DNA from: Thermoanaerobaculia bacterium | Lineage (GTDB): Bacteria > Acidobacteriota > Thermoanaerobaculia > UBA5066 > Gp7-AA6 | Reading direction: 5' to 3' | DNA: 32,161 bases | NCBI GenBank assembly: GCA_050745345.1 | Contig: JBOGJK010000257.1 | Coordinates: forward strand, 1 to 32,161 | In this document: in pieces, positions 1 through 32,161 of the stretch | Layout of the letters: every line of letters starts with the position of its first letter | How positions within the stretch are numbered: the stretch's first letter is position 1 | The notes under the pieces: generated by a model | Told to the model about the DNA's origin: nothing | The model's input: only the letters and a program-made list of their open reading frames with translations | The model's database searches: none | Translations under genes and position numbers: made by a program

Positions 1-917
1 GGGCTGTCCGCTGTCTGGTGCGCCGCAGCAGCCGCCGCGACAACCTGGAAGGCCTCGGTGTCGAGCTCGCCGAAGGCGACCTGACCGACCCCGCTTCGCT
101 TTCCCGGGCGATGGCCGGTGTCGCGACGCTCTACCACTGCGCCGCAGACTACCGCCTGTGGGCGAGAGACCCCGGGGAGCTCTACCGGGTCAACGTCTCC
201 GGCACCGAGAACGTGCTCGCGGCCGCGGCGCAGGCCGGCGTGTCCCGGGTGGTCTACACGAGCTCGGTCGGGGCGCTGGGGCTTGGGCCCGGCGGGGCGC
301 CGGCGGACGAGAAGGCGCCAGTCTCGCGCGGTCGCATCGTGGGCGTCTACAAGAAGAGCAAGTACGATGCCGAGCGCGTGGCCGAGCGGTGGGCGGCCCG
401 GGGACTGCCCGTCGTCATCGTGAACCCTTCCACTCCCGTCGGCGAGCTCGACATCCGCCCGACGCCAACCGGGCAGATGATCGTGGACTTTCTCGACGGC
501 CGGATCCCGGCGTACGTGGACACCGGCCTGAACCTCGTGGACGTGCGCGATGTCGCCCTCGGGCACCTGCTCGCCGCCGGCAAGGGGCGCGTGGGAGAGA
601 AGTACATTCTCGGCAATCGGAACATGACCTTGAAGGAGATCCTGGAGGCGCTCGGGCGGCTGACGGGGCGCAAGGCCCCCTCGCTGCGGCTTCCCCATGC
701 GGTGCCGCTCGCGGCCGCCGCCGTCGGCACGCTGCTCGCCAACTGGACGGGCCGGCCTCCGCGGGTGTCGCTCGAGAGTGTCCGCATGTCGCGACACCGG
801 ATGTTCTTCGACGCCGGCAAGGCGGTACGGGAGCTCGGCATGCCCCAGACTCCCGTCGAGGAGGCCCTCGCGCGGGCGGTCGCCTGGTTCCGGGAGAAGG
901 GCTATGCCCGCGGCTGA
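1..917 (+). CDS. hpnA: NAD-dependent epimerase/dehydratase, hopanoid-associated sugar epimerase (HpnA-like); 5' end lies outside the window
   Basis: The frame stays open to the window edge: codons before the GTG at 18 read ..AVRCLV and continue the protein. The translation (VRRSSRRDNLEGLGVELAEGDLTDPASL, YHCAADYRLWARDP, VVYTSSVGALG, KYDAERV) fits the extended-SDR epimerase core and the HpnA pattern. The N-terminal Rossmann GxxGxxG is absent, so the gene is truncated by the window. Confidence 0.75.
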   Translation, partial: AVRCLVRRSSRRDNLEGLGVELAEGDLTDPASLSRAMAGVATLYHCAADYRLWARDPGELYRVNVSGTENVLAAAAQAGVSRVVYTSSVGALGLGPGGAPADEKAPVSRGRIVGVYKKSKYDAERVAERWAARGLPVVIVNPSTPVGELDIRPTPTGQMIVDFLDGRIPAYVDTGLNLVDVRDVALGHLLAAGKGRVGEKYILGNRNMTLKEILEALGRLTGRKAPSLRLPHAVPLAAAAVGTLLANWTGRPPRVSLESVRMSRHRMFFDAGKAVRELGMPQTPVEEALARAVAWFREKGYARG

Positions 918-1641
918 GGGGGGGCCGGTCGCCATCGTGACGGCACTCGAGGAAGAGTTCGACGCGATCACCGGTCACGCGCGCGACGTCCGTTTCGGCC
1001 GCGACCTCGTCGCGGACGCGTCGATCGGCCGGACCGAGGTCGTGATCGCGCGGACGGGAGACGGCGCGCAGAGGGCCGCCCGGGGCGCCGCGGCGCTCTG
1101 CGACGCCAGACGCCCTTCGGCCCTGATCGGCGCCGGCGTTGCCGGCGCGCTTTCGCGGGACCTGGCCATCGGAGAAATCCTGGTTTCGCGGCGGATACGG
1201 GATGCGAGGGGAGAGGCTCCCGCCTCCGACGCGCGCCTTCTCGCGCGCGCGGTGGCCTCCGGAGCGACGGAGGCGACACTGGTGACCGCGGACCGGCCGG
1301 TGACGAGCGCCTCGGGCAGGGCGGAGCTTCTCCGCTCTCTCGGCCAGCCGACACCCTCTGCGGTGGACATGGAGTCTGCGGGGTGGGCCCGCGCGGCGGC
1401 GGCGCGGGGGATCCCGTACATCGTGGTTCGTGCCGTCAGCGACGGCGCCGAGGAGGAGTTGCCGGAGTACCTGGCTCGATGCGTCGGAGAAGACGGGAGT
1501 GTCCGCCGGGCCGCGGCGCTCCTTCACGCCCTGGCGCGCCCGGCGACGATCATGACTCTGCTGCGGATGCGGAGCCGGGTCGTCGACGGCACCGGCCGGG
1601 TATCGGTGTTTCTCGAGAAGCTGCTGGACGCCGGAGCGTAG
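904..1641 (+). CDS. hpnG: Hopanoid-associated phosphorylase/nucleosidase (PNP_UDP family, HpnG-like)
   Basis: ATG at 904 is preceded by GGAGAAGG and overlaps the hpnA stop. Motifs VAIVTALEEE, GAGVAGAL, AVDMESAGWA and VVRAVSD are typical of the nucleoside phosphorylase fold. The longer ORF from 697 runs through hpnA in another frame and is not believed. Confidence 0.7.
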   Translation: MPAAEGGPVAIVTALEEEFDAITGHARDVRFGRDLVADASIGRTEVVIARTGDGAQRAARGAAALCDARRPSALIGAGVAGALSRDLAIGEILVSRRIRDARGEAPASDARLLARAVASGATEATLVTADRPVTSASGRAELLRSLGQPTPSAVDMESAGWARAAAARGIPYIVVRAVSDGAEEELPEYLARCVGEDGSVRRAAALLHALARPATIMTLLRMRSRVVDGTGRVSVFLEKLLDAGA

Positions 1642-1643
1642 GC

Positions 1644-2555
1644 GTGGCTTCGCTCGAAGATCTGCTGGAAAAGACCAGCCGCACTTTCGCGCTCTCGATC
1701 CCCGTCCTTCCCGAGCCGACCCGGCGTGAGGTGATGATCGCCTACCTGCTCTTCCGCATCGCGGACACCTTCGAGGACGCCGCGCGCTGGGAGCCTGGGA
1801 GCCGGATCGGGGCGCTTTCCGAGTTCCGGGCGCTTCTGGCCGCGTCCTCGCGGCCGCAAGCCGAGCGGCTGGCCGGCAAGTGGAGCGCCGCCGGCCCATC
1901 CGCGCATGCAGGCTACCGGGAGCTCATCGCCGAGGTCCCCTTCGTCCTCGACGCCTTCTTTGCCTTGCGCCCCGACGCGGTCGAGCCCGTGAGGGTCCAC
2001 GTGATTCGTTCGGCAGAAGGCATGGCCCGGTACGTCGCGCGCACCCGCGGGAAAGCCCTCGTCCTCTCGGACCTGCCGGACCTCAAGGCCTACTGCTATG
2101 TCGTGGCCGGGATCGTCGGGGAGATGCTGACGGAGCTCTTCCTGCTCGGGCGGCCGGGGCTGCAGGGGATCGCCCCCTTCCTGAGGGAGCGGGCCTCGAC
2201 CTTCGGTGAGGCGCTGCAGCTGGTCAACATCCTCAAGGACTCGGCCGCGGACGCCTCCGAGGGGCGCCGGTACCTGCCTCCCGACGTGCCGCGCGAGGAG
2301 GTCTTCGGGCTCGCGCGAGGCGACCTCGCGACGGCCGCCGACTACATCCGGGCTCTCCAGTCGGCGCAGGCTCCGCGGGGCCTGGTCGAGTTCACGGCCC
2401 TGCCGGTGCTGCTCGCGCGGGCGTCTCTGGATCGGATCGAGAAGCACGGGGCGGGCTCCAAGGTCAGCCGGCCGGAAGTCTTTCTGCTGACGCAGCGGCT
2501 AAAGAGGGCGCTGGACCGAAACAAACCCGCTGTACCCGAGCCGACCGGTGCTTGA
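1644..2555 (+). CDS. sqs: Squalene synthase-type head-to-head isoprenyl diphosphate synthase (farnesyl-diphosphate farnesyltransferase family)
   Basis: GTG at 1644 lies 3 nt after the hpnG stop. Motifs seen: LLEKTSRTFALSI, LLFRIADTFED (Asp-rich), YCYVVAGIVGEMLTELF and NILKDSAADASEGRRYLP. Confidence 0.75.
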   Translation: MASLEDLLEKTSRTFALSIPVLPEPTRREVMIAYLLFRIADTFEDAARWEPGSRIGALSEFRALLAASSRPQAERLAGKWSAAGPSAHAGYRELIAEVPFVLDAFFALRPDAVEPVRVHVIRSAEGMARYVARTRGKALVLSDLPDLKAYCYVVAGIVGEMLTELFLLGRPGLQGIAPFLRERASTFGEALQLVNILKDSAADASEGRRYLPPDVPREEVFGLARGDLATAADYIRALQSAQAPRGLVEFTALPVLLARASLDRIEKHGAGSKVSRPEVFLLTQRLKRALDRNKPAVPEPTGA

Positions 2556-2585
2556 GTCGCGGAGCCGGCAGACGATGGACGGCAG

Positions 2586-2837
2586 ATGGGGAGACGACGA
2601 AGGGATCACCTCTACCGTCTGCAGGCCGCGCGGGCCGACAAGGCGGCCTTGCGCGAACTGCTCCTGAGGGTCTCACCGCTCGTCGCGGCCTGCCCCGATG
2701 CACGAGAAATGGATCTAGACCCCGTGAACGTGCTCGAGAATGGGGCCTGCGTGGTGGATGCGCGCGTCCGGGGCGGCCGGCGGCCCTGCCTGCGCAGTCC
2801 CGGCGGATCGTGTACTAGTCTGTCTCGTTCGGACTAG
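2586..2837 (+). pseudogene. Possible relic of the 3' end of an ADP-forming acyl-CoA synthetase / acetate-CoA ligase family gene
   Basis: An 83-aa ORF in an otherwise non-coding 570-nt gap. The segment LRELLLRVSPLVAACPDAREMDLDPVNVLENGACVVDARV resembles the extreme C-terminus of that family (..elDlNPl......vavDARi). Nothing corresponding to the large N-terminal part is present. Confidence 0.3.
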
Positions 2838-2857
2838 GCGTTGACAGTTCGGGCTCC
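2816..2857 (+). repeat. Copy A of a conserved ~42-nt intergenic element (TAGTCTGTCT.GTTCGG.CTA...GTTGACAG)
   Basis: Matches 14104-14145 at 32 of 42 positions by manual alignment (27 of the first 32). Contains nested inverted repeats: CTAGTC/GACTAG, and CTGTC(2820-2824)/GACAG(2843-2847). Confidence 0.7.
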
Positions 2858-3127
2858 AGTGTGGTTGGGGTTCATGGGCTAGGTGAGCTGGTGCCTGTGG
2901 TCGAAAAAGCTGGGGCGGAAGAGTTGAGCCGGGAGGCAGCCGCGAAGTCAATAGCCCCCGCGGGTGCGTTCGAAGTTGTAGAAGCGGATGCTGTCGATCG
3001 TCCGGCCGGGACGTTCGGGGGCGAGCGCGTTGCTGTGCGACGGTGAGGGGCGTGACCGGGAGGAGTTCGTGACGCGGGACGACCGGGCCGGTTCGGCCAG
3101 ACGCCCACGGTTGCGGCTGGCAACCCG

Positions 3128-4441
3128 ATGAATCGGAGCTCGCATGAAGCCCGCTGGTTCTGGGTCACGCTGCTGCTCTCGAGCATCAGCATCGTGGCCG
3201 TTGTCTTCGCCGCGTGGGAGCTGGCGGAGGGCCACTTCTTCCGCGACGTCGATTACGTGACGCTCCACTACCTGTACATCAGCCGCGGCGTGGCGTCCTC
3301 GCTGCTGCTCGCCGCGTGGGCGGCGTGGTACGTGCTGCGCCAGCGTCGCCGGAGCGAGGAGGAGCTGCGCCGATCTCGGGAGCACTATCGGCACCTCCTG
3401 GAAGCCTCCCCTGGTGCCGTGGCGCTCTACGATGTCGAGCTCCGGGTCACGGAATGGAACGCCGCCGCCGAAAGGCTCTACGGGTTCACGAAGGCGGAAG
3501 TCCTCGGCCACCGGCTTCCGACGGTTCTTGCGGACAGGGAAGAGGAGCTGCAACAGTTCTTGCGGGACGCACAGGAGGGACGGCCAGTCATCGAGGTCGA
3601 GACACGTCGTCGTGACAGCCGGGGCGAAAGTCTCGAAGTGCAGCTCACTCTGCTGCCATTTCGCGAGGTGCCGGGTCTCAATCTCTTTCTCGAGGTGACG
3701 ACGGACATCCGCGAGCGCGTCCGGCTGCGGCAGCGGCTGCTGGAGATCGAGAAGCTGACGAGCATGGGCAAGATGGCGGCGGGAACCGCGCACCACCTCA
3801 ACACGCCTCTGGCCGCTATGCTCCTGCGTGTGCAGATGATGCGGGAGCGCAGCCATCACGAACTCTGCCAGCCTGACCTCGAACGGTTGGAGAGCGACAT
3901 CCTCTACTGCCAGCAGTTCGTCCGGCGGCTGCTCGAGTTCGGGCGCCGGCCCGCCGCCCGGAAGGAGCCACAACCGATCGCCGACTGCCTCGCATCGGTT
4001 GTCGGATTTCTGGCGCCGGCGCTCGATGCCAAGAGCATCCGTCTCTCCCTCGACGTCGACGCGATCGATGACGACCAAGTGCTGGCCGACCGCAACCTGC
4101 TCGAGGCTCTGTTCCTCATTCTTCTCAGCAACGCGCTCGACGCCGTCTTCGACGGCGGCGAGATTGCCGTTCGATGTGGCCGGACGGACGAGGGTCGGAT
4201 CGAGGTTCGAATCGTCGACCAGGGCTTAGGCATCGCTCCCTCGGAGCTTCCGCATGTCTTCGAGCCGTTCTACACGACCAAGGGGCCGGGCAAAGGCACC
4301 GGGCTCGGCTTGGCCATCGCACGTAACATCGTCCTCGAGCACGGCGGCTCGATCCGCATCGAGAGCGAGCCGGAGCGCGGGACCGTCGCTCGCGTCGAGC
4401 TGCCGGTCTGGGGCCCCGAGGCCGGGGGAGCCAGGCCGTGA
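3128..4441 (+). CDS. Membrane sensor histidine kinase (2 TM, cytoplasmic PAS, HisKA, HATPase_c)
   Basis: Two N-terminal hydrophobic segments separated by a ~20-aa loop. PAS-like LLEASPGAVALYDVELRVTEWNAAAERLYGFTKAEVLG. H-box MGKMAAGTAHHLNTPLAAM. N and G boxes LLSNALDA, DQGLGI and GTGLGLAIARNIVLEHGG. Confidence 0.85.
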   Translation: MNRSSHEARWFWVTLLLSSISIVAVVFAAWELAEGHFFRDVDYVTLHYLYISRGVASSLLLAAWAAWYVLRQRRRSEEELRRSREHYRHLLEASPGAVALYDVELRVTEWNAAAERLYGFTKAEVLGHRLPTVLADREEELQQFLRDAQEGRPVIEVETRRRDSRGESLEVQLTLLPFREVPGLNLFLEVTTDIRERVRLRQRLLEIEKLTSMGKMAAGTAHHLNTPLAAMLLRVQMMRERSHHELCQPDLERLESDILYCQQFVRRLLEFGRRPAARKEPQPIADCLASVVGFLAPALDAKSIRLSLDVDAIDDDQVLADRNLLEALFLILLSNALDAVFDGGEIAVRCGRTDEGRIEVRIVDQGLGIAPSELPHVFEPFYTTKGPGKGTGLGLAIARNIVLEHGGSIRIESEPERGTVARVELPVWGPEAGGARP

Positions 4442-5817
4442 GCTCATCCTTTGCGCCGCACCCCTGCGGGATCCTCGTGGTCGACGACGACGCGCGGCTT
4501 GCCGCGACCCTTCAGGAGCTGTTGGTGGGGGAGGGCTACTCGGTCGAGGTGGCTCATTCGGCAGCAGAGGCGCTGGCGATCCATGAGCGCAACCCCGGCA
4601 TCGCCGTGGCGCTCGTCGACCTGATCATGCCGGTCACCGACGGCCTGACGCTTCTGGATGAGCTGCACCGGCGCGATCCGGACCTGGCGGTCGTCGTCAT
4701 GACGGGCTACGGCACGATCGAAACCGCCGTGGAGGCGATCAAGCGGGGCGCAGAGGACTATCTCACCAAGCCGATGGACTCGCACGCCCTGCGGAAAAAG
4801 ATGGCGCGCCTGCTGGAGGTCTTCGAACTGCGGGAGCGCGTGCGGCAGCTCGAAGCCAATCTCGATCGTGCCCCGTCCTTCGAGACGATCCTCTCCGTGT
4901 CAACCGCGATGCTTCGCGCTATCGAGCACGCGAAAACCGTCGCCGCCACCGACGCCTCAGTGCTTCTCATCGGCGAGACAGGCACCGGCAAGGAGATGAT
5001 GGCTCGGGCGATCCACGCGGCCAGCCCGCGGGCAGGCAGCGCCTTCCTACCGGTCAACTGCGGCGCGATTCCGCGCGAGCTGGTGGAGAGCGAGCTGTTC
5101 GGCGTCCGCCGCGGCGCCTTTACCGGCGCCTACGCCGATGCTCCAGGCATCTTCGTCACGGCGGGCGGAGGCACGGTCTTTCTCGACGAGATCGGCGAGA
5201 TGCCGAAGGAGGCGCAGGTCAAGCTGCTGCGGGTGCTCCAGGAGGGGGAGCTGCGGCCCGTCGGCAGCGCCAAGCTCGTGCAGGTCGATGTGCGGATCGT
5301 CGCGTCGTCCAACCGTCCGCTGGCGGCGCTGCGAGACGAGCACTTGCGGCCGGACCTCTATTTCCGAATCGCCACCGTGGTGATCGAGCTGCCGCCTCTG
5401 CGAGTGCGGCCGGAGGACGTGCTCGTGCTGGCGCACACGTTCATCGGCCGGATCTCGCGCCGCACGGGCCGCGAGATCACGCTGGCCCGCTCCGCGGCGG
5501 ACCTGCTCGTCCACTCCTCGTTTCCGGGCAACGTGCGCGAGCTCGAGAACGTCCTGGAGAGCGCGGTCGCGCTCTCGCGCGACGACCCGCACGTCATCAC
5601 CGAGAAGGACCTGGGCCCCCTCCTGCGCAAGTCCGAAGGCGCCCCGCTGCCGGGCCGCTTCAGCGAGCAGCCGCTCTCTCTCGAGACCCTGGAGCGTGCG
5701 GCGATCGAGCAGGCCCTGCGCCTTTGCCGGGGTAACCGCACGCGAGCGTCCTCTCTGCTCGGCATCTCCCGCGACACGCTCCACCGAAAGCTACGCCAGT
5801 ACCATCAGGAGGGCTGA
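4438..5817 (+). CDS. Sigma-54-dependent response regulator (NtrC family: REC + AAA+ + Fis-type HTH)
   Basis: GTG at 4438 overlaps the kinase stop (GTGA). REC domain ILVVDDD...VALVDLIMP. Walker A GETGTGKE. Sigma-54 contact loop GAFTGA. ESELFG, and C-terminal HTH RTRASSLLGISRDTLHRKLRQY. Confidence 0.9.
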   Translation: MSSSFAPHPCGILVVDDDARLAATLQELLVGEGYSVEVAHSAAEALAIHERNPGIAVALVDLIMPVTDGLTLLDELHRRDPDLAVVVMTGYGTIETAVEAIKRGAEDYLTKPMDSHALRKKMARLLEVFELRERVRQLEANLDRAPSFETILSVSTAMLRAIEHAKTVAATDASVLLIGETGTGKEMMARAIHAASPRAGSAFLPVNCGAIPRELVESELFGVRRGAFTGAYADAPGIFVTAGGGTVFLDEIGEMPKEAQVKLLRVLQEGELRPVGSAKLVQVDVRIVASSNRPLAALRDEHLRPDLYFRIATVVIELPPLRVRPEDVLVLAHTFIGRISRRTGREITLARSAADLLVHSSFPGNVRELENVLESAVALSRDDPHVITEKDLGPLLRKSEGAPLPGRFSEQPLSLETLERAAIEQALRLCRGNRTRASSLLGISRDTLHRKLRQYHQEG

Positions 5818-5842
5818 GAGCCCTCCGGGCCCCCCGGGGCTC
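5818..5842 (+). terminator. Weak GC-rich hairpin after the response regulator gene
   Basis: GAGCCCT...GGGGCTC forms 6 bp plus one G-U with an 11-nt loop immediately after the TGA. The only T-run (TTTT, 5854-5857) is about 12 nt away, so this is not a canonical intrinsic terminator. Confidence 0.25.
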
Positions 5843-6001
5843 CTGCTGTCAGGTTTTCGGACGCTGGCGGTTTTTCTGACGCGACGTCTTCTTCGCCGCG
5901 CGCGCGGCCGTTCCCCGCCGCGGTCGCCGGCCGGCCCGGGACTGGTTGCCGCGAAAGGTTCTCCCGTTACGGGTGGGCGTTGGGTGCTCCAGGAAGTCGG
6001 G

Positions 6002-6017
6002 TGGCAGATGGCGTGCA
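6002..6017 (+). promoter_or_regulatory. Candidate sigma-54 (-24/-12) promoter
   Basis: TGGCAGATGGCGTGCA has GG and GC at the exact consensus spacing of TGGCACG-N4-TTGC. It lies 185 nt downstream of the NtrC-type activator gene and 26 nt upstream of the GTG at 6043, which carries an AGGAAA Shine-Dalgarno at 6030-6035. An inverted repeat GTCAG(5848-5852)-N23-CTGAC(5876-5880) about 130-150 nt upstream could be an activator site. Confidence 0.45.
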
Positions 6018-6042
6018 ACGGAGCGAGCCAGGAAACGGTTCC

Positions 6043-7287
6043 GTGTCATCGCCACAAGCAGGACCCGCCGACAGCGGCAGCGGACCTTCGGGGGCCCGGC
6101 TGTGGATCCGGGTCCTGCTGGCGCTCGCGGCGGTCGGTCTTCTGCTCGCCGTTCTGCTCTGGGAGAGAAAGCAGTCGAAGAGCCGCTGGTCGTCGCTTGT
6201 CGCCGGGAGCCCTCGGGCCGGGGCGGAACTCTTTCAAACGAAGGGCTGCGCTTCCTGCCACAGCCCCGGAGCGGGACGGGCGAGCCAGGCCCCGGATCTG
6301 GCCGCCGATGGGTCGGGGCGTTCGGGGCCGGACCGACTGGTCACCGTGATGTGGAACCACGCTCCCCAGATGTGGGAGCGGATGCAAATGCAGAAGATCG
6401 TTCAGCCCGCTTTCAGCGAGCGGGAGATGGCCGACCTCCTCTCCTACGTCTACACGCTCCGATACGTCGGAGAGCCCGGCAACGCCGAACGGGGTCAGAG
6501 CCTCTTCGTCGAGAAGGGCTGCGTCGCCTGCCACCGCGTGCAGAGCGGAGGGGATCGCGCCCCCAAGGACGTCATCGTCCTCGACGCGATGATGACCGCT
6601 GTCGGCTGGGCGACGGCGATGTGGAACCACCCGGGCGCCAGCGACGCCGAACGGCCTCGCTTCGAAGGCCGCGAGATGAACGACATCTTGAGCTACGTCC
6701 GGGGCGGAGGGGCAGCCCCCAGGCTGGATGAGGACCTGCTGCGGGCGGATTTTGGACGCGGCTGGCAGGTCTTTCGGGACAAGTCGTGCGCCGCCTGCCA
6801 CTCGGTCAAGGACGAGGCCGGGCGCGTCGGTCCGGAGCTCGGGCCGGGCCGCCAGCTCCCGGCCACCATGCTCGAGCTTGCCGGCTCCATGTGGAACCAC
6901 TCCCCGGCGATGTTGCGGCAGATGGAGCATCTGCGCGTCGCGCGCGCCATCTTCCGCAAGCAGGAGATGGCCGACCTGCTCGCGTTTCTCTACAGCTTCC
7001 GCTACGCCGAGCCGGGAGGTTCCCCGAAGGTCGGCGAGGTGCTCTTCGCGGGTCGCAGTTGCAGCCACTGCCACGGGCGACGCGCACAGGGCACTCCTCA
7101 GGCACCGGGGCTTCGCGGGCGAGGCAGGAACTACACGGCGGTGACGATGGCGACGGCCCTCTGGCGGCACGGCCCCGCGATGTACCGGCGTGCCCAGGAT
7201 CTCGGCATGTCGTGGCCGCTTTTGGCCGAGAACGACGTCGGGGATCTGATCACTTTCCTGAACACGTCGCCGGAGGACGAGCGATGA
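6043..7287 (+). CDS. Membrane-anchored cytochrome c built from four tandem ~90-aa monoheme domains
   Basis: Four CxxCH motifs (CASCH, CVACH, CAACH, CSHCH), each followed about 35-40 residues later by MWNH or LWRH. The W codons sit at 6352, 6622, 6892 and 7162, exactly 270 nt apart. One N-terminal TM helix (LWIRVLLALAAVGLLLAVLLW). Start chosen at GTG 6043 because of the SD; the ORF is open from TTG 5980. Confidence 0.8.
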   Translation: MSSPQAGPADSGSGPSGARLWIRVLLALAAVGLLLAVLLWERKQSKSRWSSLVAGSPRAGAELFQTKGCASCHSPGAGRASQAPDLAADGSGRSGPDRLVTVMWNHAPQMWERMQMQKIVQPAFSEREMADLLSYVYTLRYVGEPGNAERGQSLFVEKGCVACHRVQSGGDRAPKDVIVLDAMMTAVGWATAMWNHPGASDAERPRFEGREMNDILSYVRGGGAAPRLDEDLLRADFGRGWQVFRDKSCAACHSVKDEAGRVGPELGPGRQLPATMLELAGSMWNHSPAMLRQMEHLRVARAIFRKQEMADLLAFLYSFRYAEPGGSPKVGEVLFAGRSCSHCHGRRAQGTPQAPGLRGRGRNYTAVTMATALWRHGPAMYRRAQDLGMSWPLLAENDVGDLITFLNTSPEDER

Positions 7288-7811
7288 CCGAGAAGCGCGC
7301 TCGATGGGTGGCGCCCGCTCTCGGCGTTCTGGTTCCCTTCATGATCACCGCGGCGGTGGTCGCCTTGCTTCCCTACCACGGGCCGACGAAGCCGGTCCGC
7401 CAGCCGATCGCCTTCAACCACCGCAAACACGTCGAGGAGGCCTCGCTGTCCTGTTCGACCTGCCACCAGTTCTACGAGACGGAGGCCTTCTCCGGGCTTC
7501 CGGCTGCCGACGTCTGCGCGGTCTGCCACCTCGAGCCCCAGGGCAAGAGCGCCGAGGAGCGCGAGCTTGTCCGGCTCTTGAAGGCGGGCACGCCGCTCGA
7601 CTGGAAGCCGCTCTTCCGCCAGCCGTCGCACGTGTACTCCTCGCATCGGCGCCACGTCGTGGTGGCCAAGCTCGACTGCCCGGTCTGCCACGGAGAGATC
7701 GGAAAGAGCAGGGAGCCGCCGTCGCGGGTGCGGCGCCTGGTCATGGAGGACTGCCTCGACTGCCACCGCCGCCGTGGCGTGTCGGCGGAATGCACGACGT
7801 GTCATCGATGA
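7284..7811 (+). CDS. Membrane-anchored pentaheme cytochrome c (c3/c7 class III type; ActA/QrcA-like position)
   Basis: ATG at 7284 overlaps the upstream stop (ATGA). N-terminal TM helix VAPALGVLVPFMITAAVVALL. Five CxxCH motifs (CSTCH, CAVCH, CPVCH, CLDCH, CTTCH) in 175 aa, plus IAFNHRKH. Confidence 0.8.
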   Translation: MTEKRARWVAPALGVLVPFMITAAVVALLPYHGPTKPVRQPIAFNHRKHVEEASLSCSTCHQFYETEAFSGLPAADVCAVCHLEPQGKSAEERELVRLLKAGTPLDWKPLFRQPSHVYSSHRRHVVVAKLDCPVCHGEIGKSREPPSRVRRLVMEDCLDCHRRRGVSAECTTCHR

Positions 7812-7830
7812 GCGACTTGTGGAGCGTGTG

Positions 7831-10257
7831 ATGGAGCGAAGCGCAAGCGTCAGCCGCAGGCGCTTTCTGGGTTTTGCGGTGGGTGCTGCGGCGGGGGCGG
7901 CGGCCGGCGTGCCGGCGGGACGGACGCTGGGCGATCTTCTCCAGGCCGCCGATCTGCCCGTTTACCCGCTGCGGGGGCCGGAGAGCTTCGTCCTCTCCGT
8001 CTGTAGCCTCTGCCCGGGTGGCTGCGGATTGCGCGTCCGGCGGATCGGCGAGCGCGTGGTTAAGGTCGACGGAAACCCGCTCCATCCGGTCAATGGGGGC
8101 CGTCTCTGCCCGCGCGGGCAGGCGGCTCTCCAGAGCCTCTATCATCCTGACCGCCTCGCCGGACCGCTCCACCGGGTCGGGCCGCGTGGAACGCTCGAAT
8201 CCTTCGAGCGAGTCTCGTGGGATCGCGCCCTCGGAGAGATCGCCGCGCGCCTGAAGACGCTCCGAGCGAAAGGACGGCCCGAGTCGCTCGTCCTGGTACG
8301 CGGCGGCGCCCGGCGCGTGGGAAGCCGCCTCGCGCAGCGTTTTCTCGCGGCGTTCGGCTCGCCCAACGACGTGACGCTCGACCGCGGCGAGGTCTCCGCC
8401 TCGCTCGCCCTGCAGCTTGGCCAGGGTCTGCTGGCCGCTCCCGCCTACGACCTCTCTTCCGCCGACTACGTTCTCTCGCTGGGCGGCGCGCTCTTGGAGG
8501 CCTGGAGCTCGCCGGTCCACACCTCGCGCGCGTACGGCCACTTCCGGCAGGGCCGCACGGGCCGGCGCGGCAAGCTCGTGCAGGTCGAGCCGCGGCTGTC
8601 GATCACCGCCGCCTCGGCCGACCAGTGGATTGCCGTCCGGCCGGGCACCGAAGGGGTCTTCGGCCTGGGAGTGGCGGCAGTGATCGTCGCCGAAAGCCTC
8701 TACAACAAGGAGTTTGTCGCCGAACATACAGTGGGGCTCGAAGAGGTGGCGGGAGCCAGGGGAGAGCCCCGGCGCGGCCTGCGCGAGCTGCTCGAGCGCG
8801 ACTACGGCCTGGAGCGCGTGGCCGAGGAGACCGGCGTGTCCGCGAACGTGATTCTGCGCGTGGCGCGCGAGCTCGCCGCCGCCCGCCGCGGCGTGGCCGT
8901 GGGCCCGCGCCGCGGCTTTCTCCTGCCCGGCTCTCTCCACGGCCATCTCGTCGCGCAAACGCTCAACGCCCTGCTCGGCAGCATCGACTCCCCGGGCGGC
9001 GTGCTCGTGGCGGAGGAGGCGCCGCTCGCCCAATGGCCCCGGCTGCCTGAGGACGCGGTGGCGCTTCACGGGCGCGGCCGTCCGCGCCTCGACGGCGCGG
9101 GCAGCGGGGACTTGGCCTCCCTTCCCTCCGATCCCGAGCGGCTGGCCGAGGCAATTCTTTCCGGCTCGCCGTATCCCGTCGAGGCGGTCATCGTCCTGGA
9201 TGCGGATCCGGTTTTCGCTTCCTTCGCGCCCGACCGCTATGCGGCGGCGCTCGAGCGGGTCCCGCTGGTCGTCTCCTTCGCCACGATTCCCGACGACACC
9301 TCGCTCCACGCCGACTGGATCCTTCCGGAGGCGCATTTCCTCGAGCAGTGGGAGCTCCAGACGACACCGCCGGGCGTGCCCTATCCCGTCGTCAGCCTCT
9401 CGCGGCCGACGCTCGCCAGGCCGCTCCACGACGTTCGGCCGGTCTCCGAGATCTTCCTCGAGCTGGCCCGACGCACCGGGCCGGAGATCGCCGCAGCGTT
9501 TCCCTGGAAGGACGTCCGGTCGCTGCTGAAGGCGGAGATGCAGGGCCTCTACGAGCAGAAACGCGGCGCCATCATGGGCACGGCCTTCGACGAAGCCTGG
9601 GTCCGCATGATGGAGGGGGCGGGCTGGTGGGTGCCGGGCTACCGCTCCGCCGAAGAGCTGTGGACGAAGTCGCTGGAGACCGGCGGCTGGTGGGATCCCT
9701 TCTACGACCACGGCGACTGGAAACGCGTCTTGAAGACCCGCTCCGGGCGCTTCGAGTTTCGGGCGGACATTCTCGAGCGGCGGCCGCGGGCCGCCGTGGC
9801 CGGCGGCCTGGAGCCGAAGCCCGATGCGCTCGCCCTCGTGCTCTTCGAGCCGCTCGCCCTGGCCGGCGGAACGGGCGCCGAGCTACCGTTTCTGCAGGGG
9901 ATTCTCGATCCCGGTGAAGAGGAGCGGTGGGAGACGTGGGCGGACCTCCATGCGGAGACGGCCGCCGCGCTCGGGATCGCCGACCGGGACCGTGTGACGG
10001 TCTCCTCGCCCCACGGTGCGATCTCGGTGTGCGCGCGGGTGGGGCTGCGCGTCGTGCCCGGCGTCGTCGCGATCCCGGTCGGCCAGGGAAAGCGCGCCGG
10101 CGGGCGCTGGGCCGCCGGCGTCGGGGCGAACCCGCTGCGGCTGGTCTCGGGCGAGAGAGAGCTCTTCTCCGGGCTGCCCGATCCGGGCTCGACGAAGGTG
10201 CAGGTGACGAAGGCGGACGGAGGCGAACGCGGCCGCCCGGCCGACAGGAGGGCCTAG
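7831..10257 (+). CDS. TAT-exported molybdopterin-oxidoreductase-family large subunit (PsrA/ActB1/QrcB-like)
   Basis: Twin-arginine signal SRRRFLGFAVGAAAGAAAG. FS0-type motif CSLCPGGCG...(27 aa)...C. Also FGSPN, and a C-terminal Molydop-binding-like WADLHAETAAALGIADRDRVTVSSPHGAISVCARV...PGVVAIPVGQG. Confidence 0.8.
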   Translation: MERSASVSRRRFLGFAVGAAAGAAAGVPAGRTLGDLLQAADLPVYPLRGPESFVLSVCSLCPGGCGLRVRRIGERVVKVDGNPLHPVNGGRLCPRGQAALQSLYHPDRLAGPLHRVGPRGTLESFERVSWDRALGEIAARLKTLRAKGRPESLVLVRGGARRVGSRLAQRFLAAFGSPNDVTLDRGEVSASLALQLGQGLLAAPAYDLSSADYVLSLGGALLEAWSSPVHTSRAYGHFRQGRTGRRGKLVQVEPRLSITAASADQWIAVRPGTEGVFGLGVAAVIVAESLYNKEFVAEHTVGLEEVAGARGEPRRGLRELLERDYGLERVAEETGVSANVILRVARELAAARRGVAVGPRRGFLLPGSLHGHLVAQTLNALLGSIDSPGGVLVAEEAPLAQWPRLPEDAVALHGRGRPRLDGAGSGDLASLPSDPERLAEAILSGSPYPVEAVIVLDADPVFASFAPDRYAAALERVPLVVSFATIPDDTSLHADWILPEAHFLEQWELQTTPPGVPYPVVSLSRPTLARPLHDVRPVSEIFLELARRTGPEIAAAFPWKDVRSLLKAEMQGLYEQKRGAIMGTAFDEAWVRMMEGAGWWVPGYRSAEELWTKSLETGGWWDPFYDHGDWKRVLKTRSGRFEFRADILERRPRAAVAGGLEPKPDALALVLFEPLALAGGTGAELPFLQGILDPGEEERWETWADLHAETAAALGIADRDRVTVSSPHGAISVCARVGLRVVPGVVAIPVGQGKRAGGRWAAGVGANPLRLVSGERELFSGLPDPGSTKVQVTKADGGERGRPADRRA

Positions 10258-10259
10258 GC

Positions 10260-10961
10260 ATGGCGCGCTGGGCGATGGTGATCGATCTAGACCGCTGCAC
10301 GGCTTGCCAGGCCTGTGTTGTGGCGTGCCAGGCCGAGAACAATGTCCCGCCCGCCGGGCCGGAGCGCGCCGAGAGGGGTCGCGCGATCTCCTGGCTGCGA
10401 CTGGTTCCTTTCCAGGGAGGGGAGCACGGGACGGGGCCGGAGCTGCGGCTGGTGCCACTGCCGTGCATGCACTGCGAGCGCCCCCCGTGTACCCGCGTCT
10501 GCCCCGTGAAGGCGACGCAGATCGACCGGGAGGGCCTCGTCTCCCAGGTCTACCCCCGCTGCATCGGGTGCCGCTACTGCACGACCGCCTGTCCCTACAC
10601 GGTCCGCTATTTCAATTGGGATCGCCCGCAGTGGCCGCGCCCCATGGAGGACAGCTTGAGCCCGGACGTCTCGGTGCGGCCCAAGGGCGTCGTCGAGAAG
10701 TGCACGTTCTGCCACCACCGCCTGCAGCGCGCGCGCGACCGGGCCCGGGCGGAAGGCCGGCCGCTGCGGGAAGGCGACTACGTTCCGGCCTGCGTCGAGA
10801 CGTGTCCCGCGGAGGCGATGGTCTTCGGAGATCTCGACGATCCGCGCAGCGCCGTCTCCCGGCTGTCGCAGGGGCCGCGCGCCTTCCGGCTGCTCGAGGA
10901 GCTGGGGACCCGGCCGAAGGTCGTCTACCTGTCGAAAGGAGAATGGGGTGGAGAAGTTTGA
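10260..10961 (+). CDS. Four-cluster [4Fe-4S] ferredoxin-type subunit (PsrB/NrfC/ActB2/QrcC-like)
   Basis: ATG at 10260 follows AGGAGG. Four Cys groups: CTACQACVVAC, CMHCERPPCTRVCP, CIGCRYCTTACP and CTFCH...CVETCP. Confidence 0.85.
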   Translation: MARWAMVIDLDRCTACQACVVACQAENNVPPAGPERAERGRAISWLRLVPFQGGEHGTGPELRLVPLPCMHCERPPCTRVCPVKATQIDREGLVSQVYPRCIGCRYCTTACPYTVRYFNWDRPQWPRPMEDSLSPDVSVRPKGVVEKCTFCHHRLQRARDRARAEGRPLREGDYVPACVETCPAEAMVFGDLDDPRSAVSRLSQGPRAFRLLEELGTRPKVVYLSKGEWGGEV

Positions 10962-12288
10962 GCTTGGCGAGGATGCCCGGCTGCTGCGCCCGATCGAGCG
11001 GACGGGCCGCGCCTTCCGGATCAGCACCGCCATCCTGCTCTCGATCGCGGCCTGGGGCGTCTTCGCCTATCTCTCGCAGCTGCGCCGCGGCCTCTCGGTC
11101 ACCGGCCTGAACGTTCCCGTCTACTGGGGCCTTTACATCACCAACTTCGTCTTCTTCATCGGCATCAGCCACGCCGGCACGCTGATCTCGGCGATCCTGC
11201 GGCTAGCGCACGCCGAATGGCGCCGCTCGATCACGCGCTCGGCCGAAGTGATAACGGTCCTGGTCCTCTGGTTCGGCATGGGATGCGTGATTCTGGACCT
11301 CGGGCGGCCGGACCGGGTCTTCAACATCCTGCGCCACGGCAACTTCACCTCGCCGCTCTTGTGGGACGTCGCCTCGATCGCGACCTATCTGACGGCCAGC
11401 ACGATCTACCTGTATCTGCCGCTCATCCCCGACATCGCCATTCTGCGCGACAACTTTCCGGGCCGCAAATGGCTCTACCGCACGCTGGCCCTCGGCTGGA
11501 CCGGCACGCCGCGGCAGCAGCGCCTGCTCAACCGGGCGATTGCCGCGATGGCGGTCATCGTGATCCCGATCGCCGTCAGCGTTCACACCGTCGTCTCCTG
11601 GGTTTTCGCGATGACGGTCCAGCCGATGTGGCACTCGACGATCTTCGGACCCTATTTCGTCGTCGGCGCCATCTTCTCGGGGATCGCCGCGATTCTGATC
11701 GCCATGGCGATCATCCGGCGCGCCTACCACCTGGAGGACTACCTCAAGCCCGTGCACTTCAACAACCTGGGGCTCCTGCTCCTCGTCATGACCCTGCTCT
11801 GGTTCTACTTCACGTTCGCCGAGTTCCTCACGACTTACTACGGGGGCGAGCCGTCCCACATGGTGATCTTCCTCTCCAAGACGGAGGGCCGCTTCTCGCC
11901 TCTCTTCTGGACGATGGTCGTGACGTGTTTCGTGGTTCCCTTCGCGATGCTCGCGAACAACCGGACGCGCGGGACGGTCTGGGGGACCGTGACGGCCGCG
12001 GTCTCGGTCGAGATCGGCATGTGGCTCGAACGCTTCCTGATCGTGGTTCCGAGCCTCTCGAATCCGAGACTTCCCCTGACGGCGGCCACCTACACGCCCT
12101 CCTGGGTGGAATGGTCGCTGATGGCGGCGTTCGTCGCAACCTTCATCTTCCTCTACTCCGTCTTCTCCAAGCTCTTCCCGATCGTCTCGATCTGGGAGAT
12201 CCACGAGGGGCGCGAGAAGTCTTTGGAGGAAGTCAGCACGCGGGTTCAGAGCTACCTTCCGGCGGCCGTGGGGGCGGGACATGAGTAA
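10948..12288 (+). CDS. NrfD/PsrC-type polytopic quinone-interacting membrane subunit (ActC/QrcD-like)
   Basis: GTG at 10948 follows AAAGGAGA and overlaps the FeS gene. The 446-aa protein is strongly hydrophobic, with GLNVPVYWGLYITNFVFFIGISHAGTLISAILRL, typical of NrfD-family subunits. Confidence 0.8.
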   Translation: MEKFELGEDARLLRPIERTGRAFRISTAILLSIAAWGVFAYLSQLRRGLSVTGLNVPVYWGLYITNFVFFIGISHAGTLISAILRLAHAEWRRSITRSAEVITVLVLWFGMGCVILDLGRPDRVFNILRHGNFTSPLLWDVASIATYLTASTIYLYLPLIPDIAILRDNFPGRKWLYRTLALGWTGTPRQQRLLNRAIAAMAVIVIPIAVSVHTVVSWVFAMTVQPMWHSTIFGPYFVVGAIFSGIAAILIAMAIIRRAYHLEDYLKPVHFNNLGLLLLVMTLLWFYFTFAEFLTTYYGGEPSHMVIFLSKTEGRFSPLFWTMVVTCFVVPFAMLANNRTRGTVWGTVTAAVSVEIGMWLERFLIVVPSLSNPRLPLTAATYTPSWVEWSLMAAFVATFIFLYSVFSKLFPIVSIWEIHEGREKSLEEVSTRVQSYLPAAVGAGHE

Positions 12289-13534
12289 CCGGCCCCGCTC
12301 GTCGGCCGCGGCCGGTGCGCTCGTGCTCGCCGCCCTGCTCGTGGCGGCGCTGGCCCGCGCCGAGTTCGGCGACCCGGTCCGCGGCCAATCGCTCTTCGTG
12401 GAGAAGGGGTGCGTCCAGTGCCACGCGGTGCGCGGCACGGGCGGGCGCATCGGGCCGGACCTGGGCCGCACGGCGGTCAAAGGCTCCTTCTTCGAGCTGG
12501 CCGCGGGCATGTGGAACCACTCGCAGGTGATGGGGCGCAAGATGGAGGAGAACCGAATCATCCGGCCGTCCTTCAAGGAGAGTGAGCTCGGCGACCTGAT
12601 CGCCTTTCTCTACTTCCTCAACTATTTCGACGAGCCGGGTGACCCGAAGGTCGGCAAGGTGCTCTTCGCGCAGAAGCACTGCATCCAGTGCCACCGGATC
12701 GGCCGGGAAGGGGGGACCGCGGGCCCCGCGCTGGACCGGCTCGCCCGCGGCACGGCGCCGCTGCGCATCGCCCAGGACCTGTGGAACCACGGCCCGGTGA
12801 TGGTGCCCGCCATCCGGCGGCTGGGCATGGACGTGCCCAAGTTCGAAGGCAGCGAGATCGTGGATCTCTTCGGATATCTGCGCAGCCAGGGGCAGCGCGA
12901 GACGGCGCGGGAGTTCCGGTCGGCGGGCGATCCGAATCGCGGCAGGGCGCTCTTCGCGAGCAAGGGTTGCGCCCGGTGCCACGCCATCTTCGGCCGCGGC
13001 TCGGCTATCGGCCCGGACCTCGGCAAGGCGGAGCTGCGGGGCAGCGTCACGCAACTGGCGGGTAGGATGTGGAACCACTGGCCGGCGATGGCCGAGGCGA
13101 TGGCGACGCTGGGCATGGCGCCGCCGACGTTTCACGAGGAGGAGATGGCGGATCTTTTCGCCTATCTCTTCCTCTCCCGCTACGGCGGGCGGCCGGGAGA
13201 CGTAGCGCGCGGCGAGGCGATCTACCGGACGAAGGGCTGCGCCTCCTGCCACGGGCACCGCGGCGAGGGCAACGTCGGACCCGCCCTGCGCGCGGTCGCC
13301 GCCGGCCAGCCCAAGGAGGGCATCGTCCAGCAGATGTGGAATCACGCGCCGGCCATGGGCGAAAAGATGAGCGCGTACGGAGTGCCCTGGCCGCGCCTCG
13401 AGGCGGACGATCTGGCCAACCTGATCGCCTTTCTCGCCCGCGGCTGGCAGCCCCCGGACGCCACGAGCGATTCGCCTCGGCCCGCTCGAGGGCGTTCACA
13501 CGCGCCGTCGCGACAAAGGAGAGACAGCCCATGA
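12281..13534 (+). CDS. Secreted cytochrome c built from four tandem monoheme domains (paralog of 6043..7287)
   Basis: Cleavable-looking signal (LVAALARA/EF). Four CxxCH motifs (CVQCH, CIQCH, CARCH, CASCH), each followed by a WNH motif (MWNH, LWNH, MWNH, MWNH). GQSLFVEKGCV is shared verbatim with domain 2 of the upstream paralog. Confidence 0.8.
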   Translation: MSNRPRSSAAAGALVLAALLVAALARAEFGDPVRGQSLFVEKGCVQCHAVRGTGGRIGPDLGRTAVKGSFFELAAGMWNHSQVMGRKMEENRIIRPSFKESELGDLIAFLYFLNYFDEPGDPKVGKVLFAQKHCIQCHRIGREGGTAGPALDRLARGTAPLRIAQDLWNHGPVMVPAIRRLGMDVPKFEGSEIVDLFGYLRSQGQRETAREFRSAGDPNRGRALFASKGCARCHAIFGRGSAIGPDLGKAELRGSVTQLAGRMWNHWPAMAEAMATLGMAPPTFHEEEMADLFAYLFLSRYGGRPGDVARGEAIYRTKGCASCHGHRGEGNVGPALRAVAAGQPKEGIVQQMWNHAPAMGEKMSAYGVPWPRLEADDLANLIAFLARGWQPPDATSDSPRPARGRSHAPSRQRRDSP

Positions 13535-14106
13535 AAACCTTTCGGTGTTCGTTCTTCCTCGCGGGCGGACTCGCGCTTCTCCTTTCCGCGTGGGCGGGAG
13601 CCAGGACTCCCTCCTACGCGGGAGCAAAGAAGTGCAAGATGTGCCACCTCAAGCAGTTCCAGACGTGGGAGCAGACGAAGATGGCGAAGTCCTTCGAGCT
13701 GCTCCGTACCGGCGTCGCGGCCGAGGCCAAGAAGAAGGCCAACCTCGATCCTCAGAAGGACTACACGCACGACGAGAAGTGCCTCGCCTGTCACACGACT
13801 GGCTACGGCAAGCCCGGCGGATTCGTCAGCGTCGAGAAAACGCCGGAGCTGGTGGGGGTGCAGTGCGAGTCGTGCCACGGGCCGGGCAGCGAGTACCTGA
13901 AGGAAGGAGCAATGACGCTGAAGAACAGGGAGTACAAACGCGCCGAAATGGTCAACCTCGGCCTGGTCTTGATCGACGCGGAGACATGCACCTCACAATG
14001 CCACAACAACAGGAGCCCCTTCGTCGGGAAGGACTACGTCTTCAACTACGAGCAGCGCCGCACGCAGGGAACGCACGAGCACGTTCCTCTGAAGTTCGAG
14101 CATTAG
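13531..14106 (+). CDS. Secreted small multiheme cytochrome c (c554-like), 3 CxxCH + 1 CxxxCH
   Basis: ATG at 13531 follows AAAGGAGAG and overlaps the upstream stop (ATGA). Signal peptide present. Motifs CKMCH, CLACH, CESCH and CTSQCH. Confidence 0.75.
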   Translation: MKTFRCSFFLAGGLALLLSAWAGARTPSYAGAKKCKMCHLKQFQTWEQTKMAKSFELLRTGVAAEAKKKANLDPQKDYTHDEKCLACHTTGYGKPGGFVSVEKTPELVGVQCESCHGPGSEYLKEGAMTLKNREYKRAEMVNLGLVLIDAETCTSQCHNNRSPFVGKDYVFNYEQRRTQGTHEHVPLKFEH

Positions 14107-14145
14107 TCTGTCTAGTTCGGGCTATCTGTTGACAGATTGGGGCCC
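14104..14145 (+). repeat. Copy B of the conserved ~42-nt intergenic element
   Basis: TAGTCTGTCTAGTTCGGGCTATCTGTTGACAGATTGGGGCCC aligns to 2816-2857. CTGTC/GACAG is retained. In the TAGTC/GGCTA stem the A-to-G difference turns a T-A pair into a T-G wobble. The element starts on the stop codon of the preceding cytochrome gene. Confidence 0.7.
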
Positions 14146-14233
14146 GAGGCGCTGTGGCAGCGAAGAGCGGGACACGCTCCGCGAGTGGGTCATTGTCGGC
14201 GGAGCCTGCGCGAACGGGGGGCCGCCCGATAGC

Positions 14234-15126
14234 GTGCCTCGAGGGGCTCCTCGAAAAGACCAGCCGCACCTTCGCGCTCTCCCTTCCGGTTCGGCCCGAG
14301 CCGACCCGGCACGAGTCATGATCGCGTACCCGCTGTTCCGCATTGCGGACACCTTCGAGGACGCCGCGCACTGGGAGCGTGGAAGCCGCATCGCGGCGCT
14401 CTCCGAGTTCCGGGCGCTTCTGGCGGCGTACTCGCGGCCGCAGGCCGAGCGGCTGTCCGGCAAGTGGAGCGCCGCCGGCCCATCCGCGCATGCGGGCTAC
14501 CGGGAGCTGATCGCCGAGGTCCCCTTCGTCCTGAACGCCTTCTTCGCCTTGCGCCCCGACGCGGTCGAGCCCGTGAGGGCCCACGTGATTCGTTCGGCGG
14601 AAGGCATGGCCCGGTACGTCGCGCGCACCCGCGGGAAAGCCCCCGTGCTCTCGAACCTGCCGGACCTGAAGGCCTACTGCTATGTCGTGGCCGGGATCGT
14701 CGGGGAGATGTTGACGGAGCTCTTCTTGCTCGGGCGGCCCGGGCTGCAGGCAATCGCCCCCTTCCTGAGGGAGCGGGCTTCGACCTTCGGTGAGGCGCTG
14801 CAGCTCACCAACATCCTCAAGGACTCGGCCACGGACGCCTCCGAGGGGACCTTCGGGCCGGTGTGCCTCGAGCCGAGATCCTCGCCCTGGCGCGGCGGGA
14901 CCTCGAGACCGCGGCGGCCTATATCGCCAGGCTCCAGTCCGCCGCCGCGCCGCAGGGCCTGGTCGAGTTCACGGCCCTGCCGGTACTTCTGGCACGGGCG
15001 TCCCTCGACCTCATCGAGAGGCGGGGACCGGGCTCGAAGATCAGCCGCCCGCAGGTCTTTCTGCTGACGCAGCAGTTGAAGCGCGCGCTCGACCGGGGAG
15101 AGCCGGCGGTTCCGGCCGGGGCGTAA
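14234..15126 (+). pseudogene. Frameshifted second copy of the squalene synthase gene
   Basis: Long stretches are near-identical at nucleotide level to 1644-2555. The N-terminal LLEKTSRTFALS coding sequence is in a different frame from the MIAYPLFRIADTFED body: one base is missing at about 14316 (cacgagtcatg versus cgtgaggtgatg). A net 7-nt loss near 14847-14865 removes the GRRYLP motif and shifts the C-terminal third into the frame of ORF 14863..15126. Confidence 0.7.
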
Positions 15127-15161
15127 GAACGGCGAAAGCGCGGGAATTCACGGAACGCCAA

Positions 15162-15191
15162 TTGATGCAGATACACCAGTGCCCTTAGGAT
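15162..15191 (+). promoter_or_regulatory. Possible sigma-70-type promoter in the only AT-richer gap upstream of the mtrC-like gene
   Basis: TTGATG (15162-15167), an 18-nt spacer, then TAGGAT (15186-15191). It sits 43 nt before the ATG at 15234, which carries a GGAGG SD. Both hexamers are weak matches. Confidence 0.25.
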
Positions 15192-15233
15192 GCGCCATCG
15201 AATAATCGGTTTCGAATCTCCGGAGGTGGTGCC

Positions 15234-17330
15234 ATGACGGCAAACCGCGGCGTCCTTCTGGCGGCGGGATTTCTCGCTCTGGTTCCGCTCTCGACCGGGG
15301 GTCCCCGAGCGCCACGCGCGCTCGACCCGCGCGGCCCGTCGGCACAGGCCTATTCGCCCAGCGCAAAAGAGTTCTACATGACCGAAGACGAGATCGGCTA
15401 CATCCGGCCGGGCTTCCACATCACCGTCAACTCGATCACGATCCCGGAGGATCGCCGGCCGGTCGTGGACCTCTCCTTCACCGACGACTTCCAGCAGCCG
15501 CTCGACCGGCTGGGGCAGGTGACGCCGGGACCGCTTTCGATCAGCCAGGTGCTGGCCTGGTGGGACGCGGGGACCCGGTACTACACGGCCTACACGACAC
15601 GGGTCCAGAAGAGCCCGATCACCAACGTCTCCGCCACACAGGCGGCCGCGGACTCGGGAGGAACGTGGACGGACCTCGAGATCGGGCACTCGATCTACAG
15701 GTTCCGGACCGTGCTGCCCGCCGGATTCGACCAGACCAAGACGCACACGCTGGCGATCTACGCGACCCGCAACATGGCCGGGATCCAGGAGAAGAACTAC
15801 TACGACAACGTGGAGTACGACTTTCGTCCCGACGGCGCAGCGGTCACCGAGGTCTGGGACAAGACCTCGGAGGGCATCTGCAACCGGTGCCACGACCTGC
15901 TTGCCCTGCACGGCGGGTCCCGGCAGGAGGTCAAGCTCTGCGTGACCTGTCACAACCCGCAGACCACCGACCCGGACACGGGCAACACCGTGGACATGAA
16001 GGTGATGGTTCACAAGATCCACCGGGGCGAGAACCTGCCGAGTGTCGAGGCCGGCAGGCCTTACCAGATCATCGGGTTCAACCAGGGCGTCAACGACTAC
16101 TCCACCGTCGTCTTCCCGCAGGACATCCGTAACTGCGTCCGGTGCCACACGGAACCGGCCACCCAGAACGCCAACTACTACACGTTCCCCGCCCGCGCGC
16201 CCTGCGGCGCCTGCCACGACGACATCAACTGGACCACGGGGGAGAACCACGCCGGCGGGCCGCAGGCGGACGACTCGGCCTGCTCCTCCTGTCATCGGCC
16301 GCAGGGTGATCGGGAATGGGACGCTTCGATCCTGGGGGCGCACACGGTTCCCTACAAGTCCACGCAGCTCAAGGGTCTGAACGCGGAGATCCTGTCCGTG
16401 TCCAATGCCGTGCCCGGCCAGAAGCCGACGGTCACCTTCAAGATCACGGAGAACGACGCCACGCCCGTTCCACCCGCCTCCTTCACCACGCCCACGGGAG
16501 GGAGCAACCTCAACCTGCTCCTGGGCGGCCCCACCACGGACTACGCCATCAACCCGCGGCGGGAGCGCGCCGACGGGGCGAGCTTCAACGGCACGATCGC
16601 GACCTACACCTTCAACAACGCAATCCCCGCGAACGCCACGGGCACTTGGGCCTTCTCGATCGAGGCGCGCCGCACGGTCACGCTCGACCCGGCGCCCCAC
16701 GACAGCCCGACGATCACGGAAGGGGCCTTCAACCCTGTTTACTACGCCTCCGTCTCGGGCGGCACGCCCGTCGCACGGCGCGCCGTGGTGGATCTGGCCA
16801 ACTGCAACACGTGCCACGATCGGCTCGTGCTCCACGGCGGACAGCGCCTGAACACCGAAGAATGCGTGATGTGCCACAACCCGAACGCGAGTGACGTGGC
16901 GCGGCGTCCCGCCGACAAGGCGCCCGTCGAGTCGATCGACTTCAAGCGGATGATCCACCGGATCCATACGGGCGAGGAGCTGACGCAGGACTACACGGTC
17001 TATGGGTTCTTTACTCCACCGAATCCGCCCAATCCGATCAACTTCAACGAAGTGCGCTTCCCCGGCGACCGGCGCGACTGCGAGACGTGCCATGTCCCGG
17101 GCGCCCAGCAGGTGCCTGAAGATGAGGCGCTCGCCACGCGCCTGCCGACAGTCACGCTGCGGGACTGGTACACGCCGACACAGCCGGTCGCCGCCGCCTG
17201 CCTCGGCTGTCACGATGAGCGCCACGTGGCGGCCCACGCGTACGTCATGACAGCGCCCTTCGGTGAGGCCTGCGCGGCGTGTCACGGGCCGGAGGCGGAG
17301 TTCTCCGTCGACGAGGTTCACGCTCGGTAG
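15234..17330 (+). CDS. Decaheme cytochrome c, OmcA/MtrC-family-like (two heme-free domains alternating with two pentaheme domains)
   Basis: Ten CxxCH motifs in two groups of five. Residues 1-215 are heme-free, then five motifs, then about 170 heme-free residues, then five motifs. Both groups open with the same signature (CNRCHDLLALHGG..CVTCHNP and CNTCHDRLVLHGG..CVMCHNP). A signal peptide is present but has no lipobox Cys. Confidence 0.75.
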   Translation: MTANRGVLLAAGFLALVPLSTGGPRAPRALDPRGPSAQAYSPSAKEFYMTEDEIGYIRPGFHITVNSITIPEDRRPVVDLSFTDDFQQPLDRLGQVTPGPLSISQVLAWWDAGTRYYTAYTTRVQKSPITNVSATQAAADSGGTWTDLEIGHSIYRFRTVLPAGFDQTKTHTLAIYATRNMAGIQEKNYYDNVEYDFRPDGAAVTEVWDKTSEGICNRCHDLLALHGGSRQEVKLCVTCHNPQTTDPDTGNTVDMKVMVHKIHRGENLPSVEAGRPYQIIGFNQGVNDYSTVVFPQDIRNCVRCHTEPATQNANYYTFPARAPCGACHDDINWTTGENHAGGPQADDSACSSCHRPQGDREWDASILGAHTVPYKSTQLKGLNAEILSVSNAVPGQKPTVTFKITENDATPVPPASFTTPTGGSNLNLLLGGPTTDYAINPRRERADGASFNGTIATYTFNNAIPANATGTWAFSIEARRTVTLDPAPHDSPTITEGAFNPVYYASVSGGTPVARRAVVDLANCNTCHDRLVLHGGQRLNTEECVMCHNPNASDVARRPADKAPVESIDFKRMIHRIHTGEELTQDYTVYGFFTPPNPPNPINFNEVRFPGDRRDCETCHVPGAQQVPEDEALATRLPTVTLRDWYTPTQPVAAACLGCHDERHVAAHAYVMTAPFGEACAACHGPEAEFSVDEVHAR

Positions 17331-17360
17331 GAGCGGTCGCTTGACCGCTCCTCCCTTTTT
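17330..17360 (+). terminator. Intrinsic terminator/attenuator-like hairpin between the mtrC-like and mtrA-like genes
   Basis: GGAGCGGTC-gctt-GACCGCTCC is a perfect 9-bp stem with a 4-nt loop, followed by TCCCTTTTT. It starts on the last base of the stop codon. The next start codon is at 17380. Confidence 0.6.
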
Positions 17361-17379
17361 CCGGAAGGACTGAGGTGGG

Positions 17380-18300
17380 ATGAGGCGCCGAGGCTCTCTT
17401 CCGCTTGCCGCGGCGGCGCTGGCCGCCGGGCTCCTTTCGGCGGGCAGCGTTGCGCGGGCGGAGGCTCCTGCTCCGACGCCCGGCGCCGGTCCGGCCGAGC
17501 CGCCGAAGTGCGCCGATTGCCACGAGGAGCAGGTGAAAACCTTCGCCGGCAACCCGCACGCCCGGTACTCGCACCGCGACAAGAAACCGGACCCCAACGA
17601 GATCTGCGCGACCTGCCACGGTGACGGCGCCAAGCACATTCAGGAGGGGGGAGATCCAAAGTTCATCCAGAGTTTCGACGGCGTCGCGGGGGCCGAGCTG
17701 TGCCTCTCCTGCCACGAGAAGAGCGACGAGCACGCCTCCTTCTCGACCGGGTTCCACGCCAACTCGGCCGCGGTGAACTGTCTGTCGTGCCATGCGATCC
17801 ACGGGGCCGTGAGGTCTAGCGAGCAACTGCTGGCGAAGACCCCCGGGCAGCTTTGCCAGAGCTGCCACACGGGCATTTCCGCCGCGCTTCGCAGCAAGCC
17901 CTACGTCCACCGGCTCGACCGGGGCGGGATGACGTGCCTCGACTGCCACGATCCGCACGACCGGAAGGGGCGGAGCGTCAAGTTGACGCGGGAAGGGGAG
18001 CTCGCCTGCCTGGAATGCCATGCGGAGAAGCGCGGCCCCTTCGTGTTCGACCACGTCACCGGCTCGGCCGGGGACTGCCTCTCCTGCCACGAGTCGCACG
18101 GGTCGAACAATCCGAAGATGCTTCAGTGGGCGCGCGTGGACAAGCTCTGCCTCTCCTGCCACTCGCAGACGGGAGGGCCGCCCACGGCGGGCGGGCAGCC
18201 CCCCTCCTTCCACGATCTGACGCTTCCGCGCTACCGCAACTGCACGACGTGCCACGTCGCGGTGCACGGGTCGAACCTGTCTCCGATGCTGCTGAAGTAG
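17380..18300 (+). CDS. Periplasmic decaheme cytochrome c, MtrA/DmsE-family-like
   Basis: Signal peptide ending ARA/EA. Ten evenly spaced CxxCH motifs in 306 aa, and a C-terminal CTTCHVAVHGSN resembling the MtrA-family ending. GAGGTGG SD. Confidence 0.8.
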   Translation: MRRRGSLPLAAAALAAGLLSAGSVARAEAPAPTPGAGPAEPPKCADCHEEQVKTFAGNPHARYSHRDKKPDPNEICATCHGDGAKHIQEGGDPKFIQSFDGVAGAELCLSCHEKSDEHASFSTGFHANSAAVNCLSCHAIHGAVRSSEQLLAKTPGQLCQSCHTGISAALRSKPYVHRLDRGGMTCLDCHDPHDRKGRSVKLTREGELACLECHAEKRGPFVFDHVTGSAGDCLSCHESHGSNNPKMLQWARVDKLCLSCHSQTGGPPTAGGQPPSFHDLTLPRYRNCTTCHVAVHGSNLSPMLLK

Positions 18301-18306
18301 GACCGT

Positions 18307-20259
18307 ATGCGACGAGCCGTCCGCCTGCCGTCTGCCGCCCTGGCGCTGCTCCTCGGAGGCGCGCCTGCCCTCGAGGCCGAAGAGATCCCGGTGGAGTTCG
18401 AGCTCGGCTACCGCTTCGTGGATGTCTCGGGCAACGAACAGATGTACCGCACGCAGATCAACGACCGGCCGGGGGTGCTGCTGCGGTCCCTCTCCTGGGA
18501 CTCGACGGCCCCCCCGAGTCGCTTCTTCGATTACGCCCACCTCGACGTTTCCGACGTGGGCGCGGGCCCCGCCGGGATGCTGCGCTTCCGGGCGGGGCAG
18601 GTGGACACTTTTCGGCTCTCCTTCACCTGGCGGCGCACGAACCTCTACAGCGCGCTGCCGGCATTTGCCAACCCGTTTCTGGAGGAGGGGATCGTCCCCG
18701 GCCAGCAGAGCTACAACCGCGTGCGCGACATCTACGACGCGACACTCGAGATCTTCCCGGGCAAGAAGTTCACGCCGATCCTCGGCTACACGCGTAACGT
18801 CTATGGAGGCCCGGGACGCACGACCTACCACGTCGGGGAGAACGAGTTCGCCCTGGACCAGGAGGTCCACTCCCGTGACGAGGAGTACCGCGTGGGCCTC
18901 GCCTTCGACGTCGGGCCGGTCCGGGGTCAGGTCATCCAGGGGTGGCGGCGCTACCGGTGGGACGACACGGCGACGCTGCGAGCGGGCGAGAACGACGGGA
19001 ACATCTCTTTCCCGATCCTCGGCCAGGAGATCACGGCCGACGGCATCGATCGGACGACCGAGAACCGCACCAACACGCCGGTCACCAGCGTCTGGGTCGC
19101 GGGCCAGCCGCTCTCGCGGGTCAAGCTCGTCGGAAGTTACGTCCGCGCCGACGCGAGCGGTGAAACGACCTCAACCGAGGAGGACGCGGGCAACTTCGTC
19201 TCCTTCCAGATTGCCCGTTTCTTCAAGGGGCTGGAGGAGACGATCAGCGCGCAGGCCGACACGGAGTACTGGCGCGGTTCCGTGCGCGCGGACGTGAACC
19301 TGGCGCCCAACGTCGATTTCACGGGCGGCTGGACGGAGAAGAGCCGCACGCTCGAGGGCCAGGCCCTGCTCTCGAGCCTGTATCTGGACACCGTGACCTA
19401 CGGCGGCATCGCCGTCGGCGACCTGCTCCAGGCGATCCAGGACGACACGGCGCTCGACCGGACCGACCGCACGTTCGACGCGACGGTGACGGCGCGGCTG
19501 ATCGGCCCCCTGGCGGCCAACGCGGGATGGTCGCAGACCCGTCAGAACGTGACGTTTTCCGGCGGCGGCTCCGAGCTGCTGGCGGAGGAGGCCGGGGAGG
19601 AGTTCACCCGGACGGTCAACACCTTTGGCGCCGGCTTCACGTTCTCGAAGGCCGGCCTGACGCTCGCGGGAGACTACCGGCGCGACGATGCCAATCGGCC
19701 GATCCTTCGGACCGATTTCGCGGACCGCGACCGCTTGAAGTTCCGCGTCGCCTACTCGTGGAAGGACCTGCTCCGACTCGGCGGAACCTGGCGGGAGGCC
19801 CGCGCCGACAACAACGTTCCGCAGATCGGCTACGAAACGAGGGTGCGCGAGGTCGCCGGAGACCTGGAAGTCGGCCCGATCGGGAAGATTCTGACGCTCC
19901 GTGCCTCGGCCGGTGAGTTCCGGGTGGACCGCGAGATCCTGATCCGAGTGCCTCAGGACTTCGACATCGTGCCCACGGTCCAGAAGGAGATCGGGCACAC
20001 GTGGGAGGGAGGGCTGCGGCTGGCCTGGCAGCGGCTCCTCGTGGACGGCGCGTACCTCTGGATGGGCAACGGCGGCTCCATTCCCTTCACGATCAACCGG
20101 GTGCGCGCCCGCGCCGAATACGGCATCCGGCCGAACATCGGGGTCGTCGGCGAGTGGCTCCGGGACCAGTACAGCGAGGACCCCGCCTTCGACCAGGCCG
20201 GACCGCTCGCCGACTACGACGCGAACCGGTACGGAATCTTCATCCACTGGCGGCCGTGA
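18307..20259 (+). CDS. Outer-membrane beta-barrel protein, MtrB/PioB-family-like
   Basis: Starts 7 nt after the decaheme gene. Signal peptide, 650 aa, no heme motifs and no Cys. Many short amphipathic stretches rich in aromatic and charged residues (YRFVDVS, FRLSFTWRR, YRVGLAFDV, LKFRVAYSW) and an aromatic C-terminus (GIFIHWRP). The call relies largely on context and composition. Confidence 0.6.
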   Translation: MRRAVRLPSAALALLLGGAPALEAEEIPVEFELGYRFVDVSGNEQMYRTQINDRPGVLLRSLSWDSTAPPSRFFDYAHLDVSDVGAGPAGMLRFRAGQVDTFRLSFTWRRTNLYSALPAFANPFLEEGIVPGQQSYNRVRDIYDATLEIFPGKKFTPILGYTRNVYGGPGRTTYHVGENEFALDQEVHSRDEEYRVGLAFDVGPVRGQVIQGWRRYRWDDTATLRAGENDGNISFPILGQEITADGIDRTTENRTNTPVTSVWVAGQPLSRVKLVGSYVRADASGETTSTEEDAGNFVSFQIARFFKGLEETISAQADTEYWRGSVRADVNLAPNVDFTGGWTEKSRTLEGQALLSSLYLDTVTYGGIAVGDLLQAIQDDTALDRTDRTFDATVTARLIGPLAANAGWSQTRQNVTFSGGGSELLAEEAGEEFTRTVNTFGAGFTFSKAGLTLAGDYRRDDANRPILRTDFADRDRLKFRVAYSWKDLLRLGGTWREARADNNVPQIGYETRVREVAGDLEVGPIGKILTLRASAGEFRVDREILIRVPQDFDIVPTVQKEIGHTWEGGLRLAWQRLLVDGAYLWMGNGGSIPFTINRVRARAEYGIRPNIGVVGEWLRDQYSEDPAFDQAGPLADYDANRYGIFIHWRP

Positions 20260-20301
20260 GCCGATAGGATTCCCGCCCGCGGTTGCCGAAGGAGGAATCG
20301 G

Positions 20302-20589
20302 ATGAGAATACGGAGTTCACGGCTTGCTTTGACGGCGGCGCTTCTCTTCTGGGGAGGGTGGGTCGCGTTCTCAGGATCGTCCTCGGCCTCGCTCGACACC
20401 CAGAAGCAGGCGAAGGCGGCCGGCGTCGACGCGAAGAACTGCCTGTACTGCCACGTCGACAAGCTGCCCAAGAAGGAAGCGCATGAGTTAAACGACGCCG
20501 GCAAGTGGCTCGTGGCCGAGAAGGAGAAGCGCAAGGCCGACAAAGTCGACGGCGCCTGGTTGAAGGACTATCCCGGCGGCAAAAAGTAG
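20302..20589 (+). CDS. Small (95 aa) mono-CxxCH protein, Lys/Glu-rich; tandem paralog 1
   Basis: AAGGAGGA SD, N-terminal hydrophobic segment and a single NCLYCH motif. The C-terminal WLVAEKEKRKADKVDGAWLKDYPGGKK is conserved with the next gene. Confidence 0.7.
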   Translation: MRIRSSRLALTAALLFWGGWVAFSGSSSASLDTQKQAKAAGVDAKNCLYCHVDKLPKKEAHELNDAGKWLVAEKEKRKADKVDGAWLKDYPGGKK

Positions 20590-20619
20590 CCTTCCGAATC
20601 TCGAGCGGGAGGTCGAATC

Positions 20620-20907
20620 ATGAGGAGAGCGGCTTCGAGGCTGGGTCTCGCGGCGCTCCTGCTGAGCTGGTCCGGTTGGCTTCTTCTGACCGGAACCTCC
20701 TCGGGCACCCTTCCCATGCAGAAGAAGGCCAGGGAGCTGGGCTTCGCGGCGGAAAACTGCCTCTACTGCCACGGAGAGAAGTTGCCGAAGAAGGAGGCCG
20801 TCTCATACAACGACCGCGGCAAGTGGCTGATCGCGGAAAAGGAGAAGCGGAAGGCTGCGGAAGTCGACATGGCCTGGCTCAAGGACTATCCGGGCGAGAA
20901 GAAATAG
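20620..20907 (+). CDS. Small (95 aa) mono-CxxCH protein; tandem paralog 2
   Basis: GGGAGG SD and the same length as the preceding gene. 60 of 95 residues are identical by manual alignment, including NCLYCH, KLPKKEA, GKWL.AEKEKRKA and AWLKDYPG. Confidence 0.7.
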   Translation: MRRAASRLGLAALLLSWSGWLLLTGTSSGTLPMQKKARELGFAAENCLYCHGEKLPKKEAVSYNDRGKWLIAEKEKRKAAEVDMAWLKDYPGEKK

Positions 20908-21025
20908 CGCCCGAGTGTCTCCGCGCGCCGTCGCAAGCGGCGCACCCGGGAGGGCGATCGCCCGTCCGGAGGTCGCCGGCGTCGCGGCTGCAACGCGCCT
21001 GCGGCGGTTCTTTCGACGGAAACCG

Positions 21026-22270
21026 ATGAAGCTCCCACTGGCCGTCGTTGCCTTGTCCTTGGCTGGCGCCTCGCTCGCGAACGCGGCGGAGCCGGTCGGA
21101 CCCCCGCCGAACGAAGACTGCCTCACATGCCACGGGGAAACCGACGCCAGCCGCTCCGACGGCCGATCGGTGTTCCTCGCCAAGGAGAAGTTCGCCTCAT
21201 CGGTCCATGGCGAAGCCGGTCTGGCCTGCGTGGACTGCCATGCGGATCTCGCGAAAGCGAGGGAGTTTCCGCACGCCGAGAAGCTCGCCCCGGCGCAGTG
21301 CGCGAGCTGCCACGGCGACGTCGTGTCGGACTACGGAAAGAGCGTGCATGCCGACGCGCGCCGGAAAGAAGGCGCGAGCCTCGCGGCCAGCTGCGCCGAC
21401 TGTCACGGGTCCCACGACATCCGGCCCTCCAAGGATCCCGCGTCTCGAACCTATGCCCTGAACCTGCCCTCGACCTGCGCAAACTGCCACGGCAATCCCG
21501 ACGTGATCCGGAAGGGGCACATCGCGATCGGCAACGTCGCGGCGCTCTACGAGGACAGCATCCATGGCCGCGCCGTCTTGAAGAGCGGTCTCGTCACGGC
21601 GCCCAACTGCAAGACTTGCCACGGGATGCACGACATCCGCCGCGCCGCCGACCCGGCGGCCAGGGTCTTCCGCGGCAATCTTCCGTCCAACTGCGGATCG
21701 TGCCACCAGGGCATCCTCCGCCTCTATGAGCAGGGCATCCACGGCACGCTCTTCCGCGGGGGCGACAAGCGCGTTCCCGTCTGCACCGATTGCCACACGG
21801 CGCACGACATCCGCCAGGTGGAGGTCCAGGGATGGCGCCTGGAGGTCCTCAGGGAATGTGGAACCTGCCACGGGGAGCCGCAGGAGACCTTCCGGGATAC
21901 GTACCATGGACAGGTGACGAACCTCGGCTTCGAGCGGATCGCCACCTGTTCCGACTGCCACAGGGCTCACGACATCTTTCCCGAGGCCGACCGGCGCTCG
22001 ACGGTCTCGGCCGCCGGGCGTGTCGCGACGTGCCAGAAGTGTCACCCCGGAACCAATGAGAAGTTCGCCCTCTACGATCCGCATCCCAACCCGAAGGACC
22101 GCTCGCGCAACCCGCTCCTCTTCTACGCCGCGATCTTCATGAAGTGGCTGCTCATCGGCGTCATGGCGTTCTTCGGGCTGCACGCGGTCCTCTGGTTCCC
22201 GCGCTCCTGGCGCGCCCGGCGCGAGGGCGATGGCTCGGAGCCGCCGGCCCGGAAGGGAGAGAAAAAATGA
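21026..22270 (+). CDS. 11-heme cytochrome c with C-terminal membrane anchor
   Basis: Start chosen at the ATG giving a signal peptide (MKLPLAVVALSLAGASLANA/AEP). Eleven CxxCH motifs, several in the recurring form CxxCHGxHDI. C-terminal TM helix LLFYAAIFMKWLLIGVMAFFGLHAVLWF. Confidence 0.75.
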   Translation: MKLPLAVVALSLAGASLANAAEPVGPPPNEDCLTCHGETDASRSDGRSVFLAKEKFASSVHGEAGLACVDCHADLAKAREFPHAEKLAPAQCASCHGDVVSDYGKSVHADARRKEGASLAASCADCHGSHDIRPSKDPASRTYALNLPSTCANCHGNPDVIRKGHIAIGNVAALYEDSIHGRAVLKSGLVTAPNCKTCHGMHDIRRAADPAARVFRGNLPSNCGSCHQGILRLYEQGIHGTLFRGGDKRVPVCTDCHTAHDIRQVEVQGWRLEVLRECGTCHGEPQETFRDTYHGQVTNLGFERIATCSDCHRAHDIFPEADRRSTVSAAGRVATCQKCHPGTNEKFALYDPHPNPKDRSRNPLLFYAAIFMKWLLIGVMAFFGLHAVLWFPRSWRARREGDGSEPPARKGEKK

Positions 22271-23106
22271 CGGGCGACGCCTCGGCGGGAACCCTCCGGC
22301 GCTACGTCCTGCGGTTCGACCGGTTCGACCGCTTTCTCCATTTCCTGTTGATGGTCACCTTCCTCGGGCTCTCGCTGACGGGGCTGCCGCTGCTCTTCTC
22401 GACACACGGCTGGGCCGCCGTGCTCGCCCGTCTGCTCGGCGGGTTCCGCGGCGCGGGGTTGCTCCATCGGACCTTCGCCGTGGGCATGCTCGCCTGCTTC
22501 GGGATGCACCTCGCGCGGCTCGCCTACCGCCTCCTCGCCAGGCGGGACTGGGGGATTCTCTGGGGCCCGCACTCCATGGTGCCTCAGCCCCGGGACTTCG
22601 TTCAGCTCTTCCAGAACTTCCGCTGGTTTCTGGGCCGCGGCGCGCGGCCGAAGTTCGACCGCTACACCTACTGGGAGAAGTTCGACTACTGGGCGGTCTT
22701 CTGGGGCATGGGGATCATCGGCGGCTCGGGGTTGATCCTCTGGTTCCCGAAGTTCTTCGCCCGGGTCCTGCCCGGCACGGCGTTCAACCTGGCCCTCCTC
22801 ATCCATGGAGAGGAGGCGCTGCTCGCCGTCTGCTTCATCTTCACGATCCACTTCTTCAACAGCCACCTGCGGCCCGAGAAGTTCCCGATCGACAGGGTCA
22901 TCTTCACCGGCGTGGTTCCCGAGGAGGAGCTGCGCCACGAGCGCCCGGCGGAGTACGAGCGGATCCGGGAGAGCGGGCGCCTCGAGGGTCTCATTTCGGA
23001 GCCGCCGACAGCGACCGTGCTCAAGCGGGCCAACATCTCGACCGCCGTCGCCGTATCCTTCGGTCTCGTGCTCGTTTTGCTGACGATCTTCGCGCTGCTA
23101 GGCTAG
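22267..23106 (+). CDS. Membrane b-type cytochrome (FdnI/HydC/Ni-hydrogenase cytochrome b-like)
   Basis: ATG overlaps the upstream stop (ATGA). Multiple TM helices carry conserved-looking His residues (FLHFLLM, LLHRTF, LLIHGEE, IHFFNSH). No CxxCH. Confidence 0.7.
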   Translation: MTGDASAGTLRRYVLRFDRFDRFLHFLLMVTFLGLSLTGLPLLFSTHGWAAVLARLLGGFRGAGLLHRTFAVGMLACFGMHLARLAYRLLARRDWGILWGPHSMVPQPRDFVQLFQNFRWFLGRGARPKFDRYTYWEKFDYWAVFWGMGIIGGSGLILWFPKFFARVLPGTAFNLALLIHGEEALLAVCFIFTIHFFNSHLRPEKFPIDRVIFTGVVPEEELRHERPAEYERIRESGRLEGLISEPPTATVLKRANISTAVAVSFGLVLVLLTIFALLG

Positions 23107-23163
23107 ACCCTGCGGGCGGGAGCCGGCTGCGCGCAGAGGTCCGACCCGAGGAGGTCCGCACTC

Positions 23164-24618
23164 ATGGCCAAGGCATCCCGCGAGCGGGTATCGGGCCTTC
23201 TCCGGCCGGCGGTCTTCTTCACTCACAACGCGATCTCCCAGATCGGCGTGATCCTCACGACGAGCGCGGCCGTCACGCTGCTCGCCTTCTGGGCGTACCT
23301 GATCGTGCAGGCCCGGCCCGTGCACCCCTACACCGGCATCGTCTTCTTCTTGATCCTTCCCGGCGTCTTCGCCCTCGGACTCCTCCTGATTCCGCTCGGC
23401 GCCATCCTGCGCCGCCGGAAGCTTCGCGCCCGGGGAGAGCTGCCCCACGAATATCCGAAGATCGACCTCCGCAGCCCCTCTCTGCGCCGGGCGCTCCTGC
23501 TGGTCGCGGGCCTGACCTTCGTCAACTTCGCGATCATGGGAGCGGCCTCGTACAAGGGGGTCGAGTACATGGATTCGGCTCAGTTCTGCGGGCAGACCTG
23601 CCACACGGTCATGTCCCCCGAGTACACGGCCTACGTCAACTCGCCTCACTCGCGGGTTGCCTGTGTGGAGTGCCACATCGGGCCGGGGGCGCCCTGGTTC
23701 GTGAAGGCGAAGATCTCCGGCGTTCGCCAGGTCTTCGCCGTCACTCTGAAGACCTACAGCCGGCCGATCCCTTCGCCTGTCCGGGAGCTTCGGCCCGCGC
23801 GGGAGACCTGCGAGCATTGTCACTGGCCTCAGAAGTTCACGGGCGACAAGTTCCTCGTGCGCACGAAGTACGGCGACGACGAGCAGAACACGCCGTCGAC
23901 GACGGTTCTGTTGCTGAAGATCGGCGGGCGGACGGCCCAGGGGTTGGTGGGCATTCACGGCCGGCACCTCGACACGATCGAGCGGATCGAATACCTGTCC
24001 ACCGATGGCCGCCGGCAGGTCATCCCGAGGGTGGCCTACGTCGACGACGATGGAAAGAAGGTGGAGTACGTTTCGACCGACGTGAAACCCACACCGGAGC
24101 AGCTCGCCCGCGGAGAGCGCCGCAAGATGGACTGCATGGACTGCCACAACCGGCCCACGCACGCCTTCGAGATGCCGGAACGGGCCGTCGACACGGCCAT
24201 GACCGACGGCCGGATCAGCAAAGACCTGCCTTACATCAAGAGAGAGGCTGTGGCGGCGTTGCGCGCCGAGTACCCCAATCGCGCGACGGCGTCCGAGCGG
24301 ATCCCCCGGACGCTGGTCGAGTTCTACCGGACGAAGTATCCGCAGGATTATCAGAACCGCCGGGCTTCCGTCGAGGCGGCTTCCGACCAGGTCAAGGCGA
24401 TCTATCTGCGAAACGTCTTTCCGGAGATGCAGGTCACCTGGGGGACGCACCCGAACAACATCGGCCACGAGGACTTCCTCGGCTGCTTCCGCTGCCACGA
24501 CGGAAAGCACAAGAGCTCCGACGGCCGCGTCATCAACGACGACTGCGAGGCGTGCCACCAGATCCTGGCGATGGAGGAGAAAGAGCCGAAGATCCTGGCG
24601 GACCTCGGGCTGAATTGA
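23164..24618 (+). CDS. Membrane-anchored hexaheme cytochrome c with NapC/NirT-like N-terminal heme block
   Basis: GAGGAGG SD and three N-terminal hydrophobic helices. Motifs CGQTCH (CxxxCH), CVECH, CEHCH, CMDCH, CFRCH and CEACH. The spacing of the first motifs, with ...ACVECHIGPG...K.SG...ETCEHCHWP, resembles quinol-dehydrogenase NapC/NirT/NrfH relatives. Confidence 0.7.
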   Translation: MAKASRERVSGLLRPAVFFTHNAISQIGVILTTSAAVTLLAFWAYLIVQARPVHPYTGIVFFLILPGVFALGLLLIPLGAILRRRKLRARGELPHEYPKIDLRSPSLRRALLLVAGLTFVNFAIMGAASYKGVEYMDSAQFCGQTCHTVMSPEYTAYVNSPHSRVACVECHIGPGAPWFVKAKISGVRQVFAVTLKTYSRPIPSPVRELRPARETCEHCHWPQKFTGDKFLVRTKYGDDEQNTPSTTVLLLKIGGRTAQGLVGIHGRHLDTIERIEYLSTDGRRQVIPRVAYVDDDGKKVEYVSTDVKPTPEQLARGERRKMDCMDCHNRPTHAFEMPERAVDTAMTDGRISKDLPYIKREAVAALRAEYPNRATASERIPRTLVEFYRTKYPQDYQNRRASVEAASDQVKAIYLRNVFPEMQVTWGTHPNNIGHEDFLGCFRCHDGKHKSSDGRVINDDCEACHQILAMEEKEPKILADLGLN

Positions 24619-24619
24619 G

Positions 24620-24668
24620 AGACGGAAGACGGGAGACGGGAGACGGGAGACGGGAAACAGGAGACGGG
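24620..24668. repeat. Tandem heptamer repeat (AGACGGG)n, about 7 units
   Basis: The sequence reads agacgga agacggg agacggg agacggg agacggg aaacagg agacggg between two convergent genes. The following cgtcttccgccttccgttctcc is partly complementary to it. Confidence 0.85.
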
Positions 24669-24725
24669 AGGCGTCTTCCGCCTTCCGTTCTCCGCGCGCA
24701 GTAGGGAATTAGTCGGACAGGCTCC

Positions 24726-25589
24726 TTAGGCCGCGGCGCTCGAGGGCGCGGCCGAGCGGCCGCGTGGCAGGACCTTCAGCAGGGCCTTGACCGTCGAAGG
24801 CACCAGCATCGGCCGCAGCAGCCGCCGGTCGTAGGGCGCGAAGCGCCTCTCGTTCTCGGCCAGACACAGCTCCAGGAAGGGGCGCAGCGAGAAGTCCGAG
24901 AAGCTGGTGTGGCTCTTCAGCGTGAAGCCGTCCTGCGACTCGCCGTTTCCTCTCCCCATCTGCATCGCGCCGCGCACGCGGTCTACAGCCTGCGCGACGA
25001 TGTTCCAGGCCCTCCGCGCGTCGAAGGCGGGCCGCAGGGGCATCGGTCGCCGGGCGCGCAGGTACGCCGCCCAGTTGACGATGAACAGGATGTGCCGCGC
25101 CTCCTCCTGCATGATCGTCTCGAAGATCGCGACGATTCGCGGCGGGAAGAGGCCGGAGCGGCCACCCAGGGCGAAGAGACCGAAGGCGAAGAAGGAGTCG
25201 AGGCACTCGCCGTAGCCGGTCCGCAGAAAGGCCCAGATCGGATCCTTCGGGACTTCCGGCTCCGGATAGGGCTTGACGGCGATGCCGTAGCGGCGGGTCA
25301 GGCGCTGGATGACCTCGGCGTGCCGGGCCTCCTCGTACCCCTGCAGCGCGATCGCCTCGGCCAGCACCGGGTCGGGCTCCGTGCGGCCGAGAGCCTGGAC
25401 CTTGACGGCCGTGGCGGCCTCCGTGCGAGCGGCCTCGTTCCAGACCGGCAGGGACTTGAGGCGCCCGAGGCTCTCCTCGTCCAACTCCGGCCAGACGATC
25501 TCCTCCGGCTTGAAGGGATCGTGCGTCTGGATGAAAGTGCGGCAGAAAAGCTGTTTGTGTTCTTCCGAGCCGATGCGGATGGAATCCAT
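24726..25589 (-). CDS. Ferritin-like diiron-carboxylate protein of unknown function
   Basis: Start taken at the ATG (25589) preceded by GAGGAG. Two ExxH motifs in helical context (QGYEEARHAEV and IMQEEARHILF), each with an upstream Glu, fit the diiron oxygenase/desaturase/R2-like pattern. Confidence 0.6.
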   Translation of the reverse strand: MDSIRIGSEEHKQLFCRTFIQTHDPFKPEEIVWPELDEESLGRLKSLPVWNEAARTEAATAVKVQALGRTEPDPVLAEAIALQGYEEARHAEVIQRLTRRYGIAVKPYPEPEVPKDPIWAFLRTGYGECLDSFFAFGLFALGGRSGLFPPRIVAIFETIMQEEARHILFIVNWAAYLRARRPMPLRPAFDARRAWNIVAQAVDRVRGAMQMGRGNGESQDGFTLKSHTSFSDFSLRPFLELCLAENERRFAPYDRRLLRPMLVPSTVKALLKVLPRGRSAAPSSAAA

Positions 25590-25663
25590 GGGCTTGTTCG
25601 CTCCTCGAGCCGGCGGTATCTCCCGCGGGCCGCTAAACCCTATCACGGCAAGGACATTCGGCT

Positions 25664-25672
25664 TGATATACT
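25664..25672 (+). promoter_or_regulatory. Possible extended -10 promoter element for dxs
   Basis: TGATATACT (TGn + TATACT) lies in the divergent intergenic region, 91 nt upstream of the dxs ATG. No convincing -35. Confidence 0.25.
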
Positions 25673-25762
25673 GCCTGATCTTTGCCGACTCCGTGATCGG
25701 GCGCGCGCCGGCGCCCCTGCGGAGGCGATTTGCGCGGAGGAGAGGACGGCCGAAACGACGCC

Positions 25763-27709
25763 ATGAAAGTGCTCAATCGCATCGGGGGACCCTCGGATTT
25801 GAAGTCCTTGAGCCACTCGGAGCTCGCCCGCCTGGCGCAGGAGTGTCGGGACGTCATCATCGAGACGATTACCCGGACGGGGGGACATCTGGCCTCCAAC
25901 CTCGGAGTCGTCGAGCTCACGCTGGCCCTGCACCGCGCCTTCGACAGCCCGAAGGACCGTCTCGTCTGGGACACGTCGAACCAGTGCTACACGCACAAGC
26001 TCGTGACGGGGCGCCGTGACAAGTTCGCCTCGATCCGCACGCCGGGCGGGCTCTCGGGATTCGCCGAGCCGGTCGAGAGCCCGCACGACACGCTGGCGGC
26101 CGGGCACGCGGGCACGGGCCTTTCGTACGGCTTGGGCGTCTCGATGGCGCTCCAGGGCGCCCGGGAAGAGCCGTTCGTCGTGGTCGTCGTGGGGGACGGC
26201 GCACTGACCTCGGGCCCGAGCTACGAGGCCTTGAACAATATCGTCCACGTCAAGCCGAAGCGGCTCGTGGTCGTCTTGAACGACAACGGCTGGTCGATCT
26301 CGGAGAACATCGGCTGGATGGTGCACTGGCGCAACCGCTTCGAGCTCCACCCGGCCTACGGGAAGCTGATCGAGAAGGGGCACAAGTTCGTCAAGCGCCT
26401 CCCCCACGGCGACAGGGCCTGGGAGCTCGCCCGGAAGCTGAAGAGCTCGGTCGAGGGGCTCTTCCTCCCCAACCTCGTCTGGGACGAGCTCGGGTTCCAC
26501 TACATCGGGCCGGTGGACGGCCACAATTTCGAGGAGCTGGAGGACGCGCTCGCCCGCGCGAAGAGCCTCTCCGCCGACGGCACGCCGGTGGTCATCCACG
26601 CCCTGACGCACAAGGGGAGGGGCTACCCGCTCGCCGAGGAGAACCCCTGCAAGTTCCACCAGCCGGGCACGCCGACCGGAGCCCCGGGCTCGGCGCCGCG
26701 CTACACTTACTCGCAGGTCTTCGCGCGCACCATCTCGGCACTGATGGAGAAAGACCCGAAGATCGTGGCGATTTCCGCCGCGATGCTCGAAGGCACGGCC
26801 TTGATCGAGGTCAAGAAGCGGTTTCCCGATCGTGTCTACGACGTCGGCATCGCCGAGGAGCACGCCGTGATCATGGCGGCGGGCATGGCCAAGGAGGGGT
26901 GGCGGCCGGTCGTCGCGATCTACTCCACGTTCCTCCAGCGCTCCTACGACCAGCTCATCCACGACGTCTGCCTGCAGAACCTGCCGGTGACCATCTGTAT
27001 CGACCGGGCGGGCCTCGTCGGAGACGACGGCAAGACCCACCATGGCATCTACGACATCGCCTACACGCGCGGCATCCCGAACATGACGGTCGCCGCGGGG
27101 CGCGACGAGAACGAGCTGCAGCACCTGCTCCAGACCGCGATCTACTCCGGGCGCCCCTTCACCCTCCGGTACCCTCGCGGCGCCGGGATCGGCGTTCCGC
27201 TCGACGAGAAGCTTCAGACGCTGCCGATCGGTAAGGGGGAAATCCGCCGCGAGGGCAAGGACCTGTATCTGGTCGCCTACGGCTCCATGGTCCCGGTGGC
27301 CGAGGAGGCGGCCGGGATGCTCGCCGAGCGGGGGATCGACACGGGAGTCGCCCACGCGCGCTACGCGAAGCCTCTTGACCTCGGCCTGCTGCGGCACGCG
27401 CGCGAGGCGGCTCCACGCATCCTGACGCTCGAGGAGCACCTCGCGATGGGCGGCTTCGGCAGCGCGGTGCTCGAGGCCTTCCACCGGGAAGGCTGGGCAA
27501 CCGAGGGCCTCCGGGTGCACGGGATTCCCGACCAGTTCGTCGAGCACAGCCCCGCGCCGCTGCAGAGGTCGAACTTCAAGCTGGATGCCGCAGGCGTGGT
27601 CGAGACCGCGCTCGCGCTCTACCCGGATCTCGCGCGGGCAGGCGCGCGTCCGGGGTCTTCGCGCGCGGGTGGGCTGCGGCCGGTCGCCGCGGAGACGGTG
27701 ACGTGGTGA
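25763..27709 (+). CDS. dxs: 1-deoxy-D-xylulose-5-phosphate synthase
   Basis: N-terminus MKVLNRIGGPSDLKSLSHSEL. Motifs GGHLASNLGVVELTLALH, GHAGTG, GDGALTSG, LNDNGWSISEN, DVGIAEEHAV, IYSTFLQRSYDQLIHDV and IDRAGLVGDDGKTHHG. The TTG at 25730 is a less likely start. Confidence 0.9.
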   Translation: MKVLNRIGGPSDLKSLSHSELARLAQECRDVIIETITRTGGHLASNLGVVELTLALHRAFDSPKDRLVWDTSNQCYTHKLVTGRRDKFASIRTPGGLSGFAEPVESPHDTLAAGHAGTGLSYGLGVSMALQGAREEPFVVVVVGDGALTSGPSYEALNNIVHVKPKRLVVVLNDNGWSISENIGWMVHWRNRFELHPAYGKLIEKGHKFVKRLPHGDRAWELARKLKSSVEGLFLPNLVWDELGFHYIGPVDGHNFEELEDALARAKSLSADGTPVVIHALTHKGRGYPLAEENPCKFHQPGTPTGAPGSAPRYTYSQVFARTISALMEKDPKIVAISAAMLEGTALIEVKKRFPDRVYDVGIAEEHAVIMAAGMAKEGWRPVVAIYSTFLQRSYDQLIHDVCLQNLPVTICIDRAGLVGDDGKTHHGIYDIAYTRGIPNMTVAAGRDENELQHLLQTAIYSGRPFTLRYPRGAGIGVPLDEKLQTLPIGKGEIRREGKDLYLVAYGSMVPVAEEAAGMLAERGIDTGVAHARYAKPLDLGLLRHAREAAPRILTLEEHLAMGGFGSAVLEAFHREGWATEGLRVHGIPDQFVEHSPAPLQRSNFKLDAAGVVETALALYPDLARAGARPGSSRAGGLRPVAAETVTW

Positions 27710-28695
27710 ACGAGGCTCGCCCCGTGGAGCCGCCGATCGAGAAGCTGCTCGTCGCGGGCTTGCGCGGCTTCTGCGCCGGGGTCGTCCGCGCGATCGACGT
27801 CGTCGAGAAGGCGCTCGAGGTGTGCGAGGGACCCGTCTACGTTCGCAAGGAGATCATCCACAACCGGTACGCCGTGGACGAGTTGCGGAGCAAGGGCGCC
27901 CACTTCGTCGAAGAAGTGGACGACGTGCCGGACGGCGCCTGGCTGATCTACTCGGCGCACGGCATTGCGCCGTCGGTCCGGGAGAGCGCACGCCGCAAGC
28001 GCCTCCGGACGATCGACGCCACCTGCCCCCTGGTCACGAAGGTGCACCTGGAGGCGATTCACTACGCGAATCAGAATTACACAATCATCCTGATCGGCCA
28101 CGAGGACCACGATGAGACGATCGGGACGCTGGGCGAGGCGCCCGATTCGATCCGCCTCGTCGGGACCCGGGAGGAGGCGGAGGCGGTCGAGGTCCCCGAT
28201 CCCGACCGGGTCGCGTACCTGACCCAGACGACGCTCTCGCTCGACGACACCCGGGAGATCGTCGAGGTCTTGAAGCGCCGATTTCCGAGGCTCGCCCGCC
28301 CCGCCAAGGACGACATCTGCTACGCGACCCAGAACCGCCAGGACGCGGTGAAGGCCATGGCGCCCTTCGTGGACCTGCTGCTCGTGCTGGGAGCGCCCAA
28401 CAGCTCGAACTCCCTGCGGCTCTGCGAGGTCGCCCGCGATCAGGGCGTGCCCTCGCACCTGATCGAGCGGGCCGAGGACATTCGTCCCGAGTGGCTCTCG
28501 GGCGTGCGGGTCCTGGGCCTGACCGCCAGCGCCTCGGCCCCCGAGATCCTGGTCCAGGAAGTGGTCCGCTACGCGCGGGAGAAGCTCGGCGTGCGCGAGG
28601 TCGAGGAGTTCGAGACGGTCAAAGAGCACGTGAGCTTCTCGCTTCCGCAAGAGCTCAAGACGCTCTTGAGGCCCGCCTCACGGGAAGCGGTTTGA
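27703..28695 (+). CDS. ispH: 4-hydroxy-3-methylbut-2-enyl diphosphate reductase
   Basis: Overlaps the dxs stop. Motifs GFCAGVVRAI, EIIHN, TCPLVTKVH, GHEDHDETIG, QTTLS, ICYATQNRQ and GAPNSSNS. Confidence 0.9.
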   Translation: MVNEARPVEPPIEKLLVAGLRGFCAGVVRAIDVVEKALEVCEGPVYVRKEIIHNRYAVDELRSKGAHFVEEVDDVPDGAWLIYSAHGIAPSVRESARRKRLRTIDATCPLVTKVHLEAIHYANQNYTIILIGHEDHDETIGTLGEAPDSIRLVGTREEAEAVEVPDPDRVAYLTQTTLSLDDTREIVEVLKRRFPRLARPAKDDICYATQNRQDAVKAMAPFVDLLLVLGAPNSSNSLRLCEVARDQGVPSHLIERAEDIRPEWLSGVRVLGLTASASAPEILVQEVVRYAREKLGVREVEEFETVKEHVSFSLPQELKTLLRPASREAV

Positions 28696-28729
28696 TCGGT
28701 CGCCGCCCGCACACCATCCGGATCGCGAC

Positions 28730-29791
28730 ATGGAATCCCCCGGCCCCCTGAGGCCCGCGCCGCCGGTGGGCAGGCACCTCGCGCGTCTGACGCTGCTTCT
28801 GGCCGGCGTCGCCCTGATCGTCTGGATGTTCCGGACGGTCGGGTGGCCGGCGATCGAGGCAAACCTGCGCGCGATCGGCGGGTGGTTCCTGCTGCTGGTC
28901 GCGATCTACGCCCTGCCGCAGGCGGCCTTCTTCCTGGGCTGGTGGGCCGTGATGGACCCGAGGCCCCCGCTGGCGCGCCTGCCGGGTCTCTTCGCCTTCT
29001 ACCTCGCGGGGGATTCCGCGAACTACCTCGCCCCCGGCGGTGTCGCGGGCGAGCCGCTGAAGGTGCACCTGCTCTCGGGCCAGATGGAGCCGGGGCGCGC
29101 GCTCGCCTCGGTCACGCTCCACAAGCACGCGGACATGCTCGCGCAATGGCTCTTCGTGCTGTGCGGCGTCGGCGTGACGCTGGCGAGCTTTCCTCTCTCA
29201 CCTCGGGCTCGCCTGGGGGCGCTTGCGGGTGTCGCGGTCTTGGGCGCGATGCTCGCCGCTCTGACCTGGGCCCTGCGGCGCGGGACCTACGGGCCGGCGC
29301 TCGCCTGGCTCTCGCGCTGGAAGACGCTCGGCGCTCGCCTGGCGCGGCACCAGGAGGGAGCCCGGAGGGTGGACGACCACATCCGCCGCTTCTACGGGGA
29401 AAGCCGGGGGGGCTTCGCGGCCGGGGTGGCGCTCTGCTTCCTCGGGTGGTGCGGGGGAGCGGTCGAGACCTGGATCGTGCTGCGGCTGCTCGCCCCGGAG
29501 CGGGGATGGGCGGCGGCCTTCGGGATCGAGACCCTCTCGATGGTCCTGACCACGATGCTGCTCTTCATCCCGGCCCGCGTGGGGGCTGCCGAGGGGGCCC
29601 GGGCGGGCGTGTGCGTGCTCCTGGGGCTGACGGCCGCGCAGGGCGTCGCCTACGGGCTCGTGCGCCGGGCCCGCGAGCTCCTCTGGGTGCTGCCGGGCCT
29701 CGGCGTGATGCTCGCGAGGTCCTGGCGCGGGCGCGCCGGGCGGCAGGAGGCCGGGGTCGCGGGTTTGGCCAAGGGAGAAATCCGGCCTTGA
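28730..29791 (+). CDS. Flippase-like polytopic membrane protein (lysylphosphatidylglycerol-synthase TM region / UPF0104-like)
   Basis: Several hydrophobic helices, with FYLAGDSANYLAPGGVAGEPLKVHLL and a C-terminal ...RVGAAEGA.. pattern reminiscent of that family. The family assignment is from memory of the motifs only. Confidence 0.5.
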   Translation: MESPGPLRPAPPVGRHLARLTLLLAGVALIVWMFRTVGWPAIEANLRAIGGWFLLLVAIYALPQAAFFLGWWAVMDPRPPLARLPGLFAFYLAGDSANYLAPGGVAGEPLKVHLLSGQMEPGRALASVTLHKHADMLAQWLFVLCGVGVTLASFPLSPRARLGALAGVAVLGAMLAALTWALRRGTYGPALAWLSRWKTLGARLARHQEGARRVDDHIRRFYGESRGGFAAGVALCFLGWCGGAVETWIVLRLLAPERGWAAAFGIETLSMVLTTMLLFIPARVGAAEGARAGVCVLLGLTAAQGVAYGLVRRARELLWVLPGLGVMLARSWRGRAGRQEAGVAGLAKGEIRP

Positions 29792-30456
29792 GCGCCGCGC
29801 CGGCCGTACGCGCGGTGCTGCTCGACTTCGGCGGCACGCTCGACGCCGACGGCGTCGCGTGGAAGGAGCGCTTCCGCCGGCTCTTCGCCGACGAGGGCGC
29901 GGATGCCGAGGGCTTCGAGCGGGCCTTCTACGACGCCGACGACGCTCTGGTGGGCGCAATCCCGCGGGATCTCTCGTTGGAGGAAACGGTGCAACGCCTC
30001 TCGGCCGGCGTTGCGCAGAATCTCGGGCGGCCGGAGGCGGCCGAGCGCGCGTCCTCGCGCTTCCTCGCGGATGCCCGGGCTCACCTGGCGCGAAACGCGG
30101 AGGTGCTGGAGCGCCTGCACGGTCGCTATCGCGTGGCGATCGTCTCGAACTTCTATGGCAACCTGGAGGCCGTGTGCCGGGAGACGGGACTCGCGCCGCA
30201 CTATGACGCCGCCATCGACTCGGTCGTCGTGAAGGCCGAAAAGCCCGACCGGCGCATCTTCGAGGCGGCGCTCGCGGCCGTGGGCGTTTCCCCGCGCAGG
30301 GCCGTCTTCGTCGGCGACTCGCAGCCGCGCGACATGGCGGGCGCCCGCGCCGTCGGCATGCGCCACGTGTGGCTGCGCGCCGGCGACGGCGCGCCCTGCT
30401 GCCCCGGCGACCCCGTGATCGCATGCCTGCCGCAGCTTCCCGGGGTGCTCCCGTGA
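29788..30456 (+). CDS. HAD-superfamily hydrolase/phosphatase
   Basis: TTG at 29788 follows AAGGGAGAAA and overlaps the upstream stop. Motif I is VLLDFGGTLD, motif II IVSNF, then K(AEKPD) and motif IV FVGDS. The start could instead be the GTG at 29815. Confidence 0.7.
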   Translation: MSAAPAVRAVLLDFGGTLDADGVAWKERFRRLFADEGADAEGFERAFYDADDALVGAIPRDLSLEETVQRLSAGVAQNLGRPEAAERASSRFLADARAHLARNAEVLERLHGRYRVAIVSNFYGNLEAVCRETGLAPHYDAAIDSVVVKAEKPDRRIFEAALAAVGVSPRRAVFVGDSQPRDMAGARAVGMRHVWLRAGDGAPCCPGDPVIACLPQLPGVLP

Positions 30457-31169
30457 CGGCGCTCGCGGCCGGCGGAGTCATCGCGGCGGGGGAGGGCTCG
30501 CGCCTCTCTTCCCTCGGCCGGCACAAGCCGCTCGTTCCGGTCGGAGGGGTGCCGCTGATCGAGCGGGTGCTGTCGAACTTCCAGGCCGCCAGGATCGCGC
30601 CGGTCGCCGTCATCTTCAACGGAGAGGAGGAAGACTGCGCGGCCTTCGTGCGCGAGCGTTTCCCGAAGCTCGTGAAGACCGTGGTCCTGCGGACGACCCC
30701 TCACTCCCTCGAGAGCTTCCGGACGATCCTCTCCGTCTCGCCGCCGGGGCGCCTGCTCGTCGCGACCGTGGACACCCTCTGCGCGGTCGAGGACTTCGTC
30801 GCCTTCGCCCGCGCGGCCGAGGCGGCGCCGGAGGAGGAGACGGTCCTCGCCGTCACGCCGCTCGTCGCGGACGAGAAGCCGCTCTGGGTTCGCATGGAAG
30901 CCGGGGGCCGCGTGACCGGGATCGGCGGGCCTTCGGGAGACGCCGTCACCGCGGGCTTCTACGCCGTCTCGGAGCGCGCGCGGGCGCTCGTGCCTCCGGC
31001 CTCGCTCGGGCGCCTCCGGGAGTACCTCTCCTGGCTCTGCGCCTCGGGCGAGCCGATCCGGGCCGTGACGATCGCGAGGGCCGTGGACGTGGACCGGCCC
31101 GAGGACGTGCGGTTGGCGGAGTCCCTCTTCGGGCCGGCGCCGCGGCGGGCCGCGGGAGGCGAGGCGTGA
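30453..31169 (+). CDS. Nucleotidyltransferase (NTP_transferase / MobA-like fold)
   Basis: GTG overlaps the upstream stop (GTGA). N-terminal GVIAAGEGSRLSSLGRHKPLVPVGGVPLIERVL is the classic sugar-phosphate/alcohol-phosphate nucleotidyltransferase signature. Confidence 0.7.
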   Translation: MTALAAGGVIAAGEGSRLSSLGRHKPLVPVGGVPLIERVLSNFQAARIAPVAVIFNGEEEDCAAFVRERFPKLVKTVVLRTTPHSLESFRTILSVSPPGRLLVATVDTLCAVEDFVAFARAAEAAPEEETVLAVTPLVADEKPLWVRMEAGGRVTGIGGPSGDAVTAGFYAVSERARALVPPASLGRLREYLSWLCASGEPIRAVTIARAVDVDRPEDVRLAESLFGPAPRRAAGGEA

Positions 31170-32029
31170 GCGCGCGGCCGCGCTGCTGGGGCGTGTATCG
31201 GGAGCTCGCCCACTCGCCGGGGCGCGAGACCGACGACGCCCTGATCCTGCGGGCGACGGCGGCAACACTCGAGTCCCGCGGGTTCGAAGTGGAGCTGAAG
31301 TCCCCCGACGAGCTGCCGGACTCGGCCGACGCCTCGGGCGTGCCTCCGTTTCTCTTCGTCATGTGCGAGCGGGTGCCGACGGTCGAGCGGCTCGCCGCCT
31401 GGGAGCGCGATGGGGTCCGCATCGTCAACCGCCCCGACGGGATCCGCAACACCGACCGGGAGAGGACGATCGAGCGCTTCGCGCGCCACGGCGTCGCGTT
31501 CCCGAAGAGTGTGCTCGTGCCGACGGCGTTGGCGGCGGGCACACCGGAGCCGGGCTTTCCCTGCTGGGTCAAGCGGGGCGACGTCCACGCCACCGAGGAG
31601 GGAGACGTGTCCTTCGCAGCCGGTCCGGCGGCGCGGGACGCGGCGCTCGCGCTTCTTTCTGCCCGCGGCATCGCCCGCGCCGTCGTGCAGGAGCACGTGC
31701 CGGGGGACCTGATCAAGTTCTACGGCGTGGCGGGGGAGCAGGCGGGGGAGCCGCTCTCCTGGTTCCAGTGGTTCTACCACCGCGACCAGAAGCTCTCGAA
31801 CCACCCCTTCGACGCGGTCGAGCTCCAGGCGCTCGTCGCGCGGGGCGCCTCGGCGCTCGGCCTCGAGGTCTTCGGGGGCGACGCGATCGCCGGGCCGGGC
31901 GGAGAGCTCGTGCTCATCGACCTGAACGCCTGGCCGAGCTTCGCGCTCTACCGGGACGCGGCCTCCGAAAAGATCGCCGCCTTTCTGGCGGCGTGCTTCG
32001 CGAAGAAGGAAGTGGGAGCCCCGAGATGA
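31166..32029 (+). CDS. ATP-grasp domain protein
   Basis: GTG overlaps the upstream stop. WVKRGDVHATEEGDV, VVQEHVPGDLIKFYGV and GGDAIAGPGGELVLIDLNAWPSF match the ATP-grasp central and C-terminal motifs. The substrate is unknown. Confidence 0.6.
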   Translation: MSARPRCWGVYRELAHSPGRETDDALILRATAATLESRGFEVELKSPDELPDSADASGVPPFLFVMCERVPTVERLAAWERDGVRIVNRPDGIRNTDRERTIERFARHGVAFPKSVLVPTALAAGTPEPGFPCWVKRGDVHATEEGDVSFAAGPAARDAALALLSARGIARAVVQEHVPGDLIKFYGVAGEQAGEPLSWFQWFYHRDQKLSNHPFDAVELQALVARGASALGLEVFGGDAIAGPGGELVLIDLNAWPSFALYRDAASEKIAAFLAACFAKKEVGAPR

Positions 32030-32161
32030 CCGAGACCGTCAAGCGAAACGAAGTGGGTCCGCGCTCGCGGCGCGTGGTCGAGAAGGAGCAACGCCACATG
32101 GCGCCGGGGCTCCAGTCCTTCGCGCTCTATTCGGGCCTCGCCATGGCGCGGGGCGTCGGCA
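32026..32161 (+). CDS. 5' end of an ORF running off the window (possibly a class-III aminotransferase-like protein)
   Basis: ATG at 32026 overlaps the upstream stop (ATGA), and the frame is open to the window end. Only 45 residues are visible (MTETVKRNEVGPRSRRVVEKEQRHMAPGLQSFALYSGLAMARGVG), so the family guess is weak. Confidence 0.3.
   Translation, partial: MTETVKRNEVGPRSRRVVEKEQRHMAPGLQSFALYSGLAMARGVG

Follow-up and report, generated by a model that had tools for sequence, protein, structure and literature searches.

On the whole, our analysis reads the locus as an extracellular electron-transfer (EET) system of two modules, in which outward flow of electrons is most likely, and we give this reading a probability of roughly one half. 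The window analysed is a whole contig of 32,161 bp from an NCBI metagenome-assembled genome labelled Thermoanaerobaculia bacterium, and the host is an acidobacterium of soil or sediment. Module A (3128-14106) has nine genes, for a kinase, a sigma-54 activator, a Qrc-like complex and three cytochromes; module B (15234-24618) comprises MtrCAB, two monohemes, a split CbcL and ImcH.

Two gene sets and their heme motifs

Every gene from 3128 to 24618 is on the forward strand, as had been claimed, and so are all features given below. The preliminary description took this region for a self-contained single block. Co-orientation is seen, but unity is overstated: a frameshifted pseudogene (14229-15127) interrupts the coding sequence, with a densely packed set of genes on either side of it (~6100-14106 and 15234-24618). 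Each of the two modules has a history and a promoter of its own. The component calls, each of them tested, essentially hold, with domains matched by Pfam and NCBIfam. Family or fold of each component, gene order, conservation of the modules and a conserved promoter are established here. Gene starts are revised for the QrcB-like subunit (7831), the QrcC-like subunit (10260), the 11-heme cytochrome (21026) and the cytochrome b (22267), and probably to ~6100 for c4A.

In a six-frame scan of the window, CXXCH occurs 56 times on the plus strand and once on the minus strand, at 27056, which is beyond the region. Among the plus-strand motifs, 54 are in frame within ten cytochrome ORFs; the one at 10701 is a Cys motif of a 4Fe-4S protein and the one at 10444 is out of frame. 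In module A, c4A has 4, the QrcA-like protein 5, c4B 4, and the c554-like protein 3 plus CTSQCH. In module B, the MtrC-like and MtrA-like proteins have 10 each, sc1 and sc2 one each, the 11-heme cytochrome 11, and the ImcH-like protein 5 plus CGQTCH. The earlier count of 56 heme-attachment motifs in 10 proteins is thus reproduced as 54 canonical CXXCH and two CX3CH. Chance is ruled out, since 54 in-frame motifs stand against one out of frame and none on the minus strand of the region.

The outer-membrane conduit and predicted inner-membrane oxidases of module B

Module B begins with a full-length OmcA/MtrC-family decaheme cytochrome with a signal peptide (15234-17330). It scores 488.8 bits against TIGR03507 (cut-off 209.3), covering 4-672 of 672 positions, matches PF22113 twice (E 4.5e-53), and among PDB entries matches MtrF (3e-34) and OmcA (1e-21). 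Unlike proteobacterial MtrC, this homologue is without the lipoprotein Cys, no lipobox Cys being found in a comparison of its N-terminus, and we count this against the EET reading. The DmsE/MtrA-family periplasmic decaheme cytochrome follows (17380-18300; 10 CXXCH in 306 aa), with 197.2 bits against TIGR03508 (cut-off 192.2) and a match to chain A of 6R2Q in PDB (E 1.4e-31).

The third member, at 18307-20259, appears to be a highly diverged MtrB-type outer-membrane barrel of 26 strands, placed via its predicted structure and transitive profile-profile links through Bryobacterales. It has no sequence matches in Pfam, NCBIfam or PDB, none to MtrB/PioB profiles even at E<=10, and it fails the direct profile-profile test against MtrB too; the last two results also count against the EET reading. 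The AF2 model has 26 strands with a pLDDT of 80.5, and its best Foldseek match is MtrB (6R2Q_B, E 4.4e-15, TM 0.62), followed by TonB-dependent transporters with TM <=0.45. By hhalign, barrels of the window type match Bryobacterales barrels (probability 100%, E 1.7e-43), and these match bona fide MtrB_PioB (probability 90%, E 1.8e-6). The expectation that profiles would place 15234-20259 in the Mtr families is thus borne out for two of the three proteins, MtrC and MtrA scoring above cut-off and the barrel having no profile match; the MtrC/MtrA/MtrB-like conduit itself stands, on family HMMs for the first two and on fold and transitive links for the barrel.

Directly downstream is sc1 (20302-20589), a small secreted monoheme cytochrome outside known families, with one CXXCH in 95 aa; the search gave only a sub-threshold match to Pfam DUF2024 (20 bits, cut-off 27) and none in NCBIfam. 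Its homologue is directly 3' of the barrel in most Thermoanaerobaculia loci. The tandem paralogue sc2 (20620-20901), similar to sc1 (family D10) and also with one CXXCH, shares 78% nucleotide identity with it across 100 nt.

The remaining genes form the inner-membrane tier, which is Geobacter-like in that it has an ImcH homologue and a split CbcL/MtoC/MtrH. The latter had been described as a multiheme-c plus cytochrome-b pair; PF01292 and FdnI agree with this, and split CbcL/MtoC/MtrH is the more precise name. Its c-type half is the 11-heme periplasmic cytochrome (21026-22270), with a signal peptide, a C-terminal membrane anchor (TM segment near 365-383) and matches to multiheme Pfam families. 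Its b-type half is an FdnI/HydC-type dihaem cytochrome b membrane subunit (22267-23106), with 32.3 bits against PF01292 (cut-off 30.1) and E 3.3e-4 against FdnI (1KQF_C). Stop and start of the two overlap as ATGA, also in 7 of 8 relatives, and fused single-gene versions are present in loci L067/L068.

Similarly, the supposed NapC/NirT-like hexaheme (23164-24618) does have a NapC/NirT region, at 110-198, matching Pfam and NrfH (2J7A_C), and is more precisely an ImcH homologue. It has three TM helices (24-42, 53-71, 107-125), a CX3CH for heme 1 (CGQTCH at 142) and five CXXCH. Its D137, H147, K183, Q189 and Y198 have spacings equal to those of ImcH E127, H137, K173, Q179 and Y188, the definition by architecture and signature residues being taken from PMC6295460. 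A sigma-54 promoter was searched for ahead of module B and none was found, which again counts against the EET reading.

Regulators, promoter and Qrc/ACIII-like complex of module A

The proposed two-component/sigma-54 control pair is confirmed by Pfam domains and by a conserved -24/-12 promoter 5' of the following operon. The membrane-anchored PAS sensor histidine kinase (3128-4441) has PAS, HisKA and HATPase_c domains and an N-terminal TM segment, and its stop overlaps by 4 nt the start of the NtrC-type sigma-54-dependent response regulator (4438-5817; Response_reg, Sigma54_activat at E 1.6e-60, AAA_lid_14 and HTH_8). Loci L001, L067-L070 and L074 all keep the kinase beside the response regulator and Qrc-like operon. 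In the alignment of the intergenic regions between response regulator and c4A, repeated TTTTCGGAC / TTTTCTGAC half-sites at 5848-5881 are conserved across six genomes and form a putative enhancer (upstream activating sequence). The sigma-54 type promoter TGGCAGATGGCGTGCA, first picked up as a 2-mismatch match, lies at 6002-6017, ~85 nt 5' of the probable c4A start, and TGGC-N8-[G/T]TGC is found at the identical aligned position in the window, L001, L067, L069, L070 and L074.

The operon opens with c4A (5980-7287), membrane-anchored (TM 41-59) with four class-I cytochrome c domains (Pfam Cytochrom_C x4), three of the four having an MWNH motif ~34 residues past CXXCH; homologues as called are 399-420 aa long. 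Then come the four subunits of the NrfD-type module, whose likeness to ACIII/Qrc is upheld: the module is Qrc/ACIII-like, Qrc models being the best NCBIfam matches for 3 of 4 subunits, all below cut-offs. The QrcA/ActA-like pentaheme cytochrome (7284-7811) has an N-terminal anchor (TM 11-29) and matches QrcA with E 1.8e-28 and 99 bits (cut-off 180). The QrcB-like subunit of the molybdopterin-oxidoreductase family (7831-10257) has a Tat signal (SRRRFLG), an FS0 Cys motif and the Pfam domains Molybdop_Fe4S4, Molybdopterin and Molydop_binding; it scores 277 bits against QrcB (cut-off 440), and its top PDB matches are ArrA (1e-55) and PsrA (2.5e-53). Where ArrA has its Mo-ligand Cys, 111 of 120 homologues have Glu or Asp; as to the cofactor status of this subunit, we infer rather than observe. 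The QrcC-like four-cluster iron-sulfur subunit (10260-10961), with Pfam 4Fe-4S dicluster domains, matches QrcC with E 9e-94 and 313 bits (cut-off 400) and DsrO with 183 bits. Last is the ActC/QrcD-type, NrfD-family quinone-interacting membrane subunit (10948-12288; Pfam NrfD E 5e-34), with 10 hydrophobic segments predicted as TM helices; it matches the ACIII ActC chains 6F0K_C (2.6e-65), 6LOD_C, 6BTM_C and 8K9E_C, and in NCBIfam DsrP outscores QrcD.

Two cytochromes complete the module. The secreted c4B (12281-13534) has a signal peptide and four class-I domains (Cytochrom_C x4, E 3e-38), and is 32-34% identical to the tetraheme that Bryobacterales loci have directly 3' of their MtrB-like barrel; that tetraheme fits 'c-cyt group 5' (PMC8805035). 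The c554-like periplasmic tetraheme cytochrome (13531-14106; Cytochrome_C554 E 3e-26; NCBIfam Cyt554 115 bits, below cut-off) closes module A every time in homologous loci.

Proposed electron route, precedents and the joining of the modules

The kinase and sigma-54 activator would switch on the Qrc/ACIII-like operon from the conserved promoter, giving a presumably quinone-interacting complex of pentaheme anchor, molybdopterin-like, FeS and 10-helix ActC-like subunits, with the two co-encoded four-domain class-I tetrahemes and the c554-like tetraheme. The split CbcL, with its translationally coupled 11-heme c and FdnI-like dihaem b subunits, and the ImcH homologue would be inner-membrane menaquinol oxidases. 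Each of the three inner-membrane modules could act on menaquinol as an oxidase, probably in differing redox-potential windows or conditions. Electrons would then pass to periplasmic cytochromes, whether soluble or anchored (c4B, c554, sc1/sc2, the 11-heme subunit), to the MtrA-type decaheme threaded in the 26-strand MtrB-type barrel, and to the MtrC-type decaheme predicted to cap its outer side, finally reaching minerals of Fe(III)/Mn(IV) or another acceptor outside the cell. We infer the physical partners along this route and the co-expression of A and B.

Direction is not readable from sequence, and outward flow, that is reduction, is favoured. ImcH homologues are reported from Fe(III) reducers only (PMC6295460), and Thermoanaerobaculum aquaticum, a relative in culture, has been described as reducing iron and as carrying MtrC and MtrA genes (PMC9671151). 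Against this, class-I cytochrome domains, here probably His/Met and high-potential, and complexes of the ACIII type typically belong to oxidising chains and to models of Fe(II) oxidisers (PMC5566968), and the Desulfovibrio Qrc operates toward quinone reduction (PMC6303296).

The outer-membrane conduit is Shewanella-type and the two inner-membrane quinol oxidases, ImcH and CbcL, are Geobacter-type. The claim that all tiers in one block is unusual is weakened, because the literature already has clusters that unite an inner-membrane quinol dehydrogenase and a periplasmic shuttle with MtrCAB, namely cymA/netBCD-pdsA-mtrCAB (NetBCD-PdsA-MtrCAB; PMC8805035) and, in Rhodoferax, cymA-mtrH-mtrCAB (PMC6295460). 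What does look new is the specific combination of ImcH, CbcL, the Qrc/ACIII-like complex and Mtr; the novelty is a combination of known parts in a kind of system already known.

Modules A and B are joined in this lineage across the pseudogene (14229-15127), a copy with two frame changes of the intact squalene-synthase-like gene at 1383-2555. By blastn, 1653-2518 and 14238-15095 are 86% identical across 868 nt, tblastn matches fall in three frames, and the two copies are mutually closer than to any relative (<=79%). A 32-nt direct repeat flanks module A at 2816-2847 and at 14104-14135, the right copy overlapping the c554 stop codon; two exact matches are observed in the window against none expected, similarity reaches 46 nt, and the repeat is absent from 66 related loci at up to 6 mismatches. 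The A/B junction on this contig, where pseudogene and repeat bracket module A, is recent, which is counted against the EET reading. So are two facts of context: viewed from the Mtr side, module A is within 10 kb (<=10 kb) of Mtr in only 1 of 66 related loci, and one module A context adjoins nos genes instead of Mtr.

Module A is a nine-gene unit conserved separately, together with the -24/-12 promoter that belongs to it. Of its nine contexts, eight place it next to genes for Mtr-type, MtrC-domain, ImcH-like, CbcL-like or other multiheme cytochromes, L073 being the weakest of the eight; in L070, MtrC-MtrA-barrel-sc-sc comes immediately after it. Module B is a conserved Thermoanaerobaculia cassette sited within a hopanoid gene cluster; the order MtrC-MtrA-barrel-(sc)-11heme-cytb-ImcH is found again in many Thermoanaerobaculia loci, and the 11heme-cytb-ImcH triad is also close to MtrAB-C in two gammaproteobacterial loci.

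Heme sites and the outer-membrane conduit

On the whole, the stretch 3128-24618 is well supported as a real locus for extracellular electron transfer (EET), in which a Shewanella-type outer-membrane conduit would be joined to Geobacter-type inner-membrane oxidases as a hybrid route. All frames were read, and the real genes were chosen by third-position G+C in a window of about 68% G+C. Every gene of 3128-24618 is found on the + strand, in agreement with the co-oriented block of the preliminary description. The six-frame count of CXXCH finds 56 motifs on the + strand; the single one of the - strand lies outside 3128-24618. Among the 56, 54 stand in frame within ten cytochrome ORFs; of the remaining two, one is a Cys motif in the FeS protein, the other is out of frame. 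Two CX3CH sites, CTSQCH and CGQTCH, raise the 54 in-frame CXXCH to 56, and the previously claimed number of 56 heme motifs in ten proteins is recovered with this composition. The multiheme pattern of the locus is real, chance being excluded. An Rfam search of the whole window matched no family.

The genes of the conduit open module B (15234-24618), the second of the two gene groups of the locus. The MtrC-like protein (15234-17330, + strand) reaches 488.8 bits on TIGR03507 (cut-off 209.3), covering positions 4-672 of the 672 in the model. It is matched twice by the Pfam model PF22113 for domains II/IV (E 4.5e-53), and its PDB matches include MtrF (3e-34) and OmcA (1e-21). Its ten CXXCH are arranged in two pentaheme groups, five at residues 216-350 and five at residues 524-680. 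The MtrA-like protein (17380-18300, + strand), with 10 CXXCH in 306 aa, passes the DmsE/MtrA model TIGR03508 narrowly (197.2 bits, cut-off 192.2) and matches MtrA of the Mtr complex structure, 6R2Q_A, with an E of 1.4e-31. The barrel gene (18307-20259, + strand; locus tag ACRD3M_06095, 100% identity) follows 6 nt after the MtrA-like gene, an order kept in related loci. Accordingly, the former placement of 15234-20259 in the Mtr families stands for the MtrC-like and MtrA-like proteins, both above their cut-offs, and does not stand for the barrel, which has no MtrB profile match.

Direct placement of the barrel in MtrB/PioB failed with Pfam, NCBIfam, phmmer on the PDB, our own gammaproteobacterial MtrB HMM and hhalign. 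Zero Pfam matches are obtained even at E<=10, and none in NCBIfam or the PDB sequences, whereas in the same Pfam search six gammaproteobacterial barrels of related loci score 341-416 bits on MtrB_PioB (PF11854). The direct hhalign of Thermoanaerobaculia barrels to gammaproteobacterial MtrB has a probability of 1% and an E of 0.047, which is not significant. The AlphaFold2 model, built with an alignment of homologues (n=38), has a mean pLDDT of 80.5 and 26 predicted beta-strands. Foldseek on the PDB ranks MtrB, 6R2Q_B, first for this model (E 4.4e-15, TM 0.62), and the next matches are 22-strand TonB-dependent transporters with TM <=0.45. The profiles are linked in a transitive way: hhalign joins the window-type barrels to those of Bryobacterales (probability 100%, E 1.7e-43), and the Bryobacterales barrels to gammaproteobacterial MtrB_PioB members (probability 90%, E 1.8e-6), one Bryobacteraceae barrel reaching 21.7 bits on PF11854, just below the cut-off of 23. 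From the predicted fold and these transitive links, we conclude that 18307-20259 would encode a very diverged MtrB-type barrel.

The conduit resembles Shewanella MtrCAB (6R2Q) in the gene order mtrC-mtrA-mtrB, in the MtrC and MtrA families, and in the predicted 26-strand barrel with its fold match to MtrB. It differs in that the barrel has neither MtrB profile similarity nor the N-terminal CXXC, and the MtrC-like protein has no lipoprotein Cys. The CXXC, for which the gammaproteobacterial consensus is WxCxxCPF, is missing because the window barrel has no Cys at all. A lipobox Cys after the signal peptide is absent from the window MtrC-like protein and from nearly all Thermoanaerobaculia homologues, whereas gammaproteobacterial MtrC homologues carry LxxC; a possible exception is the Holophagales locus L009, with 'SPRLCAAPGE'. 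The same locus holds two tandem MtrC-MtrA-barrel sets at 10001-20246. Directly 3' of the window barrel are two small secreted monoheme proteins, sc1 and sc2, tandem paralogues that belong to no described family in Pfam or NCBIfam.

The MtrB models of Pfam and NCBIfam do not detect the barrel of this clade, and therefore surveys of clusters that require an MtrB match are expected to miss the lineage. The survey of Baker et al. (2022) demanded all three genes as a cluster; its acidobacterial cases are Bryobacterales or unclassified Acidobacteriia, and Thermoanaerobaculum is not in its text (PMC8805035). MtrC and MtrA genes have been reported in a Thermoanaerobaculum aquaticum MAG (PMC9671151). 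The 'Group 5' MtrCAB of Bryobacterales (PMC8805035) shares with the window the phylum, the homologous barrels and an associated tetraheme of the c4B type, c4B being one of two four-domain class-I tetrahemes of the window. The two differ in that Group 5 clusters are reported without an inner-membrane quinone oxidoreductase near mtrCAB (PMC8805035), whereas the window locus has three candidates, and its c4B-type tetraheme lies in the other module (module A, 3128-14106) and not after mtrB.

Inner-membrane cytochromes of module B

CymA is absent from the window, and the inner-membrane tier consists of an ImcH homologue, a split CbcL and a Qrc-like complex in one locus. The ImcH homologue (23164-24618, + strand) has TM helices at residues 24-42, 53-71 and 107-125, the CGQTCH at 142, and five CXXCH. 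Published ImcH homologues are described with three N-terminal TM helices, a CX3CH beside TM3, and then 5-9 CXXCH (PMC6295460). Its NapC/NirT core is matched by PF03264 over residues 110-198 (E 9e-10), and residues 110-221 match NrfH, 2J7A_C (E 1.4e-4). The gene had been described as a NapC/NirT-like hexaheme; a NapC/NirT-like core is indeed found, and the architecture is that of published ImcH. NCBIfam and Pfam hold no ImcH model and the PDB no ImcH chain, and the residues were compared via published residue numbers and not by alignment to GSU3259. In ImcH these are the heme-1 ligand His137, an unusual distal Gln179, and the conserved Lys173, Tyr188 and Glu127 (10.1101/2023.05.03.539133). The counterparts in the window protein are H147, Q189, K183, Y198 and D137, with the same spacings from the His (+42, +36, +51 and -10), and all five are invariant in 27 ImcH-like homologues. 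The AlphaFold2 model of this protein reaches a mean pLDDT of 53.6 and less than 50 in the heme domain; it shows the three helices of the N-terminus, trust was limited to these, and the model was left out of the fold search. Compared with Geobacter sulfurreducens ImcH, the three TM helices, the CX3CH after TM3, the NapC/NirT/NrfH-like core and the equivalent residues are common, while the window protein has 5 and not 6 canonical CXXCH, inside the 5-9 range of the homologues.

Upstream of this gene lie the 11-heme cytochrome (21026-22270, + strand), with a signal peptide and a C-terminal TM anchor, and a cytochrome b of FdnI/HydC type (22267-23106, + strand), which exceeds the PF01292 cut-off of 30.1 with 32.3 bits and matches FdnI (3.3e-4). 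These matches, with the 11-heme partner, bear out the multiheme-c plus cytochrome-b pair proposed earlier. In the cytochrome b, candidate His ligands for two b hemes lie in predicted TM1, TM2 and TM4. Together the pair has the domain content of CbcL/MtoC/MtrH, namely a multiheme c part (11 hemes, the family having 3-23) and a HydC/FdnI-like dihaem b part. Unlike the single polypeptide of CbcL/MtoC/MtrH, it is divided over two genes coupled by a stop-start overlap, ATGA. The split is found in 8 of 8 relatives and the overlap in 7 of them, while fused one-gene CbcL-like versions occur in the Thermoanaerobaculia loci L067 and L068. In the loci L003, L019 and L046, extra 11-heme/cytochrome-b paralogue pairs are seen at about 15800-20800, between sc2 and the ImcH-like gene.

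The search for relatives with the MtrC-like protein, taking one genome per species, gave 66 loci, mostly of Acidobacteriota with some Gammaproteobacteria, and all window proteins were mapped onto them. MtrC-MtrA-barrel forms the core of these loci. In many of those from Thermoanaerobaculia the core is followed by sc1/sc2 and by the triad of 11-heme cytochrome, cytochrome b and ImcH homologue, and the triad is also near MtrAB-C in two gammaproteobacterial loci. No imcH was found beside mtrAB in a 2018 survey (PMC6295460); in the window, the gene of the ImcH homologue adjoins mtrAB-type genes. In Desulfuromonas acetexigens, the ImcH and CbcL homologues have consecutive accession numbers, which suggests that the two genes are adjacent. 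In soil and sediment metagenomes, 312 homologues of the barrel and at least 7,999 of the ImcH-like protein were found.

That all tiers in one block would be unusual, as first proposed, holds in part, since Mtr clusters with a complete route are known. Aeromonas and Vibrio have netBCD-pdsA-mtrCAB, which brings an NrfD/NrfC-type dehydrogenase, a shuttle and MtrCAB together (PMC8805035), and in Rhodoferax cymA-mtrH-mtrCAB puts a CbcL-type dehydrogenase, a periplasmic shuttle and MtrCAB in one locus (PMC6295460). Thus MtrCAB in Acidobacteria and all-tier clusters are already known, while ImcH beside mtrAB was the arrangement missing in 2018. Compared with netBCD-pdsA-mtrCAB, the NrfD-type module of the window has a molybdopterin-like and a 10-helix ActC-like subunit, as in Qrc/ACIII and not in NrfBCD; compared with the PdsA clusters, its shuttles are class-I tetrahemes, a c554-like cytochrome and monohemes, and an ImcH homologue is added. 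In the literature searched, we found no description of the Thermoanaerobaculia cassette, nor of a Qrc/ACIII-like unit linked to Mtr.

The Qrc/ACIII-like module

Module A begins with a PAS histidine kinase and an NtrC-type sigma-54 activator (3128-5817, + strand, by Pfam). The seven genes after the regulators overlap or adjoin, and encode the tetraheme c4A, a pentaheme anchor, a molybdopterin-family protein, an FeS protein, an NrfD-family protein, the tetraheme c4B and a c554-like cytochrome. Among them the Qrc-like subunit genes keep the order A-B-C-D, again overlapping or adjacent. The NCBIfam scores against the cut-offs are 99/180 bits for QrcA, 277/440 for QrcB, 313/400 for QrcC and 57/570 for QrcD, and the Qrc equivalog cut-offs are reached by none of the four subunits. 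Qrc is the best NCBIfam family for the A, B and C subunits, while for the NrfD-family subunit DsrP (127 bits) is ahead of QrcD (57 bits). This last subunit has 10 hydrophobic segments and matches ActC of four solved ACIII complexes in the PDB with E from 1e-60 to 2.6e-65. The suggested ACIII/Qrc-like NrfD module is thus upheld by the ActC match and the ten helices, and falls short in that all four subunits stay below the Qrc cut-offs.

An anchored multiheme c, a Tat-exported molybdopterin-like subunit, a 4-cluster FeS protein and a 10-helix NrfD-family protein are common to Desulfovibrio QrcABCD, ACIII and the window. In contrast to the hexaheme QrcA, the window anchor, with its N-terminal TM segment, is a pentaheme of ActA type, and in contrast to the fusion in ActB, separate genes encode the B1-like and the B2-like part. 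ActD, ActE, ActF and a second NrfD-like gene are all absent from the window operon. The conserved module further differs from Qrc and ACIII in including class-I tetrahemes, a c554-like cytochrome and a sigma-54 two-component system.

The molybdopterin-family subunit (7831-10257) raises the question whether it is an active Mo/W enzyme, in which case module A would be no electron-transfer hub, but would serve in the periplasm as the terminal reductase or oxidase of a soluble substrate such as arsenate, polysulfide or thiosulfate. Its best solved relatives, ArrA (1e-55) and Thermus PsrA (2.5e-53), are far above ActB, and the subunit retains an intact Tat signal and N-terminal 4Fe-4S Cys motif. 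The position of the Mo-ligand Cys of ArrA falls on Glu188, where 111 of 120 homologues have an acidic residue (Glu in 62, Asp in 49) and none has the ArrA-type Cys. Asp ligates Mo in NarG-type enzymes. The canonical Mo ligand has thus been lost, although a metal might still be bound by the conserved acidic residue. Against an active enzyme, the Cys/Sec/Ser ligand is gone, the first NCBIfam match is the cofactor-less QrcB, and the 10-helix ActC/QrcD group pairs with non-standard, cofactor-less 'catalytic' subunits (PMC6303296). Moreover, the four cytochromes of the Qrc-like operon carry 16 CXXCH and one CX3CH c-heme sites, which is beyond the needs of a simple reductase. A soluble-substrate enzyme is therefore considered quite improbable, and an electron-transfer function of module A is preferred.

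As for regulation, a window-wide scan for the sigma-54 consensus finds 19 sites where 22 are expected, without enrichment, and the promoter candidate comes from aligning the regulator-c4A intergenic regions of six genomes. In this alignment TGGC-N8-[G/T]TGC is conserved, at 6002-6017 of the window, and about 130 nt upstream of it a conserved repeat lies at 5848-5881. Because of this element and the upstream repeat, the kinase/activator pair looks dedicated to the c4A-c554 operon, in line with the Pfam domains and with the dedicated two-component/sigma-54 pair of the preliminary description. Upstream of the MtrC or the 11-heme gene no comparable sigma-54 element is found, and a scan of 13900-15300 for terminators and sigma-70 promoters gave nothing convincing.

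Contexts of the modules and direction of electron flow

Seen from the 66 Mtr-side loci, module A is within 10 kb of MtrC in L001 only, where it is inverted relative to Mtr with 86% nucleotide identity. The first view that module A is rarely tied to Mtr was revised after the contexts of the QrcB-like homologues (L067-L074) were added. In these contexts the 9-gene unit is kept as a block. In L070 it is followed directly, on the same strand, by MtrC-MtrA-barrel-sc-sc, in L074 by two MtrC-like genes, in L067 and L068 by an ImcH-like gene in convergent orientation and two CbcL-like genes of the fused form, and in L072 by a 1147-aa MtrC-domain cytochrome. L073 has Rieske/cytochrome b genes and a multiheme gene downstream, and L069 has nos genes (nosD/nosZ-type) instead. 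In L071, of Vicinamibacteria, module A is preceded by MtrA and a true MtrB_PioB barrel and followed by a NapC/NirT gene of the size of CymA. This barrel (427-2871 of L071, 814 aa) is a bona fide Pfam MtrB_PioB member, and thus module A pairs with canonical as well as diverged Mtr barrels. Counting the window and L001, module A is beside Mtr-type, MtrC-domain, ImcH-like, CbcL-like or other multiheme genes in 8 of 9 contexts, of which L073 is the weakest.

Between the two modules of the window lies a frameshifted squalene/phytoene-synthase-like pseudogene (14229-15127) in three frames, which shares 86% identity over 868 nt with the intact copy at 1383-2555. Each of the two copies resembles the other more than it does any relative, and therefore the duplication is lineage-specific; a xenologous origin of one copy is unsupported on the same ground. 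The duplication is seen on a MAG contig, and an assembly chimera is unlikely, as the copies are 86% and not fully identical, the junctions are unique and one copy is decayed. A 32-nt imperfect direct repeat, TAGTCTGTCTnGTTCGGnCTAnnnGTTGACAG, flanks module A at 2816-2847 and 14104-14135, occurring exactly twice where 0 are expected. It is absent from the 66 Mtr-side loci, its folding gave no shared or unusually stable structure, and it matches no Rfam family. The repeat may mark the edge of an insertion or act as a shared operator or promoter; no integrase or transposase is found in module A.

These data bear on whether module A belongs to the Mtr route. It may instead be a general sigma-54-regulated quinol:cytochrome c oxidoreductase, a functional analogue of ACIII that feeds periplasmic class-I cytochromes for other acceptors, among them N2O reductase or oxidases. 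The EET system would then be module B only, and the adjacency to MtrCAB a recent rearrangement. Such a separation agrees with the own regulators and promoter of module A, its distance from MtrC (more than 10 kb, or absent) in 65 of 66 related loci, the direct repeat and duplicated gene that bracket it in the window, its inversion in L001, the nosD/nosZ-type neighbours in L069, the Rieske/cytochrome b genes in L073, and an NrfD subunit nearest to ActC. It is opposed by the 8 of 9 contexts, in Thermoanaerobaculia and Vicinamibacteria, that abut Mtr-type, ImcH-like, CbcL-like or other multiheme genes, by L070 with its MtrCAB directly after c554, and by c4B, which is homologous to a 4-heme gene right after the MtrB-like barrel in Bryobacterales that matches the description of the 'c-cyt group 5' accessory by Baker et al. 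(PMC8805035). We regard the separate function of module A as rather unlikely; its contexts and the c4B homology favour a functional link with Mtr, short of proof.

With such a link, module A would offer a candidate third quinol interface, a sigma-54-switched Qrc/ACIII-like complex recurrent beside Mtr-type cytochromes in Acidobacteriota. A bolder proposal, which we put forward as tentative and possible rather than probable, is that Acidobacteriota have here an unrecognised quinol:cytochrome c oxidoreductase of this kind as the dedicated Mtr partner, replacing CymA/NetBCD. If this were true, ImcH, CbcL and the Qrc/ACIII-like complex would be three potential-tuned entry points into one outer-membrane wire. 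By analogy with Qrc and ACIII, the complex, having its own class-I tetraheme and c554-type shuttles, might also be electrogenic, and if it feeds Mtr, it would bear on the energy conservation of mineral respirers. The predictions are testable in Thermoanaerobaculum aquaticum, since it is a cultured Fe/Mn reducer of the class.

As for direction, outward flow (mineral reduction) is favoured because the locus combines an MtrC-type surface cytochrome with an ImcH homologue and the class has a cultured Fe/Mn reducer. Inward or bidirectional flow would also be compatible with three features, the class-I domains, the c554-like protein and the complex of Qrc/ACIII type. In nitrifiers, c554-type cytochromes pass electrons toward a NapC/NirT-type membrane cytochrome, and the c554-like protein of module A would fit a flow in that direction. 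The Mtr-type conduit would then be fed by Fe(II), reduced minerals or humics, by a cathode or by a partner cell, and high-potential class-I cytochromes would relay the electrons to the Qrc/ACIII-like complex, for menaquinone reduction in the manner of Qrc, or to an oxidase or N-oxide reductase. Consistent with this, the class-I cytochrome c domains of which c4A and c4B are built contain a conserved MWNH motif that includes Met, Qrc reduces menaquinone (PMC6303296), ACIII is part of models of Fe(II) oxidisers (PMC5566968), and CbcL/MtoC/MtrH and CymA homologues occur in reducers and oxidisers alike (PMC6295460). Some copies of module A also stand beside NnrS/ScdA genes (adjoining in L070 and L074) or the nos genes of L069. 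On the other side, the MtrC-type surface decaheme and the ImcH homologue are hallmarks of reducers, ImcH homologues being reported from Fe(III) reducers only (PMC6295460); the cultured member of the class reduces Fe and Mn; and the window has no oxidase, Cyc2 or carbon-fixation genes. On balance inward or bidirectional use is judged unlikely, and outward flow is preferred.

The Mtr cassette has a recurrent setting, HpnA - squalene-synthase-like - [Mtr cassette] - unknown gene (- strand) - dxs - ispH - HpnL, which is found in L002, L004, L008 and L055, L008 being without the triad. This hopanoid cluster is taken as the ancestral context of the cassette. In the window, hopanoid/isoprenoid genes at 18-2555 and 24726-29791 surround the cytochrome locus, with HpnA (421 bits, above the cut-off) and the squalene-synthase-like gene upstream, and dxs, ispH and an HpnL-like membrane protein downstream. 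A non-coding or small-ORF segment 3' of the intact squalene-synthase gene (2625-2779) has 68-73% matches elsewhere in relatives, at 21708-21862 of L001, reversed and downstream of the ImcH-like gene, and at 6414-6584 of L029. These unrelated positions hint at further rearrangements around the cassette. Just past the ImcH-like stop codon, short tandem heptamers of GGGAGAC type are seen at 24624-24662. The next gene (24726-25646, - strand) encodes a 306-aa protein that is 80-91% identical in relatives, always beside dxs, and falls into none of the families of Pfam or NCBIfam. Two EEARH motifs occur in it, MiaE, a diiron tRNA hydroxylase, is weakly matched (8FHB_A, E 2e-4), and the protein may be a ferritin-like diiron oxygenase whose substrate is an isoprenoid or hopanoid.

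Follow-up and report, generated by a model that had tools for sequence, protein, structure and literature searches.

Two families of complexes are closest to the locus described here: alternative complex III (ACIII) and the Qrc complex of sulfate reducers. Roles for the quinone-pocket residues of ActC and for its R395 gate have been described (PMC5928083, PMC8076601). Clusters with a split actB in Gallionellaceae and Zetaproteobacteria have been proposed to join the periplasmic cytochromes of extracellular iron redox to the quinone pool (PMC4643136), and act-like clusters of MBNT15 and Melioribacter were suggested to hand electrons to multiheme cytochromes of the periplasm and to an Fe(III) reductase in the outer membrane (PMC9386147). 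In Geobacter, the operon for the quinol oxidoreductase CbcBA requires a sigma-54 activator (10.1101/2021.04.15.440034). Among Acidobacteriota, Thermoanaerobaculum aquaticum is able to reduce oxides of Fe and Mn, and clusters of syntenic cytochrome and porin genes have been proposed as the reductase (10.1101/2020.10.01.322446; PMC9671151). A survey reported no inner-membrane quinone oxidoreductase adjoining acidobacterial mtrCAB (PMC8805035).

We analysed a 32,161-nt contig of a Thermoanaerobaculia bacterium (JBOGJK010000257.1, hereafter the window). A sequence-only reading had placed a sigma-54-linked Qrc/ACIII-like module at 6002-14106; each domain that it named was recovered by Pfam and NCBIfam, and its interpretation as a whole is supported. 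Our preferred reading, to which we give a probability of about 0.6, is a membrane-bound quinol:cytochrome c oxidoreductase that belongs to the ACIII/Qrc superfamily, faces the periplasm and most likely feeds an Mtr conduit.

Organization of the operon

The operon (6043-14106, + strand, as are all genes described below) consists of seven closely packed genes. ATGA overlaps join the pentaheme gene to Cyt4A (start at 7284) and the c554-like gene to Cyt4B (start at 13531); the FeS and NrfD genes overlap by 14 nt at 10948, the NrfD and Cyt4B genes by 8 nt at 12281, and the two remaining junctions are gaps of only 2 nt and 19 nt. This packing agrees with the translational coupling noted earlier. Boundaries of the deposited PGAP proteins MGH9367216-218, -220 and -221 were identical to our gene calls (5/5 checked). 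An upstream TTG at 5980 was rejected as the start of Cyt4A in favour of GTG 6043.

As the sequence-only reading had noted, ActB is split here into separate molybdopterin-fold and FeS genes, and ActD, ActE and ActF are missing; the overlapping gene string leaves no room for them. Public annotation gives the operon proteins generic names only. That reading had also failed to recognize a described complex in this composition. We likewise found no characterised complex with these subunits, but related ACIII-like variants do exist in genome papers (PMC4643136, PMC9386147).

The pentaheme, FeS and NrfD subunits resemble those of ACIII

Three core subunits are clearly ACIII-like by their scores against the solved complexes, and the kinship with Qrc and ActA-ActB-ActC earlier read from gene order is real and strong. 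The ActA/QrcA-like pentaheme cytochrome c (7284..7811, 175 aa) carries five CxxCH motifs and an N-terminal TM anchor (residues 9-27). It matches ActA of solved ACIII with up to 73 bits (8k9e_A, E 2e-19; also 6lod_A, 6btm_A and 6f0k_A). The ActB2/QrcC-like four-cluster FeS subunit (10260..10961, 233 aa) reaches 179-235 bits with the C-terminal domain of ActB (top match 6f0k_B residues 797-1024, 235 bits) versus 114-124 bits with ArrB/PsrB. Its 16 Cys fall into four groups, of which group III has the motif CIGCRYC..ACPY, invariant in 42/42 sequences, and it retains the Cys for which solved ActB has Thr at its [3Fe-4S] site, FeS1.

The ActC-like, NrfD-family quinone-interacting membrane subunit (10948..12288, 446 aa; Pfam NrfD, ~10 TM helices) matched ActC from each of the four solved ACIII complexes at 209-224 bits (E ~1e-61 to 1e-65); PsrC was not matched. 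W60, I64, F67, D117, L137, D140 and R362 are invariant in the family alignment, and the residues corresponding to R. marinus ActC W82, I86, F89, L166, D169 and the R395 gate are kept in 38-39 of 39. By homology, this subunit would have its menaquinol/menaquinone site on the periplasmic side. In NCBIfam, the top matches of three subunits were QrcA, QrcB and QrcC, all below cut-off (pentaheme, 99 bits against 180 for QrcA; FeS subunit, 314 against 400 for QrcC).

The large subunit keeps an iron-sulfur motif and lacks a conserved molybdenum ligand

The ActB1/QrcB-like molybdopterin-fold subunit (7831..10257, 808 aa) has a TAT signal and all three Mo-enzyme Pfam domains (Molybdop_Fe4S4, Molybdopterin and Molydop_binding). 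RRxF and the FS0 Cys motif CX2CX3CX27C occur unchanged in all 26 close homologs compared, and FS0 is also kept in Zixibacteria and Chlorobiota members only 32-35% identical. In sequence the subunit is nearer to ArrA and PsrA (185-193 bits) than to ActB (32-56 bits); its predicted model gives TM 0.70-0.75 with ArrA/PsrA, and ActB was outside the best 50 Foldseek matches. These properties would suit a working Mo/W-bisPGD enzyme, a periplasmic reductase or oxidase of a soluble substrate such as a sulfur, arsenic or selenium oxyanion, in which FS0 feeds the active site and the cytochromes let electrons in or out in addition to the quinone pool. An FeS subunit with all 16 Cys, as in PsrB/ArrB and unlike solved ActB, points the same way. 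With FS0 invariant, the FeS subunit intact and the fold like that of ArrA/PsrA, a genuine Mo/W cofactor is conceivable.

We nevertheless regard such an enzyme as improbable. The position aligned to the Mo ligand Cys173 of PsrA is D/E/G/A/H/Y among homologs and that aligned to the ligand Cys of ArrA is E/D/G/N. Neither candidate position conserves a Cys, Ser, Asp or SeCys among the homologs, and the stretch aligned to the ArrA active-site motif RGRY is variable. Scores against NCBIfam reductases lie far under every cut-off (PhsA 229/694, ArrA 214/1600, TtrA 65/1750). The large subunit also evolves much faster than its partners: identity to the Zixibacteria homologs is 35%, against 62% for the FeS and 66% for the NrfD subunit. 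In addition, the membrane anchor and the FeS subunit are of ActC/ActB2 type rather than Psr/Arr type, and the ActA-like pentaheme is an invariant partner in related loci. We therefore infer a large subunit that acts mainly as export carrier and scaffold, with no conserved Mo active site, and that probably still holds one [4Fe-4S] cluster. The FeS subunit, which has no signal peptide, probably hitch-hikes out on it through its TAT signal.

Four-domain cytochromes and the conserved five-gene unit

Cyt4A (6043..7287, 414 aa) is a membrane-anchored four-domain class I cytochrome c with four CxxCH, a TM helix at residues 20-38 and Pfam Cytochrom_C in four stretches. Cyt4B (12281..13534, 417 aa), its secreted, colinear paralog (35% identity), has four CxxCH and WNHxxxM motifs, the Met being invariant in Cyt4 domains. 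Cyt4B homologs form 370 clusters at 50% identity (E <= 1e-30). No similarity between Cyt4B and ActE was detectable, and the Cyt4 domain profile resembles the domains of CcoP, cytochrome cy and actinobacterial QcrC. The last gene encodes a c554-like tetraheme cytochrome (13531..14106, 191 aa; Pfam Cytochrome_C554, E 8e-26; NCBIfam Nitrosomonas c554, 115 bits against a cut-off of 400). Its family was correctly named before, with the amendment that its heme motifs are three CxxCH and one CX3CH (CTSQCH).

Comparison of 47 related loci from several phyla delimits a conserved core of five genes: pentaheme, Mo-like, FeS, NrfD and four-domain cytochrome. This order is kept in Acidobacteriota (loci labelled Thermoanaerobaculia, Vicinamibacteria, Holophagaceae/Geothrix and Solibacteraceae) and in loci labelled Anaeromyxobacter, Planctomycetota, Zixibacteria, Chlorobiota and Bacteroidetes. 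Cyt4B lies 3′ of NrfD in every related locus long enough to show it, and the two genes overlap in four independent loci (this operon, L003, L051 and L053). The upstream cytochrome copy, c554 (present in many related loci, not all), the kinase/activator pair and the MtrC/MtrA neighbours are accessories. Bracketing of the core by two four-domain cytochromes, described earlier, thus holds in the window but not as a general trait: only the downstream Cyt4B is universal, and Cyt4A is present only in a Thermoanaerobaculia-type subgroup, the double bracket being an elaboration of Thermoanaerobaculia. In the mechanism that we propose, electrons would pass from the FeS subunit to the membrane-anchored pentaheme and from there to a dedicated four-heme Cyt4B, standing in for ActE; the Thermoanaerobaculia genome would have added the membrane-anchored Cyt4 paralog and the c554-like cytochrome.

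A conserved sigma-54 promoter element precedes the operon

The -24/-12 element TGGCAGATGGCGTGCA (6002..6017, + strand) is the single match to TGGCA-N7-TGCA on both strands of the window, where 0.10 is expected. It is correctly oriented and lies between the activator gene and Cyt4A, in a gap of 225 nt, 41 nt 5′ of the GTG. The same GG-N10-GC spacing was found 5′ of the orthologous first gene in 12/12 related loci examined; the scan gave ten of these elements and inspection by eye the other two. Among the loci the seven bases of the spacer vary, whereas core bases and position are kept. In loci of Vicinamibacteria and Planctomycetota, too, sigma-54 elements lie 5′ of the module.

Upstream lie a membrane-anchored PAS histidine kinase (3128..4441, 437 aa; Pfam PAS, HisKA and HATPase_c; one clear TM segment, N-terminal) and, joined to it by a GTGA overlap, an NtrC-type sigma-54 enhancer-binding response regulator (4438..5817, 459 aa). 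The latter has Response_reg, Sigma54_activat (E 1.6e-60), AAA_lid_14 and HTH_8 domains, and GAFTGA is seen in its translation. The pair adjoins the module in 28/50 fetched loci. When the window is compared with L004-L006, its three closest relatives, the best-conserved intergenic block is an inverted repeat, TGTCAG-N23-CTGACG (5847..5881), ~120-155 nt 5′ of the -24 element. Its conservation makes it a candidate activator site. It falls inside 5840-5890, which the sequence-only reading had singled out for a test of activator binding. Together, the conserved element, GAFTGA, the Sigma54_activat domain and this block carry the sigma-54 reading well past the match in one sequence; the adjacent kinase and activator would turn the operon on from this promoter.

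Mtr neighbourhood and direction of electron flow

A set of genes that the sequence-only reading had left out, and that is likely the physiological context, begins 1.1 kb downstream of the operon. It encodes an MtrC/OmcA-family decaheme cytochrome (15234..17330; TIGR03507, 489 bits against a cut-off of 209; ten CxxCH), an MtrA/DmsE-family periplasmic decaheme cytochrome (17380..18300; TIGR03508, 197.2 against 192.2 bits; ten CxxCH) and a secreted 650-aa protein in the MtrB position (18307..20259). The latter is a putative porin from synteny, signal peptide and beta-strand-like sequence; the assignment stays conditional since it matched nothing in Pfam or NCBIfam. It is 45% identical to a syntenic 648-aa gene product 3′ of MtrA in L003. 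Electrons would most likely pass onward to MtrA, the porin and MtrC for extracellular Fe(III)/Mn(IV) reduction, the module then being the inner-membrane entry of the pathway. If so, the operon may supply the entry point missing from the acidobacterial metal-reducing conduit.

MtrC-like decahemes adjoin the module in ~7/10 Cyt4A-subgroup loci with usable flanks, in varying arrangements (upstream, downstream or on the opposite strand), a recurrence that argues against chance. The link is not intrinsic to the module, since further cytochromes of at least five hemes lie nearby in only 11 of the 28 loci with >=6 kb of flank, several modules stand alone (e.g. L053, L044) and that of L051 sits beside a Rieske/cytochrome b pair. 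Within the window, a squalene/phytoene-synthase gene stands between the operon and mtrC. No -24/-12 element was found 5′ of mtrC; locus L008 has one there. A second candidate quinol oxidoreductase (20915-23106; an 11-heme cytochrome and a cytochrome b561-type protein) is nearer to the Mtr genes.

The same observations bear on a more general role, in which the module substitutes for ACIII in serving soluble or membrane terminal reductases (cytochrome c oxidases, N-oxide reductases) and its adjacency to mtrCAB is incidental. The lack of multiheme neighbours in most loci, the L051 locus and the likeness of Cyt4 to domains that serve oxidases would agree with it, as would the donation of electrons by canonical ACIII to caa3/aa3 oxidases (PMC5928083). 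Yet no oxidase genes were seen adjoining the module in loci with annotated flanks, and the recurrence of MtrC in differing arrangements speaks against coincidence; we hold this role to be rather unlikely.

Class I cytochromes of the His/Met type usually have high potentials, so an oxidase-directed or an Fe(II)-oxidising chain fits them as well as metal reduction does. In the Fe(II)-oxidising case, electrons from outside or from the periplasm would enter via MtrCAB, c554 and Cyt4, pass to the pentaheme and FeS subunits and reduce menaquinone; the flow would serve oxidation of Fe(II)/Mn(II), uptake of electrons or reverse electron flow. Qrc, to which three subunits come nearest in NCBIfam, is a cytochrome c:menaquinone oxidoreductase (PMC6303296), and the only described clusters whose split ActB1 carries CX2CX3CX27C are those of neutrophilic Fe(II) oxidisers, with a proposed cytochrome-to-quinone role (PMC4643136). 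On the other side, the cultured relative is anaerobic and reduces Fe/Mn oxides (10.1101/2020.10.01.322446). The adjoining conduit has a surface decaheme of the MtrC type, which is typical of reducers and not of MtoAB-type oxidisers. Direction is not fixed by sequence alone, but this inward route seems doubtful to us. The best reading is a quinol:cytochrome c oxidoreductase that either supplies extracellular electron transfer or is supplied by it, and the former is the variant that we prefer.

Comparison with known systems

ACIII of Rhodothermus marinus, Flavobacterium johnsoniae and Chloroflexus/Roseiflexus resembles the module in several respects: ActA is a pentaheme with a TM anchor, the Mo-fold domain bears a TAT signal, the FeS domain has four clusters, and ActC has 10 helices, its pocket residues and the Arg395 equivalent being conserved. 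ActA, ActB2 and ActC match strongly, and a class I cytochrome c is the presumed exit. Unlike ACIII, the module has B in two genes and no ActD, ActE or ActF, its exit position is taken by a four-domain cytochrome different from ActE, and it has no oxidase gene linkage. Its B1 part keeps the invariant FS0, whereas solved ACIII B1 domains are without cofactor (PMC5928083), and Cys is retained where solved ActB has Thr at FeS1.

QrcABCD of sulfate-reducing Desulfobacterota has the same order (multiheme c, Mo-like, FeS, NrfD) with separate B and C, gives the best NCBIfam matches for the first three subunits, and shows periplasm-facing electron transfer, its large subunit being non-catalytic (PMC6303296, PMC13059093). 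All four of its equivalog cut-offs are nevertheless missed here (NrfD subunit, 57 bits against 570). The module has five hemes against six and an extra obligatory tetraheme cytochrome, conserves FS0 where QrcB is described as cofactor-less, and occurs outside Desulfobacterota, whereas QrcD has been reported only in Deltaproteobacteria (PMC8076601).

Compared by description, actAB1B2CDEF of Gallionellaceae and Zetaproteobacteria has the split ActB1/ActB2 with the exact CX2CX3CX27C [4Fe-4S] motif in ActB1 (PMC4643136), but keeps actD, actE and actF and lacks a four-domain cytochrome. The act-like clusters of MBNT15 (SHF-111) and Melioribacter roseus also lie away from oxidase genes; that of MBNT15, again by description from genome annotation, is ActABCD with a four-heme ‘ActE-like’ protein and so retains ActD (PMC9386147). 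CymA, ImcH, CbcL, CbcBA and NetBCD share the proposed role of linking menaquinone to the cytochromes of the periplasm and to a porin-cytochrome conduit, and cbcBA also the control by sigma-54 and an enhancer-binding protein (10.1101/2021.04.15.440034). They belong to unrelated families (NapC/NirT-type or b/c-type), in contrast to the NrfD, FeS and Mo-fold subunits here. Three features set the module apart from both ACIII and Qrc: FS0 without a conserved Mo ligand, the retained FeS Cys and the absence of ActD/E/F.

Gene content and operon layout

The 32,161-bp contig comes from a Thermoanaerobaculia (Acidobacteriota) MAG with a G+C content of ~69%. Because this composition yields many spurious long ORFs, genes were fixed by family matches, using Pfam and NCBIfam profiles on the + strand. 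A PAS histidine kinase (3128-4441) and an NtrC-type sigma-54 activator (4438-5817) precede Cyt4A, a four-domain class I cytochrome c with an N-terminal TM helix (6043-7287). There follow a TM-anchored pentaheme cytochrome (7284-7811), a molybdopterin-fold protein with a TAT signal (the large subunit, 7831-10257), an FeS protein with 16 Cys (10260-10961), an NrfD-family protein (10948-12288), the secreted four-domain cytochrome c Cyt4B (12281-13534) and a Cytochrome_C554-family protein (13531-14106). The sequence-only reading had described these genes, and the profile matches bore it out, apart from a start codon and a haem motif that needed small corrections. Five of the protein calls are letter-for-letter the PGAP products MGH9367216-218, -220 and -221.

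Within the operon, genes are joined by ATGA overlaps, by overlaps of 8-14 nt, or by gaps of 2 nt and 19 nt. From these tight junctions it is therefore a fair inference that 6043-14106 forms one transcription unit. No convincing terminator was found in the window after the c554 gene.

A conserved sigma-54 element upstream of the operon

The sequence TGGCAGATGGCGTGCA at 6002-6017 is the sole TGGCA-N7-TGCA site on either strand of the window (0.10 expected from shuffles). It lies on the operon's strand, inside a 225-nt intergenic gap and 41 nt upstream of the GTG start, with an AGGAAA ribosome-binding site just downstream. A -24/-12 element with canonical spacing before the first operon gene, next to a sigma-54 activator gene, had been proposed from the sequence-only reading, and both parts stood: the element is unique in the window and recurs elsewhere, and the neighbouring gene encodes an AAA+ Sigma54_activat domain (E 1.6e-60) with a GAFTGA loop in its translation. 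The gene rpoN is absent from the 32-kb window.

Among related loci whose operon begins with a Cyt4A gene, ten show a GG-N10-GC element that deviates at no more than one base; it mostly lies 35-42 nt upstream of the start, and its seven spacer bases vary by locus. The two remaining Cyt4A-headed loci read TGGCCCCCGCCTTGCT and TGGTAGGCGGCTTGCG, so that the element is conserved in 12 related loci altogether. Retention of the boxes with a varying spacer is the pattern expected from selection on the two boxes, and we regard this comparative conservation as the decisive evidence for a predicted sigma-54 element at 6002-6017. Loci from Vicinamibacteria and Planctomycetota, in which other small genes lead, have similar -24/-12 elements upstream of the module. 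In two Planctomycetota relatives (L052, 8367-9392; L041, 5870-6952) a small membrane protein and a cNMP-binding-domain protein are encoded between the predicted sigma-54 promoter and the pentaheme gene; these two proteins may form an extra regulatory layer.

Further upstream, TGTCAG-N23-CTGACG at 5847-5881 is the best-conserved upstream block among the four closest sequences. It lies ~120-155 nt upstream of the -24 box, within the stretch 5840-5890 that had been proposed for activator binding, and is thus a candidate activator binding site. The Geobacter cbcBA quinol oxidoreductase operon, which needs a sigma-54 activator, offers a functional precedent (10.1101/2021.04.15.440034). In this window, no -24/-12 element was found before mtrC, the MtrC-like decahaem gene. 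Well-formed elements are present in related locus L008 upstream of mtrC (3058-3073) and in related locus L017 upstream of several multihaem cytochrome genes (16408, 18365, 21030), and judging by these, the reach of sigma-54 in these Acidobacteriota may extend to further genes of extracellular electron transfer.

The pentaheme, FeS and NrfD subunits resemble those of ACIII

We compared the subunits with solved structures of alternative complex III (ACIII) and related enzymes, which is clearer than NCBIfam ranking for family placement. Like ActA, the pentaheme cytochrome has five CxxCH motifs and an N-terminal TM helix, and it matched the ActA chains of four solved ACIII complexes (E 2e-19 to 7e-12, up to 73 bits). 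The NrfD subunit matched ActC of 6f0k, 6lod, 6btm and 8k9e at 209-224 bits; PsrC was not matched by it in this comparison. A DsrP assignment, which NCBIfam placed above QrcD (127 against 57 bits), was dropped since ActC is far closer. Nine clear hydrophobic segments and a weaker one were counted in the NrfD subunit, compared with 10 TMH in ActC. In Rhodothermus marinus ActC, residues W82, I86, F89, L166 and D169 line the proposed quinol pocket and Arg395 is described as a 'gate' (PMC5928083, PMC8076601). Equivalents of all six are invariant in 38-39 of the 39 NrfD members. Two positions depart from ActC: an invariant Asp stands in place of His139, and Val in place of Asp253.

The FeS subunit matched the ActB C-terminal domain at 179-235 bits, against 114-124 bits for ArrB/PsrB. 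Its group III motif sets it apart, as the solved ActB chains read C-x-G-T-(R/K)-Y-C whereas the module family reads CIGCRYC in 42/42. In every solved ActB the FeS1 cluster is a [3Fe-4S], with Thr at the second Cys of group III, where the module family has Cys. The classical DmsB/NarH rule links Cys at this position to a [4Fe-4S], and the motif accordingly predicts a putative [4Fe-4S] cluster beside the quinone site. The subunit has no signal peptide, and given what is known of DmsAB-type export it probably relies on the TAT signal of its Mo-like partner.

The large subunit: carrier or enzyme

The large subunit behaves differently in the same comparison, scoring 185-193 bits against ArrA and PsrA versus 32-56 bits against ActB. 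Its structure model is of moderate confidence (pLDDT 71.5, from a 26-sequence alignment). In Foldseek searches, which cannot separate cofactor-bearing from cofactor-less Mo folds, ArrA/PsrA were the nearest solved structures (TM 0.70-0.75), with ActB outside the top 50. The N-terminal [4Fe-4S] Cys motif CX2CX3CX27C (FS0) is invariant in 26/26 large-subunit homologs and is retained in the most distant members.

With this motif and the four-domain Mo-enzyme fold, the protein shares two features with catalytic Mo/W-bisPGD reductases of the Psr/Phs/Arr/Ttr type. The invariance of FS0, a fold that appears intact in the model and the complete Cys set of the FeS subunit would all suit a working enzyme. 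Such reductases also have a conserved Mo ligand (Cys, SeCys, Ser or Asp) and an active-site motif, however, and the large subunit has neither: the column aligned to the PsrA ligand Cys173 varies (D/E/G/A/H/Y), as does that aligned to the ArrA ligand Cys (E/D/G/N), and no conservation is seen where the ArrA RGRY motif aligns. A catalytic role is also at odds with the pace of change, since the large subunit evolves faster than its partners (in Zixibacteria 35% identity, versus 62% for FeS and 66% for NrfD). We retain catalysis as a live explanation, though an improbable one; a non-catalytic carrier or scaffold that has retained its presumed cluster is more likely.

Four-domain and c554-like cytochromes

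Haem motif counts (CxxCH) are four in Cyt4A, five in the pentaheme, four in Cyt4B and 3+1 in the c554-like protein, whose last motif is the CX3CH variant CTSQCH. This fourth c554 site is CxxCH in 12 relatives, CX3CH (CTSQCH, CAALCH or CTSLCH) in six loci and the window, and missing in one.

Cyt4A and Cyt4B are colinear paralogs with 35% identity. In each domain of the four-domain cytochrome a G, CxxCH, P, WNH and M are invariant. Domain 2 of Cyt4A (window 6520-6600) reads MWNHPGASDAE, without the Met of the otherwise invariant WNHxxxM, and by this missing Met one of the four Cyt4A haems may have an axial ligation unlike that of the Cyt4B haems. The family is sizeable (370 clusters at 50% identity, E <= 1e-30), yet public annotation names it only 'c-type cytochrome'. 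Kinship with ActE was considered and rejected, as the whole protein and a 48-sequence domain profile matched only generic class I cytochromes (c555, CcoP/cy, QcrC).

Distribution of the five-gene unit

Large-subunit homologs number in the hundreds in metagenomes. A scan of one genome per species gave 47 loci, all in MAGs, labelled Thermoanaerobaculia, Vicinamibacteria, Holophagaceae, Geothrix, Solibacteraceae, Anaeromyxobacter, Planctomycetota, Zixibacteria, Chlorobiota and Bacteroidetes. When window proteins were searched against the loci by tblastn, the invariant unit proved to be five genes in fixed order (pentaheme, Mo-like, FeS, NrfD, four-domain cytochrome), kept also in loci whose large subunit shares no more than 32-35% identity. 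In four independent loci the Cyt4B gene begins before the NrfD gene ends. Around this unit, Cyt4A is restricted to one Thermoanaerobaculia-type subgroup, the c554 gene is present in many related loci, and the kinase/activator pair is found in most, either upstream or downstream of the module.

Genomic neighbourhood

Downstream of the operon are genes for an MtrC/OmcA-family decahaem (15234-17330; TIGR03507, 489 bits against a 209 cut-off) and an MtrA/DmsE-family decahaem (17380-18300; TIGR03508, 197.2 bits against 192.2). The MtrB position is held by a 650-aa secreted protein with a signal peptide and a syntenic counterpart in related locus L003; it had no match in Pfam or NCBIfam, and BLASTP against the Pfam-positive MtrB_PioB of related locus L001 found no similarity. 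Two tandem ~95-aa genes called small monohaem proteins (20302-20589, 20620-20907) come next, a single CxxCH being recorded for the first. The L003 locus carries the same pair, its members matching the window's first gene at 55% and 61% identity.

Beyond them, 20915-24618 forms a second candidate quinol oxidoreductase, whose layout recalls Geobacter CbcBA/CbcL. Its genes encode an 11-haem cytochrome whose TM helix is C-terminal (20915-22270), a membrane protein of the cytochrome b561/Ni_hydr_CYTB type (22144-23106) and a multihaem cytochrome of 484 aa that has a NapC/NirT-like region (23164-24618). An 824-aa ORF at 22230-24704 was considered as a second porin and rejected: it matches no family, is unlike MtrB_PioB and appears to be read in the wrong frame. 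It is a spurious frame, the real genes being those of the cytochrome b561-type protein and the multihaem cytochrome, in other frames.

In about 7 of the 10 Cyt4A-subgroup loci with usable flanks, the module has an MtrC-like decahaem next to it, and the recurrence of these decahaems in differing arrangements argues against chance. Across all lineages, further multihaem cytochromes (five or more haems) lie near the module in only 11 of the 28 loci with at least 6 kb of flank, and some loci stand alone. One related locus, L051 ('uncultured bacterium'), adjoins Rieske/cytochrome b genes. Its module and c554 gene are followed at 16333-20480 by a GltD-like Fer4_20/Pyr_redox_2 protein, Rieske, cytochrome b and a large multihaem cytochrome, a downstream partner set differing from that of the window. 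From the genes flanking the Zixibacteria locus (Rrf2, Fur, TonB receptor, EamA transporters) no clue to function emerged. As neighbours vary in this way across lineages, the module is predicted to be a general quinone-to-cytochrome c adaptor with a lineage-dependent partner.

The kinase-to-c554 block is itself flanked by two squalene/phytoene-synthase (SQS)-family genes, hopanoid hpnC/D-like (1383-2555 and 14129-15126), with dxs (25730-27709) and ispH (27703-28695) further downstream. This arrangement suggests insertion of a respiratory block among isoprenoid/hopanoid genes. Near 14855 the downstream SQS gene seems to carry a frameshift, the C-terminal part then running to 15126 in another frame, which could reflect a pseudogene or an assembly error.

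Proposed role

Extracellular electron transfer requires an inner-membrane enzyme joining the quinone pool to periplasmic cytochromes, and to our knowledge this step is largely unknown outside Shewanella and Geobacter. A conserved ACIII-like module under predicted sigma-54 control beside mtrCAB is a concrete candidate for it in Thermoanaerobaculia. Assembly into a complex, cofactor content, the direction of electron flow and the connection to Mtr are inferred, as follows. Menaquinol would be oxidised at the ActC-like NrfD subunit, and the FeS chain would carry electrons to the pentaheme and on to Cyt4B, in this genome also to membrane-bound Cyt4A and c554. These cytochromes would feed MtrA and MtrC, and thereby extracellular Fe(III)/Mn(IV), in an operon turned on by the PAS kinase and activator through sigma-54. 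Proton movement is thought to be a property of ActC-type subunits, so the module could affect the energy gained from metal respiration.

A bolder reading, to which we give a probability of about 0.3, is that the module represents a distinct, widespread and unnamed five-subunit ACIII/Qrc lineage. Its Mo-fold protein would be wired through FS0, its FeS subunit would hold [4Fe-4S] clusters throughout, and a tetrahaem class I cytochrome would be dedicated to it. In Thermoanaerobaculia it would supply the inner-membrane quinol dehydrogenase that MtrCAB-type transfer is missing, and this enzyme might conserve energy. If so, FS0 would serve either as a second electron exit via the large subunit or in a cryptic catalytic site, and either role would mark a state between true molybdoenzymes and the cofactor-less ActB/QrcB. 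As FS0 and the full Cys set are kept here and both are lost in canonical ACIII, the family may show the conversion of a molybdoenzyme to an electron-transfer complex and reveal how such a pure electron-transfer complex arose.

Thermoanaerobaculum aquaticum can reduce both Fe and Mn oxides, and the reductase has been proposed to be encoded by syntenic cytochrome/porin clusters of Thermoanaerobaculia (10.1101/2020.10.01.322446; PMC9671151). In a survey of mtrCAB clusters, the acidobacterial group lacked a nearby inner-membrane quinone oxidoreductase (PMC8805035). Our literature search found no description, experimental or otherwise, of this conserved five-gene composition, of the range of phyla that carry it, of the signature formed by FS0 and the complete Cys set, of regulation by sigma-54 or of the repeated occurrence next to mtrCAB in Thermoanaerobaculia. 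At the level of annotation, the idea and some of the features have been published before, in the reports on MBNT15, Melioribacter and Fe oxidisers compared below.

Comparison with known systems

Compared with ACIII, the module differs in composition. ActB is a single polypeptide (B1 + B2), here represented by two genes 2 nt apart, and solved B1 has no prosthetic group (PMC5928083) whereas the B1-like subunit keeps FS0. ActD, ActE (a monohaem lipoprotein) and ActF (a second NrfD-like subunit) are all missing from the operon, because the genes of 6043-14106 overlap or are separated by at most 19 nt, leaving room for no further ORF; only one NrfD-family gene is present. The exit cytochrome is a four-domain protein without detectable relation to ActE.

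In NCBIfam, the best matches of three subunits are QrcA, QrcB and QrcC, all below the curated cut-off (99/180, 277/440 and 314/400 bits, with QrcD at 57/570). Qrc is the type I cytochrome c3:menaquinone oxidoreductase of sulfate reducers, and QrcD has been reported from Deltaproteobacteria only (PMC8076601), whereas the module's host is a Thermoanaerobaculia MAG. QrcA is a hexahaem protein, its counterpart here having five CxxCH, and QrcB is by description cofactor-less (PMC13059093, PMC6303296), unlike the FS0-bearing large subunit.

Electron direction is not readable from sequence. Qrc runs in the direction opposite to that proposed here (PMC6303296), and the only described clusters sharing the split ActB1 motif are those of Fe(II) oxidisers, which by description have a split ActB1 with FS0 as here (PMC4643136). 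In MBNT15 and Melioribacter, a part in Fe(III) reduction has been suggested for ACIII-like clusters that lie apart from oxidase genes; a four-haem 'ActE-like' protein belongs to one of the MBNT15 clusters (PMC9386147).

Follow-up and report, generated by a model that had tools for sequence, protein, structure and literature searches.

Three open reading frames on the plus strand, between positions 15234 and 20259 of the window (the whole 32,161-nucleotide stretch of DNA analyzed here, a contig from a metagenome-assembled genome), make up a genuine MtrC-MtrA-MtrB-type outer-membrane electron conduit of a Thermoanaerobaculia acidobacterium. They span positions 15234 to 17330 (698 aa), 17380 to 18300 (306 aa), and 18307 to 20259 (650 aa), and their GC3 values of 0.88 to 0.90 are typical of real genes in a contig with a GC content of 67%. 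The original prediction had proposed a conduit in the order mtrC-mtrA-mtrB, and the open reading frames, the matches to TIGR03507 and TIGR03508, and the model of an MtrB-like barrel all agree with it. The neighboring gene at 14129 to 15126 looks frameshifted.

The first gene (mtrC-like; 15234 to 17330) encodes a full-length member of the OmcA/MtrC family of outer decaheme cytochromes. Its 698-aa product has a signal peptide without a lipobox cysteine and scores 488.8 bits against TIGR03507 (cutoff, 209.3) over profile positions 4 to 672 of 672, as well as 179.8 bits, in two stretches, against PF22113. The 10 CxxCH motifs fall into two blocks of five (residues 216 to 353 and 524 to 683), each preceded by a heme-free stretch, and the two halves do open with the shared signature that had been claimed for them (CNRCHDLLALHGG...CVTCHNP in the first and CNTCHDRLVLHGG...CVMCHNP in the second). 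This duplicated CxxCH-D-x-L-x-LHGG...CVxCHNP signature is also a feature of the Shewanella MtrCAB system (S. baltica 6R2Q; S. oneidensis MtrC, MtrF, and OmcA), as are the C-A-B gene order, the decaheme MtrA, the 26-strand barrel, and an outer decaheme of four domains (beta, five hemes, beta, five hemes).

The original prediction had staked itself on the four-part layout and four-domain fold of OmcA and MtrC, and comparison with the known structures returned that fold. DSSP assigned beta structure to residues 62 to 197 and 383 to 506 of the model and helical structure to residues 215 to 370 and 521 to 696, and the best 16 Foldseek matches in the PDB were all OmcA, MtrC, UndA, or MtrF (E values of 3e-23 to 1e-10, TM scores up to 0.60), those after them being noise. 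The model was built without hemes and has an overall pLDDT of 67, with low confidence in the heme domains and values below 50 in the C-terminal 75 residues, so that domain packing is only moderately reliable; it depicts a "staggered cross" of four domains whose inter-domain geometry is moderately supported. In the outer cytochromes of Shewanella, flavin reduction is described as being under the control of a cysteine pair (PMC9973256). All 20 cysteines of the 698-aa protein lie inside CxxCH motifs, so this non-heme pair is absent here; extra cysteines are absent from 107 of 120 MtrC homologs too.

The second gene (mtrA-like; 17380 to 18300, plus strand) encodes an MtrA/DmsE-family member, a 306-aa decaheme cytochrome with 10 CxxCH motifs and a putative signal peptide that would be periplasmic or inserted in the barrel. 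It matches TIGR03508 (DmsE family) over profile positions 4 to 257 of 258 at 197.2 bits, a marginal result that clears the curated cutoff of 192.2 by only 5 bits, and it matches the MtrA chain 6r2q_A with an E value of 1.4e-31. An mtrA homolog adjoins mtrC in 65 of 80 related loci. In the 49-nt gap between the two genes, a scan for terminator-like structures found a stem-loop (17329 to 17352, plus strand; minimum free energy, -29.3 kcal/mol) with a 10-bp GC-rich stem followed by CCCTTTTTCC. The 60-mers that follow mtrC in related loci have z scores below -2 in 49% of cases, versus 3.7% of coding controls, and the stem-loop is a candidate attenuator or mRNA stabilizer.

The third gene (mtrB-like; 18307 to 20259, plus strand) begins after a gap of 6 nt and is annotated "hypothetical." Its 650-aa product had no match in Pfam even at E values up to 10 (PF11854 included), none in NCBIfam (TIGR03509 included), and none among PDB sequences, whether searched as a single sequence or as a 41-sequence profile. 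The AF2 model (pLDDT, 78.3; pTM, 0.73) nevertheless has 26 strands by DSSP, the same number as MtrB, and MtrB is its top structural match in Foldseek (6r2q_B; E value of 2.9e-15, TM scores of 0.62/0.62), the next matches being 22-strand transporters with TM scores of at most 0.47. Strand count and structural match together point to an outer-membrane beta-barrel of a size predicted to sheathe MtrA; the original prediction had depended on this protein being such a barrel, as the model has it.

At the sequence level, this barrel is only ~11% identical to Shewanella MtrB and lies below all MtrB sequence models. Profiles provide the connection: hhalign aligned the profile of the 650-aa barrel (A1) with that of barrels from Bryobacterales (A3) at a probability of 100% (E value of 1.1e-40, 578 columns), and all 17 of the Bryobacterales barrels match PF11854 at E values of ≤0.01 (best, 1.9e-11). 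One of these, P0442, reaches 32.6 bits against the PF11854 cutoff of 23 and bears the NCBI name MtrB/PioB family; another, P0389, falls slightly under that cutoff at 22.8 bits. Both barrel profiles are matched by all 58 syntenic barrels. The 650-aa protein is a very divergent MtrB/PioB relative, one that fails every direct MtrB sequence model and is linked to the family by profile-profile comparison and structure. Gammaproteobacterial MtrB has an N-terminal CXXC motif, which is missing here since the 650-aa barrel contains no cysteine.

The C-A-B arrangement is common across Acidobacteriota: of the 80 acidobacterial loci, at least 57 have the full mtrC-mtrA-barrel order, with a barrel gene directly after an mtrA-family gene. 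Part of this diversity, from Bryobacterales and unclassified Acidobacteriia, has already been published as "Group 5" (Baker et al. 2022, PMC8805035), and the locus adds a useful variant to a known system without representing a new kind. Group 5 shares with it the phylum, the gene order, MtrC proteins that are 44 to 48% identical and mostly also without an N-terminal cysteine, and barrels with full-length homology (E value of 1e-40 in hhalign). It differs in that the 650-aa barrel sits in a separate Thermoanaerobaculia/Holophagae clade that no longer reaches PF11854 detection; the published set lists no Thermoanaerobaculia (PMC8805035). For Group 5, a tetraheme cytochrome was described after mtrB, with no inner-membrane quinone oxidoreductase in the vicinity (PMC8805035), whereas here the barrel gene is followed by two monoheme genes and by CbcL-like and ImcH-like genes. 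That the barrel is undetectable by the MtrB_PioB models, that the arrangement is widespread and partly published, that anchorless Shewanella MtrC made by engineering is known to bind MtrAB, and that the cluster extends to candidate quinol oxidases had all been overlooked by the original prediction.

The genes that follow on the plus strand begin with a 95-aa protein (20302 to 20589) that has a signal peptide and a single CxxCH motif (CLYCH) and is a candidate periplasmic carrier. It matched no Pfam or NCBIfam family above cutoff, and homologs follow the barrel gene in 11 loci. A tandem paralog, also a monoheme protein of 95 aa, occupies positions 20620 to 20907. An 11-heme c-type cytochrome comes next (21023 to 22270), with 11 CxxCH motifs, multiheme Pfam matches, a signal peptide at the N-terminus, and a transmembrane helix at the C-terminus (residues 400 to 418 of the open reading frame); in 27 loci, a homolog is encoded no more than ~9 kb from mtrC. 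Its stop overlaps (ATGA) the start of a gene for an FdnI/HydC-like membrane cytochrome b (22267 to 23106; matches to PF01292 and TIGR01583, transmembrane segments), homologs of which are present in 23 loci. Compared by description, the two proteins resemble in architecture the CbcL/MtrH/MtoC family, in which a multiheme c-type part is fused to a di-heme b-type membrane part like HydC/FdnI, and the 11-heme protein would be the c-type half of such a unit. Unlike in CbcL, the halves are encoded here by two overlapping open reading frames and not as one joined protein, and 11 hemes are present, whereas G. sulfurreducens CbcL is described with 9 (PMC6295460). Several of the related loci have a single open reading frame that is hit by the 11-heme query and the cytochrome b query alike, suggesting a fusion.

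The last gene of the series (23164 to 24618) encodes an ImcH-like inner-membrane multiheme cytochrome of 484 aa with an N-terminal NapC/NirT match (PF03264), transmembrane segments at residues 23 to 41, 53 to 71, and 107 to 125, a CX3CH motif (CGQTCH) after the third of these, and then five CxxCH motifs. It fits the published architecture of Geobacter ImcH, to which it is assigned from the description: three N-terminal transmembrane segments, an atypical CX3CH after the third, five to nine CX2CH motifs, and similarity to NapC/NirT (PMC6295460). In 26 of the 80 loci, Bryobacteraceae/Solibacter loci among them, a homolog is encoded at a distance of up to ~9 kb from mtrC. From 15234 to 24618, all genes are on a single strand with gaps of 6 to 57 nt when GTG 20915 is taken as the start of the 11-heme gene and of up to 115 nt when ATG 21023 is; this tight spacing and the ATGA overlap suggest that the conduit is coexpressed with the ImcH-like and CbcL-like genes. 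No mtrAB was found next to imcH in PMC6295460, whereas here these genes lie on one strand and probably belong to one operon. The locus also differs from Shewanella in having these two kinds of genes in place of CymA, which is absent here.

A further departure from Shewanella MtrC, OmcA, and MtrF is the lack of the lipobox cysteine that all of those carry. A non-lipoprotein MtrC had been claimed, and indeed no cysteine occurs in the 698-aa protein before residue 216 (heme 1); family membership stands, because the lipobox belongs to the Shewanella members and not to the sequence model. A wrong start codon, a frameshift, or an assembly error could create such an absence, and the contig does come from a metagenome-assembled genome and has a frameshifted-looking gene next door. 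This explanation is for practical purposes refuted, however, by an in-frame stop that precedes the ATG by 48 nt, the interval containing no Cys codon, by a GGAGG motif ahead of the ATG, and by the homologs: none of the 120 closest, which are independent and from many assemblies, has an N-terminal cysteine, and the N-terminus is likewise Cys-free in most of 82 open reading frames from 80 species-level genomes. Judged from these genes, the absence is real and clade-wide. The N-terminal hydrophobic segment spans only ~14 residues, a length more in keeping with a signal peptide that is cleaved than with a membrane anchor. No SPase I site stands out clearly (between STG and G), and several homologs have Pro or Asn close to the expected site.

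How such a protein would be placed at the cell surface is best pictured as follows. An ordinary non-lipoprotein signal peptide would direct MtrC to Sec export, and a type II secretion system encoded elsewhere would presumably carry it across the outer membrane; as had been noted, the window contains no type II secretion genes among its GC3-supported open reading frames. We think it most likely that MtrC is then retained on MtrAB solely by protein-protein interactions with MtrA and with loops of the barrel. Engineered soluble Shewanella MtrC, which lacks the anchor, binds MtrAB tightly in vitro, making the absent anchor less paradoxical than it appears. It is possible instead that MtrC is released as a soluble extracellular decaheme, acting as a diffusible electron carrier or a mineral-binding cytochrome rather than capping MtrAB permanently. 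When their lipobox is deleted, Shewanella MtrF and OmcA are secreted to the culture supernatant (PMC6929479), and neither the C-terminus (...VDEVHAR) nor residues 23 to 39, a variable, low-confidence linker, offers another recognizable anchor; the stem-loop after mtrC could permit an excess of MtrC over MtrAB. We regard release as unlikely, given the in vitro binding, the cost of losing a 10-heme protein to the medium, and the position of mtrC directly upstream of mtrA and the barrel gene in 57 or more of the 80 loci, an argument for a stoichiometric partner. The two fates are not exclusive, as MtrC could be partly bound and partly shed.

An MtrC that stays in the periplasm, soluble or tethered to the inner membrane by an uncleaved signal peptide, and feeds MtrA would leave MtrA-MtrB alone as the conduit. 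MtoAB/PioAB-type systems, Fe(II)-oxidizing homologs with the same pairing of an MtrA-family decaheme and an MtrB/PioB-family barrel, function in this way without MtrC (Baker et al., PMC8805035), although an MtrC-type outer cytochrome, which they lack, is encoded directly upstream here. The missing lipobox, the weak SPase I site in many homologs, and the lack of a type II secretion gene in the window would all fit. We give this little credence: the ~14-residue hydrophobic segment is too short for a stable transmembrane anchor, surface MtrC/OmcA proteins have this same fold, heme layout, and C-A-B gene order, and small cytochromes apparently dedicated to the periplasm are already encoded downstream.

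The explanation that we consider best, and on the whole probable, is an MtrCAB conduit in which non-lipidated MtrC is held by contacts and which is fed by the ImcH-like and CbcL-like cytochromes. Electrons from the quinol pool would pass through these inner-membrane proteins and then, probably, the two small monohemes to the 10 hemes of MtrA, threaded through the 26-strand MtrB-like barrel, and from there to the 10 hemes of MtrC on the cell surface, which could reduce acceptors outside the cell, for example Fe(III)/Mn(IV) oxides or humic substances. The conduit might conversely run inward, as proposed for Mto/Pio, with Fe(II), a cathode, or a partner cell as the electron source and with no role in metal reduction; conduits of the Mtr type can operate in either direction, and oxidizers and reducers alike have CbcL/MtrH/MtoC homologs (PMC6295460). 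We hold this direction to be quite unlikely. The cluster includes an MtrC cap and an ImcH-like gene, and Fe(III) reducers are so far the only organisms with known ImcH homologs (PMC6295460). The window also showed no marker of Fe(II) oxidation, Cyc2 for example. Thermoanaerobaculum aquaticum, of the same class, is described as an Fe(III) reducer, and reduction of both Fe(III) and Mn(IV) is described for a cultured class member (PMC9671151, PMC8787282).

The window is a whole contig (32,161 bp) of a metagenome-assembled Thermoanaerobaculia (Acidobacteriota) genome. Three open reading frames lie on its forward strand exactly where the original prediction had placed an mtrC-mtrA-mtrB porin-cytochrome conduit: an MtrC-like protein of 698 aa (15234-17330), an MtrA-like protein of 306 aa (17380-18300), and a barrel protein of 650 aa (18307-20259). 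All three are taken to be real genes because their third-codon-position GC content is 0.88 to 0.90; the NCBI labels for two of the window proteins are "OmcA/MtrC family decaheme c-type cytochrome" and "hypothetical protein." Of the ten CxxCH motifs in the 698-aa protein, five lie at residues 216-353 and five at 524-683, and its halves do carry the predicted duplicated signature (CNRCHDLLALHGG...CVTCHNP and CNTCHDRLVLHGG...CVMCHNP). The curated OmcA/MtrC model TIGR03507 matches it end to end (488.8 bits; cutoff, 209.3), and its sequence matches include MtrF (3pmq, E = 3e-34) and OmcA. The 306-aa protein, also with ten CxxCH motifs, narrowly passes the DmsE/MtrA family model (197.2 bits; cutoff, 192.2); it also hits the MtrA chain in the Mtr complex structure (6r2q_A, E = 1.4e-31).

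An AlphaFold2 model of the 698-aa protein, made without hemes from an alignment with 44 homologs (pLDDT 67), has a beta domain (62-197), a helical heme region (215-370), a second beta domain (383-506), and a second helical heme region (521-696), in agreement with the alternation of heme-free and five-heme parts that had been read from the sequence. In the structure comparison proposed at that time, the 16 best PDB matches were exclusively OmcA, MtrC, UndA, and MtrF (E = 3e-23 to 1e-10, TM ≤0.60), followed by noise. The beta domains were modeled with confidence and the heme domains were not, which is expected when hemes are left out of the modeling; support for the exact staggered-cross packing is therefore no more than moderate.

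Direct searches with the 650-aa protein, which contains no cysteine, gave no match in Pfam (E ≤ 10), NCBIfam, or PDB sequences (phmmer), nor did a 41-sequence profile match any PDB sequence; its close homologs number in the hundreds and are nearly all unnamed. Its AlphaFold2 model (pLDDT 78.3, pTM 0.73) has 26 beta-strands, a count the original prediction had left to be made, and the top structure match is MtrB (6R2Q chain B; E = 2.9e-15, TM 0.62 in both directions, 11% identity), with 22-strand TonB-dependent transporters next at TM ≤0.47. A barrel profile search of 1.8 billion representative proteins returned 880 relatives. One distant relative, P0389, scores 22.8 bits against PF11854 (MtrB_PioB; cutoff, 23), and its clade, mostly Bryobacterales and other Acidobacteriia, includes one member that NCBI names "MtrB/PioB family"; each of the 17 members selected has a PF11854 match with E ≤ 0.01. 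The profile of this clade aligned with the window barrel profile over 578 columns (probability 100%, E = 1.1e-40). Searched against PDB sequences, the clade profile did not detect MtrB either, and a Pfam scan of ten Bryobacterales-type barrels from related loci gave only sub-threshold PF11854 matches. The link to MtrB thus runs solely through structure and a two-step profile bridge via the P0389 clade; the direct MtrB/PioB sequence-model test failed, and the fold, remote-homology, and synteny tests passed. Fold and profile bridge together identify the 650-aa protein as a very divergent MtrB/PioB relative.

Synteny was assessed in a one-genome-per-species scan with the MtrC-like protein, which returned more than 574 loci with relatives. 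The best 80, at 44 to 68% identity, were analyzed; all are acidobacterial (Thermoanaerobaculia, Holophagae, Bryobacteraceae/Solibacter, Terriglobia, and Blastocatellia). In at least 57 of these 80, as in the window, mtrC is followed by a gene for an MtrA-sized protein with ten hemes and then by one for a homologous barrel, and many of the other loci are on contigs that terminate just 3' of mtrC. Every one of the 58 syntenic barrels matches both the window-type and the P0389-clade profile at ≥89 bits, and they fall into two clades, Thermoanaerobaculia/Holophagae versus Bryobacterales/Terriglobia/Blastocatellia. With both cytochrome models, an MtrB-like barrel, and this conserved order in agreement, the original reading is upheld, and we consider it very likely that the window cluster is an MtrCAB-type conduit.

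The non-lipoprotein N-terminus claimed for MtrC also withstood scrutiny. No cysteine lies N-terminal of residue 216, an in-frame stop lies 48 nt 5' of the ATG with no Cys codon between the two, a GGAGG motif precedes the ATG, and all 120 of the closest homologs lack an N-terminal cysteine (cysteines before the first heme, at positions 144 and 150, occur in one protein only). The closed upstream frame and the homologs exclude a wrong start codon, frameshift, or annotation artifact hiding a lipobox. Among the 82 MtrC ORFs of the best 80 loci, 52 lack a cysteine ahead of the first heme even if the ORF is extended to its maximal length, and most cysteines in the remainder sit in spurious upstream extensions. 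Canonical lipoboxes were found in only four of the 82 (ILVG-C, LLAG-C, LVIG-C, and LLLG-C), at the Solibacteraceae/Terriglobia loci L063, L066 (two), and L072. The L063 and L066 copies have no mtrA and barrel 3' of them, which is consistent with free-standing OmcA-like paralogs being the only ones that keep and need a lipid anchor of their own, although four lipobox ORFs are far too small a sample for more than a hint.

What the N-terminus does contain is a charged start, a hydrophobic run of ~14 residues, and then small residues (..LALVPLSTGG..). It looks like an ordinary signal peptide that would be cleaved, and the hydrophobic run is not long enough to serve as a membrane anchor; residues 23-39 vary among homologs and have low model confidence. 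An alternative C-terminal sorting signal was ruled out, the C-terminus being the conserved final-heme region ending HAR. There is no cysteine outside the heme motifs of the 698-aa protein, as in 107 of the 120 homologs, and it therefore lacks the cysteine pair reported to control reduction of flavins by the outer cytochromes of Shewanella (PMC9973256).

From 15234 to 24618 the genes share one strand, with gaps of 6 to 57 nt and one ATGA overlap; a start of the 11-heme gene at ATG 21023 rather than GTG 20915 would widen the largest gap to as much as 115 nt. Tandem paralogs 3' of the barrel (20302-20589 and 20620-20907, + strand) each encode a 95-aa protein with a signal peptide, a single heme motif (CLYCH), and a Lys-rich C-terminus. 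Both proteins, candidate periplasmic carriers, belong to no Pfam or NCBIfam family, and homologs follow the barrel in 11 closely related loci. Next, at 21023-23106 (+ strand), come a cytochrome with 11 hemes and a C-terminal TM helix and an FdnI/HydC-like cytochrome b, the ATG of which overlaps the stop codon before it. Likened by architecture, not direct homology, to CbcL/MtrH/MtoC (PMC6295460), the pair looks like a split unit of that type; in L003, L006, L007, L012, and L013, among others of the related loci, one ORF is matched by both CbcL-like halves, suggesting fused versions. The 484-aa protein at 23164-24618 (+ strand), with three N-terminal TM helices, a CX3CH motif (CGQTCH), five CxxCH motifs, and a NapC/NirT-like region, fits the published description of ImcH (PMC6295460), again in architecture rather than by direct homology. 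Its gene is on the strand of the barrel gene, 2.9 kb farther downstream, and ImcH-like homologs occur within ~9 kb of mtrC in 26 of the best 80 loci, Bryobacteraceae and Solibacter loci included; the 2018 survey (PMC6295460) reported that mtrAB genes adjacent to imcH were not found. Such a gene near mtrCAB points to a compact hybrid electron-export pathway, one that could be transferred into other hosts.

How an anchorless MtrC would function can be considered in light of two studies of engineered Shewanella proteins. Soluble MtrC that lacks the lipid attachment site associates tightly and spontaneously with purified MtrAB, and neither the structure of the reassembled complex nor its electron transfer across a bilayer differs from that of native MtrCAB; in the view of Piper et al. 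(2021; PMC8415449), the anchor plays no structural part and probably serves just to hold secreted MtrC at the cell surface until MtrAB is encountered. A naturally anchorless MtrC would be the in vivo counterpart of that construct, making the window MtrC a test case for what the anchor does. We judge the chances to be even that it is retained on the conduit without any anchor. Once their lipobox is deleted, MtrF and OmcA are exported into the culture medium (Dietrich et al., 2019; PMC6929479), and a purely released window MtrC would behave in the same way; with mtrA and a barrel gene directly following, we think this unlikely. A signal peptide without a lipobox would also suit an MtrC that stays in the periplasm, a reading that we hold to be very improbable for a protein whose structural matches are all to the OmcA/MtrC family. 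Reversed electron flow through the same conduit is likewise improbable in our estimation, the ImcH-like gene pointing toward export.

Returning to an anchorless MtrC that works with its conduit, we tentatively extend this reading, at somewhat less than even odds, to Acidobacteriota as a whole: the mtrAB-adjacent MtrC would be naturally anchorless, retained or deliberately shed without a lipid, and the lipobox paralogs would be free-standing and OmcA-like. Geobacter-type ImcH/CbcL quinol oxidases would feed a Shewanella-type MtrCAB in a hybrid one-operon pathway, under-counted by marker models that miss the barrel. If this is true, lipid anchoring is a lineage-specific add-on, outside the Mtr mechanism proper.

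The acidobacterial system is not new in kind, since both MtrCAB in this phylum and MtrC and MtrA in Thermoanaerobaculum have been published. Baker et al. (2022; PMC8805035), who required detection of all three genes, listed MtrCAB in five Acidobacteriia only ("Group 5"), with Thermoanaerobaculia absent and lipoproteins nowhere mentioned; a hot-spring study (PMC9671151) listed one MtrC and two MtrA for a MAG of Thermoanaerobaculum aquaticum and nowhere mentioned MtrB. The apparently new elements are recognition of the divergent barrel, the lack of both anchor and cysteine pair throughout the clade, and the ImcH-like and CbcL-like genes linked to the cluster. The barrel of a widespread clade is tagged "hypothetical" and evades MtrB_PioB models, and as a result surveys that demand all three genes record too few Thermoanaerobaculia and Holophagae among potential metal reducers.

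Directly 3' of the mtrC stop codon lies a GC-rich hairpin of 10 bp followed by a T-run (17329-17352, + strand), which may uncouple MtrC from MtrAB expression. Stable stem-loops with differing stem sequences recur at this position in related loci, mostly in the Thermoanaerobaculia/Holophagae clade; across the related loci, 49% of post-stop 60-mers have z < -2 versus 3.7% of coding controls. A sigma-54 promoter 5' of mtrC, sought because a sigma-54 activator is encoded at 4438-5817, was rejected: the window has 9 two-mismatch matches against 7.9 expected, and the 15127-15233 gap has none. A sigma-70 promoter scan yielded nothing useful.

A second respiratory module lies upstream of mtrC (7774-14106, + strand). 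It comprises a molybdopterin-type subunit (best NCBIfam match QrcB-like, 277 bits, below cutoff), a 4Fe-4S protein with two CxxCxxCxxxC motifs (~10260-10961, + strand), an NrfD/DsrP-like membrane subunit 3' of these two, a tetraheme class-I cytochrome c (12281-13534, + strand), and a c554-like cytochrome (~13540-14106, + strand); a class-I-type cytochrome with four CxxCH motifs at 5980-7287 is similar to the tetraheme protein. Directly 5' of mtrC, a squalene/phytoene-synthase-like gene (14129-15126, + strand) has an apparent frameshift, which could be a sequencing error or mark a pseudogene: its Pfam match ends at residue 240 of a 312-aa ORF, and the C-terminal part seems to lie in a GC3-rich ORF of a different frame (14863-15126). 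Isoprenoid/hopanoid-related genes (epimerase/dehydratase, a second SQS_PSY, DXS, and IspH/LytB) flank the cytochrome island at 18-2555 and 25730-28695. A PAS histidine kinase and the sigma-54 activator form a pair at 3128-5817, and the same pair lies directly 3' of an MtrC paralog in the related locus L025.
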